Notes: generated from the letters alone by a model not told the origin. A DNA stretch of 64,000 bases from Mytilus californianus (GCF_021869535.1 NW_026262582.1:37510001-37574000); one strand, 5' to 3'; shown: positions 1-64,000, counted from the stretch's first letter. Numbers and translations: made by a program.

Positions 1-900
1 TCGTACACAATGTCTCTCTTTAGGGGAAGGGTTCAGCAGACAAGAACATGTTTATAGTTTTGCACCTTATGAATATCAGTCAATGAGTCAAGGGTCATGT
101 GCCTATCACTACGTGGTAGTTGTTGGCTGCTGTCTATTATATTGATGTTTAGTTTATTGCTTTTTACACAAATCAAACCGTTCTTTTTCTCGTTTGAATT
201 TAACATTTTGTCATGTTGTGACATTTCATAGTTTATTAAAATGTTCTGGTTCTGCGCATTGTCGAATGGTGACTTATAGTTGCTAATATCCACGTCATTA
301 TGTCTACAGAAGATTTGTCTTCTTACCACGTATTAGGATTCTACACATGAAGTGCGTTAACATAGGAGTGATTACAGTTGTTGACTAATAATCATAGGAT
401 TGTTATTTAACAATTAATCCTTCCAATCAATTTAATCTATTTGCTGCTGGTGAAAAATATGTTTGCTTCATGTTCATGATTGTGACAATATACAAAAGTA
501 TAGAACAATTTCAATTCGATACATCAATTAAATAAAACACAATAGACAGATAAATAGAGTTGTCAAGAACTATAATATTAAAAACAGCCTATTAGAGCGC
601 CTATTATAATGACATAGTCTTAAGATATATTGTAAAGGCAATCAACGTTGTTCGGCTTTATCAATCCCTATTTGCTCTTTTGCCTTAAAAGTAATACAAA
701 AGTCTTTAACACAAAAAAATGACTGTTTTCAATTTCAAAAAACGATATTTTATGGTCTCTGTTTCATTACTTTTTGAAAAACACACAAACAAAAACTCAC
801 GATCATAAATTTATCAATATCTTCACAAGATAGTCATGATAGTTTTATCTATACATCCAATTTAATGTTGGAAATGTATTCATTATAATACTTAGCTTAC

Positions 901-1329
901 CTTTATCATATTTGATTGTATCATTAACATGATTAACTTTGAAATTCCCTTCTTCTGTTTGACCTGCTGCACTATGAGATGATATATTAAATGAATGATA
1001 ACTTGGGACTCTTTTTTGAAGACTTACACTTTCGTTTATTTCGATGAAGTATGTGGCTGTATCGAAACCGTATCGGCATCGGTAAGTTATATTTACATCC
1101 TTCTCTGTAACATTGATTATTTTAAGACTGAACTCATTCCCTTGTAAAATTGTTTCTTCGTACTTTCTGTGATTGTTTATTCGGCCATTGTAGCTCAATA
1201 GTTCGTCATGATTTCCCATTGACCATTGTCTTGTAACGTCTCTATCTACTGTGCTTAATCCATTTACTGTGCATGTCAATATGATATATCCTCCAAACAT
1301 AATGGAATCTTTCCTCATTTTTAATGACA
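901..1329 (-). CDS. Gene 1 Ig domain 2 exon (429 nt, phase 1-1, if read to the AAAG|GTAAGC donor; internal alternative donors at 1027/1029)
   Basis: Acceptor ctgttttttcag|; about 60% aa identity to Ig domain 1 by eye; frame open to 845; 3' boundary uncertain. Confidence 0.75.
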
Positions 1330-4300
1330 CTGAAAAAACAGAACAATAGCTGATAGTTTAATTTTGAAAATCAACATATATGCCATACATAAATATTTAT
1401 TGGTATTACACATACACACTTCAGTAGTGCTCATTAAATAAATGTAATTATTTTAACCTATTGCCCACAATTCAATGTGCATTGTTAGTTTTGTTTTAAA
1501 GAAAGTAAACTTATAACATAAGCCTGCACATGCTATACCTGACATTGCAGTAAAAAGTGTACGCAACTGTAGTTTACCGATGTTCAAATTTCTTCATCTA
1601 TCGGTTTACAAGAACATATCAGGTTAAGAAATACACATTGAGAAATTTGTACGAACTGTAAAAGAAGAAAGGTTGGGTGTAGCGGCATTTTAATCGTTTC
1701 GTACGCAGACCATGATAATTTAGTTTGTTTCTATGTATGTTAGCGGGTTTTTCTCAGTGTTTTTTTCCCACTTCAGTGTTCCTGTTTTTCGTTTGTTTTC
1801 CTGTTATAGTTGATGCGTTTCCCTATGTTTTTGTTTGTAACACGGATTTGTTTTCTCTCAATCGATATATGACCTTTGAACACCGGTATCTTGCTATTGC
1901 ATGTTACAATCTGTTTAATCAGGCGATTAGTTTAACATCTAATTCATAAACATCTTATCGTTCAACAAATTTTATGATTTCATGATTTCATCTTCCATTG
2001 TAATTTGTTTTGCACTTTGACTTCTATTAGATTATATCCCCTCAGTAAACTATATTTCATTATTCACGAAACATATAATAAAGCTTATCCATTTTCGTTA
2101 TTTCTATTACTGTGGATTCATTACTATTCGTTGGATACCAATTTTCGTGGATTTCGTGTGATAAGATGACCAACGAAATTAAATGTTCAAAGAATGACAA
2201 ATTTTCTATAGGCTTGTAGGCAAACTTTCGCAAAACCACGAAATCAAATATTCACGAACATGCAAGTTTTCCTTAATCCACGAAAACTGGTACCCACAAA
2301 AATAAAGGAATTCACAGCATATAAGACCCAATACTTACAAAACAATTTGTATTCATCTGCTTCAATTAGTTTACTTGCTGCATCAAATCCATAACGACAT
2401 TGATAAACTACGTTGAGATCTGATTCTGTTACATTGAATATTGTAAGACTAAACTCATATCTTGGAAGTACTTTTTCTTTATATTTCCTGAGATTATTTA
2501 TTCGACCATTGTAACATAACAGCTTGTCATCATCCCCCATGGACCACTGTCTTGTTGTTGTGATGTCGATTGTTTGTATTCCATGGACTGTGCAGGTCAA
2601 AACTATATAATTACCAAACGAAATTGTATCTTTTGTCATTTTTAATGAAACTGAAAAGGATCAATTTAAATGTTAATAATGATAGTGAATTGAACGTTTC
2701 ATGATATGAACATTTCCCCATTAAATTTGATTACAAATAAATTGAATTGATATTCTGGCCTTCGATGTTCGTTTAAGGTCAAACTATGATTTTTCTCACA
2801 GTGTTATCAATGTAGATATCATTGAAATTGAAAAGGAAATTTATAACCGTTTTATGTTTAAAGTGCTCGTATTTTAGCATATACATGAGTCTGCACTAGC
2901 TTTCATATACTTGTGATATTTAAGCAAACACGATAGCTATTGTCTCAATTCTATTTAAATAAAAACAGTTCATGGGAAGACATACTTCAGAAAAAAGGAA
3001 ATTGTCTCTTATTTATTCTGAAAGAAAAACTATAAATATATGTTGAAAGTAAAATCCCCAAAATACTGAACTCTGATGAAAATTCAAAACGGAATGGAAA
3101 CATCAAAAGCTCAAACACATCAAACGATTGGACAACAACTGTCATATTCCTGACTAAAAAGCTAATGACTGTGTGTGTCCTTTCAAAATAGTATCTTTAC
3201 GGGTTTTAACTAGTTTGGATGAATCAAACGTTCTATTTTTTTATTTCCGATACTCAGGTCATACTTTATGTATTGAGAGTTGTTGTCACATTGACGTTAA
3301 CACATTATATCATAAGACTTACACCAGTTTATCACTCTTTGCCGCCAAACATTATTTCTTAATATTTACTTATTGTAAAGAAATTATTCAAGTAAAACAT
3401 CAAAATAATTTGAAAATCTCAAAGGATATACAGGGTTTTAATTTGGTCATGGAACATATAGCATGTGTTATAATTCATTACGTCATCATGTCTACCCAAA
3501 ACATTATTTCATTATGATGTTTCAATGCACTTAATCTGTAAAGGTAAGTTACATTATTTTCCCAACAATAACTAAATGCTATGACTTATAGTCAAATGAC
3601 CTTAATTTATCAAACAACTAATGAATAATAGATTGTTAATTGCAAATATATGTATTGTAGATGAGAGATGTGAAGTCGTTGAAATAATTTTATAGTAACT
3701 TGAAAGATGAAAAACGTCAATAATTGCACCTCCTTGTTATGTATAATATAAATTAAATAGAACATTGCTCTGATATCTATATCTACATCATGTTTGCTTT
3801 TTTTCAAAATTAGGATAATGCATTCGTGACTTTATAAAAAAAGTGCTTGTATGTGAAAATATAAGTGCAAAATATATATCCTGCATCAGTCAATCCAGTA
3901 TAGGTGTTAGTGTGATGTTGGTTTGCTGTATAATTGACGTATACTTTAAATGAAGTTTGATTTAAATAATTTTACTTTAATATATAATTACAAATATATG
4001 TTACTTATATAGAGTTCTTCTAATCTTATTTTTGTATACACTAGATTTATACGTTTTTGTGTTATTGTGTTATATAAAAATCCAGCATGACATTGATCAA
4101 ACATAAAAGATTAAAATACCTTTACAATGTTTACATATTTTTTTTTATCTTAAGATAAAATATACAATGTTAGTGGTTTTAACCACACAATGTTGATGTA
4201 TAACATTTGTAAATAAAAACTGTTGTGTTAAGTGCATAACAAACCTCTATCTAAAAAAAGTATTTGAGGGAAAGGCGTAAGTATAACCACATAAATTCAC

Positions 4301-5370
4301 AATTGATTACCGGTTGGTGATACATTTTAGATTGTAATATGACAAATAGTTATTCTTTTAGTATATAAATCAGTGGATAAAAGGTGTGTCAAGCAAAAAT
4401 AATTGTGTCGAATATTTGAGATAAGAAATGATCGAGATAACTACCAAATATTGCGATTGACAAACGTCAATAGAGGTACAATGAATTGATGTTCCTCAGG
4501 TTTTAGTTCCTCATTTTAACGTAATAAGAAATTAGCTACAATATAAAAATCCACAGCACATTAGCCTTTTTACGTTTGATAATATACGTTCGTCTTTGTA
4601 AGTTTATTTGAAAATGCTGATGAGTGTAGTTTCAAATTATAAGCTTGAAATCATTGAAATCAATTCAAATGGGATAGTAATAGATGATAAATAAAATTTC
4701 TTTCATTCAAAGCATTTACAATAAGACATAACACCTAGCTGATTCCTTTTTTTTTACAATTCTTTATATTTGCAAATAAACTATTCATAGATACCAGGAT
4801 TGAGATTAAGTATTTGCGCCAGAAGCGCGTTTCGTCTACAAAAGGCAATGTTGACAATAAAGGGGAAACTCAATGATCAACATCATGACTGAGTTGATCG
4901 AAACAGACCATTTGTGCCACAGAAAAATACGGTTATAATCAATCTATGCAATTATATAATCATGTTATTCTTTTCAGATAGAGACTATGATAATAGGCTT
5001 TTTTAAAAAATATGTTTATATGGGTAAAAATAGTGTTGTTACTGGAAACTAGAGACTTGAAGCATAAAAGTGATAAACACTTCGGAGTGCGAGATTTCAT
5101 CTTCAAATTATGACGAAGTTAGTTTGTCTTAGTTTATTGTATTTTCAACTTTTCGTCGCCCTTGACTGATTTTGTTTTCGTTAACTATTACCAACTGTCT
5201 GTTGATACTTTTTAAATAATCTATCTATGGTAAGAAATTTCGTAAATTGTGACCGTAAAACTCGTTTTGAAAATATATTGACCACTGACAGCTGTATAAT
5301 TATTTTACTCACCTTCGGCATTTATTTCAATTAAAAATAGAATAAAGCTGATGTTATGCAGAAATGGCAT
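901..5370 (-). CDS. Gene 1 (probably incomplete at its 3' end): secreted or membrane IgSF protein, signal peptide plus two tandem RQW-type Ig domains; join(5370..5313,2650..2339,1329..901)
   Basis: Phase-1 GT-AG junctions join in frame: MPFLHNISFILFLIEINAE|VSLKMTKDTISFGNYIVLTC...YQCRYGF...|(L)SLKMRKDSIMFGGYIILTC...YRCRYGF. Both domains show C...RQW...D-x-N-x-x-Y-x-C. A strong phase-1 donor at 900 implies further exons, and I found no convincing next exon in 1-900. Confidence 0.75.
2108..2320. mobile_element. ~210-bp MITE, TA-flanked (Tc1/mariner-like)
   Basis: TACTGTGGATTC...GAATTCACAGCA terminal inverted repeats, plus internal TTTTCGTGG/CCACGAAAA inversions. Confidence 0.7.
2339..2650 (-). 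CDS. Gene 1 Ig domain 1 exon (312 nt, phase 1-1)
   Basis: Acceptor tccttttcag|, donor T|GTAAGT, open frame with Ig Cys-Trp-Cys pattern (ORF 2244..2639). Confidence 0.9.
5313..5370 (-). CDS. Gene 1 signal-peptide exon (MPFLHNISFILFLIEINAE)
   Basis: Acceptor tttattgtag| before 5379, ATG at 5370, consensus donor AAG|GTGAGT at 5312, phase 1, matching the next exon. Confidence 0.7.
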
Positions 5371-6248
5371 TCTTGAAAACTACAATAAACATAAAGTCTG
5401 TAATTAGTATTAACATATTAAATTTATCTTTGCATTTCAAATGCTTAATGTCCCAGACAGTATTTAGGGACATATACAAATGATTATAAAAGATGCTATT
5501 TGTTTAATTTTAAGATTCGTTATACCGTAGTTTCTTGGCCTACAGATAGCATCTTAATTTCATTTCGGTTTTACCGCTCCACTGTTCTTGATACTTATGA
5601 GTTCGTTGCATTTCTTTTCATAATCTACTATAAACATCGAAAAAGATTTTTCTATTGCTTATCTTTTTCTTTTCAAATATTGTACTATTCAGAAATAGCT
5701 CTTTTATGAAATCATAACGGACATTTTCTGAGGTAACGTTTGCATAGGATTCCTTAACAAAACATTTGATTTCATGTAGGGTGACAATAGCTAATCAACT
5801 TGTCAAATTTGAAATAAGTACGTTGGCAGATCTAGGGTTGATATTATCCGTATTTACAGTGTTTGTAATGACTATTTTTTATTTATAAATTTAAACTTTT
5901 CCAACACGCACGTTGAGATTGATAAAAATAAACGGTTACATATCAACCGTAATGATTAGAGCAAAATATTTTACTTTCTATTTTATACTGGCGATGCACA
6001 GGTTTTGTATTTGAAATAATTAAGGGTTCTTTTACACATACAAATAAGCGTGCAATATATCCACACACGAAGGACATCTCTTCAACAATAATGATAATGA
6101 CTATAGATGTCTGTTTAACTTCAAGCGGAAAATATGAATATCAACCCTGCTTTATTAAGCATTGTAGGCTACAACAGAACTAGGGATTACAAAATGGGAA
6201 TACTTTTAAGAATAAAATAACGACGTAATGAAATTAAGATGAAAAACA

Positions 6249-6392
6249 GCCTTTTATAGCTGACTATGCGGTAACGGCTTTGCTCATTGTTAAAGGCCGT
6301 ACGGTGACCTATAGTTGTTAATTTCTGTGTCATTTAAATTTGGTCTCTTGTGGAGAGTTGTCTCATTGGCAAGCATACCACATCTTTTTTAA
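6249..6392 (+). repeat. Interspersed family A (...GACCTATAGTTG...GAGAGTTGTCTCATTGGC..CATACCACATCTT); other copies ~170-330(+), 29880-29975(-), 30600-30838(+), 31100-31210(+), 33140-33340(+), 34555-34670(-), 40536-40615(-), 59140-59260(+)
   Basis: Same motif recurs at all listed sites with a common 3' end and variable 5' truncation. Confidence 0.85.
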
Positions 6393-7089
6393 TATTAAGT
6401 TAGAGTTAAGTAGAATAGAAAGGCAGTTAAATAAGATGGCGGTATGCAAACATGTTTTAGTACACATTTCTCCCACCTTCGTTCATCAGTTTTTAATACC
6501 CCCATTATAAAGGAAAACAGGAAATCCGAGGTATACGTTTGAAAACTCTCAAAGAATAGAAATCTGTTCAGAAGCACACAGATTATGCACAGATGTGTAT
6601 TAAAAATGTGTAACTTGTATTTCAGGGTTAGAGGTCAAGGTCACAATGTGTCTAAAGTTTTTCGTTGTCTTGTGGCAATCTAGAGTCGAAATATGTTGAT
6701 AAATCACAAATAAACTTGGTTCAATGTTAAACTTGATCAGGCAGGGAGTAATCTGCATTCAAGTCTGATAATAGTTAAATAGACATGATACAAAGACGAT
6801 GGACTCCGAATTAATCCCAGCTAAAAAGGTAGAATATGTATAACAGGAAATGTATAGCTCATTGACCTCATATTTTCTTGAAAGCTGATCTTTTACCAAT
6901 ATGTTTGCCATTTGCCAACTTGTCTCTCGTTGACAAATATGCCACCCCAAAACGTTCCCCTTTTCTTGCTGATACAGTCACTTATATGGCAGTCACATAC
7001 AAAATCTATTTCTGATTGATCAAAATTTAGAGATATTTTTTGAAAGTATTACCAGAAATGAGATACATTTTTGCAAGAATAATGCATTG

Positions 7090-7860
7090 CATGTATTCAA
7101 GATTAGATGACGCTAGCATTATTCTTCAACTTCACTTTCCGCTATAAAGCTGATGTCCTATCTCTATAAAGCTGATGTCCTATCTCTATAAAGCTGATGT
7201 CCTATCTCTATAAAGCTGATGTCCTATCTCTATAAAGCTGATGTCCTATCTCTATAAAGCTGATGTCCTATCTCTATAAAGCTGATGTCCTATCTCTAAT
7301 TCTTTTACGACAAAAGAGACGATTTCAGCATCACAATAAGGAACTTTCCAGTACTATATAGACTAGCATTATTTTAGCAGCACCTGGAAATTGAGTGTAT
7401 ATCTTATAGTTGATACAACATTCCAGGGCTTGCATTGAAAGAGGATTACTGCCAAAAGGAAGCTATCTAACCTAGAGTTCCAAGTGGTAAAGTTGCAATC
7501 ATCCCTTCGAAAATTTTACAGACGCTATCACGAGTTTGTTGACTGTCATGGAATATCTGTTTCCCAGATGGCAACAGATATGTTCCAATTGTCGAAACCA
7601 CTATCCCTTCCTCTCTTCCCCAAATGTATCCCAACGAATAAGACTTATCACCGGGTTAGTAATTAAACAAGCAATTCGACCAAGGTCACATGTGAAGCAG
7701 GAACTTCAACCATTTTTCAAAGCACCTGAGATTACAAAAGTGTTGTTTTAAAGAGGTTCGTGTCGCTCTTGTTTTAGTTTTACGTGTTCTTATTCGTGTG
7801 TTTTGAATTTTCAATGTCTGTGATGTTTATGCCGGTAGCAGTCTTGTCTATCCTTTGTCA
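7090..7860 (+). mobile_element. Penelope-like element (PLE) RT relic with 3' end
   Basis: FNFTFRY(K)(A)DVLSL (cf. FRYIDD), YDKRDDFS, VVKLQSSLRKFYRRYHEFVD; shared 3' tail. Confidence 0.75.
7142..7298 (+). repeat. Perfect 22-bp tandem array (CTATAAAGCTGATGTCCTATCT) x7
   Basis: Unit starts at 7142, 7164, 7186, 7208, 7230, 7252, 7274; no spacers. Confidence 0.97.
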
Positions 7861-7952
7861 TGGAAAACGTTTCAATTTGAAAATTTCACACTCGGTCAAG
7901 TTTAAAGGTTAGAAAATTTACATGACAGATTGCTTACGAATTTGGTGATGTC

Positions 7953-8361
7953 TTAAGGATGTCCTTAGGTGAGCTTTTGGAATTAGTGTCTGATGTTCGT
8001 ACTCATAGGTGTTTTTTCCATACGATACAAGGTAACATATTTTGCCCCATAACACCTATTTATCTCTTAATATAAGACTTAATAGCTCATAAAAAGTCAT
8101 TTGACAAAATTTGAGCAGATTCTTGATTTTCTTTCTTATGATTTGAGACCCCAAAAATACCAATACAAATATAAGGTAAAAGTCCGAGTCAGCCTTTTCC
8201 CGCCATATTTTATAAATCAAATATCTCGAAAAGGAGCTCCGTGACTTATCAATATTTTTAGGTTATTCTGATCCTTAACTAACACTCTTCCAGCTTATAG
8301 TATCAATTTTAAATTCTTGATTTATTTAATTTCACCTTAGATCACCTAAGTACACCCTTAA
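7953..8361. mobile_element. ~400-bp MITE with TTAA target duplication and GG-starting TIRs (Kolobok-like)
   Basis: TTAA-GGATGTCCTTAGGTGA ... TCACCTAAGTACACCC-TTAA. Confidence 0.75.
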
Positions 8362-11300
8362 GGTTAGATATGTGTCGATTACCTATCCGCTATTGTGTGA
8401 CGTCTTATCACTTGATATAGCCTATTAACAAATTAATCTTTTTCTTTTGGTCTTTTCCGTTTTTTTCATGGGGTTGTAAGTTTATTTTCGACTTATGAAT
8501 TTGAATGTTCTTTTGATACCTTTCTCTTCTCTTTTTCTAAAAAGTTCTTTTTTCTGCCGCCAAATATAGTTCAGGTATATAGTCAAATTCATATCGATAC
8601 GTCTACACGTTATACAATGGTTTTTGTACTGCGTTAAACAGTTTTGGATTGAATTTGGTTAATTTAACGTTTATCGTCTTAGAATTATCGTTGTTTTATC
8701 TGTTTATTTCTCACGAACAACATAGAAATAAATCTGAATGTGACTCCTTTGTCTATTTATGAACTATTCATCTGTAAATAAAAAAAGCAAGCAAATAAAC
8801 GTAGGTGTTTATTCCTTATCTAGTGAAGTCTTTTGATTTTAAAGTTGCGAACAAGGTAAGGCATCTGTTTTATAGCAAACTAGTTTCTATATTGTTATGA
8901 ATCACTGTTAAAAGCCAAATTCAGGACAAATCCGTGTAAATGACAAGTAATTGATAGAAATAAAAAATCAGTTACCACAAACTTTGGTTATAATTTTACT
9001 GTATAATAATAATGCACGATATTTACACATGGGAACTTACTTCAATTAATAAACTAATACATACATCAATAATTGACCTATTCATTATTTGTATACTAGT
9101 ACTTCAGTTCACATGGGAAATTATATGCAAGATTAACTATGAAAGACGATTATATACGTTCTCATTGTTACATTGTGAACTTCAACCCAGGCCCGTAGGT
9201 AATTTTCTTTCTGACAGGATAATATAACTTCCGATATCTGACTATACAAATTGATTGACAACATTTTAATGAGGGAGCTTAGGTAGGAAGAAATATTCGT
9301 TTTATACAAAATTTCGATGAATTGCCTTTAGAGCATTTCTGTTTCTTTTTTTTGAACAGAAAAAAAAAAACATTTGATCAAAATATTAATCTACTTGCAC
9401 ATGAACCCATGTGATGTGCACCTATACTCTATTTAATCATAATACGTTTATCGGTGCATAGCATACATTTTACAAATATATTTTTGATATAAAATCGTAT
9501 ATCAAATTTACAAGTAAAAACAATGTTATTATTGATAGCTTTTTAAATGTTTTCCAGCGTATATATAACGAAACCGTCAGATGAATATATTGTGTCATTG
9601 TTTTATGGCTTGAGGTGCAAACATCGCAAGCGCGTTTCTTTCTTTTGATCATTTTATAATGAGTGTGTTTATGTCTTGATTATGTAAAACAGCTTTCAAT
9701 CACTTGTACATCAAAAGGCTTTGAATACTTTATGAATCATTTGTTTTCTTTGTCTGTGTTTGTAATTGAAGTTGAAAATTAACTCTTTACATCCTTATTA
9801 CCATAGGAGGATTTTGTCAATTCAAAATTTTTCAATTTCTTTCTATCTATTGTTTGATAATTCAAACAGGGATCAACAAAACGCATCTAATCCATTTTTA
9901 TCATTTTTGAAACAGCAATCAACAAATTGACGTACCCCAACAAACGTCGTTTTACTCTTGTTCAAATATCTTACTCATATAAAAATACATATCTAGGTTA
10001 AGAAAGGAGCGAGCCTGGGTTCGTCTCATATTAATTATGCTTCATCCACCATTCGAAGTTAGAGTCATTCAAAATGTCACAATCGGGAAAGAAAACACAT
10101 ATCTCTAACTGTATGGTATACTCATATAAAATTTATCTTGAATACTATTTCTATATATACTCAAAGGAAATTCTTTAAAAATCTAAATCAAGTTTTTTCA
10201 ATTCATAAATTAGATAAATAAAAACTTCTTTGATATTTTGATAACGTTTTTAAATCTATCATAATGTGTCATCCATGAAAAAAGGTGAAATCAATTATAC
10301 ATTAGATCTTTTTTAAACGACATTCAAGATGACATGATTTAATTGAGAAGTGCATATTTCGCATTATTTTCGATATTCAGGGTGCAATATTTACGTTTTT
10401 CATTGAAAAAAAGAAATTAAATCATATTTGTATCATAATGGAGGCATGATTGACTTTTATTAATTATAGTATATGAGCCATCAAGGGCGCGGTTATCTGA
10501 TTGTCATCTGTTTATAGGATAAAATGTATGTTATTTTCAACAGCTCCTAATAATACAAACTAAACATTTAGAATTAAATACAAGGAGTATGACACATTGT
10601 CTTTTTTTCTTTATAGTGATATCAAAACGGAGAACGAGAACATATCATAAAACAAGTATATTTATGGAAATTTGTCAAATGGTGAATGGCTCTGAAATAT
10701 GATACAAATTGACTTGATCAATGGAAGCAACTATCAATTAAATGAATTTTTACAATAACAAACTACACATATCTTTTATCGGAAACATGCAGAAACGGTA
10801 TGCTTGACCTCTTACGTAACATGCTTCTACAATAATGGAGATTTACCGATGTCAGATTGTTTCATGATTTGTACGTTGTATTTTAAAAGCTTTGTTATGT
10901 TATCTGTTATTGATGTTGTCAAAATGTAAATATATAGCATTGTTATTTAGTAGCAATTATCCAGTTTAGCATCACGTATTAACAAAGCATATGGTGATTT
11001 CTTTTGAAATAATGTTTATGTACAAGTCCTAAACGGAACAAAAATATATCTGACAGTAGCAAGGTAATTGTTCAAATTTACAGAGGACAGCAAAACAAAG
11101 AGAAATGTATTCTAGATTAACGGCAAAACAAGATCGTAATATACATGTTTCCCATTTAAATTTCTTTATCGTTATTTGTAACTAAAACACATTGAATATT
11201 TCGTATGAATCAATTCATTCTCACAAATAATACTACAACAACAAAAAATGAAACAAACTACAGTATTATTTTAAATTGTACAAATCTTTATCGTTTCATT

Positions 11301-11959
11301 GTGAAGTATTCAGAGCACCTTCCTCTCCCGAGTTTCATACATGCCATTGATCCCTCTATTTTAGCATCCAACATTTACGTTGCAAAAATGACATCATAGA
11401 CAATTTAATTTGTTTAATGGTAGAACAGCAAAGTCAGTTTGAATTAACAACTATTGTAATAGGAAAAAGTTTTGTTCAAACTATAAAAATTTATAATTCA
11501 TAAATATGACATGTCTAAGATGAATTTGTACAAAAACATGATTAATACAATAAATTGTACACAAAAGAAACTGTCGCTAATATAATATCTTTATCATACT
11601 TTTCTAAATATTATTTGTATTTAAATGTTAAGAATTCTTACCAGATTTTTTTTATTCAATACTAGTGCTTAGTCCAGTGTTCAAAAATATTCTAAATCAT
11701 GACACATTTTAGCAGGATACACTCTCCCATAAAATTGAACCTACGTGTTATTATTTGATCTTACAAATGATAACTTTACGTTTATAAATACATATGTAAA
11801 AGATCACCGCGGGAGTTAAAGGGACCGTTTACCAAAATTGGTATGTATAGATATTTTAGGAACAATTTAACAATTTACCTTTAACATGCTAATTATTGTG
11901 AACAAATACTTATAAATTTCGTACTTTAATTTGACCTTTTTATTTTTTTTTTATTCGAG

Positions 11960-12001
11960 CGTCGCTGATGACTCTTTTATGGATGAAACAAGCGACTGAC
12001 G
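11960..12001 (+). ncRNA. Degenerate type I hammerhead (probably inactive)
   Basis: CGUCG CUGAUGA CUC UUUUAUG GAU GAAAC AAGC GAC UGACG; cleavage triplet GAC instead of NUH. Confidence 0.6.
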
Positions 12002-12672
12002 TACAAAGTTTTATCCTGGAATCTATGATAAGTTTATTAGTCATATTTCATATTGTTTCACATAATATTTCTATATACAAACTTGCTACATCAAATATAA
12101 ACCGTTTTAAAGTAAACGGTGAATAGAGTACACAAATAGAATGCTCCGGTTTGCGAATAGAAGTGGGTGATATATAAACAATTTTAGACGTCACCGTGAT
12201 TTTTCAAATCATAACACTACTAGATAATAAATCCAAACAAAATATCAGTATATCGAAATCTTCTATACCATTTACTGGTGGAATATATTTATCTGTGAGC
12301 AACTGGAGGTTATTGTTTTAATGTCTTGTACTCTACTCTTAACTAACAATAATATCAGTACCACAAAATGAAGTAGTCAAGGTACGATAACAATTGATCA
12401 CATATGAGTAAAGCCTGTACAGGAGTTTATGATAATGCCTATATGATATGTGTCTCTTGAATTTAGAAAAATAGGATGATATGTATACACAAATATGTAT
12501 TTCGTTGGTATCTATATTTCCTGCTCATATAAATTTATTTTAAATTGAGGAATGAATCTACTGCATGCAAACCTCCGAAGCCTTCGTTGAGTTTTGCTTA
12601 CTTTTTTGTCCGATTTGGTTTATAGTTCTTTATTATTTTAAAAAGCTTTGTTTTTAAATATTTTGTCTTGAA

Positions 12673-12721
12673 GCATCACTTAAGATAAGAGACATTGATT
12701 GTCGAAATGCGCATCTGATGC
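12673..12721 (+). ncRNA. Degenerate hammerhead of a second family
   Basis: Stem I GCAUCA/UGAUGC, stem II GAC-AUUGAUU-GUC, GAAAU-GCGC-AUC; core CUGAnGA replaced by CUUAAGAUAAGA. Confidence 0.55.
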
Positions 12722-12777
12722 AGAAAACATAGTACCGTTTATGTTTTTGATGTTAGATTGACCATAATGGTCGATTA

Positions 12778-13380
12778 AAAACAACACTTTACGACAAAGA
12801 TAGATGTAATCAGCTTCCCAATTGTGAATATTCCATTGCTATGTAGCAACATTCCTGCATACGGAATTCATATCTCAAAGTTGAATCGATATTCCAGGGC
12901 TTGCATTTCCTATCATGAATTCCTTGATTGAGGCTTGCTGTTCACAAGTACGATATTAACCCAGATTTCCAAATAGTAAAGTTGAAAACATCACTTCGTA
13001 AGGTTTGCGGACGGCATTGCCTTTATAGAAAATCAGCTCCACAGATAATATAGGATATGTTCCCAATGTCGTCACTACAATCCCGTTCCTTTTCCTGAAT
13101 TTTACTTACCGACTAAATCATTTTACAGGATTTGTACTAAATGAGCAATCCGACAGGTTCCACATGTCAAGCAGGATCTGCTTACCTTTCCGGAATACCT
13201 GAGATCCCCCAGTTTTTAATCGGGTTCGTGGCTCAGTCTTTAGTTTTCTATGTTGTGTATTGTGTACACTTGTTTGTTTGTTGGTCTTTTTTCTTTTATA
13301 GCCATGGCGTTGTCAGTTTCTTTTCGACTACTGAGTTTGGATGTCCCTCTAGTATAATTCGCCATTCTTTTACATTCAGA
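12778..13380 (+). mobile_element. PLE RT C-terminal relic plus 3' end
   Basis: LYDK..FPIVNIPLLCSNIPAYG..RYSRAC-like frames; tail ...tttggatgtccctctagtataattcgccattctttt. Confidence 0.75.
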
Positions 13381-14024
13381 ATTTTCGCTTAAACATGTTA
13401 TAATCATAAATAGGTCAATTACCTTCGTTTCATTTAAGAATTCAATAAAAATGATATAAATAAGTTATAAGCATATCTTAATTGCCTTTGTAGACCAAGT
13501 GATGGGAATAAAATAATTTAACATGCATTATTGTTGGGTTTTCCTCTCTGTGAAATTATGAAAAAAAGTCTCAGAAAATTCGGCGTGTGTTAAGATGAAT
13601 AAAGATTACCTTAATTACATCACACAAGTTTTACTGTTATTTGGTCATGTTTGCTTTTGAGAGATATAAATATGTTTGTATTTAAATGAAATTTACGAGT
13701 GAAACTATTTTGTGTAACAGATATCAAAACTTGAACATTAATTTAACGTTTGTTTGTATTAACTTATGAAATAAAAGTATTCTATTCTATTGTATAAAAT
13801 TTGATACCAGTATCTTAATATAAATTATATTCTTAATTTACATTATCCTTTTCCTTCGCTTTTCGCTATAGAGATGCATAATTCAAGGTTTGTTACTATG
13901 TCGAACAAACCTATCATAACGAGCCTGAAATAAAGGACACATAAGATAAAGTTATGTCTGTCTCACATCTTCATATAAGCTAGAAACTGTCAAAGAGGGT
14001 ATGTTGAAAGCAAAACATTTGAGC

Positions 14025-14340
14025 TTCGCAATAGTGAACTTTCCATTTATGTGAACCAAAATTCCAGCAGCGCCTGCATATATATATACTATGTATCTCA
14101 AAGTTTATACTATATTCCAGGGTTTGCATTTCCAATCATAATTTTCTTGGTGAAGGGTTGCTGCCGACAACGAAGCTACCAAACCAACAGTTCCAAGTTT
14201 AAATTATACCTTCGTAAATTATAAGGACGCTATCACGAGTAAGATGACAGTTATGAAATATTTGTTTCATATAAATGACAAAGGATATGTTTCAAAGGTT
14301 ATAACCACAATATTATCCTATTTTCCCCGAATATGTCTTT
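14025..14340 (+). mobile_element. PLE RT relic
   Basis: IVNFPF..PAAPAY, YSRVC motif region, similar to 12778 copy. Confidence 0.65.
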
Positions 14341-16937
14341 AAAGGATGACGTTCAAATTCCAAACTATTTATGCGATCATTTTAAGAGACTGTTAGAATA
14401 CATATCGAAAATATATGTTGTGGGAACAATGAGGTTAAAATATATATAAAATATGAAATGAAACGCTAGTTTTGTATAATTTATTGAGGGATACAAAGAA
14501 AAATCCTCGAACAAAAATTGTATATATACGTAAAGAATGACATCCCCTGGTGTTTTCTATTACCTTGGACCTCGATAATATTTTCCAATGAACGAAATAT
14601 AGCACATAACATATTTGTCAAATCTCGGTATATATTATGCGATATGATATTGAACATTGAATTTAAAACATCTGACGTATCTCATCTTAAAGAATAAAGA
14701 CGTTAATTCTACTGAAAAAGACATAATGTACAAGATACAAGCTTATAGAGTTTTTGCTGTAAATTATATCAAGTTTACAACTATTCTTCGCAATATAAAA
14801 TATATTTGTTCCGGAGTCAAACTTTAACATCAGATATTTTAAAAATTCTGTACGCTTCAAAATTTTATTAAATTTGACAAAAAGAAGATTTAGAGATTAA
14901 AAAAGTAAGTGTATTGTATATTATTGAAGAAATCACATATGTCCGTTGCCAAAAACGAAATGTACATTGTGAACATTGTCTTAAACCTTGAAAGTTGCCA
15001 ATAACCTAACGATAAGCCAATGGAAATGTTGTAAATTCGTCTCATAATGCAGGAAAACCAATCAAATCAACTCAGTTCTTCTATTAATATTTATCATCAC
15101 ATATCGTGAGGTATGACATGAGAAATATCTCTGCACGCAAGAAATAGATAAGAGATAACATGCCACAACCATCATAGAAAATTTAGTGTATATTCTGTAA
15201 AACAAATCGTATTTGTTTTAGTGAAACTTGATTAATGATACTTTAGTGTAAACAATAACGTTACGATCTGTATCAGCTGAATTTTCTTAAAAAATAATTA
15301 TATAGCAATGCAGTGAAAATTGATTTATTATGTAAGGTTAAAATGGCATAAACTGTACTTCTTACAAATTACATGTATAACACATGACTTGTAAATTTAA
15401 TTCATTCATTGACACGTTATACGGTATTGTTAACCTTTGGTGTCACCACATAGTATTGATCAATTGATTTATTGCCGATTGTATTTCCCTTTTTAAGTAT
15501 GAAAGATATTTAAATAGGCTAAAGAATTATATATATGTTTTCCATATTCTTAACTGAAAAACCTTTTGGTATAATAAGTTAGATTTCCTTCATTACAAAA
15601 TGCTAACGTAGATGCAAGTTTTGTTTTAAATAAGCTGTTTATAAAATAACTTAATATTTAAAACAATAAAAGAAAATAGCTAATGTAGATACAACTAAGT
15701 GTTTTTAGTTGGTATGCGACATACCTAAGGATTTTTTTTGAAGTTTGAACGAAGCTGTTCCTTAAAAAAACTCATTCAAATTTGCTTTATTAATCGCATT
15801 TATTTGCAAAAATTGAAACAAAACGACTCTGTATTTAACTCAAAATTCATGGTTCTGCATATATTGTTAGTCAAAATGCGAACAAACAAATATTTAAAAA
15901 AACAACAAATATTTAAAAAGTCCTCCGATTTGCTGTTCAACGTCATGTTCATTGATATCACGAAGGACTTATGATTCCATCCTTGTCAATGATATGTTTT
16001 TGTATGAGGGATTACCTGAGTGCTCATTTATTTCTAATTCTTTTATGAGACACTCGTAGTAGTAGTAGTACACACAAAAACAAATCTATTTGAAGATTTG
16101 TCTGCAATACACTTATTGTAGAGAGATGATAGATATTTCACAACTTCTTTGTCTCTGAAACGATCGTAGAAAATTGTCGAGGTTATAAAACAATGAGATT
16201 ATTGACATCCTAAAAAATATTGGTCAGATAGCAAAGATGAAATTGTAGTACATTTTAGATAGAGATAGAAATATGAAATAAATTAAGTGGTGTATTTAAT
16301 GTGCTTTAATAAATAAAAAGGAATCAAAAGAAGAAAATATGTAAACTATCTTTTTATCTTATTGATCTCTACTAATAAAAATATGGAATTAAATAAGCAG
16401 AGAATAGCACTACTTGGTATGTATCTGTTTCAAAACATTCACAAGGAATGCATTATTCACTTACTTTATCAAATCAAATCCTACATTTATATTTTGGATA
16501 TCTTCTAGTACCTGTTTCACGGATTTCCCTAGATTGGAAATCTATGCACGTCCTTTTCAACAAGTTAGTGATTCTTTCCGTTTCAATATGAAATGTATTA
16601 AAGTATTTTTCCGCAAATGAAGCAAATCTGTGTGGCTGTTTAAGTTATTTTTCTTTTAAAACAGGATATTCATATTCTTAAATTTATGACAAATACATTT
16701 TCATCCTTTTCATTTTAAAAAAATATAAACAAATACGAGTACATAATAAATCTAAAAAAAAACCCATTCAAATACAACCGACATCAGGGTGTATCATACT
16801 TACTGCATTTGTTCTTATAGTTTATCAACTAAATCATGACATCTTTGTTTTATTTTAAGTCAACCAAATCAATAAAGCCTCAATAAATAGTAAGAGTTAA
16901 AAGAATAGCAGAGTATCAGTTTTTCTGACGTCATTCA

Positions 16938-17165
16938 TTACAGACAAGTGTTTTCGTAATTACGACTGTTGACATCAAGGTTTTGAATAAAGATAAAATC
17001 ATCTTCACTATCACTATCGCTATGGTCTGACTGTACTACCCCTCTTTTCAGTGAATGATCTATTCCGGTGTAAATTGTTCTGTTTTCTATCCCATGAATT
17101 TTAGTTTGCAGTGAATCAACTGGCTTGATTAAAACCTCTGCATAGTGTAGACCTGGTGTGCATTC
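16938..17165 (-). CDS. Receptor A exon 9: ITIM (LHYAEV), ITSM (TIYTGI), acidic patch, terminal NYENTCL*
   Basis: ttatttatcatag| phase 0; 76 codons ending TAA; about 91% nt identical to B exon 9. Confidence 0.9.
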   Translation of the reverse strand, partial: ECTPGLHYAEVLIKPVDSLQTKIHGIENRTIYTGIDHSLKRGVVQSDHSDSDSEDDFIFIQNLDVNSRNYENTCL

Positions 17166-20100
17166 CTATGATAAATAAGTACACATATTTTAAAAACTAC
17201 ACAACACAATATGCATCATTTAAAATACATTAACTTACCGTTAACGCAAAGTATTTTACAGTGGGATGTCATTAAATAGTCATAAATAATAATCAACCCC
17301 TGTTAAGACTACGTTTTAAGACAAATTCCACATTGACATTATTTGTTTGTTTAAAGAATTATGTACATTTAGTAATATATCATTAATGAAAAAATAATAA
17401 GAATTCAAAAGCTTTCAACACAGGTGTTTCTCTCTAAACTTCCGAACTATTCTATTTAAGGAATGACTGTCTATGAAGAAATAACATAAAAAATGTGGTG
17501 CACACTAAATAAACCGCGAAGCGGGTTATTTTAAAGTGTGAACCACATTTTTGATGTTATTTCGAATAGACAGAACAAAAGTTACAGTCATTCCTTATAA
17601 TTTAATTTTAAATTGCTTTTTAAACCGGAGTAATTATTAAAACACGTTGATGACGTCACAGTCACATGACAAAATTATCTCTATGAGCTGATAGACAAAA
17701 CACTGTCAGCCAATTAGAAGACGCGTTACATTCAAAATTAAATTATTGAATTATGAAAAGTCTTAGGTGTAAAACCACCATTGATTTTCCCCTATTAGTC
17801 TTTGTTTAATTTGCATTTTTCAAAAAAATGTGCAGAATTCATCTTTGTTTCAAATAAAGAAATACTTGGCATGCGTAAAGTTATATCCTGTCTAATACTA
17901 AAGACACAATTTCCCACAGCATTTCATTGCATATAAGAAAAAAAAAACCCATCACTGTAAGTTAACTAATCAAATTGTCGATCCCTATTTTTCCTTATTT
18001 TTGAAACACCTAATATATATATTTATGACCAAGATTTTTTTTACTGAAATGAAATGTAGGATTTATTTCCTAGATTTGTCAAATTCAAGATAATGTTCTA
18101 TTTTTTTATCCTTTTATCGAATGCAACCGGATGTGACACTATAATTTATTGGTATTACACCTAATATGACACATTTTCACGTCTATAAAAAGTCTGCAAT
18201 TACATTCAATCCTCTGTGTTTCTATACCAGAACAAGGTATAATTAAAATCTGTTCAAATCTATACTGAAATGATAATGACTTATGCGTATTTTTTCGCGT
18301 AAAGTTTTTTATTGTTAAAACAGAAACAAAACTATGGAGTTTCTTGAGAATGATCGTTATCTTTTCGTTATTGATATACCAATTTTTGTATAAAAGGTAT
18401 TACATGCAATGAAATAAATGAAATATGAACCTCGAATAAAAATATGTACAATTTGTAATTGTATAACAGAACCCTATAAATCTGCTAAACGAAAACATTT
18501 CATATTCTTGGATTCATGGTGTCTAGGCTGCGTTTGTGTGCGAACAATTGTCAAAAAGTAGTATATTAGTAGCTTTTATCTAAAGCTTAAATTTTAAAAA
18601 CAGCAGGTAAGTAAGTTGCGTTCAATTACCTTAAATGAACAAATGTGCAGCACTCATTAACTGAACATATTTATAAAAAAGAGGAAATATTTTTGATAAG
18701 GAAATATTTACACACAGATATAAATAACCAAATTGCGTGTATTCACTTTTAAATACTTATATTTAGTTTGACCTTACCAGGAAATGTTAAAGTTCATTGT
18801 TTGATTCATTTGTCATGTGCTATTAAAAAATAAGTACAAGAACTGACTTAAATTGATTCCTTATATAAAAGATTCATAACTTTTTTTTATTAGACTTCTT
18901 TAACACACGATCCTCTACATTCTAATGTTCAAATGATCGTCTAAAAAACATATTTCAACCTTTATCACAAACTAATGGATAATGTTAATACAATATATTA
19001 TGGTTTAAGGAATGGATCAATAAGTCTTTGAAACTGAGTTTTGTAAGATGGTAAGTTTGACGACAGACATTCTGTAAGAAGCTATCGAAACACACATTGT
19101 AATCCTTTGCTGACTTGTTCCATAACTTATGAGGCCTAAAAAAGTTATGAGGGTGCTTCCCAGGAAAAATCCACATGTGCTTGTTTTCTCTTTAATTAAC
19201 GGTTTGATAATGATCATATGTCTAAAAGTGATGCCATATGGCTAAGAGGCAGCTACCTTTTTACATAAAAAAAATAAAAAGGATGTAATCCCAGCATAAA
19301 ACAAAAGTCTATACACATTCCAGTTCAAAATATTCAGTTTCCTATCATCGTTTTCTTGATAAGTGTTTGATTGCTGTTCTTTCCCAACGAGTACAGTACT
19401 ACCTGTGACTTTATCTTATTAATGGTGGCCATAAAAACTATGTCAACCATGTTGGCCCTATATGTCCATCAATATCCCCCCTGTTGCTTAATTAATACTC
19501 AAGGTATAAATAAAAAACTAGTCAAGGATAAAGGGAATTCATGACTGCATTGAAGTGTTAAAATTATATAACTTACGGGTCAAGTGTCTCAGGTAAAACA
19601 TATGTGTTTGTCAAATTTAATCATTGTTAATTACTGTGAGTATGACAAGAAAATTCTAAAAAAAAAAAAAATAATGAAACTAGTTGAACATATAGCGTAA
19701 TAACATTTATTTTGAAAAAAATTGTCTCATGACTGTTTGTTTTGATGTTATACCTTTTAAATAATTCTATCAATTTAAGTTATTTTTACATGTATGTTTT
19801 GTTAAGTGAAGAATAAATGAATATCATCTTCTAATATAATGCAAACTTTCACAATGCCTGCCTTTTTCTATTGAAAAGGTGTTTCTCAAATTAATTTTCT
19901 AAAATCAAAATTGTTTATCTTAGAGAGACTGATCTGCATTCAACATTGTTTAACAAATGTTTAAGATTATCTTTAGGACTTATTCTAAATAAAATTTAGG
20001 AAATTTATTATTTTTCTATTGAATAAATATATTCAAAATATATTCATTACAGCAAAAGTTGATAATATTTTTATTGTCATACATGTATAAACTTATTATA

Positions 20101-23100
20101 ATGAGTTTGTGATAAAAAAAACCAAAAACAAACATTAGAATGCAAAGAAATAATTCTAAACACATGGAAAAAAAATATTAGGTTTCTGCGCTCAGTTCTA
20201 ATGACTATTTTATAAAGGAGGCAATATTTAAAACATGTTCCATGTTGAAGAGTTTAAGCATTTCTTTTACTTTTTGTTCTTGGGTAACATGGATAAGAGA
20301 CATTACTATGAGAAGGTAAACAATTTTCAAATAGATTATCTCCAAGTTGTTTTGTTAATTTTAATTACAAGGAGGAAGTGTTCTTCATCGTCCAGCAAGT
20401 GGCACAGTTTACATATTCTATCCTTTCTAGGAAATTTACTTTTTGTCCTATCAAATGTGTGACTTTATGTCCGGTGACTTTTTGTCCTGTGACTTTCTGT
20501 CCGTCTACCATTTTATATTGTCCACTATTTTCTATTTCTAGATTATGACCACTAATTCTTTACTAACTGAAGCATTTGAGTTTACAGTTAAGTTTTCATC
20601 ATAAGTTTTTATTCTATTTTCAAAAATATCTTTATATTTTTCTGTAAATTCATTTTTAATCAAGGGCTTTAAAGAGTCTAATTCATTCAAGTCCCTGCAC
20701 AAAAAGTGATTTAATTAATAGACCATACAACTGTCACAATTTATTTATTTGGAGACAAATTTTGGCTGTTAACTGACAGAAATTAGCCAAACTGAAAATA
20801 ACATGTTTGATAAGTTTACAATTGTTTCAAAAAACAAGACAATGTTTCTTTAGATAATTTCTTGTCATAAGATTCACGTTATTTTGAGAGATAAGAACAT
20901 TTTGCATTATGATTGGAATTTGTAATGAGCATTTATCAAAATTTGATAACAAGGTGGGCATTTGGAAAATTTAAGTCTCTTCGGTGATTCGTCATGCACA
21001 ACTCCTGTTTCGAGATTTGAAAAAAAATAATGATTAACAAAAATTGTTAATTCCTAAATTATATAACGATATTTGTAGTTTTCCTGAATAATAATAAAAA
21101 GTACAATTTTGTTATCAAAATTTATTGTAAAAGGATTGATATTGATCATTTTATTTTGTTAAGAAACAGGCTTGTTAAATTACTTGCTTCATGGGTCCTT
21201 CAAACATATCATTTGCACGATTATAAGTTATAATTCATTTCATAATTCAAACAAACAATTGAATACAACGTACATCATGTACAATAACTTTTTTATTACT
21301 TAAAAAAATAATTATTTAAAGGATTCTCTGTTTTGTTTTTGAAATGCTAGTCAATAACTTATCTTTGATTTTTTTTTCATTTCTACTCAAGATTATAACC
21401 AAGAAGAAATTAAAAGAATAAGAAACAAAAAACAAATAAAAAAAGACATACAAAAATGATTAAAAAAAACCCCCCAAAAACCATTAAAATAAAATAAAAA
21501 TAAATAAATTTAAAGACAGAAAAATCAACAAATAATATAAATTATCAAAGATTAAAACAACATTGTATTCTACATTTAAAAAAAGGTGAAATTTCAATTT
21601 TAAAAGAAATCTGAGTTACCTGTACAGGTAAATTTTAATGAAACATACAAGCTGAAAACTTCAACCCTGATTGGTTTCAACAGGTAACATAATTAAATAA
21701 AAAATCAACTATGTTTTATGACCCCAATAAATGGCCAAAATCTCAAGATTAAATACCCCAATAAATGGTCACCATTTGATGTCGACGATACAAGAGAGTG
21801 GACATAATTAAGAGGATGTCCCAGGTTGTACTGTATGCTAATGTACTAAAAAGTGTACGGTGGGTCATTTTATGATAAGGACAAATAATAGCACTGAAAA
21901 AAGAGTGAATGCAAAGAGTTAACAAAAGCTTCATGAAATGCCAAAGATTACATTATTATCTATTAAGGGGTGAATTAATTAAAATCAATCATTATTGTAA
22001 CTGGGAAGACAGTCCATTACATGTAATTTAACTGCACTTGACTCGTTTGTATTTCTTTCATTGCTGGTAGCACTTCTATACTCACAAACACCAAGATCTG
22101 AAAAGCAAAGTATGTTTTTACATGATCAGAATATTTTTGAAATCTTGATGAAAGTAAAGGAGATTTTTCATCACAACTTGAGTCAAAAAGATACAGTAAC
22201 AGTCTGATTAACTTATTTTTCCTTCATCTAGTTAAAACGTTTATGTTGAGAAAACCTTACTGTTGACCTAAACACATATTGGCAATTTTACCAAAGAAGA
22301 GTAATATCATTCTACTCAAATATAAAAAAGGATAGAAAAGGGAGGATCAAACAAATGCATTTATGCTTTGCAGTGTTGAGCATTTTTGTTATTAAGAATG
22401 CCATTAATTAGTGATTTGTAGTTTGTCTCTAGGAAATCTATACAGTAATACATATTCAAGTAATGCCCTTCTGGCTAATAGATATATGAAGAGATTAAAA
22501 ATAATTTGTCTGATGTACGATTATACGTTGGTAATACACAATGTGTTAGTAAATGCGCTAACAAAATCGATCTGAATGTACTTTTAATTTTGTTTTGAAA
22601 TTAAATGTCGTATGAATAATTCAGAACTTTTACATCGATATGTTACGCCATGAAGTTATAGTTTCTCAGATTGCATATTCGATATGAAATGCATCACACG
22701 TTAATTTGTGATTCAATCAAAATTGCTTCTTAATCAACAGTTACATTGTGCCTTTGTCTATTTTGGAATAAAAAAATGAGAACCCTCTTCCCATAGAAAT
22801 GTAAAACTTGTTTTTCGTTTTTAATAATATTGTTCAGTAAATTTTACAATTACCTGCATCATTAACATAAATGATTGGTTCGATATATTCTTGAACTGTT
22901 CTATCATGAAACGGCATTTCCGGTTCGGTTGAATTTTCATTTGGTGGAACATTTGAATTCTGGTACAACTGATTTTCTACAGTATTATCTTCTTCTGAAA
23001 ATATTAAGATGATATAATGCAATAATGTGTGTTTTTATACACGATTGGTTTTAAAATTTTTGGCTATGAGCACGATGCGCGTTTCTAATGGAGGCAAGTT

Positions 23101-26100
23101 CAGTCGAGCTCATTTAACGGACAAAATGAAAAAGAGAGTCATTATAATTTACTTAAGCAAAGCTTTTTTATGATGTCTCTTTGTGCACAACCTACTTGTA
23201 CATATTGTATCGTTGTATTCATTGTTCTACATAAGGAAATGTCTGTATCAACTCAGGAATATGACAGTTGTTTTCCGTTTGTTAGATGTGTTTGAGCTTT
23301 TAATTTTGCCAATTGTTTTCATGTTAGTTTACCTTTTATTTTGGTTAACGAAGGGAAGTCAGATTATGTTTTAATCTGTCTTTAATTAAAAAAACAATTA
23401 GGATTCAGATGTTTTATATGTTCAATTCAAATACCAAAAAAGAAAAATGAATGAAGTAACCAAGGAGGGAGGAGTAATGTACCTACTTTTTGTATTAACC
23501 AATAATGATCTATGTATTTTTAAGAATATGAGTAGATCAAAGCTCCTAGAGCAGATATTCTCAACGAGGTATTGCAGGCTTGTAAATAAAACAGATATTA
23601 GTCATTTGACAGTCCTAGTAAAGCCACTACGTTTTTGAAGATATTATGCAATGATGATGTTCAGATGATTGGAGGATGATCGATATTTGGATATCAGTAA
23701 ACAAATGTCAACCAATTTGACGTTGGTACGATACATAATACGAAAGCAGAACTGAAAAAAAATTTGTGCTTCCAAAGCGATTTTCTTAATATGTATATCT
23801 TTACCATTGTTAGTTATCAGATGTCAAATTAGATTATATATAATCATGGAATTTGCACATGTGTTCACGTGATGTTTCTGTCTTTAATCCTGAATCTTTT
23901 ATAAACAAGTGATCAAATATTTTTGTATTTAAGTTATATAGGATATACAGAAGACAACATGCATTACTATTTACCATTTATTTCTTCAGTTGTTGTATGG
24001 CTGAAATAGAAGTAGCATTTAAACTATATATCAATACATTCATATTGTTAACAATAACATAACAATAGTTTGTAACAGGTTCCAATTAAAATAAATCCGA
24101 CTTGAAATATCTCTATAGCCAAAAAGAAGCAATTTAAGTGGATTCAAAAGTTTGTTTAAGGATATATTATGGTATCTACAATAATAGTTCGTTAAATTCT
24201 CATAACATTCAAACCATTTAATTAAGATTGACTATATATGTAATATTTGCTACATTTGTATATAACAAGAACCGTAAATTCAGTTGTTGCTTTTTATTAT
24301 TATTATAATTATTCCTTTATTGTGATTTCACTTAAATTTGTTAGGTTGATCTACTTTTTTATCCAGTTAATTAAAAGGTTTTGACCTTGATATCACATAT
24401 GATACCGATAAAAACAAATTTCACTTGTGTTTCGAGCTCAACACTTTTGATATTTGGCATCCGATAAATTTTTGTTATCTAACTTTTCGCTAGTGTTCCG
24501 GTATAATTGTCCAAGCAATTTTCATCAGTTTAATATTGCATTTTATTTGCTCTTCATTTTCTATATTTGATTTGACCTTACAATATGTTTTTATCATATC
24601 AATAGATTTATCATATGTAAATTTAATGCCTGTCTGGCGCACCAAAGTTTCCGTATGGTATCTATAACAACCATTGGTAGTAGCCCAGTAGTTAGTATTC
24701 TAGTCTTAATACGAACAATTATTGATACGATAATATTTTGTAAATTTGCTGATTATAAAATGTTGAATTATTTGCATCGTTAAGATTTAAACAATGGACA
24801 CATTTCCATAACCGTTCAGATTTTCAGTTATGATTATCTTTAATTTCGGTTTTGATTGGACCACCACTAAAAATTCGTGGGTAGGCGAAACACGCGTATT
24901 TTAATATATATATATTGATATTTTTAATGAGTTTTTTAATTCACTGGGTCGGTAAATGTGATGATAAACGTTTTGTGTACCAGCACATTTTGTGTTGACA
25001 TGACATATTATTGATACGGTTCTGTTTTAATGACAAATAACCCACTTAGCTGCAACAAGCATTTTTTTTTTATACAAAAAGAAAGCCCCGTTTATATAAA
25101 CAAAATTGCATTTAGACTTTATATTGTTTGTCCATATAGGGGTATAACATGGTTAATTTTACAATGAAGAACTGAGAAAGTCGTATTATTCCCCGGCTTT
25201 TGGTTTGTTAAACATATGTTAAATGTAAAGTAGTTTTAGCAGAAAAAAAATGTGTTGTTTTTGTAATATATGTTAACAGTTTATGCTCAACCTTTAACGT
25301 CAGATAAATATTGAACATATATCAGTTTGTAATTTTTTCAGTTTTGCGTGTAAGAAAATTTCTACTTTCCAAACCTATAAGTTCCAGTTTTGTTATTTTT
25401 TTTCATATCACACTGTATGACTGGTGATGCATGCATAGCTGGATACATTTGTTTTGTAGACGCACCTACTATAACTCTATTTGAAACTGACTAGGCTCTG
25501 AATTTGTTAATCCAATCGTTTTTGTTCACTTTCATCACTAGCGATATTTCAAAGGACATCTGTATACTGCTGTTAAGTTCAAATTGAGGAAAAATGCAAA
25601 TGTTTTGACTCACTGAAACAGCAGCTCTCTTCAGTTAAGATTTTTATATTTGTATGACTTCTTGATATTTTCATACAAGAACTACATATGTTTGAATGTT
25701 ATAGTTTTCCAAGGTTCTTGCTTTATATTCATGTTGGAGTGAAACGTATTAATTTAATTAAATATATACATTGTACAAATTAAGGAGGCCACCGATCGGA
25801 GAACCAATAAACAATACAAAGCTACATTATTAGACGACTCGTTCTATTCTGACGATGCCTTATATGCTATAACGACGAGCGAAAATATGAAAATTACATC
25901 ATAATTACAATAAACTGCACTATGTTTGAACAATAATGCAAAAATCAATATGCATTTTAACAATCAAAAGACCTAATCAACACATTTTTGTTAAAATATT
26001 GATCTATCATAAAATAGTTTACCTTTCTGTATCTCTTCGACATGACAAAAGAAAGGAACTCAACATTTCACCTAAAATACCGACTAGATATAATGTTTAT

Positions 26101-29100
26101 GTAAGCACTATGAATACAACTCGAAATAATTTGTCCCAGTGGGAGAAAAAAGGCAGTATGTTTTACCTTTTCACAATAAAGAAAGTTTTGCCTTAACCAA
26201 CATCTCCCTAGCTTTTAAGAAGATTAATTTCATTGTTTTTTCATAGTTTGAATCAAAAATGGTTGTCATTGTTTCTTAATTTTATTGAGATAATGGACGA
26301 TCTTTGCATTGGTGTTGAGCATAATAATGTCTGCGTGTACATTTGTTAAACCTGGCCATCTCTTAGCTTCCGGTACACACGAGAGCTCTTGGGTTTTTGT
26401 AGGGTTCTTGTTGCATAGTATTTGTAAAGATGTCTATGAAGTGGCTTTTGACCTACATTTGCCCTTACGTTTTCAGTTTCTCTCTATTTTAATGTATATT
26501 TGGTATCGATTTGCTCGTTAGTCTATTATGCATCTTTTTTTTCTCTATTTGCCGACATTCAAAAGTGTAGGGTTGAGTACTTAGAAATCTCTAGCTTAAA
26601 ATTACATGTAAATGGTTTGTCCGAAATACGGAACATCATCAGTGGTTTAGCAATAGTTGAATGTGTTATTTAGTTTTAGGAAATAGAGTATTCGTGTCAG
26701 ATGTATCTGACAGATATATCCCTCTTTATCCCAAAATATTGTTTTAACTGTATTTTCTTACCAATAGTTATCCCTTTTTCTCTTGCTAGAAGTCCGATAA
26801 TTGTGAAAGAACCTCCGATCAGCACAAGAGGTAAAAGTACAAGCAAAATTATAGAATTTTGTTCCTTGTTTCCTTGTTTACTTTTTGGAACTACAACAGA
26901 TATAAATAAATGCAGATATATACATGAACAAAATGCTAAAGTAAAGATGGTCGGCAATAATAATCAATTTCATAATGTATTGTATTTAAGAATTGAATGT
27001 TTCTTTTTGTAAATTCATTGAGGTATAAAAGCGTTGACCGAACTACATTTTATATGAAATTACTATAAGAAGCATTCAAAACTGATAATTACATTTTTAG
27101 CTGATCATAAAACACGATTTCTATCAGAATGGTTTTACCTGTGCACTTGATTGCATTGGAGCTCGTGTCATCATGATGTAATATTTCATTTTAAATTGAA
27201 GGTTTATTTCAGAATGACGCGAGATGGCTGGAAGCCAATCAAAATAACGTTTTACAATGAAACATACATGACATGTAATTATATAAATATAAATTTGACC
27301 ATTGCTGAAAGTAGTTTTGATATTTGTATTGGTTGTTAAAGTCAAGTGGTTTTACTGTACTTACATTGAAAATTGGTAGTCTGTACAAGCATTGGAGTAC
27401 TTGATATGATCCCATAAATTTGAGTTGTATAACTTGTTGTAGTTGTTTCATTTTCTTTGTATTTGTCTTTAAGAAGCACATACAATTTGAAAAGTTAATT
27501 AATTAAATTAAGCTTTGATTCAATCACCAACGTCACATGTTCCTTATAAGATATCTCAATACAAGAAGCGAAAGTTACTAGATGGTCATTCAAACTTTTA
27601 AGTCCAAATTAAGATGACAACGCTATGGCTAAAAAAAACCAAAAGACAAACAATTGTACACACAACACAAAATAGCAAACTAGAGACAAAGCAATATGAA
27701 CCACATCAAAAACTTCCACTTGCATCTGTGATTTTAACTTCACTATTTGGAACTATTGGTTTTAAAGCGTCCTTGTGAACAGCAACCTTCTATCAAGGAA
27801 ATCATGTTGGGAAATACTAGCTCTGGGATATTGTATCAATTGGGAGTTTTAGACTCCGTGTGCAGGCGCTGTTGGAATGTTGATACATACAAATGGAAAG
27901 TTCACAATTTTGAAGCTGAAATCATCTTATTTGTCGTAAAGTTTTGTTTTCGACATACCTTAATTGTCATTTTCTAGATGTAAATTAAGATATTAGGCAA
28001 ACTTAACTGTATCTGTTCTGATCTTTATCTAATGCTCGATGAGATAGATTCGTTCAACATAGTAACCAAACTTTGAATTGTTTATTAAGATAACATAATT
28101 TGCATAGCGGAAAGTGAAGTTAAATGATACTGCTAACTTCTTATCTTTTTTCTATGAAGTTCCTTTATGAAGTCATTCTCATAAGAATAAAGGAACAAGT
28201 CGGAAAGAAGAAAGGCACGCGTGATTTCTATGGAAATGCCGATTGTTTGTTGAAAAAACACGTTCTTCAAACGTAAGAATTATTTTGTCAATAAAAAAAT
28301 TAAGTATCATGATAAAATCAGTTGCAGAGAATTTTTTTGTTTGAATCAAAATGATTTTTAACAAAATGGGATTTATTCCTCCATAAAGCAAGATACTTGT
28401 AGCGACTTTGGCCATTCTTTATCATGAAACAATGCAATACCTACTCTTTCAATTTGTTTTTTAGTTTGGAATGGGCAAAACTTGTGTTAAGTGTAGAAAA
28501 GTCAGATGCTTAAATACTACTGCAAGATGAAAGAGTTTTAGACTGAATGCACTCAAAAAGATCTTTGAATATTTTTAGTGGCCACGTCTGATTCACGCCA
28601 CCTCTAAAATAGGTAGTTTCACAATAACTTCATAGCCCGGCTTTGACTTCTTATAAAAATGACTAAGAAAGAGGTTTCGTGGAGCACTTGAAAGACCCAG
28701 CAATACACCGTAACTAGCAATGATATTGTTTGACATTCCTCGTAATTGCTAATGTTGAATGGGAACAAGGCAAATGATCTCATGGATTATTTCCATTGGC
28801 TGTAAAACTCTTGAATTTTGCATTATCCATCCGACAATGCAAAATGTTTAGACATTCAGCCTTGTGATTTCAATAAGGGGACATTTAGTTGCATGACTCG
28901 TGTAGGGAGAGTGTCACCTCATATACAGGGTACCAATGTCTTGAATAAATTATGCAGTACAATGTAGGTTATATATGTTATTCAGTCAATAGATAAATAT
29001 ATACTCATCAAAACATTTAAAAACCATTACACGAAATAATTAAAACAGAAAGAACACTAAGTTCCCTATAAACGTACCTAATAAAGAGACGTTATATCTC

Positions 29101-31477
29101 GTCTCATGAAACAGTCCATCATTGCTAAATCTGCAGATATAACAACCAGTGTTTTCCTCCTGAAAATTTATTATAATCAGGTCATAGCCTCCTGCATTTC
29201 CTTGCAGTGAATATTTGGTTAGGTTCAGGTTTGGGTTCTTGTCATTATTTAAAAAGTAAATGTCATTTCCCTGTCCTGCATTGATGACATATGGTCCTAA
29301 CCATGTCGCTTCTCCTTCAGAAATGGAACATTTCAAAACAAAAGTTCTGCCTTTTTGCACTTTCACCTTGATTGTTTCATTTCCAATTCCTGCGATTGAA
29401 GATAACACAAAAATACAATGCTACATACATTTCCATTTTTAACAGCCTTTTTCTACATTTTTGTCTGTATCATTATTAACATTTTGCAACTGTTGATCTT
29501 TCAATCTTTCCGGTAACCAGTAATCCCATGACATCAATAATATAATCATTAAAGTTTGGTATTACGTATACAAGAGAGCACATTTGCTACTAAAAACAAT
29601 AGACCTCAAGTGTGCAACAGTAAACATGTAAACACCTATAGTGTCTCTTTGACACATTCCCCATTTTCATTCTCAATTTAATGATTACGTGACAGACGTC
29701 CCTATTCATAAATTATGGTTAACACTAGTACAGTGTAAAATACTCTGTTCAAATAGAATATTTGAATTGTTTGAATACACATATAGTTCAGAATTGACAC
29801 AATTGTTTTCTGAGAAAACTCCATTCAAAAAATCATCGAAAGTATGAAATAATAGTATATTCTCAGCATACTCTAAATAGATATAAGAAGATGTGGTATG
29901 AGTGCCAATGAGACAACTCTCCTTCGAAGTCATAATTTGTATAAATAAACCATTATAGGTCAAATTACGGTCAAAAGTATACAAAGAGTTTGATATACCA
30001 TATAGTTATATAGTATCTAAGTTTGTCGTGTGTTTCGAGAAAGAATTATCATTGTTAATATTTACACTTGTGCATCAGTAACATATTTCATATCAGGGTA
30101 ATATACAATTCTAAAATGACTTCTTCACAAGCAGCTAAAATCCTACAAAATGTTTTTAAAACAAATGAATTTCCCAGGAAAATATATCGTTATTTTTGTT
30201 GATTCTACCTGTTCTAAGAGTATGAAGATGGTTGTTGTTCTTGTTTAATTCGTGTTTTGGTATTCTCTTATGAAGAAGAATTAAGTATTTAGGCTGCCTG
30301 TTTTTTTTCGTTTCTTTGACAGAGCAATATAATGTATCAACGGTGGAATGAGAGATCACGAAAATTAAAATAATGAAGTACTCTAACATGTCTAATGTGC
30401 TACAAGAAATGCGTACCACTCGGGGACACCTGAGATTCATTTATTTTGCTTAAACTTGATCATGTCGATATTGCTTTAGTTTTGAGGTTAGTACCTTTTT
30501 CTTTGCCATATGTCTGTGTCGTTTCAACCGGTAACAGTATTGTTTATACTTTGTCCTGCAAATCATGTTTCAATTGAAACATTTCACATTAGGTCAATTT
30601 GATCTTTGATTTACTGACTTGATGTTATTTTAGGGTTAATTCAGATTTATATATAGATAAGACCGTCAGTATTCCCGTTTGAATGGTTTTACACTAGTAA
30701 TTTTGAAGCACTTTATGACTTACTGTTTGCTGTGAGCCAAAGCTTCGTGTTGAAGACCATACTCTGACCTATAATAGTTTTCTTTTACAAATTGTGACTT
30801 GTCTCATTGGCACTCATACCACATCTTCTTATATCTAATTAATTACCGATCGCTATTGCGTGATGCTTAATCATATATTACACTCATATCAATTATCAAC
30901 GTATTCTAAACGTGTAACACGACCCGAAATCACATTATCTGCTTACCTTTCCGGAGCACACATGTCGGTGTTTGGTAGGGTTCGTGTTGCTCAGTTTACA
31001 ATTTAAATTACGGTGCTTTGTTGCTTTCACCTGTGGATTTATCGTTTAATTGTATTACGTTTGTTATGTCAGTGTATGTATAATCTGCTATACAGTTTTG
31101 GAATTTTATCATTGTTGGCGGTCGTTTGGTGACCTTTAGTTACTAACGTGTATGATATTTTGTCTCTGTTTGCAGAATATTTTTATGACAATCCTACAAC
31201 ATCTTCGTATTTTTTGATTTATTTTTCTTCCGATGTATATCGTTTTTGACGCAATGGCGTTGTAAATGTTTCTTTGAGGAAGGAGTTTTGGATGTCCTTT
31301 GGTATCTTTTGTCATTTTCTGTTATATTTTTCGTCTTTTGCTATTGCTTGTAGTTATGATACATTTTATATTCGCTGTAACTGGTGTCTCATTTGGGTCT
31401 TATATAAATATACCTGAAACAATTTGTATCGTAACTGCTATCGCAATCACAGCTAAAATTGCTAGCATTTCATTCAT
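16938..31477 (-). CDS. Receptor A: type I membrane protein, single V/I-set Ig domain, ITIM+ITSM tail, 375 aa; join(31477..31414,29389..29078,27466..27365,26890..26762,26071..26023,24000..23975,22994..22854,22097..22021,17165..16938)
   Basis: All nine exons have canonical AG/GT ends and compatible phases (1,1,1,1,2,1,1,0). They sum to 1128 nt = 376 codons with one terminal stop. Every exon has a counterpart with the same boundaries in paralog B. Confidence 0.88.
17458..17596. repeat. ~140-bp imperfect palindrome, part of a repeat extending to ~17775
   Basis: AAGGAATGACTGT...AAAAATGTGGTGCACACT..AACCGCGAAGCGGGTT..AGTGTGAACCACATTTTT...ACAGTCATTCCTT. Confidence 0.8.
17763..18012. mobile_element. 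Possible short-TIR MITE
   Basis: TTAGGTGT ... ACACCTAA ends only; short TIR could be chance. Confidence 0.35.
20436..20503 (+). repeat. Three to four imperfect 15-bp direct repeats (GTGACTTTWTGTCCK), probably subterminal repeats of a DNA transposon end
   Basis: Units at 20459, 20474, 20489 plus a degenerate unit at ~20436. Confidence 0.55.
22021..22097 (-). CDS. Receptor A exon 8 (DLGVCEYRSATSNERNTNESSAVKLH)
   Basis: ctttgcttttcag|; 77 nt, phase 1->0; donor CAT|GTAATG at the same position as in B. Confidence 0.8.
22854..22994 (-). CDS. Receptor A exon 7: cytoplasmic, with LYQN, EYIEP and IYVN motifs
   Basis: 141 nt, phase 1-1; ORF 22834..23022; donor CAG|GTAATT. Confidence 0.88.
23975..24000 (-). 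CDS. Receptor A exon 6: 26-nt micro-exon (SHTTTEEIN)
   Basis: ctatttcag| ... ATG|GTAAAT; phase 2->1 restores the frame; conserved in B. Confidence 0.8.
26023..26071 (-). CDS. Receptor A exon 5: 49-nt juxtamembrane exon (GEMLSSFLLSCRRDTE)
   Basis: ttttag| ... AAAG|GTAAAC; same length and phases (1->2) in B. Confidence 0.85.
26762..26890 (-). CDS. Receptor A exon 4: transmembrane helix SIILLVLLPLVLIGGSFTIIGLLA followed by REK
   Basis: 129 nt, phase 1-1; 24-residue hydrophobic stretch with no charged residue; donor G|GTAAGA. Confidence 0.9.
27365..27466 (-). CDS. Receptor A exon 3: Thr/Ser-rich stalk DKYKENETTTTSYTTQIYGIISSTPMLVQTTNFQ
   Basis: 102 nt, phase 1-1; donor T|GTAAGT; splice sites conserved in B. 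Confidence 0.85.
27560..27950 (-). mobile_element. PLE relic in intron 2 of receptor A
   Basis: Minus strand LYDK*DDFSFKIVNFPFVCINIPTAPAHG; followed by reverse-complement 3' tail. Confidence 0.7.
29078..29389 (-). CDS. Receptor A exon 2: Ig domain (C21...W30...NTGCYIC)
   Basis: 312 nt, phase 1-1; ORF 29040..29408; donor AG|GTACGT. Confidence 0.92.
30935..31330 (+). mobile_element. PLE-derived 3' end fragment(s); orthologous remnant at ~59270-59380; further tails at 8385-8535 and 57965-58030
   Basis: ctgcttacctttccggagcac...gggttcgtgttgctcag...ggatgtcctttggtatctttt motif shared with the 12778 copy. Confidence 0.6.
31414..31477 (-). CDS. Receptor A exon 1: signal peptide MNEMLAILAVIAIAVTIQIVS
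   Basis: Acceptor ttttttttatacag| before 31498, in-frame upstream TGA, donor CAG|GTATAT phase 1. Confidence 0.85.
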
Positions 31478-32185
31478 AGTCCACCAACTTCATTTTATCT
31501 GTATAAAAAAAACCAAGAATAAATGTTCAATTCTTGCAACAGGTAATTCATTGAGATATACACAACTTAGAGAAATACAGATAGTGTTCATTAAGTCTTT
31601 GAGTTGAGTTCTTGCTATTTTAAATACACAAATAACTCTTAAAACCGTTTTTGATTTATGTTCATACTATAACAACTGTCTTTCAAGCTTTTGTGATTCC
31701 AGGAGCGGATCCATGGTAGAGACAGTGGTGAGTGAAGAGAGGCTTAATCATTTTGAAGGATTTTATGCAACATTTAAATAAAAAAATCGTATCACACTAA
31801 TAGCAAGCAATCAAATGTGCCATTACATTGTTTTGTTAAATACTCATTGCATTAATAATAAAGTGTGTAAAGAAAGAATAATTCTGAAAGTGAAAACGAT
31901 GATAAAGAATATGTTTAACCAAGTCAATATATAATATTGTTTCAAATAAATGTTTGAAGCATGATACTGTTTAAATTGATGACGGGTTCACTAAAAAAAA
32001 GAAACCACACATGCACTATATAACATAACACTGTGAATCCATCATATAATACTTGTAACAGATCATAATTCTATTACGTGTATGGCAGTTTTGAAAATCA
32101 AGATAAGCGCCTGCAAAATATCAAAAAAATATACATGCGTATACACGTAAATCAAGTTTTTTCGTCATTATGGTTGACACTTTAC

Positions 32186-32290
32186 CTTTTTTGTTGCTCT
32201 TTTTATCCTCAAATAATTTATTTGTTATATCAAATGAATGCAGGTTCAAATTAGAATTTAATTTTCATTGTTGTCATATATCTACATATC
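32186..32290 (-). other. Probable non-coding first exon (5' UTR) of receptor A; start not defined
   Basis: GGATAAAAAGAGCAAC..AAAG|GTAAA donor context conserved with ~60463 in copy B; the signal exon has a splice acceptor upstream of its ATG. Confidence 0.5.
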
Positions 32291-32291
32291 G

Positions 32292-32445
32292 TTGAATTAT
32301 TTCCGTATTGTGGCACATTTAACTTGTAACACTTCATTACCAGCACAATTTCCGTAGTTGTATAAATGTATATAAATATATATGGAAACATTTTCAACGA
32401 TGAGTTGTGTTCAAGTTCAAACTCAATAAAAAAGGAAATAAAAAG
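32292..32445 (-). promoter_or_regulatory. Conserved upstream non-coding block (candidate promoter of A); counterpart at ~60605-60745
   Basis: TTTCCGTA-type motif twice, GCACAATTTCCGT and CAAGTTCAAACTCA retained in both paralogs while flanks diverge. Confidence 0.4.
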
Positions 32446-35238
32446 TTGTAATTAAGTTAAATTAAACAATCTTGAAAATTGGAATGTCACAGACAAAGGT
32501 TGTTGTTTAATCAAAAGACGTAATTATAGTAGGAAACGGGTTAATATAAGCTAACAGCTTGTTTCTGGATCCTATTAATTATTCACTTGCATAAATATGT
32601 AAATGCCAATTTGTGAACATTACTTAACATGAATGTAATTAATAAAATATGTTTCCACTAATCAAAATACGTCACTCCTGAGATAACTTTAGGTAATGAT
32701 GATACTGATAATTTGAATACATTTTTAATTATTGATAAGTACTTTTTTTTTATCATATAAACATAAACATAAGGAAATAAGGACTGCCAATTGGACAACT
32801 ATCCACCAAAGATCAAATGAAGTTGATGGAAGCAATTAAAATCCAAAAACAATGAGAAAAACACATTAATTCATACTTTTAGAGAAACATATTGATCTAA
32901 AAGTCTTAATTCATGTATCCTTTTAATAAACATAGAACATTAGCAACAGCAACTTTAAAATTTGTGATAAATATTATAATTGACCGATGACACAAGCGAT
33001 TTCTTTAAAACAGTTTATGTGAGACAATTTAGGTATGTAATGTTCATTAGTATTTTAAATTGATAGTCAACACAGCTAATCGAATGCAACTGTACGAATA
33101 TACTCTTCAGATTGATGCTGATGCATAACCTGATGTTCAGTGGTTACCGTTTGTTGATGAATGTTTATAAATGTTTCACGTTTGTTTCTCGTTTTTTTCA
33201 TATAGATTAGGCCGTGGGATTTCCTGTTTGAATGGTTTTAAATAGTCTAGTAATTGTTGTGCCTTTATAGCTTGCTATTCGGAATGAGCCAAGGCTCCGT
33301 GTTGAAGACCATACTTTGACCTATAATGGTTTACTTTGATCTTATTATTTTCATATTACACCTCATAAGAATTACCATGAGGAGACCCTCTTCGATGGAA
33401 CATTATGTTGTACCGATAAGGTGTCTTATTCCACAAGAGTTATCCGTGAACCCTATGATAAATTAGTTTCTGGTCTTATCATTTCTAAAACTACATAATT
33501 GCTTGATACAAACACATGATTACAATTATTCTAGATTTCAAATATCAATCATTAACTGTTCTAAATGATAAGGTGGGGATTTCTCAAGTGAAAATTAAAG
33601 TCTGAATTTTCCTTTCTTAAAGTTATGATTAATGGCAGTCATCCTCAAACTTTTGAAATTAAATGGTGCATGGCTGCTAGAATTATAAGTCTCAAGGAAA
33701 ACCTCAGCCACTACACTCTTATACTAACAACATTAATGTTATGGTTTAGTACTAGTAATATGAAGGAAAAAAAAAGATGACTCACACTATTTCCCGAATT
33801 ATGATGAATTACTTCGCAATGTTATTGAGTGAAGACCTATGAATTATAAGTATATTTCTTTGTATTGTTTGTTTGTTTGTTTTTTTTTTTTGGTTTAAAC
33901 TATGTTTTATAAAATACTTTTATGATTATAAGTATATTATTTTCCTTTGATATTGTATTGCATTGTATTGTTTGTTTAGTGTTTTTGTTTAAATTATGTT
34001 TTATAATATACTTTTCTGATTCCAATTCTTTTATAATTGTTTTGTTTCTGTGCTGCATTTGACAGAGGTGACCAACACTTATATGTTTACATGTAATGAT
34101 TTATATCAGAGTTTATAAACATAAAAAAAACGTTCGGAAAATATTGCAGACATCAACGAAATTCACTGCAGAAAAAAGGAGAACCATGGTCCATTTTCGC
34201 TGAACTAGTATACATTATTATTTTGGAGCCAGCTAAAACCCGCTTCCATTGTGCGATATTGTGTCGCTGTGTTGATGACCTATTGCTGGACTTCTGTTGC
34301 TTTTTGCTCTTTGGTCGTGCTATTGTCTCTTGAAATACGCAGCTACGTGCAGTCGATTTTGTTAGAAGAACCAGTATATTGTGTAGTGAAGGTGTCATGC
34401 TGTAATCGCGATAATGGATCATTCTAACTACTTTTGAGTGTTCCAAAGATATCCTGTTGTACGAATTAATTTATGTCCCTATCCAACGAGCCCTGATATT
34501 CTAGTGGCAGTCTAAATTTGCTTTAACTTCATTCCGACCAACCTACCATACAGATATATAAAAAAGAAGATGTGTATGATTGCCAATGAGACAGCTTTTC
34601 TTAAGAGACCAAAATCACACAGAAATTAACAACTATAGGTCACCGTACGGCCTTTAACGATGAGAAGATCTAATACCTCATCTAATGCATCTACTATTTA
34701 AGGTCTGAATATTCATTTGATATTTGCCACTAGACATTGAACAGACTATCATTTTTCAGTTGTCTATCGATTGCGCTTGACACTTCAAATACTGCACAAA
34801 AAAGGTGAAAGTATAAACGTGTTACTGATATGAATGAGGAAATGAATAATTCAAAACGTTTTTTCATCAGTTTCTTCTAGTTTCTATATTACTTTTGCGT
34901 ACTGGTCTGTTTACTTCCGCGTCATTATCAAACAATGGTGTCATGAAAATTTTGGGAAATTTATTTCTTGGTTTTTGTGTTCTTTAATCTGCTCTGATTC
35001 GGTCGACATTGACGAGTACCATGATGAAGAAATGTTCGTCTGTCGTAAGAAATTATAAACCTGACATTTTTTTTTTATACACTTTGTGTTTTCTAGGACA
35101 ATAAACTTCGTTGAAAGACAAGTGACAATGCATAATGCAAGCTCTGAATATACCAGATTATTTGTATTTTATAAAAGTTGACTGCGATATTAAAACAAAT
35201 ACATGTTCGAAAAGACAAATATATTAAGGATGTCAAAC

Positions 35239-36400
35239 TTAAGGATGTCCTTAGGAGACATTTAGAAAATTAAGAATTTGAGATTCATTCTCTGTAAGCA
35301 TAAAAAAATTTCTGGTAAAGGGTGGGAAAATGAGGATCTCAAATTTCAATGAAACTTGATACTTAATACTCATATGTCACCCTTGTTTGTTATTTAGTGT
35401 ACGATTGATACATGGAGTTGCCGTTGCCATGGATACCATACATTACAATACTTTTCTCATTCTCAAATCCGAGTTTCTTTTAGAGTTGGTTAAAATGGGT
35501 TGAACATATATAAAATTCAGTAAATTTCTTTGGCTAAAGACCAGATTCAGTTAAAATTATATTTTGTGTTGATATCATTTACATCGTCAGAACACTCTTC
35601 TGTAGTGCAGTTTGTGTTGTAATTGCAAAACAGTTTGTGTGTTTGCTGCTAAAGCTACTTTCATTTTCAACATAAACACAAAAGAGGTGTACTAAGCGAG
35701 ATAACTGTAGCAGAATTTTGCACTCCTGATAGTAAATTTCTGTATGATCAAGGTTCATTTTTTTTCTTATTTGAAATTAAACATATCTTTTTTTTGGCAT
35801 ATAAAAACTATTAATGGAAACTTTGTTAATTCTAAGGTGCAATTTGAAGAAACACCAAGTTGGATTTTTAAGGTTTCTACTGAAAATTATCTAAAAATGA
35901 ATTGTATGATAACCATGGCAATGAACATAACCGTTTTTTTTTATTATGACCATTATGTTTCTACATGACTAAGCATTCATTTAAAAAAAAAATATGAAAA
36001 TCTGTGACCACAGGTTTCCATCATACTTTGATGCTTACAGAGAATGGCTCTCAAGATTGATACTATAACTAGGAAGAGCATTAGTTAAGGAACAAAACAA
36101 GCTAAAAATGTTGTGGAGCTTTTTTTTCCGAGTTATTTGATTTTTAAAAAATGGCGGGAAAAGGTTGACTTGGACTTTTACCTCATATCTCATTGGTATT
36201 ATTTTGGTCTTAAAACGAAAGAACAGAAATATAGATTCTGCTTACATTTTGGTAAATAGCCTTTTATGAGCTATTTAGTCTGATATGAAAAGATAAATGG
36301 GTGATATGGGGCAAAATCTGTTACCTTGTATCATAAGGAAAATGTAGTCTATGTAATATTTAGCTCGATGTTTATCAATAAACCTGATCGTAGTTTTCTT
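35239..36400. mobile_element. Longer relative of the 7957-8357 MITE, opposite orientation; right end not resolved
   Basis: TTAA-GGATGTCCTTAGG start; ~36050-36340 is the reverse complement of ~8020-8310. Confidence 0.6.
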
Positions 36401-36959
36401 TAAATTAACAAACACATCTTTTAACTAGCAGATAATTGTATTATAATTTAAGCTTGGCCTCTACTAAACGTAGAATTTTAATGTGTTGTCTGAGGTAAAG
36501 CCCATGCAAAGATCTAATTCCTTGCTCGATTTTGACTTACTTTTTATCCTTTTTGGTTTATAGCTCTTCATTTTTTAATATCCTTAGGATTTACAAATGT
36601 TTTGGCTTCGTGCATCACTAAAGAGATATTTATTGTAGGAATGCGCAGAAAATTGTTACCGTTCATGTTATTACTACTAATGGGTCGATGCCTCTGCTGG
36701 TGGTCTGATAGTCCTTGGGGGGTATTACCAGCCAAGTAGCTTAGGTACTGGCAAGAAAATAAGAATTGTGTGTTATTGAGATTAGATGTTGCAAAATTTT
36801 GGAAATAATGTATCTTCCTCATGCAAATATCTGATTCCTTGCCCGGCTTTGGCTTACATAAACACTACACGTACTCATACTTTTCATACGCTTCAGCATG
36901 GTTTGCATATTGGAAAAAGAAGATACGAAGGCACAAGATGGGACTTTTTTGTTTATTTT

Positions 36960-39185
36960 GTTTTATAAAATAACATACAAAAAAAGATGGTTATATCCAT
37001 AAATCAAAATGAAATAATTGATATTATGAAAACTATTGATCCGAATAAGGCATCGGAACCAGATTTGATTAGTCACAGAATGCTGAAAATTTGCCCTAAG
37101 AAAGTGGCAGTTCCTTTACAAATAATATTACATAAATCTCTTCAACAATGTAAGTATCCTTCTAGCTGGAAGATTGCAAATGTAATTGCTATTTTTGAAA
37201 AAGGTTATTCGTCATTACCTTCAAACTATAGACCAATTTCTATAATAAGCTGTGTAGTTAAAATCATGGAACGAATTGTTTTTAAACATGTATATAATCA
37301 TCTACATATGAATAAACTAATTTATGAATATCAGTCTGGATTTTTGCCAAAAAAACTCAACTGTACATCAGCTACTAGAAATGTATAATTGTATTCTTAA
37401 CTCACTAGAAAAGAAGGAAATAAATTGTTTTGTCTTTTGTGATTTTTCAAGAGCTTTTGACAAGGTTTGGCATTGAGGGCTCTTGCATAAAATGAAAGCT
37501 TGCGGAATACATGGTAATTTACTTAACTGGTTTGAGAGTTATCTTTGTGATAGGAAACAAAAAGTTGTGATTAACAAATCATCATCCTCATGTTGCAGTC
37601 TTTCAGCTGGAGTACCTCAAGGCTCAGTACTAGGTCCCTTATAATTTATAATATATATCATAAATGACATTGCAGAGAAACTCACATCTTTGAGCTGACT
37701 CTGTATGGATGACACTTCGTTTAATTACATCGTCCTGAATATGCATGAAATATTTGCCACTGGACGTTAAGCAACCAACAATCAATCAATCAATCGTTTA
37801 ATTACTCGGGGCACGACCAAGAACATGTAAAAACTGTTATTGGTCGTGACCTCGAAGAGCTGTACGAATAATAAAGAGGTGGCTTATGTCTTTTAATCCA
37901 GACAAAACAGAAATAATGATTTTTTCAAATAATGATGCACCAGATCTAAAATTCTGCTCAAATGATAAAGAAATCCCTATAACAAAATGTCACAAACACT
38001 TTAGAGTAACGTTTTGCTCTGATGCTCGGTGGAATAGCCATATAGACAATCTGATTATCAGTGTTACGAAACATTTAGATATACTGAGAAAACTCATGTA
38101 TCAACTTTGTAGGAAAAACTTAGAAAAACTCTATTTAGTATTTATAAGACCAAATTTTGAATATGCAACTAAAGTCTGGGATAATTGTGGGATAGGATAT
38201 GCTAATAAACTTGAAAGTCTGCAGCTAGAAGCTGCTAGAATAGTTACTGGTTTGCCTAAATTTACAAAATCTAAAAATCTGTATGAGAAAATTTGGTGGG
38301 AAACTTTGGCTGACAGGAGAAAAAGATGAAAATTACAAATGTTTTATAACATTCAACATAAACAAGCTCCGGATTATCTATGCAATCTTGTTCCACCTAG
38401 TGTACAGAGCACAACTGTATATCCCTTGCGAAATGGCAATGATATCATTGTTCCTTTTTGTAGATTATCTCTTACTAAAGAATCTTTTATTCCACCAACT
38501 ATTAGACAATGGAATCATATCGATTTGTCCCTTCGAAAATCAGATTCTATATCTAAGTTTAAAATCCAATTAAAAAGGTAAAATACCACAAATATAGATG
38601 TACATAAGCACTCTCTATATGGACCGAGGAAACTAAATATGATTCTAACACAATTCAGATGCTACTCATCTCTCTTGAACTATGACTTGTTTAGAGTCAA
38701 TATAATTGCTGACCCATCTTGTTTTTGTGGATGCAACATTGAGACTGTACACCATTTCCTTTTCTACTGTTCTTTATATACACACCAGAGAAAAATTCTG
38801 ATGAACAATCTAAGATGGCTTCCTTGTGACCTTATACTGAATGTTAAGTTACTAACATCTGGTAATTCGAACCTCTCGTATGAACAAAACTTCCATATAT
38901 TTAAACATGTATTTGAATTTATTAAAAAGTCTGAGAGATTTTATTATGTAGAAAAAGTGTATTTGCGGTACATTCACGTCATCTTCATCATCATTACCAA
39001 TTTTTACGTTATTACTGTTTCATCTTTTTCAATTGATAGACACGTAAAGTATTGTATATTTTGAATTATTGCATGCTCATATTAATATTGTATTGTAATT
39101 TATTGTTATTCGGAGCGGACTTCATAAGTATGGTTTACTTGTGTCCAATCCATTTTACTTGGAGTAAATAAAATATGTTTAAACT
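36960..39185 (+). pseudogene. 5'-truncated, frameshifted non-LTR retrotransposon (CR1/L2-group RT) with 3' UTR
   Basis: Motifs across broken frames: WKIANV..IFEKG, NYRPISIISCVVKIMER, YQSGF, FCDFSRAFDKVWH, GVPQGSVLGP, YINDI, YMDD, SFNPDKTE, LQLEAARIVTGL; AATAAA-containing tail at ~39165. Confidence 0.92.
37717..37805 (+). mobile_element. 65-bp 5'-truncated retroposon 3' end with (CAAT)n tail and 12-bp target-site duplication
   Basis: TCGTTTAATTAC at 37717-37728 and 37794-37805 flanks the insert; related sequence at ~34710-34750. Confidence 0.8.
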
Positions 39186-39659
39186 AATTTAAACGAATAA
39201 AATAAAACTATAAAAAAAATGTCAAACGAAGAAAAAGAAAAGATACTTTTCAGATAGGCTAATTTCAAAAACGTTTTGTAGTCTCAACATTGTAAGAAAG
39301 TTGTACTTTACTTACGCAGTGCAAAGATTCAGATGCAGTTTGTAAAAAAAATCATATGGAAATGAAACCTGTACAGTTCAAAAATGATAAAAATTAAGTA
39401 AGCATCCTCAATGCTTTTCATCGTCGCATTTTATTTAACCTTGATTATTTTTTTTTATTTGAACGTCATTGGTGATTTTTTTGTTCATGTTTTTTTGTTC
39501 ATGTGTTTTTTATTCTGTTTTTTTTTAAGTGAACAACTTTTATTGCATATCTGTCGTTTTAACAATTTAATCGGAATATTTCGTTAGTCCGAGTACTACT
39601 GTTATTAGTTACTGAATGTCTAGGAAAAAAGCTCAGCCAATGGATCAATTAAACAACCT

Positions 39660-40095
39660 TTGAGAGCACGTCCACATACCTCATATGATCAATGGGCAAA
39701 CAAAACTTACTAGATTCCTTAGTTAAAATAGGTATAACTTCTAGAAAAAAAGAATTATAATTTTCTGTCGATATGCACATCTACACAGCATACCCTGGTT
39801 ATCTACAAAGTTTAAGGACATTCTGTGGTGTGGTTTTAGATGAGTTGCGATGATAAACTGATGTAATAGTATATATGGTTTATGTAGGCCAAAATTCTAA
39901 GTACAAGGGGCATAATTCCTAGAAAAAAAGAATACATATTTTCTGTCGATATGCACATTTACATAGTTTGTCCTTATTATCTACAAATGTAAAGAACTTC
40001 TGTTGTGGGGCTTCGGAGTTGCGATAACATGACTGATGGACAGACGAACGGGTAAAAAACATTATATCATACGGAACTTTGTATAAATATTATAA
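39660..40095 (-). mobile_element. Probable HINE-type element with two ~178-bp core units
   Basis: TAGAAAAAAAGAAT...TTTTCTGTCGATATGCACAT at ~39742 and ~39920; GACW-type microsatellite remnant at ~40030. Confidence 0.5.
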
Positions 40096-41332
40096 GTAAT
40101 AAACGGGTAATGTGGCAACAACCCGACCAAATTGCAGAAAACAGACAAAGACCACCAATGGACCATCAACATAACGAGAAAATCCAACAACCGTAGGCGG
40201 GCTTCAACTGGCCCCTGAACAAACATGTGTACTAGTTCAGCGAAAAAAGACGTCACACTAAACTCCAAAACGTATAAATGAACAAAATTTAAAAGAAATA
40301 TATATTCTTTTGAATACAATTTCAAATCTTTAGTAGAAAAATAAAAACCCAGCGTCTGGCGTATAAAGTTTCAATACTGGTATCTGTTCAAGTCTTTAAA
40401 TAAGTTTATTGACACTTTAATACATTGAATGAATCAAATGCAATTACGTTTCAGGCAATATCATACTTTCATTCTTAAATACGTCGTACTATGCGAAAAT
40501 TACATATTCGTCTCTATGAGTATTCCAAGTAATTATAAAAAAGAAGATGTGGTATAATTGCCAACGAGACAACTCTCCTAAAGAGCCCAAATGACACTGA
40601 AATTAGCAACTATAGGTAAGTTAAATATTTTTGGGAACTTCTTAATAAACATTCATGCTATCAATATAACATGCAGAATGTGCTTCTTACCATGGAAAAC
40701 CCCAAGTCTAATTGCTTATACATGAATTTAATTTCTATGCAATTTCATGCGTTTTGTCAAGTATGTCAATATCAACCTAAATAAACACAAAAAGTATTTG
40801 AAAAGGAATACTTTTCCTTCCATATCAAAGTTATACACTAATCATTTGTTATTGAAACCCCCCCCCCCCATAAAAGGGACATTATGTCAGATAAAAAGAT
40901 ATACTTTTCTAATATGATTGTATTGACGGGCAAAAGAGAGAAAACATTTTTTTCTAAATAAGTTCCTTTTTTTATTTATTATTACATAATTTACTATGCA
41001 ACGGTTAAAATCTCATGAAAGCACCAATAAAAAAGTTTAAAAAATGCACTTCGTTACTTACCAATTGACTTGTATTTTTCAAATACCGAAACAATTGTTT
41101 TGTTTCTAGTTTTATGCAATCCCAGTATAATTTTGGTTTTCCCGGACAGCGAAAACTAGCGTAGATTATTGGGTTTTGTTAAATCTAAATATAGAACCGA
41201 TGGGCGTCGTTTCATGATTAAATGTAAGAAAAGAATAAAACACTTTTATGTGATCGGTTAAATAGGATACATGATTTGCAAATATATACAGAAAATCATA
41301 TGTTTTACTGTATATAAATTAGATAATACATA

Positions 41333-41687
41333 TTTTACCACTGGGTCGATGCCACTGCTGGTGGACGTTTCGTCCCCGAGGGTATCACCAGCCCAGTAGT
41401 CAGCACTTCGGTGTTGACATGAATATTAATTATATGGTCATTTTTATAAAATTTCCTGTTACAAAACTTTGAATTTTCGATAAACTAAGGATTTTCTTAT
41501 CCCAGGAATAGATTACCTTAGCCGTATTTGGCACAACTCTTTGGAATTTTGGGTCCTCAATGCTCTTCACCTTTGTACTTGTTTGGCTTTATAACTATTT
41601 TGATTTGATCGTCACTGATGAGTCTTATGTAGACGAAACGCGCGTCTGGCGTATTAAATTATAATCCTGGTACCTTTGATAACTATT
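41333..41687 (+). mobile_element. Retrozyme-like monomer (~355 bp) carrying a type I hammerhead ribozyme
   Basis: Full-length copy of a repeat also at 63148-63522(-), with fragments at 4770-4845, 11940-12040, 24660-24900, 36660-36730, 40350-40390, 50808-50996. Confidence 0.85.
41610..41651 (+). ncRNA. Minimal type I hammerhead ribozyme, intact core; predicted cleavage GUC^ after 41646
   Basis: Stem I CGUCA/UGGCG, CUGAUGA, stem II GUC-UUAUGUA-GAC, GAAA, stem III AC-GCGC-GU with palindromic loop, GUC. Confidence 0.9.
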
Positions 41688-42984
41688 AATGTCTTATAGT
41701 ACTCCTTCTGGTGTCAGAATTGCCCGGAGAAATACCTTCCTATGGTCGGTCATGTTTATTTGAACAATCCTGACATCCCTCAATGTATAGAAAAAAAATA
41801 TCTTTAACTTTAACTATGTGTTATTTGTATCATAGAAATCGTTACCGCTTTAAAACACTTCAATATGTGGAGTATTTTACATAACAAAGTAAATCTACAA
41901 ATGTTTAAACATGAAAGAAACCTATAAAAATCATATTTATCTAAACGTAAAGTTTAAAAGCCTTTATCTATATAAATTCGCACATGATTCAAAATAACAT
42001 TGGTGTAGCTATATACAGTTAAATATGTCTTATCAATAAAAAATTGCCACATTTTATATTTTATTAATCCAATATCTTTACCTATATATGACATGAATAA
42101 GTAGTGGATGAATGCTCAAATATAGGTCACGATTTAAACAAGGAAAGTTCTTTCAAAAAAATGTTCATATGTTTCATAACTATATAATTTATCACTAGCA
42201 CTACTGACGGCTGAAAAGCAATATAAGGAAGGAGTAAACAACAACCTTTCTTGTAGGCTCTTTTTCGTGGTGCAGATTATTGAAAAATCGAAACGAATTG
42301 TCGTTTCCTATTTTCGGGTAAAAAAAAAATAATTACTTTACACGGCCATGGTTATAACTTATTCCCGAGTTATGAATTCAGAAAAACATATATTATATTT
42401 AGCACATCTTAGGACACAACAAACGCAATTGTGTACGCCAGTAGCGTGTTCCGCCTACCAGCAGTTGTGCTAGAATTTAAACAGTTTGAAGATAAATTGA
42501 AATACAATTGATCACCTGTGACATCGATCTTAAATCAGATAAAAGTACATATTGAATAAAGTGACTTAGTTTTAAACGATGTTGTTTATTTTTGTAATCT
42601 TAATCCCTCTCAAAACATAGCAAATTCTTGCACATTGTATCCGTAGTTTATTTTGATAAAAAAAAAATAGCAGAACAACATATGCTTTGTAGGGCCTTAT
42701 CTTTCAAACATGTCAAACGTATGTTCACTGATTTAACTCAAATTCTAATAATTGATTTATTACCTACTTAAACGAATATCCAAATAACAAAAAAATTGAA
42801 ATAAACAATAATCAATAGAGCCGTTGGGCGTTGTTATACATATACAAACAAGAAAAGAATGTACCTCTTTTATGTAATCTGTAAAATAAGATAATTTTTT
42901 TTCTAATATATACAGAAAATCATATTTTTTTACTGTATATAAATCAGATGATTACATATTTCAAAATTTGTTTTGTCTTATAAT

Positions 42985-44690
42985 GCACCTGCAGGTGTCC
43001 GAATAAGCCAACGAAAATCAAATTTTACTATATCTGACCGTTTATTAAACATTGCGGTCCATCATGAAGTACCTATAATGAAGATCACTAACGACTTAAG
43101 TTCGGAGAATGCTTCTTTTCTTTGCTGATTTAATGCTAGATAGAAGTAAAAAGTTTGTTAAGTTCCCTTTCGAGGTTCCACAGCATCTGCATGAAGAAGA
43201 CTCTACCACCACTAAATATGTGTTTATTTGATTCAAAAAGGTAAGTTCCAGTTATGAGACTTATTCGTATTGCTTCTTTTTACACCTGAAATAGTTGATA
43301 AGCTAATAAGCTAAATAATGCTATAAGTAAATGAGAGTTGTCTTTTATGAATTGCAGCCTCAATTTTAAGTGCACCTATGAGGAGGTTTACAGCCCCAGT
43401 AGCTGTTCTTGTAAGCATTAACCGGAAATTTCTCTGACGTAGCTCTGATAGATTTTGTATGATGTTTGCGGGTTAAGGCCGTTTTTACCATACATACCAG
43501 TATTACTCAAGAAATACAGTAATGCTGATATGTGCGTCAATATTTAATTCATTTTCTTTCTTTACTGTTTTATTAAGACCAAGCTGTGGAGGATCTTCTG
43601 AAAGAAATATAGACTAGCATTCATTGTAAATCGGATCGGTTTAATATATGTTTAGGTTGATTTAAGATGACTGCTCTATGTAGGATTGATGGCTACTCTA
43701 GACTGATTGACATGATGAGTGGTTACTGAGAGCATACATTGAAATTCCTGTTCGCAGTTGCTCATGCAGGCTATATCGTCAGCAAAATGTGGACAGCCAA
43801 CATTATTTGTGCCGATTTTAAGTCATAAAATATGCGATTGATGATCCTCAAGGAGATAACAGACATATGCATTGTACAGAAAAAGTGGGAACATTCCATC
43901 CTGGAGTACCTCTTAATGAATAAGGAAGTTGCAGCAATATTTCCGTTCAAGCTTACCTTCGAGACCAGACCACTGTTAAAGCTTTTCATTCTACAGTCCA
44001 CAGGGAATGGTTTTGAGTTTGATCATGAAATGCATTCAACATATTATGATATAATCAACCACATCAAATGTATTATGGCTGTCAACAGTAACCAGATACA
44101 AAGGTTCAATTGTGAAATGTTTTACTTCCGCTCTAGCCTCAGTGACAATAAGCCCATCCATAAACATAGACATGCTCTTTCTTAATCCAGATTAAAGTGT
44201 CAACAGTCTGTTAAAAATGATCTGACTATTTTAGGAGAATTTTTTTTTAAGGTTCATCAGCAAGAATTGATACATTTGTTACATAGCCGGAATGGCTTGA
44301 TGGCATCGTAGATCTTTGAATTATGAATGTCGGAGTTATATATTGCATTTGTAATTCATGTCGTATTTGGCATGTAGTTTACAAAGACATCTGTAATGAC
44401 CTGACAAACAGTATCGTAATTACCGGTATATCCCTTCTGAATAAGTTTGTTAAGAGTTTTGGTTGGCTTTTGATGTGAGTACTGACATTTTTGTGCTTTG
44501 TATAGAATATTACCTTAAAAGATTTGATGGGAAATACCTGAACGTATACGATGTCTGGATGTTGATTCAAATTTAAGGATGATGTCCTTGTACCGACCGA
44601 TGATAACATTTAGTAAATGTTTTGACTAGTTACTTTGTCATATCAAAAACCCTGTTGTAAATACTTTTCAGTAATACCTATTGTTGTATT
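42985..44690 (-). pseudogene. Heavily decayed non-LTR retrotransposon RT (a second LINE family; clade not assigned)
   Basis: Minus-strand fragments: LYLVTVDSHNTFDVV (cf. LD.xKAFDVV), NSGLVSKV, VLQDG (cf. GVRQG), VGCPHFADDIACMSN, TGMYGKNGLNPQTSYKIY, RTATGAVNLLIGALKIEAAIHKRQLSF, C-terminal CRCC; many stops. Confidence 0.85.
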
Positions 44691-47600
44691 ATTTTAATTT
44701 TAGTTTCTTGTGTACAATTTGGAGTTTAGTATGGCGTTCATTATCACTGAACTAGTATATATATTTGTTTAGGGGCCAGCTGAAGGACGCCTCCGGGTGC
44801 GGGAATTTCTCGCTGCATTGAAGACCTGTTGGTGACCTTCTGCTGTTGTCTGTTCTATGGTCGGGTTGTTGTCTCTTTGACACATTCCCCATTTCCATTC
44901 TCAATTTTATATTATACACAAACATGTAAAAGAAAATGAAAAAAAAAATTGAAACAAGTTAAACTAAATTGAAAGGATTAATCAAACTTGACCAACAAGT
45001 GACAAAAGTATTTTTACTACATATTTACCAATCATGTATCTTTATACAAAACTTTTATATACACTTTCTAAAAATAGATTACAGGTTTAAGAGCTGTTGC
45101 TTTGAAATTATTTTGAGTATTCATTTGATAATAGTTGCCAGTATCTATCCTAATGAACGTAAGGATAATATTTAGTAAACAGAAAATGGCAAATTTTAAG
45201 ATCATTACTTGTAATAACGACAAAATAATTGTCAACCAAAAGTTCGCTGAAAATGACGGTGTTAACATAACTTTCGTCAAAGCATTAAATGCAATAAAAT
45301 GTTTGTGTTTGATGTGCAATGATTGGCTTTTTACAGCGAATTCGATCAATAAGATTAATACGTTAAAATGAAACACCTCGGCATAACAAAATCGTTACAT
45401 AATACAGACGTTCCATTCCTTTAAAGTTAAAAAGTGTTGTCATTTGGTGCGTCCGGGTTAATCATGGTATACCAAACATCGAATTTCGAATCAAAATCTT
45501 ATTTAATGCTTTTTTAGAAATTTGAATTTAAAGGCATACAAACCAGAACTATATGTTGTATCCTTACAAATTAGATTTTGAAGTATCAAATTGTATTATC
45601 GTCTTTTTATTCTAATCATTACCGTATGTACATAACAATGTAAAGACAATGATGTGCAATTTTGATTATAATCTTGTAAAATAAGATCTATTGTTACGAC
45701 CAGAAAAATCAACTTTTAATTGTAGCCAACAAAAGACACAAATCAATAATAAAATTTAACAAGATTTATTATACACAAGTTTACAAGAAGTATTACACAA
45801 ATAGAAATGTCAACTTAACAGTCAAACTATGAGTTCAATATTTTATCGTTTCTTTATTCGGAAATCTTCTCCGAATCCACAGAGAATATTACGTCCAATG
45901 GGTCACAATCTAGTATGATGTAGTTTGTAAATAAAAAATGTCAATCCAACTGTTGAGATTGTTGATGTCTATCGATGTCTATGTCTAAATCTATGTCTGT
46001 GTCTAACTAAAGGGTCTGCATTTAAATACTTGTAACGAAAAATTCTAGATAACTGTAGATATTTAAATTACTCATCTTTTGTTATGATCATTCTGGAAAC
46101 GTCATGTAAGTGAAATAGAAAGTTCTTACCATTCAATGAGTATCTATGATTGTTCCAAAGATTTCTAGACTGCATAGTTGTAACACAATGTGTATTATTT
46201 TGTACACAATGTACAAATATATAATAGGCCACACAAAACCAATTAGGCACTCTAAATTAATATGATAGTTACAATATCATAACACTATCAATCGATTATT
46301 CTTTTACGATGCGTTGTTGTTTATATTTGTTTTATTGTTTAATGTAAATACCTTATTTTCCATCGTTATCCATTAATTAGCAATGATGAACTATTCGTTT
46401 ATTTGAAAAATAATGTTACAAGATGTGAATTAACTGGATCATTTGTTATTTTATACATGATGTAATGAATGTATAGATCATTTGCAGAAGACATAAGGTA
46501 TATGCTGCCAGCTAACAGGATATTTGCTACAAATCATATCAAAGTTACGACTCTTTATAATTAAATCGCATTATAAATTAACAGTGACTGTATACTCTGT
46601 TAAACAATTTGTTTTAAAATTTAGTGAACACGATATCGTTATGATCTGTATCAACTTTTCTAAACACTAAATACTTACCAGTGTATATATATCGTGTAAA
46701 CTGTCCAACATTGATTGAATATTTCAAACTTAGAAAAAATCCTCCTTAACTGTACGTCCTACTATCTACATTTATAACACGCGACTTGTAAATTTGAAAT
46801 ATTCAATGGAAAGGTATACGGAGCCACTGAATACTATAGATCAATTGATTTCATTGTCAAATTTAATTTCCTTTTTTAGTACGAAAGATATTGAAATAGC
46901 TGTATGAATCATTAAGGTGAGACTAGTTTATATTTTAAGAAAAGGATATTATCATTCGTTATCCCATTTACTATACATGCTATAGGTACAAAGTGAATCA
47001 GATGATGATTTTACAAAAAGAAAACAAAAGTGATTTCCCCTTCCTTAAAACCAGTTTTCCTCGTTCTAAGCTCCTATATCTTTTGAGAGAATAAGCTGAT
47101 TTTCATTTATAACAAGAACTTTTTTTCACTTTATTGGTACATTGTAAACATCAGACGTAATACAAGGGTTTGTAAGGAGAATCGCAATAAGCTGTCCATA
47201 AAATGATCATCAAAGTCTGTTTTATTAATCGCTTTTATCTTATTCATACTTGAAATAAAATGACACTGTGTATGGAACAAAAATCACGGTTTTGCATATA
47301 TATTATCTGTGTAGTTAGACGAAAATTGTAAGTCGGGTATCTTTGATGTACTAGTATCTTGTTTTATGATGTATGCTAACATATAAGGAGAAAACAACCA
47401 AAAAGTGAATATGGATCTCGATTCTCTCGATGTTTAGATCACCATGATCAGAACTAGTAATGTTTTTTTGTGGTCAACAATACAACAATAATCAGCTGCA
47501 GTAACAGGAAGATCTCTACTTTACATGGTACGGCAACATAAAGGAACTCGTTTAACATAATAATCAGGACTTTAAACGTATTGACGAAATTTCAATTGTC

Positions 47601-49543
47601 ATAATAACTCTTTTTTTGCTGAACAACTTGATTGTTTGATGAATAACTTTTTTCTTGCATACAAAAAGTTAACGGCTTGGGATATAATGCCCATAATAAC
47701 TAGCATTTTGTTATTTATTTTTGTAGTATATTTTTTTTTGGAAACAGAAAACAGATACCATTATCCCACAAATAATTCCATTAAGACAAAACAAGAGCAC
47801 TGTTAAAGGACTGAAATAGCAGCTGGCTCTGACTGTATGTCTGAAGAAACACATATTTTGCATTCCAACACTAACTGCACAAGGCATCATGCTTAGCATC
47901 CCAGCTTAAACCTTGTGTGGAAGCGTTTTAACACATTCTACAGAGCCCAAGGGATGCCTAATGTCTAGCATCGGTAGTGTCAAGATTCGAAAATTACCGT
48001 ATTTCTATACATCGTGTGCTATATAATTGAGGACGAACAACAAAGGGCGATTTCAGACTTAGGTTAAACTTCAGTCGTTCGTCCCCATTCAATAAATCAG
48101 ATTTACATGCAAAGTGAAATTAAAATATACCAGCAGAGTTAAGCTACTAACAAGATCTTAATTAAGGTGAAATAGAAAATAAGACGGATCAGAATTCGGA
48201 AAACAGGATTAAGATAATCCTGATACTGAAAGAAGCAACCCCCTGTAGCTGCAACTGATGTTGAATACAAAATGAAATCAGAAAACGCGCCTGAGAAATT
48301 CTTTTGAAAAAATAAAATAGGCAGTATTTGAGCGAGGTTATTACGCATTTAACATAGTCCACACGAAAAATTCATTTAATAACTTTTTCTCGGTGTGGAG
48401 TTATGTAATAATGTTGAGACTTTTATCAGTAGGAAAAACACTTTAAATCTATGATTCTGTAATGATTTTGGTCTACAATGTTCTACTTTAGAAAGAAAAG
48501 AAATATCAAATAGATGAGAACTACTTACATTTTTTCAAATAATAATTATACATTTAAGATAACATTTTGATCACGACTGTAAAATGTTTTTAAATGTAAT
48601 CACCGATATGGGGGTATATGTAAGCTTTATTCGGCATCGTGTGTCTATACAAAGCATCAATAAATTAAGTAATCTTAAAAAGAGCACAGTCTAGTTTTTA
48701 AATCATTAAGAACATCGAGATCTTTTTGAAAGAAAGATGTGTTTGATGGCAAAGATGAAATACATGTATATAGAAACAAGATATGGAATAAACTATATGG
48801 TGTCTTTAATGCGCTTTCATTAACAAAAGGAATTAAAAGTAGATAATATGTGAACTTTTTTATCTCTTTTTATCTCACTGTTTGCCCTCTACTTATTCAA
48901 TGTAGAGCTACATAGTCAGTGAATAGCGCGAATAAAAAGGTATGTATCTGTTTCAAAACATTCCCATGGAATTCGACCATTTCTGTTATTAATTTATATC
49001 TTTACATTCATATTGTTGAATATCTCCTAGTACATGTACCTGTTTGAGTTGCGTGGAATCTCCTTTATTGGAGATATATGTATGTCCTATTTAAGAAGTA
49101 AGTGCTACTTTTCCGTTTCCATATGAGTACGATTCTGGGTTATCCGAATGTATAGTTATTGTGTTCAAACAAAGTATGTTTAAGTTAATTTTCTTTTGAA
49201 ACTGGATATTGATGATCTAATATTTACGAAGAAAACGTTTTCATAATAGTCCTTTTAGGAAATACAAACAAACACCTCATCTAACATGTCTAAAATGGAC
49301 TTTCAAATAAAACTGGAATCAAGATTTGTAAAACTTACGGTATTCGTTTTTTTGTTTGTATTTATTTAGTTAAACCAGAAAAATAAGAGGCATGCAAGAG
49401 CTTTCCCATTAAAGGATTAAATTTTAAATTGATCAAATATATAAAGCGTTAGTAATTTGTACAGATTTAAAAGCATTATAGAGAATTGCACTTTTTTATG
49501 CATTATTATGATATCAATTTAACAGTTTGTCTGATGTCATTGA

Positions 49544-49771
49544 TTACAGACAAGTATTTTCGTAATTACGACTGTTCACATCAAGGTTTTGAATAAAGAT
49601 AAAATCATCTTCACTGTCATTATCACTATAGTCTGACTGTACAACCACTCTATTCAGTGAATGATCTATTCCGGTGTAAATTGTCCTGTTTTCTATCCCA
49701 TGAATTTTAATTTGCTGTGACCCAACTTGCTTAATTGAAACCTCTGCATAGTGTAAGCCTGGAGTGCATTC
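49544..49771 (-). CDS. Receptor B exon 9: ITIM (LHYAEV), ITSM (TIYTGI), NYENTCL*
   Basis: 228 nt, phase 0, TAA at 49544-49546. Confidence 0.9.
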   Translation of the reverse strand, partial: ECTPGLHYAEVSIKQVGSQQIKIHGIENRTIYTGIDHSLNRVVVQSDYSDNDSEDDFIFIQNLDVNSRNYENTCL

Positions 49772-52700
49772 CTATAATAAATAAGTGTATATAAAGGAAA
49801 AGCTACAAAATATATGAGAATAATTTTTTTTTTTCGTTTCATTACTTTTATACAAACGTTTGGTGTTGTTTATATAGGACCTTCCATTTTTTTTAACTTA
49901 ATGAAAGCTTACAATTGAAATTGGTCCAAAGCTTTACTGAAATGATCATGACCTTAACGGTTTGAGTGTTCAAACAGCAACAAACTAAGGAACGTCTTGA
50001 GAAAGGTTGTATTTATTCTAAATTAACAACACCAAACGTTTGTATAAAAGTAATAACGTGCAATAAAACACATGCCATATGAACCTCGAATAAAATTATA
50101 TGCAGTTTGTACTTGTATTTCAGAACCATAAAACAAAACAAAAAATAATATTCTCAGACTCATGGTGTCTGGGTTTGTATTATATTCGCAGCTTTCATCG
50201 AAATTAAAACTGTAAAATAGAAGTTTGTAGGATTATTTTACTTCAATGTACAAATTTACAGCACTCATAACTGAACATATTTATAGCAAAAAGGAAAAAT
50301 ATTAACACACATGCATTTAACAAAATGTAGTTGGATTGCTATTGAGACAACCGTTCCCCAAAATTCCCTATAAAATGGATGCAATAAAGTATAAACACAA
50401 AGTATTAGCAACCTTCCACAAAAAAAAACTTGAATTTTCATATTTTTGGAAATGTTTTTAAAAAACTTTCTGGAAATACCATGTAATATTAAAAAAACTT
50501 GCATTTCTTTTAGTAAAAGTATATTTATTTCAACCATACCAGGAAATACTAACACACATTGTTTTATTCATTAATTATGTACTATAAAACTTTAAGTACT
50601 TAATTCAAATTCAGTTTTCCTATCAGCATTTCAATAATAAGTGTTTGCTTGCTGATTTAACCTAAAGAGGATGTTATTGTACAAAAAACGTGGTCAGTGA
50701 AAACAATGAAACCAATGTTTGATAAGAACAGACAATAGCACGGAGATAAGATAAAAAGCACCGAGTTTACACAAGCAATATGAAATACCAAATAAAATAG
50801 AGAATGGAAATAAACTCATCATAGATACCATGAGTGAAATTTTGTGTTTGCGCCAGACGTGTGTTTCGTCTACATAAGACTCATCAGTGACGCTCGAATT
50901 AAAAAAGTTAAAACGGCAAAAAAAAAGTACGAAGTTGAAGACCATTGAGCTAAAAGTTTAGCAAAATACAGCTAGGGTGATCTTTTCCTGAGGTAAACAT
51001 TTGGAAGGTGTCAGAGATAAAAACGAACCCACCGGAAAACAGCACATGGCCACTGGATCTTCAACGCAGGGAGAAATTCCCGCAAAAATTACATTATTAT
51101 CTCTCATTGGGTGTCTTATTTACAATCAATCACTATTATAACTGGAAAAGACAGGCCAATAATAATTACATATAATTTAACTGCAGTTGACTCAGTGGTA
51201 TTTCTGTAATTGCTGGTAGCACCAGTGTCATCAGAAACATCAAGATCTGAAAAGTAAAGTATGTTTTTACATGATCAGAATTCCAAATTTTTTGAAATCA
51301 TTCATGACAGAAATGAAATAAGAACTGAGAATTTAACACCAACTTAAATTTAAAACATACCTAGCACATGTAGCAGTATTGTAAAATTATTTTTTATTTA
51401 TCTAATTATACTGTTTATATCAAGAAGAACTTACTATTGAACTGAACAAATATTGGCAATTTTATCAAAAACAGAGCCATACGATTCTACAAAAGTATGT
51501 ACAAAATTGAAAAGAAGGACCAAACAAATTATGTCTGGTTTGGTAGCATTTATTATAAAATGCTTTCCACTATCTCATGCCATTAATCAGTGATTTTAGA
51601 AAAATGGTCCGTTTATAAATAACAAGAAAATAAGGTTTCAACTCCCTCAGGCAAATTTGACCCTAGATGGATTTTTCTATTTTTATGTCCATTTTTGTAA
51701 TATAGCTCTAAAACTGTTTATGTTCATTTATATCCTTGGGTTTCAAATATTCGGCTTTGAGTGTTCCTGATGAAGGTAAATACAGAAAAGCGCATCGAAC
51801 GCATGAAAGCTATAACGTATTGCTTTATTTTTTGTAGTTACTTTTAGGAAATCTATACATTAATATATATTCAAGTAATGAGCTTCTGAAAAATAGATAT
51901 TAAAAGAATAAAACTAATTTGCCCAAAGTACAAATTTCGTTGAGAATATATACAATGTGTTAGTAAATACGTTCACAAATTCGATCTGAATATACTTTTA
52001 ATACTGTTTTAAAATGGAATGCAGTAAATTCAATTCAGGACATTTTACATTTATATGTAACGTCATTAAGTTACAGTTTTCAGATTACATTCAAAATGAA
52101 ACGCATTACATGTTAATTTGTGATACAATCGAAATGCTTCTCAATCTTTAACGTTTTCTATTTTGGAAGATAAAAATGTGAACCCTCTTCCCATTAAAAT
52201 ATAATAACTTGTTTTTCGTTTTAAGTAATAGTGTTAAAATTTTATAATACCTGCATCATGAACTGTTCTGTCAGGAAATGGTATTTCCGTTTCGGATGAA
52301 TTTCCATTTGGTTGGACATTTGAATTCTGGTACATCTGATTTTCTACAGTATTATCTTGTTCTGAAATATTTAGACTACATAATGCAAAAATGTGTTTTT
52401 GTTAACACAATTTGTTTTCAAATCTTTGGTTAAGATCGTACTAAATGGATGGAGGCAACTTCATAGAGCTCATCGGACGCACGAAATTAATCAAGTGTTA
52501 TCATAATTTAATAAATAACAGCTTTTTTATGATGTCTCTTCCTGCACAAATTACTTGTGCATATTGTATCTTGGTATTCATTTTCTACATTAGAAAATGC
52601 CTGTACTAAATCAGGAATATGATAGTTGTTTTCCATTCGTTTGATGTGTTTACGCTTTTGACTTTGTCATTTATTAAGGGAATTTCGGTTTTCAATTTTG

Positions 52701-55700
52701 CTTGGAGTTTTTTTTTGTTATATTATACTTTTCATTTAGGTCATTTTTATCAACGAAGGGACGTCATATTCGTGTTTTAATCAGTTTTCAAATAAAAACA
52801 ATTCAGATTATAATAATTCAGATCTTACATGTTTAATTCAAATAATAAATACATGGAAATACACCAAGTAGGATAGCGTAATTTGTCGACTTTTTTGTAT
52901 TAACCATTAAAGATCTTTGTATTCTTAAGAAAAGGAATCGGTTAAAGCTCCAAGATCAGATACTCTCAAAGTAATCCTGCAGGCTGGTGAATGAAAAAAG
53001 TTGTAAGTAATTTTGCAGTCCTAGTAAAGCCACTTTGTTTTGAGGATAGTAGGTGATTAAGATAAAGTGAACATAGGCAGTTTTTATTATTGGTAGAAAT
53101 TAAACTAAATCGTTGTTTGTCCCTGGTTTCTGTTTTGTTTTTTTCTTTTATTTAAAAATTATCACATAATTTTGTATTTAAATTATCTATGCTATGCAAA
53201 AGATCACATGCATTCTATTTACCATTAATTTCTTCATTTGATGCATGCCTGAAATATAAGTTTCATTTTATATACACATTGTAAAGACTAATATAATAAT
53301 ATTTGCAACTAGGTTCTAATTAAAATAAATCAACCTTTATGTTATCTCTATCTATTTTTACGCAATATTAGTTAGTTCAAACGTTTTTTCAAAGAAAGAT
53401 TATGTTAGTCATAATATTTTAAATTTTAAACATAAAAATCTGATTTCATCCCTTTAATTGAATTGGCAGTATATGTAACATTGGCTATTAAAGTATAATC
53501 GAAATCTCAGTGGTTGTTTCTTAATGATTTTAATCATTCTTTAATGCCTACTTTACTTAAATCTTTGAGTTAACTCTACTACTCTTTCCTCAAAGGTAAC
53601 AGTTTTTGAACTCGATAACACATGAGAGGACAGTAAAACAAATCTAATCAAGGGTTAAGAGCTCAATACTGTTGATATTTGTCATACGATACATTTACCG
53701 GTATTCTGAAATTATTGTAAAAACACTTTTCAGCAGTTCAATATTAAGCATAAAGTTTATGCTTATCTAACTACAGCACATAGGTTTTGCACATATCTTA
53801 TTTTTTAATTTCAAACTTGAATTGTAATAGCATTTTTGGCTCACCTGTCCCGAATGGCTAAGTGAGCTTTTCTCATCACTTGGCGTCCGTCGTCCGTCGT
53901 CCGTCGTCCGTCGTCGTCCATAGTCGTTAACTTTTACAAAAATCTTCTCCTCTGAAACTACTAGGCCAAATTTAACCAAACGTGGCCACAATCATCATTG
54001 GGGTATCTAGTTTAAAAAATGTATCCAGTGACCTGGCCAACTAACCAAGATGGCCGCCATGGCTAAAAATAGAACAAAGGGGTAAAATGTAGATTTTGGC
54101 TTATATCTCTGACACCAAAGCATTTAGAGCAAATCTGACATGGGGTAAAATTGTTTATCAGGTCAAGATCTATCTGCCCTGAAATTTTCAGATGGATCGG
54201 ACAACCCGTTGTTAGGTTGCTGCCCCTGAATTTGTAATTTTAAGGAAATTTTGCTGTTTTTGGTTATTATGTTGAATATTATTATAGATAGAGATAAACT
54301 GTAAACATCAATAATGTTCTGCAAAGTAAGATCTACAAATAAGGCAACATGACCAAAATGGTCATTTGACCCCTTAAGGAGTTATTCCCCTTTATAGTCA
54401 ATTTTTAACAATTTTTCGTAAATTTTGGTAATCTTTTACAAAAATCTCCCCTCTGAAAACTACTAAGACAAATTTAACAAAACTTGTACACAATCACCAT
54501 TAGGGTATCTTGTTTAAAAATTGTGTCCGACTACCTCGCCCGCGAACCAAGATGGCCGACATTGCTAAAAATAGTATATAGGATACAATGCAGTTTATGG
54601 CTCATATCTCTGAAACCAAAGCATTTAGAGCAAATCTGACAAAAAGATAAAATTGTTCATTAGGTCAAGATATATCTGCCCTGAAATTTTCAGACCATTC
54701 AGGCAAACCGTTGTTAGGTTGCTGCCCTTGAATTGGTAATTTTAAGAAAATTTTGCAGCTTTTGGTTATTATCTTAAATATTATAATAGATAGAGAAAAA
54801 CTGTAAACAGCAATAATGTACAGCAAAGTAAATCCTAAAAATAAGTCAACATGACCAAAATGGTCAATTGACCCCTTAAGGAGTTGTTGCCCTTTATAGT
54901 CAATTTTTAACAATTTTCATAAATTTTGTAAATTTTTACAAAATATTTTCCACTGTAACTACTGGGATAAGTTCATTATAGATAGAGATAATAGTAAGCA
55001 GCGAGAATGTTCAGTAAAGTAAGATCTGCAAACACATCACCATCACCAAAACACAATTTTGTCATGAATCCATCTGTGTCCTTTGTTTAATATGCACATA
55101 GACCAAGGTGAGCGACACAGGCTCTTTAGAGCCTCTAGTTTACCTTCCAAACATATCAGTTCTGGTTATCTTTATTTATGTCACATTGTTTGACTGGGGA
55201 TGTATGCATAATAATAATGGTATTGTGATTCATTAACCATGTAAACTATTCTAATCTTACTCAATGTGAAACATAATCGATTCTATTTTACTTGATATAT
55301 TTTTCATTTACTTTCTTCACATGTGATATGCAAAGGACATCAATATAGGGTCGTTTAATTCACCATACTGCAAGTGAATTTTGTTTGTCTTTTCTAAATA
55401 TCAACATTGTTGAATTTAGGTTGAAAGTATTTTAGATCCTCTTTACGTCTTGATTGAAGACTACAGTCTTTTTAAATGTTATGGTATGACTGTGTTCTTG
55501 GTGTATACAACCGATTAAATTGTCATTTAAGTAAATGTGTAGTTTTAATCATCCAACAACAATACAACAATTTGAGAATACGGAGTTACTTCCGTAAATC
55601 CTGATTAAATTATGACAATGCCGGATATGCATGCCATAACGAAGAGTGACAAATGTGCACTGCACATAAAAATTATAACAAACAGCAGTCTTTTTAAACA

Positions 55701-58700
55701 ATAATGTAAATATCAACCTGTATTTTAACAATTAAAAGTCCTTATCAACACCTGTCTGTTTAAATGTTTATCAATCAAACACTATTCATATCTTTTACCT
55801 TTTTGTAACTCTTCGACATGTGAAAAGAAAGGATCTCAACATTTCATCTAAAATGATATCACCATAAACATGATAGATATAATGTTAATATAAGAAATAG
55901 AAATACAATTGAAATTATATGTCTCGTGTGAGAAAAAAAAACAGTATGTTTTACTATGTTTCAACTTCTGAAAACTGCGAAAAAAATCTCACGCGTAAGT
56001 AACTGGGTTAGCAGTATCTTCATTATTTGTTTCAGTTTTTCACGGACATGCTCTGCATATTGATGTCACAGTTCTATGCACATTTTCACAATTGTCATCT
56101 TTCATTTGATGCCTCAATCACCAGAATATTTTCTATACAGTTTGATATTTATACCATTGCGTCGAAACTATTTTATTTTGGATATGTACTACTTCAAGAG
56201 TATGTTCTGTTTGACTGGGCCAAATTTGGTGATGTTATTTGTGTTTTTCAATGTACATGTACTGATTTTGTGTCATGGAAGTATTCGTGTTTTTACTATA
56301 ATCTAGTTCAAACGATCACGATATAATTTCTCGACATCAGTGAATGTGACACGTTACTGGATATGGACAATCTTTCAATTGGTATTGACAATAAACATGT
56401 CTTCGTGCACATTTGTGAAAAAATCTTTAAGCTTACCGAAACACATGAGATACATTCGGTTTCTTTAGGGATTTTGTTGATAAGTCTTTAAAATTTCTAT
56501 GATCTACTTTGTAATATACTTTGTGTCTTAGTTCACCAGCATTGTTTGCCCTTGCGTTTTCAATTTCTCTCTAATTGATTTTTTTATGTACGTTTGGTAT
56601 CATTTTGCTGTTCAGTCTTTCAGGCACTATTTGTAATCCACTGATCAATTTTAATTAGTGTAGGGCTAATAACTTAGATAACATCTAGTATAACCATACT
56701 ACATGTTAATGTTTTTGCCCGAAATCGGGGACTTCATCTGTGTATTTTTATTAATAGTTAAATGTGTTGTTTTTTCTGACGGGTTTTAGGACATACAGTG
56801 TTCATGGCAGATATATCCGATATCTCTCCAATTTTGTTTTAACAGTGTTTTCTTACCAATAGATGTCCCCTTCACTTTTGCTAGTCCAACAATTGTAATA
56901 CAACCTCCAAACAGAACAACAGGAATCATTACAAGCAAAATTACTAATGTCTGTTCATTGTTTCCTTGTTGATTTTTTGGAACTACAACAGATATAAATG
57001 TATGAAAATATAAATGCATGCAATGCTTAAGTAAAGAGTTTCTTTATTCTATATTGGATCGAGATAAAGGGGGAGGGTAGAGATCACACAAAACATTTTA
57101 ACCCCACTTCATTTTTAGCCTGTTCCAGTTCAGGAGCCTCTGACCTTTGTTAGTCTTGTAGGTTTTTTAATTTTAGTTCATTTATATGTTTTAGAGTTTA
57201 GTGTGACGTCCATTTTCACTGAACTACATGTAGCTAGTACACAATTATATTTAGGGGCCAGCTTAAGACCACCTCCAGGTGCATGATTTTCTCGCTGTAT
57301 TGAAGACCCATTGGTAGCTTTATGCTGTTTTCTGCTCTTTGGTCGGGTTGTTGTCTCTTTGACATATTCCCTATTTCCATTCTCAATTTAATTTCATTCG
57401 TCGGCAAATATAATCAAATTCATAATGTTTTATTTATCAATATAAATGATATCTTTCATTGACCTGTGATGGAACCTGTTATTTAAGTTTCGATGGTTTG
57501 TTTACATGCAAATAATTTAACTGTACTTACATTGAAAATTGGTTGTCTTTATTATCATTGGAAAACTTGTTGTGATCCCTAAACTTTGAGCCGTACAATT
57601 TGTTGTCGTGGTTTCTTTTGCTCTGTCTTTCAGAAGCACATACAATTTAAAATGTTTTATTAATACATTTCGTTTTGTTTAAAAAACAAACGTCCCATGT
57701 TTATCTTGTATTTATCAATTAAATTTGCTTGACATACCTTTTAAATTGTTTAAGTCGAATGCGGTAAAGCACTAGACCTTTTTAATGTCTGTAAAAGTCT
57801 TACTGATGGGTATCCGTCTGACAATGCAAAATGTATAAATTGTCAGCCTTATCAATACAAAAATGGAAATTGAGTTGAGTGCCTAATGCAGGGATACTTT
57901 TACGTTCTATACACGGTTCAAAATATCTTATAGAAAATGTTATAGAAGTCTGTAGGTAACATGTCGTTGTCAGTTTGTTTTCGATCTATGAGTTTGACTG
58001 TCCCTCTGGTATCTTTCGTCCCTCTTTGCTAGAGGAATATATTGTTCCATTAAAATAAGTCAGATCGTGTTTGAATACGGCATACTTAAACTAACCTTCT
58101 AAATATACGTTATACTTGGTCTCATAAAAAAGTCCATCATTATTAAATCTGCAGAAATAAAAACCAATGTCTCCTTTCTGAAAATTTGTGATAATCAGTT
58201 CATAACCTCCTTTATTTTCGTGAAATACATATTTTCCTTGGTTCAGCTTTGGGTTTCTTTTTTTATCTGCAAAGTAAACTAAATTGTTTTGTACATCATT
58301 GTTGATATCTGGCCCTAACCAGGTCACACCAGCGCCAGAACTGGAACATTTGAAAACAGCAGTTGCACATTTTTGAACTTTCACATTGATTGTGTCATTT
58401 CCAATGCCTGCAATTAAAGACGATACAAATAGAATGATAAGTAAATGAATAATATTTAGTGTTTTGGTCTCTACATAATTATAAATTCTCAAGATCAACT
58501 GAAGGTTAAGCAGAAACACATTCTGATTGAAATTCGTATTATTTGTTGAAAAGTTTCTACGGCTATTGTTGATAATTCCATCCTCATCATGACGGAACAT
58601 CCTTCAATTAATCACTTGTTTCATATCAACATGACTTAAAGTGCATTTTCAACAGAATATGTTGTGTATTACTCTAATGAGACATCAATCTTACTTAATT

Positions 58701-59527
58701 GCAATTAAAAAAAAAATCTGTCGTCAACACAAAATTACGAAAACAAATACAAACAAAAGTCATTAAGAACAAACAAAACATCATAAATTTTAACAAGCTC
58801 ATGAACACGCTATGGGATAACATTTTTTTATAAGATTTAACTTTGTCCCCTTCGATATTTTTTTATCAAAATAAAAAAATATATGGTGTTAATGTGACAA
58901 ACGACAACCATAACTTATTAAATTAGTACAATGAAAGAGATTCTATTTAAATTAAACCGAATTCGTTTTCATTCTATATAAACACCTTTCGCAAATGTGC
59001 CTTGTAGAAAGTAGAAGTGTTTTCATTCCGAATTAATTTGAACAAAGTAAAAATATAAATATATGTCAAAATTCGCAAAGCACACATGTTAAGAATTCAA
59101 CTTACAGTATCAATAATTGATTAATCCTGTTATTATAGTCCTGTAAATTGTCTGTTATATAGGTTTGATCATTGTTGAAGGCCGTTTGGTGACATATAGT
59201 TTCTAACCTGTATTGCATTTGGTCACTGGTTGAAGATTATTTCAATTGCAATCCTATCACTTCGTCGTATTCAAAATTGTTGGTCTTTTCGATGTTTATC
59301 GTTTTTTTGCAATGGTGTTGTAAATGCTTGTCCGAGTTATGAGTTTGGATGTCCCTTTCATATCTCCTATCATTTTTCTGTTATATTTTTCGTCATTGGA
59401 TATAATTTGTGGTTATTATACAATTTACTTTCGCTGTCACTGTTGTCTCATGTTAGTGTAATATAAATATACCTGAAACCATTTTTATTTGAACTGTTAT
59501 CGCAAGCAGAGCTAGAATTGCTGACAT
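49544..59527 (-). CDS. Receptor B: paralog of receptor A, 359 aa; join(59527..59473,58407..58096,57626..57531,56982..56857,55847..55799,53248..53223,52361..52251,51246..51170,49771..49544)
   Basis: Nine canonical exons, same phases as A, 1080 nt = 360 codons, single terminal stop. Confidence 0.87.
50851..50892 (-). ncRNA. Type I hammerhead ribozyme, intact core, in sense orientation within the last intron of receptor B (retrozyme fragment 50808-50996)
   Basis: RNA CGUCA CUGAUGA GUC UUAUGUA GAC GAAAC ACAC GUC^UGGCG; stem III loop ACAC, not palindromic. Confidence 0.85.
51170..51246 (-). CDS. Receptor B exon 8 (DLDVSDDTGATSNYRNTTESTAVKLY)
   Basis: 77 nt, phase 1->0; donor TAT|GTAATT. Confidence 0.8.
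51761..51802 (+). ncRNA. Hammerhead-like motif of a third family, within a ~51620-51835 repeat, antisense in intron 7 of receptor B
   Basis: Stem I GUGUUC/GAACGC, CUGAUGA, GAAA, A-GCGC-AUC; stem II (AGGUAAAUACA) barely pairs. Confidence 0.55.
52251..52361 (-). CDS. Receptor B exon 7 (MYQN motif; 30 nt shorter than A)
   Basis: 111 nt, phase 1-1; donor CAG|GTATTA. Confidence 0.85.
52593..52732 (+). repeat. Interspersed family B (CCTGTAC.AA.TCAGGAATATGA.AGTTG...TTTGATGTGTTT); also 3047-3155(-), 23232-23330(+), 60938-61180(-)
   Basis: Direct sequence recurrence; the 23232 and 52593 copies sit at orthologous intron positions. Confidence 0.8.
53223..53248 (-). CDS. Receptor B exon 6: 26-nt micro-exon (RHASNEEIN)
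   Basis: tatttcag| and ATG|GTAAAT. Confidence 0.8.
53833..55140 (+). mobile_element. Non-autonomous Helentron/HINE (DINE-1-like) element with ~500-bp tandem core, in intron 5 of receptor B
   Basis: T-run start, GCTCACCT / AGTGAGC subterminal IR, (CGTC)n microsatellite, core units from ~53932, ~54435, ~54934 (partial), 3' AGGTGAGC then hairpin AGGCTC-TTTA-GAGCCT, ending CTAGTT. Confidence 0.8.
55799..55847 (-). CDS. Receptor B exon 5 (DEMLRSFLFTCRRVTK)
   Basis: 49 nt, phase 1->2; ttttag| and AAAG|GTAAAA. Confidence 0.85.
56857..56982 (-). CDS. Receptor B exon 4: transmembrane helix LVILLVMIPVVLFGGCITIVGLA followed by KVK
   Basis: 126 nt, phase 1-1; ORF 56786..57019. Confidence 0.9.
57050..57390 (+). 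repeat. Interspersed family E (...TTTAGGGGCCAGCT...TGAAGACC..TTGGT...GTTGTTGTCTCTTTGACACATTCCCCATTTCCATTCTCAATTT); also 44690-44910(+), 40090-40300(-), 34150-34330(+), 29630-29680(+)
   Basis: Direct sequence recurrence. Confidence 0.8.
57531..57626 (-). CDS. Receptor B exon 3: stalk DRAKETTTTNCTAQSLGITTSFPMIIKTTNFQ
   Basis: 96 nt, phase 1-1; donor T|GTAAGT. Confidence 0.85.
58096..58407 (-). CDS. Receptor B exon 2: Ig domain (C21...W30...DIGFYFC)
   Basis: 312 nt, phase 1-1; inside ORF 58091..58600; donor AAG|GTTAGT. Confidence 0.92.
59473..59527 (-). CDS. Receptor B exon 1: signal peptide MSAILALLAITVQIKMVS
   Basis: Acceptor tttctttaattcag| before 59552; donor CAG|GTATAT. Confidence 0.8.
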
Positions 59528-60462
59528 TTTCAACCATGTTCCACCACTTTGACTGAATTAAAGAAATCAAGAAAAATTCTGGTCTCGGGAACTTCATTGA
59601 GGTATACACAAAATTCCAAAATGAAATGCAGAAACCGTTCATAAAGTATTAGAGTTGGGATTCTTATTAGATTGAATAGACAGTTGACTCTGAAAACCAA
59701 CATCGATAAATGTTCGAACTCTAACATATACATTTCAAGTTTGGGAGAATCCATAGTAGAGATAGCGATGAGTGAACAGAGACATATTTATTTTGAAAGG
59801 ATTTTATGCAAAATAATGATATTCTTTTCTAATCAAAGGGTAACAGCTCTTGATAGTGTACATAATTGTTCATCTGACACTAAAAATACGCAATACAATG
59901 TGGCATACCATCTTGTAGTTGAATTCGCATCGTATTATGACTATGGTGTGTAAAGAAGGAAACATTCTGACAGTGGAAAGTAGTGATAAAAAATAAGTTT
60001 TAATATAATATCGCTTTAAATATTACAACGGATGATACATACATTCCTTAGTCCTGTTAGTGACGGAACTGATATCACCTCATTTTGTATACTTGAGATT
60101 CTTATGTCTTTATCTAGATTTGTGATATTTGTATATATTGTATGTCGATTCTTTGTGTTTGCAATTTAGTTTCAACTTATCAATGTTTTTTTTTTTATTT
60201 CCATACAAAAATGGAGAATAAAAGATATTGCAAATGCTTTTATACCCGAACAAAATTGTTTGAAACACAATACTGCTTAAAATCACGAATGGATCTCTTA
60301 AAGATAATAAACATACACTATATAACACAACGCTTGGTATCCATCATGTTTAATTACGTGTATTGTAGTTGTAAAATTTAGGTCAAGCTCTTGTTGAATA
60401 TCAAATATATAAACGTGCGTATACATATAGATGAACATGCCTTATTATTGTAAACACTTTAC

Positions 60463-60600
60463 CTTTTAGTTGCTCTTTTTATCCTTAAGCATTTGGTTAC
60501 AACAACGATACAACATTAATACCTATGTTATATAAAGTTATTGCTGATTGAAAATCAAGTTAAACTTTTATTATGTTTTTATATATCATTGTAAAGTTTA
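60463..60600 (-). other. Probable non-coding first exon of receptor B; boundaries approximate
   Basis: Same conserved donor context as 32186. Confidence 0.45.
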
Positions 60601-60937
60601 TTTATTTCCGTATTATGGTACTTTTAATTTGTAACATTATGTTACCGGCACAATTTCCGTTGTTTAATATATATATATTTAATTTTTCAACAATGGATTG
60701 TGCTCAAGTTCAAACTCATTAAAAATGAAAATAAACAGTTGTAAAAAATTTGTGATAAATATTAATGTGACCGTGACTGAGAAAATGGGTCCAGATGAGA
60801 TTTATACATATTTTCACCTTTTTACATTTTTTCAATGTTACTTATATGCTATCCATGAATAAAAATTTTTATGACGGTATCCCAACTGATTTTGAAAATA
60901 CTGCATGCTCATAATCGGCATGCATTTGCGTACATCA

Positions 60938-62110
60938 AAAGTAAAATCACAAAAATACTGAACTCCGAGGAAAATTTAAAACGGAAAGTCCCTAATCAAA
61001 TGGCAAACTCAAAAGCTCAAACACATCAAACGAATGGATAACAACTGTCATACTCCTGACTTGATACAGGCATTTTCTTATGTAGAAAATAGTGGAATAA
61101 ACCTGGTTTCATAGCTAGCTAAATCTTTCATTGTTTGACAGTCGCATCAAATTCCTATATATTGACAACGATGTGCGATCATAACATACCAACCAAATAG
61201 TTAAAAATGTCAAATTTAGGGGAACAGCAGTCAACATTGTGTTATAATCTTAATAACTATAAAAACAAACAAATATGTAACAAAGAAGCACAAAAAAGCA
61301 TATAGACAAAGCACATAAGCAAAAATGAAAGACAAGAATATTTTTTTTTTAACAATAGCACAATAAAACAATGACGTGATGTACAGAACCCGTCATATGT
61401 ATCAAAGAAACTCAAAAAGGCATAAAGACAAAGCACATAAGCAAAAATGAAGGACACGAATATAAAAAATTTCATAGAACAAAAATACAATGACGGGATG
61501 TTAAAGTACAGAGCCACGTCATATGTATCAAAGAAACACAAAAAGGAATATAGATAAAATACATTAGCAAAACTAGAATACAAGATACAAAAATTATCTT
61601 AGAACAATAACACAATGACGGGATGTATAAGTACAGCGTCGCGTCAAATGGACATAACCAAAAACAGGCTAAACAGTAACAGTACTATTCATAAAGACAT
61701 ATCAAAGAATACTAAGACGCGTTGTTAAGATGATAAACAACGTCAGTACCCATAAGCTATACTTCGTGACCATTGTGTATTATTTGTGAAGTTGATACGG
61801 AATATTTACCAACAAGGTCTTGGTACCTTCCGATGAAATTTTTTAAGAAAACAGACGAGTCGTTCTTTGACATACTCCTTCTTCATCGACTTTCTGCTCA
61901 GACACTGGTGACGTTACAAAGTCTAAGTAGGAGCGGCAAGCTCTAAAGTACCGAATAAGTTGGGAATGTATATGCAATATGCAGGTGAAGTTGGTATTTT
62001 GCTACTTAGGTGGGGGCAATTGATACTTTCAAAATTAAAATCGTCTCGTTTGTCATATATTATGGTACTGAGATGACTATGTACATCAAGAAATATATGG
62101 AAACTCAAAC
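60938..62110 (-). mobile_element. Composite PLE-derived element: RT fragment, ~120-bp tandem core, family-B tail
   Basis: ORF 61923..62108 has HLSTIIYDKRDDFNF..NCPHLSSKIPTSPAY; CAATGACG recurs at ~61371, ~61488, ~61613; 60938-61180 matches dispersed family B. Confidence 0.65.
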
Positions 62111-63147
62111 AAAATTCTGACTAATTAGTTTCTTTGTTAATTGGAATGTTGTTAATGTGTTTCACCACAAATAATGTATTATATTTGGTTTCAAAGGAAA
62201 CAAAACAATAAACATTCTTTACGTTGCTACTATGAAATTAAGTGTCCTTTTTGGTTGGTTTTTAATGAGTTGCTTTTCCTTATCGAATGTTTTGAATGTG
62301 TGTTTTGTTTTTACATGTTATATATATATATATATATAAAATGTATCGAAACTTCCAACGGATTTTTTTCCAAACTTAGATGAAATAAAAACTTGAACAT
62401 AGTGCCATTGCTATTGCTATTGAAAAGTCTGTGTTAAGTCCATTTTTTAACAAATAAAATTGTTTCAACTTTGTTGGTGACATTAGCCTTGAGAATTTAA
62501 TATTTTCAAATTAAAAAAAAAAATAGAACAGTAGACACAACAAACTTTAGTATTTTATTTCATAAAAAGCTCTGTTCTTGATTGACATTATTATTTATTG
62601 GATTCTCCTTCATCGGTCAAGTCAATCTCAGTTATATCATTACAATGCAATGGTTGGCTTTGGACAGACTATGTCATTATAAGTTTATGCTTCCAATTTT
62701 AATATAGGACAGGTTTTTCCATATTGCTCCTTGACTAACTGGGAAAAATTACAGCTATTTCTGCTGGACTTGATGACACTACCAATGCTTGGAAATCTTT
62801 AAAAAGAGCGTAAACCTAAACTTTTGTATTTCACTTCTGCGGCATATGTTTCATATATTCTCGATTTTCTTCATTTTTTTGTATAAAAAGATCATCCTGC
62901 ATTAACTCGGATTCACATGTTTTTAAACAGCGCCAGCATCATCGTTTAAAATTACGTTCAGAACGTTCTATCGTTAAAAAGTATAATTCAACCGTAGCTC
63001 CTCAATAAACTCTCATCATATTTAGGTCCGATAGGACTTAAGCAAAATGACATAAATCTAGCTTCGAATTCAGACTTTTTCACTTTGTCAACTTTCGTTT
63101 TCAGTATGGGAGATAACTTATGATAAAACAAGCTAAAATACGGAATC

Positions 63148-63522
63148 AATAAACTCATCCATAGATACCAGGATTTAATTTTGTATTCACGCCAGACGCG
63201 CGTTTCAACTACAAAAGACTCATTAGTGACGCTCGAATAAAAAAAAGTTAAATAGGCCAAATAAAAAACGAAGTTGAAGAGCATTGAGGTCCAAAATTCA
63301 TAAAACATTTTGCCAAATAAAGCTAATATAATCAATTCCTGAGGTAGGAAAACCTTAGTATTTCAAAAATTCAAAAGTTTTCAAAACAGTTAATTCATTA
63401 ATATGACCATATCAATGATAGTTCATGTCAGCACAGAAGTGCTGACTTCTGGACTGGTGATATCCTCGGGGAATTAAAACTCCACCAGCAGTGGCATCGA
63501 CCCAGTGGTTGTAAATAAATTC
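63148..63522 (-). mobile_element. Retrozyme-like monomer with mutated hammerhead (63190-63231)
   Basis: Core reads CUAAUGA and stem II GUC...GUU; the rest aligns to the 41333 copy. Confidence 0.8.
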
Positions 63523-64000
63523 AAATGTTTGCTGCAGACTAGGATATATAAAGACAATTACGAAATACCCACACATGGTTAGCTGTAAATGTGATATAAT
63601 TAGTAAAATAATATTATTTTAGGCAGCTAACAAATATTTTGCAGGTGATCCTCAAATTGCCATAGCCAAAAAAATCATTTTACCGCATCTGAACCCATTT
63701 TGTCAGACGTCGTTATTAAGATTTACATATAACACAATAATGCTGTACATGTTCCATTGAACCCTGTTTGCAATAAAAACATCCGAATGTATCTCTCTAT
63801 CAACAAATATGAACTATACTAAAGATAATATGGAAGATATTTATAAACATATAACAGTAATTGTGCACTGTTTGGACGGTATATCGGCAAAAGACAACCA
63901 AATAGATCACATGAAACCGGAAAAGGATTGATGATTTCATCGTTTCTCTAACTAAACAAGAATATCATAAATATATTTTGAATGCTTTTTGTAGAAAAAA

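What the first reader, a model, noticed from the sequence alone, without database searches (positions are those of the whole stretch)
16938..59527. Tandem pair of intact single-Ig receptors with ITIM + ITSM tails in a bivalve: candidate inhibitory immunoreceptor cluster
Seen: two 9-exon genes that splice to uninterrupted 375- and 359-aa ORFs (signal - one Ig - mucin-like stalk - uncharged TM - tail with LHYAEV, TIYTGI and terminal NYENTCL). The signalling exons are absent from the ORF track. Known: (I/V/L/S)xYxx(L/V) and TxYxx(V/I) are the SHP-1/SHP-2-recruiting ITIM and ITSM, and ITIM followed by ITSM behind a single Ig domain is the PD-1 layout, with CD300 and CD33-related Siglecs similar. 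Inference: this is a mussel family of convergent checkpoint-like or self/non-self receptors. I do not recognise it as a named family. The ITIM-ITSM tyrosine spacing is 24 aa in both copies, similar to tandem-SH2 ligands.
Basis: partly seen in the sequence, partly recalled or inferred. Interest (0 to 1): 0.85.

Follow-up and report, generated by a model that had tools for sequence, protein, structure and literature searches.

The report
Mussel single-Ig receptors with ITIM/ITSM tail
Two neighbouring California-mussel genes encode small antibody-like surface receptors whose tail carries the two tyrosine motifs that vertebrate inhibitory immune receptors use, and the same tail turns up on many larger mussel receptors, so this is a real but not unprecedented receptor family.

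Summary
Two colinear minus-strand paralogues, each with 9 GT-AG exons, splice to 359 aa (59527-49544) and 375 aa (31477-16938). Each reads signal, one V-set Ig, short Thr-rich stalk, uncharged TM, then a tail with LHYAEV, TIYTGI (tyrosines 24 aa apart) and terminal NYENTCL.

The window is Mytilus californianus (GCA_021869535.1). The 359-aa model is identical to RefSeq LOC127718062. LOC127718056 covers only exons 5-9 of the other gene.

The tail is not private to these genes. Its architecture recurs in about 20 Mytilus IgSF proteins, including V-Ig-FN3 receptors auto-named NCAM1-like. These share a juxtamembrane VENQLYQS motif, the ITIM, IHG, the ITSM at a fixed 24/25-residue spacing, an acidic Ser cluster and DDF. 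They also share the same phase-0 intron before the tail exon.

The tail exon is under purifying selection (dN/dS 0.20), whereas the Ig exon evolves fast (0.74).

The most likely function is a phosphotyrosine docking site for a tandem-SH2 phosphatase, probably inhibitory. This is inferred, not shown.

ITIM-bearing IgSF inhibitory receptors are already described in oysters, so these are new members of a known kind. Other first readers of this scan noted ITIM-type tails elsewhere in this genome.

The parts
59473..59527 (-). Gene A (359 aa, = RefSeq LOC127718062) exon 1: ATG and signal peptide, ends in phase 1
58096..58407 (-). Gene A exon 2: V-set Ig domain (Cys-Trp-Cys core, Y-x-C), phase 1-1
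   Evidence: Pfam V-set E 5e-7, 30.3 bits above cut-off 26; AF2 model pLDDT 75 and V-domain matches
57531..57626 (-). Gene A exon 3: Thr-rich stalk
56857..56982 (-). Gene A exon 4: transmembrane helix without charged residues
   Evidence: low exon-confined depth in run X2
55799..55847 (-). Gene A exon 5 (49 nt, phase 1 to 2). Together with exon 6 it forms an in-frame 75-nt cassette that may be skipped.
   Evidence: absent from the M. trossulus model P0002; zero depth in X2
53223..53248 (-). Gene A exon 6: 26-nt microexon (phase 2 to 1)
   Evidence: included in RefSeq P0006
52251..52361 (-). Gene A exon 7: juxtamembrane tail with conserved VENQMYQNS (YxN)
   Evidence: contigs of runs X2 and X3 end exactly at both exon borders
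51170..51246 (-). Gene A exon 8 (phase 1 to 0), contains SNYRNT
49544..49771 (-). Gene A exon 9: signalling tail exon with ITIM LHYAEV (49756-49739), IHG, ITSM TIYTGI (49684-49667), acidic Ser cluster, DDFIFI, NYENTCL and stop
   Evidence: (dN/dS 0.20)
31414..31477 (-). Gene B (375 aa; RefSeq LOC127718056 covers only exons 5-9) exon 1: ATG and signal peptide
29078..29389 (-). Gene B exon 2: V-set Ig domain
   Evidence: Pfam V-set E 4.9e-6, 27.2 bits above cut-off 26
27365..27466 (-). Gene B exon 3: Thr-rich stalk
26762..26890 (-). Gene B exon 4: transmembrane helix
26023..26071 (-). Gene B exon 5 (49 nt)
23975..24000 (-). Gene B exon 6: 26-nt microexon
22854..22994 (-). Gene B exon 7: VENQLYQNS plus a B-specific 30-nt insertion that adds two tyrosines (EYIEPIIYVN)
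22021..22097 (-). Gene B exon 8
16938..17165 (-). Gene B exon 9: signalling tail exon with LHYAEV (17150-17133), TIYTGI (17078-17061), NYENTCL and stop; 88% nt identity to gene A exon 9

Best explanation
These are two tandemly duplicated, intact genes of Mytilus californianus. They encode small type-I membrane receptors: signal peptide, one V-set Ig domain, a short Thr-rich stalk, an uncharged TM helix and a roughly 165-180-residue tail predicted without confident structure. The TM and tail belong to a Mytilus-wide IgSF receptor family that also includes V-Ig-FN3 ('NCAM1-like') receptors. The two genes here are its single-V members. Proposed mechanism (inferred): ligand-driven clustering lets a Src-type kinase phosphorylate the ITIM tyrosine (Y292 in A, Y308 in B) and the ITSM tyrosine (Y316 in A, Y332 in B). 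The doubly phosphorylated tail then docks both SH2 domains of a tandem-SH2 phosphatase (the SHP2/Csw orthologue, possibly also SHIP). That damps tyrosine-kinase signalling in the cell that carries the receptor. Three YxN tyrosines (Grb2-type) and a C-terminal T-C-L (class I PDZ-ligand form) may add adaptor or scaffold contacts. Shown here: gene structure, homology, and conservation and constraint of the motifs. Inferred: phosphorylation, the partner, the inhibitory direction and the cell type.
For: Gene models. Gene A is identical to RefSeq P0006 and gene B contains RefSeq P0001. RNA-like evidence: run X2 has depth only in bins holding exons 4, 7 and 8 outside repeats. One of its 392-nt contigs matches 52251-52362 with no mismatch and then leaves the genome at the exon 7 donor. 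A 113-nt X3 contig equals exon 7. Constraint: between A and B, dN/dS is 0.20 in exon 9, 0.74 in the Ig exon and 0.75 in the stalk. Exon 9 is 88% identical at nucleotide level, against 67-79% elsewhere. Motifs: all 25 tails tabulated keep [LM]xY[AS]E[VI] and T[IVM]Y[ST]x I with a tyrosine spacing of 24 or 25, although the linker sequence diverges. Conservation of the -2 residues and of the spacing is what bidentate SH2 binding needs and what an AP-2 YxxPhi signal does not need. The shuffle test gives about 0.001. The ITIM has Ala at pY+1 in 24 of 25 tails. PMC8631942 reports this residue as conserved in BTLA and SHP1-recruiting receptors, and shows bivalent parallel binding of ITIM and ITSM to the two SH2 domains. 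The intron before the tail exon is phase 0, five codons before the ITIM -2 residue, in gene A, gene B, P0032 and P0023. Precedent in bivalves: oyster CgNCAM1 (3 Ig + FN3 + TM + two ITIMs) binds SHIP2 and lowers cytokine expression, and oyster IgSF inhibitory receptors CgIgIT, CgIgIT2 and CgSiglec-1 are cited there (PMC11841013).
Against: No phosphorylation, binding or expression in haemocytes was tested. The raw-read RNA run X21 had about one read on exon 4. Both motifs also fit YxxPhi endocytic signals. ITIM/ITSM pairs in PZR, PECAM-1 and SHPS-1 use SHP2 as a positive signalling scaffold (my own knowledge), so 'inhibitory' does not follow from the motifs. The tail's relatives are adhesion-type V-Ig-FN3 proteins. 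The Ig dN/dS of 0.74 is fast but below 1. Full-length AF2 gave no usable model.
Confidence: 0.55

Rival explanations
1. These are adhesion or contact-signalling receptors of the NCAM-like, PZR or PECAM type rather than immune checkpoints. The V domain mediates homophilic or heterophilic cell contact in epithelium, nerve or muscle. The ITIM/ITSM pair recruits SHP2 as a positive scaffold (migration, adhesion signalling), and the C-terminal TCL anchors the receptor to a PDZ scaffold.
For: TM plus tail are homologous to Mytilus V-Ig-FN3 proteins annotated NCAM1-like, NCAM, IGDCC4 or DSCAM. The V domain weakly matches the first V domain of P0026 (E 0.003, shared NPKLN). The best structural matches are adhesion-type V domains (CAR D1, nectin-1, MPZL1, IgLON, CRTAM) alongside BTN and PD-L1. 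The C-terminal T-C-L is kept in the single-Ig clade and in P0026, P0029 and P0033. PZR uses two ITIMs and SHP-2 in adhesion and migration (abstract of PMC7290418).
Against: The names are automatic. True NCAM tails lack ITIMs according to PMC11841013. The oyster protein with this architecture behaved as an inhibitory receptor in haemocytes (PMC11841013). The fast-evolving, repeatedly duplicated ectodomain is more typical of immune-type receptors than of core adhesion molecules. The TCL end is lost by stop-codon changes in P0003 and P0009, and most multi-Ig relatives end differently.
Confidence: 0.27
2. The conserved tail is mainly a trafficking module. YAEV and YTGI act as YxxPhi AP-2 signals. 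The Ser/Asp/Glu cluster is a CK2-regulated acidic sorting signal. The acidic DDF-x-x-[IV] stretch is a LIR-like or adaptor-binding site. On this reading the proteins are endocytic or scavenger receptors.
For: Both tyrosine motifs fit YxxPhi. The S-x-[DE] cluster and the DDF[IMV][YF][IV] motif are conserved wherever the model reaches that region (22 of 25 tails), while the two tyrosine motifs are in all 25.
Against: AP-2 recognition does not explain the invariant L/M and T at -2 or the fixed 24/25 spacing of the two tyrosines. The juxtamembrane and C-terminal YxN tyrosines are not sorting signals. This role could coexist with SH2 docking.
Confidence: 0.08
3. The genes are decaying or unexpressed duplicates whose open frames are fortuitous or annotation artefacts.
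For: Gene B is only partly annotated in RefSeq. RNA depth is very low in the runs laid. Several relatives in other Mytilus annotations are truncated.
Against: Both genes keep open frames over 9 exons with canonical splice sites. The tail has dN/dS 0.20. Orthologues of both the A type and the B type exist in other Mytilus species. Exon-limited contigs occur in two runs.
Confidence: 0.03

Closest known systems
Mytilus V-Ig-FN3 receptors auto-annotated 'neural cell adhesion molecule 1-like', NCAM, IGDCC4 or DSCAM (P0022, P0025, P0026, P0033) and their M. californianus relatives P0023, P0029, P0032
   Same: The TM and whole cytoplasmic tail are homologous (BLASTP 170-359 vs 443-623, E 7e-8). Shared features are the juxtamembrane V[ED]N[QR][LM]Y motif, ITIM, IHG, ITSM, the acidic Ser cluster and DDF, and sometimes the -TCL end. 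The phase-0 intron sits at the same position before the tail exon. The N-terminal V domains are weakly similar (E 0.003).
   Different: Those proteins carry further I-set/Ig and FN3 domains and have a tyrosine spacing of 25. The two genes here have one V domain, a short stalk, spacing 24, and an NYENTCL end.
Oyster CgNCAM1 and the other oyster ITIM-bearing IgSF receptors CgIgIT, CgIgIT2 and CgSiglec-1 (PMC11841013 and its references 24-26)
   Same: They are bivalve type-I IgSF receptors with ITIM-type tails. CgNCAM1 has the V/Ig-FN3-TM-two-ITIM layout and nearly the length of P0026 (617 vs 623 aa). It binds SHIP2 and lowers inflammatory gene expression in haemocytes. This gives a working precedent for the mechanism.
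   Different: They have multi-Ig ectodomains. Sequence homology of the tails to the Mytilus module could not be tested because no oyster sequence was on hand. My recollection that CgIgIT has ITIM plus ITSM and recruits SHP2 comes from memory and was not checked (the paper is not held).
Vertebrate single-V ITIM/ITSM receptors: PD-1, BTLA, G6b-B; also PZR/MPZL1 (two ITIMs)
   Same: The layout is one V-type Ig, a TM, then an ITIM followed by an ITSM (or a second ITIM) about 22-26 residues later. This fits bivalent binding of tandem SH2 phosphatases (PMC8631942). Ala at pY+1 of the ITIM matches BTLA rather than PD-1, and additional YxN (Grb2-type) tyrosines also recall BTLA. MPZL1 is among the structural V-domain matches.
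   Different: There is no specific sequence relationship. The PDB sequence search gives only generic V-set hits at E about 1e-3, and Foldseek hits are spread over CAR, BTN, PD-L1, MPZL1, CD8 and nectin. The tail is much longer, with a conserved acidic and DDF segment that these proteins lack. The resemblance is one of design, not membership.

Membership tests
ITIM/ITSM-bearing IgSF receptors (functional class) | Type-I membrane protein with an Ig ectodomain and an uncharged TM | tested here: met
   Signal peptide, V-set exon, and a single hydrophobic helix without charged residues
ITIM/ITSM-bearing IgSF receptors (functional class) | ITIM (I/V/L/S)xYxx(L/V/I) and ITSM TxYxx(V/I) in the tail, conserved among relatives, at a spacing that suits tandem SH2 domains | tested here: met
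   LHYAEV and TIYTGI lie 24 apart. All 25 related tails keep both motifs at 24/25. Shuffle P is about 0.001.
ITIM/ITSM-bearing IgSF receptors (functional class) | Tyrosine phosphorylation and recruitment of SHP1/SHP2/SHIP, with an inhibitory effect | not testable with these tools
   Needs a phosphopeptide pull-down, co-IP or reporter assay
Mytilus 'NCAM1-like' V-Ig-FN3 receptor family (shared tail) | Homologous TM plus cytoplasmic tail, with the same intron position and phase before the tail exon | tested here: met
Mytilus 'NCAM1-like' V-Ig-FN3 receptor family (shared tail) | I-set/Ig and FN3 domains between the V domain and the TM | tested here: not met
   Only one V-set exon lies between the signal and stalk exons. 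P0026 has V-set, I-set and fn3.
PD-1 / BTLA / PZR (orthology) | Specific sequence or structural similarity of the V domain and tail to that family above other V-set proteins | tested here: not met
   Only generic V-set hits, best E 9e-4 to pIgR and antibodies. Foldseek top hits are CAR D1, BTNL2, BTN3A1 and PD-L1; MPZL1 is at rank 17 with similar scores.
CD33-related Siglecs | V-set followed by C2-set domain(s) | tested here: not met
   There is a single Ig exon and no C2-set match. The sialic-acid-binding arginine was not examined.
NCAM1 proper | Five Ig plus two FN3 domains | tested here: not met
   One Ig domain and no FN3

The most novel reading that the evidence does not exclude
The terminal exon is an old, reusable signalling cassette. 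It holds an ITIM, IHG, an ITSM at a fixed spacing, an acidic cluster and DDF, and is preceded by a conserved phase-0 intron. It has been kept on receptors with very different ectodomains, from one V domain to V-Ig-FN3, across bivalves. If the same cassette is found in oyster CgNCAM1/CgIgIT-type receptors and other lophotrochozoans, it would show that bidentate ITIM-ITSM docking of tandem-SH2 phosphatases was fixed as a module in an invertebrate lineage independently of, or before, vertebrate checkpoint receptors. The fast-evolving single-V members would then be candidates for a diversified recognition (self or pathogen) repertoire.
Probability: 0.25. Interest if true: 0.65.

Novelty: new member of a known kind. 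Interest (0 to 1): 0.4.

Why it matters
Mussels rely on innate immunity and are hosts of transmissible cancers (my own knowledge, not checked here), so how their cells restrain activation and tell self from non-self is an open question. This work gives precise gene models for two single-V receptors. More usefully, it defines a conserved ITIM-ITSM tail exon that marks a whole set of Mytilus IgSF receptors. That yields a simple sequence handle (a tail-exon profile) for cataloguing candidate inhibitory receptors in bivalve genomes. It also yields a defined pair of tyrosines for binding and mutational tests with mussel SHP2/Csw and SHIP. It is an extension of what oyster work has already shown, not a new principle.

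Tried and rejected
The joint table therefore showed no exon-exon joints. Only contig ends at exon 7 and the depth pattern were usable. The exon 8-9 and 1-4 junctions were not covered.

(2) Full-length AF2 with 8 sequences failed (pLDDT 31). Only the Ig domain folded.

(3) phmmer of the tail exon against 1.84 billion representatives gave just 5 hits. This at first suggested a private tail. A profile that included the two distant fragments then revealed the wider family. Because the first search was at its detection limit (E 3e-4 for a Mytilus relative), absence outside Mytilus cannot be concluded.

(4) Pfam finds nothing in the tail. The ESM Atlas gave only low-score mollusc 'hypothetical' clusters.

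(5) A conserved 30-nt candidate exon (52584-52555, NEYQDTICT) was considered. It was rejected as constitutive because it is 31 nt in gene B, which breaks the frame, and it is absent from the RefSeq models.

(6) The oyster CgNCAM1 and CgIgIT sequences or motif strings could not be obtained.

(7) The self/non-self reading was left untested for lack of polymorphism data.


Full report
**Observation**

Six-frame translation finds LHYAEV, TIYTGI and NYENTCL exactly twice each. All are on the minus strand, in two short open stretches at 49771-49544 and 17165-16938.

A minus-strand comparison of 60500-48500 with 31500-16000 shows the two regions are colinear duplicates. Identity is 67-79% through exons and introns alike, but 88% over the last exon.

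I read each conserved block in three frames with its splice sites and assembled two 9-exon models.

- **Gene A:** exons at 59527-59473, 58407-58096, 57626-57531, 56982-56857, 55847-55799, 53248-53223, 52361-52251, 51246-51170 and 49771-49544. This gives 1080 nt and 359 aa.
- **Gene B:** exons at 31477-31414, 29389-29078, 27466-27365, 26890-26762, 26071-26023, 24000-23975, 22994-22854, 22097-22021 and 17165-16938. This gives 1128 nt and 375 aa.

All 16 introns are GT-AG. The phases are 1,1,1,1,2,1,1,0 in both genes.

**Identity of the locus**

The tail exon of gene A was searched with phmmer against 1.84 billion representatives and found five proteins. Cluster look-up and a word-indexed search named them.

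- P0006 is 'uncharacterized protein LOC127718062 [Mytilus californianus]', 359 aa. It is identical to my gene A model.
- P0001 is LOC127718056, 171 aa. It is an exact substring of my gene B model, from an internal Met in exon 5 to the end.

The genome record is GCA_021869535.1, scaffold JAKFGE010000010.1. Gene A lies at 37,559,544-37,569,527, so the window is about 37,510,001-37,574,000.

Gene A is therefore already annotated, without a name. Gene B is annotated only in part. My model adds its signal, Ig, stalk and TM exons.

Full-length or partial relatives exist in M. trossulus, M. galloprovincialis, M. edulis and M. coruscus, all 'uncharacterized' or 'Ig domain-containing'.

A tree of the Ig domains places gene A with M. 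trossulus and M. galloprovincialis proteins (support 100/97). It places gene B with an M. coruscus protein (80/92). The A/B duplication therefore appears to predate the split of these species.

tblastn with all family proteins finds no third copy in the window.

**Anatomy of the protein**

- Exon 2 matches Pfam V-set above the gathering score in both genes (30.3 and 27.2 bits against a cut-off of 26).
- Across 15 family members the Cys-Trp-Cys core, WLGP, NPKLN and G-x-Y-x-C are invariant or nearly so.
- An AF2 model of the domain (pLDDT 75) matches V-type domains of many families at similar scores: CAR D1, BTNL2, BTN3A1, PD-L1, MPZL1, CD8, nectin-1 and TIM-3. Foldseek E is about 1e-6 and TM about 0.6-0.75.
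- Sequence search of the PDB gives only generic V-set hits near E 1e-3. There is no orthology to a named vertebrate receptor.
- The stalk is one Thr-rich exon of 32-34 residues.
- There is one TM helix without charged residues.
- The tail has seven tyrosines in each gene. In gene A these are Y232 (MYQN), Y272 (NYRN), Y284, Y292 (ITIM), Y316 (ITSM), Y332 and Y354 (NYEN). The protein ends in T-C-L.

**Are the motifs meaningful?**

Three lines of evidence say yes.

First, in 20,000 shuffles of each tail, an ITIM followed by an ITSM 20-31 residues later arises in about 0.1% of cases.

Second, between A and B the tail exon has dN/dS 0.20. The Ig, stalk and TM exons have 0.74, 0.75 and 0.63, with similar dS.

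Third, and most informative, the tail is shared far beyond these two genes. I built a profile from gene A plus tail pieces, including two distant fragments. It recovered 30 Mytilus proteins. Among them are:

- P0022 (564 aa, 'NCAM1-like', M. galloprovincialis)
- P0025 (562 aa, 'IGDCC4', M. coruscus)
- P0026 (623 aa, 'NCAM', M. coruscus; Pfam V-set, I-set, fn3)
- P0033 (510 aa, 'DSCAM', M. edulis)
- P0023, P0029 and P0032, three M. californianus proteins; P0023 and P0032 map to the same scaffold at about 31.8 and 33.3 Mb, and P0029's contig length points to that scaffold but it was not on record when looked up

In all 25 tails tabulated (about 20 distinct genes or fragments) the following are kept:

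- The first motif is [LM][HQN]Y[AS]E[VI].
- The second motif is T[IVM]Y[ST][GDE]I.
- The tyrosines are 24 residues apart in the single-Ig clade and 25 in all others, although the linker sequence differs.
- An IHG-type turn between the motifs.

Wherever the model reaches that part of the tail, three further elements also recur:

- A Ser/Asp/Glu cluster followed by DDF[IMV][YF][IV] (22 of 25 tails).
- A juxtamembrane V[ED]N[QR][LM]Y motif.
- In some proteins, a -TCL end.

BLASTP of gene A against P0026 aligns TM plus tail (170-359 vs 443-623, E 7e-8). It also aligns, weakly, the V domain with P0026's first V domain (E 0.003).

The intron before the tail exon is phase 0 and lies five codons before the ITIM -2 residue in gene A, gene B, P0032 and P0023.

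The two genes are thus the single-V members of a Mytilus receptor family defined by a common TM-plus-tail unit.

**Expression**

Only one read-laying run was allowed, at most 6 kb. I laid exons 4-8 of gene A (51150-57149). Intronic repeats dominated the tables, and no exon-exon joints were listed.

What can be used is the following.

- Outside the repeats, run X2 has depth only in bins holding exons 8, 7 and 4, and none in bins holding exons 5 and 6 or plain intron.
- One 392-nt X2 contig matches 52251-52362 without mismatch at its end. It has 279 further letters on the exon 8/9 side.
- The depth in the exon 8 bin equals what that contig would give.
- A 113-nt X3 contig equals exon 7.
- An X1 contig runs across the exon 7 donor into the intron, so X1 is DNA-like.
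- The raw-read RNA run X21 has about one read on exon 4.

This is consistent with low-level spliced transcripts. It is also consistent with an isoform that skips the in-frame exon 5+6 cassette, as in the M. trossulus RefSeq model P0002. It is not a proof of all junctions. The identical RefSeq model is further, not fully independent, support.

**Mechanism**

Three conserved features fit what bivalent binding of a tandem-SH2 phosphatase requires: the -2 residues, Ala at pY+1 of the ITIM, and the fixed spacing. PMC8631942 shows parallel binding of ITIM to nSH2 and ITSM to cSH2 for PD-1 and BTLA, and reports Ala at pY+1 as typical of BTLA and SHP1-recruiting receptors. An endocytic YxxPhi signal would not require these features.

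In oysters, receptors of this kind have been tested. CgNCAM1 (three Ig, one FN3, TM, two ITIMs, 617 aa) binds SHIP2 and reduces inflammatory gene expression. The same paper cites CgIgIT, CgIgIT2 and CgSiglec-1 as IgSF inhibitory receptors (PMC11841013).

I therefore take SH2-phosphatase docking, with inhibitory output, as the most likely function (0.55).

The main rival (0.27) is an adhesion or contact receptor that uses the same motifs to recruit SHP2 positively, as PZR does. This is supported by the adhesion-type relatives and the PDZ-ligand-like end.

A trafficking role (0.08) may coexist with either. Non-functionality is unlikely (0.03).

**Comparison and novelty**

By layout the proteins work like PD-1, BTLA, G6b-B or PZR. 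By descent they are not members of any of these. They do belong to a Mytilus family whose larger members are auto-named NCAM1-like.

Whether oyster CgNCAM1 carries the same tail module could not be tested, because no sequence was available.

No paper in the library links Mytilus to ITIM receptors or contains these motif strings.

Other first readers of this scan noted ITIM-type tails on Ig receptors elsewhere in this genome (15 notes). One describes a 5-Ig cluster 11 Mb away (s1-330671). These notes are unchecked.

**Verdict**

This is a real, correctly described pair of genes. They are new members of a known kind (bivalve ITIM-bearing IgSF receptors). The added point is that the ITIM-ITSM exon is a conserved cassette across Mytilus receptors. 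Interest is moderate.

Noticed in passing
window 50850-50893 (-) and 41609-41652 (+): There are two type I hammerhead-like matches with the full CUGAUGAG...CGAAAC core. Both are below Rfam's gathering score (27.8 and 29.7 bits against 34). Nothing reached gathering in the whole window.
   Followed up: partly
window 36987-39064 (+): A run of ORFs lies between the two receptor genes, with a weak reverse-transcriptase match (RVT_1, E 1e-4). It is probably a decayed non-LTR retroelement in the intergenic spacer.
   Followed up: partly
window 53750-55150, 52550-52750, 51550-51950: Intronic stretches of gene A carry depths of thousands to hundreds of thousands in every run laid, with many internal joints and loose ends. 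They are high-copy repeats. In the stranded RNA run X21 the 53750-55150 element is covered about 20-fold more on one strand.
   Followed up: no
window 52584-52555 (-) and 23226-23196 region (-): A conserved 30-nt stretch with an AG acceptor and GT donor would add NEYQDTICT in frame to gene A between exons 6 and 7. The copy in gene B is 31 nt and would break the frame. It is not in the RefSeq models.
   Followed up: partly
window 55847-55799 and 53248-53223 (gene A exons 5 and 6): The two small exons together are 75 nt, so they are in frame. They are missing from the M. trossulus, M. galloprovincialis and M. coruscus models, where the TM exon joins exon 7 directly, and they have zero depth in run X2. 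They may be an alternatively spliced juxtamembrane cassette.
   Followed up: partly
window 22994-22854 (gene B exon 7): Gene B has a 30-nt insertion relative to gene A. It adds EYIEPIIYVN, that is, two more tail tyrosines, one of them of YxN form.
   Followed up: no
window 51169 downstream (start of gene A intron 8); proteins P0007, P0010, P0012: Several annotated relatives end just after exon 8 by reading into the intron, and so lack the ITIM/ITSM exon. They could be annotation failures across a long intron or real tail-less isoforms.
   Followed up: no
L003:1-2417 (beyond the window's right end, about 7.6 kb past 59527): The next called gene upstream of gene A encodes a 370-aa product with no Pfam hit on record. 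It was not examined for family membership.
   Followed up: no
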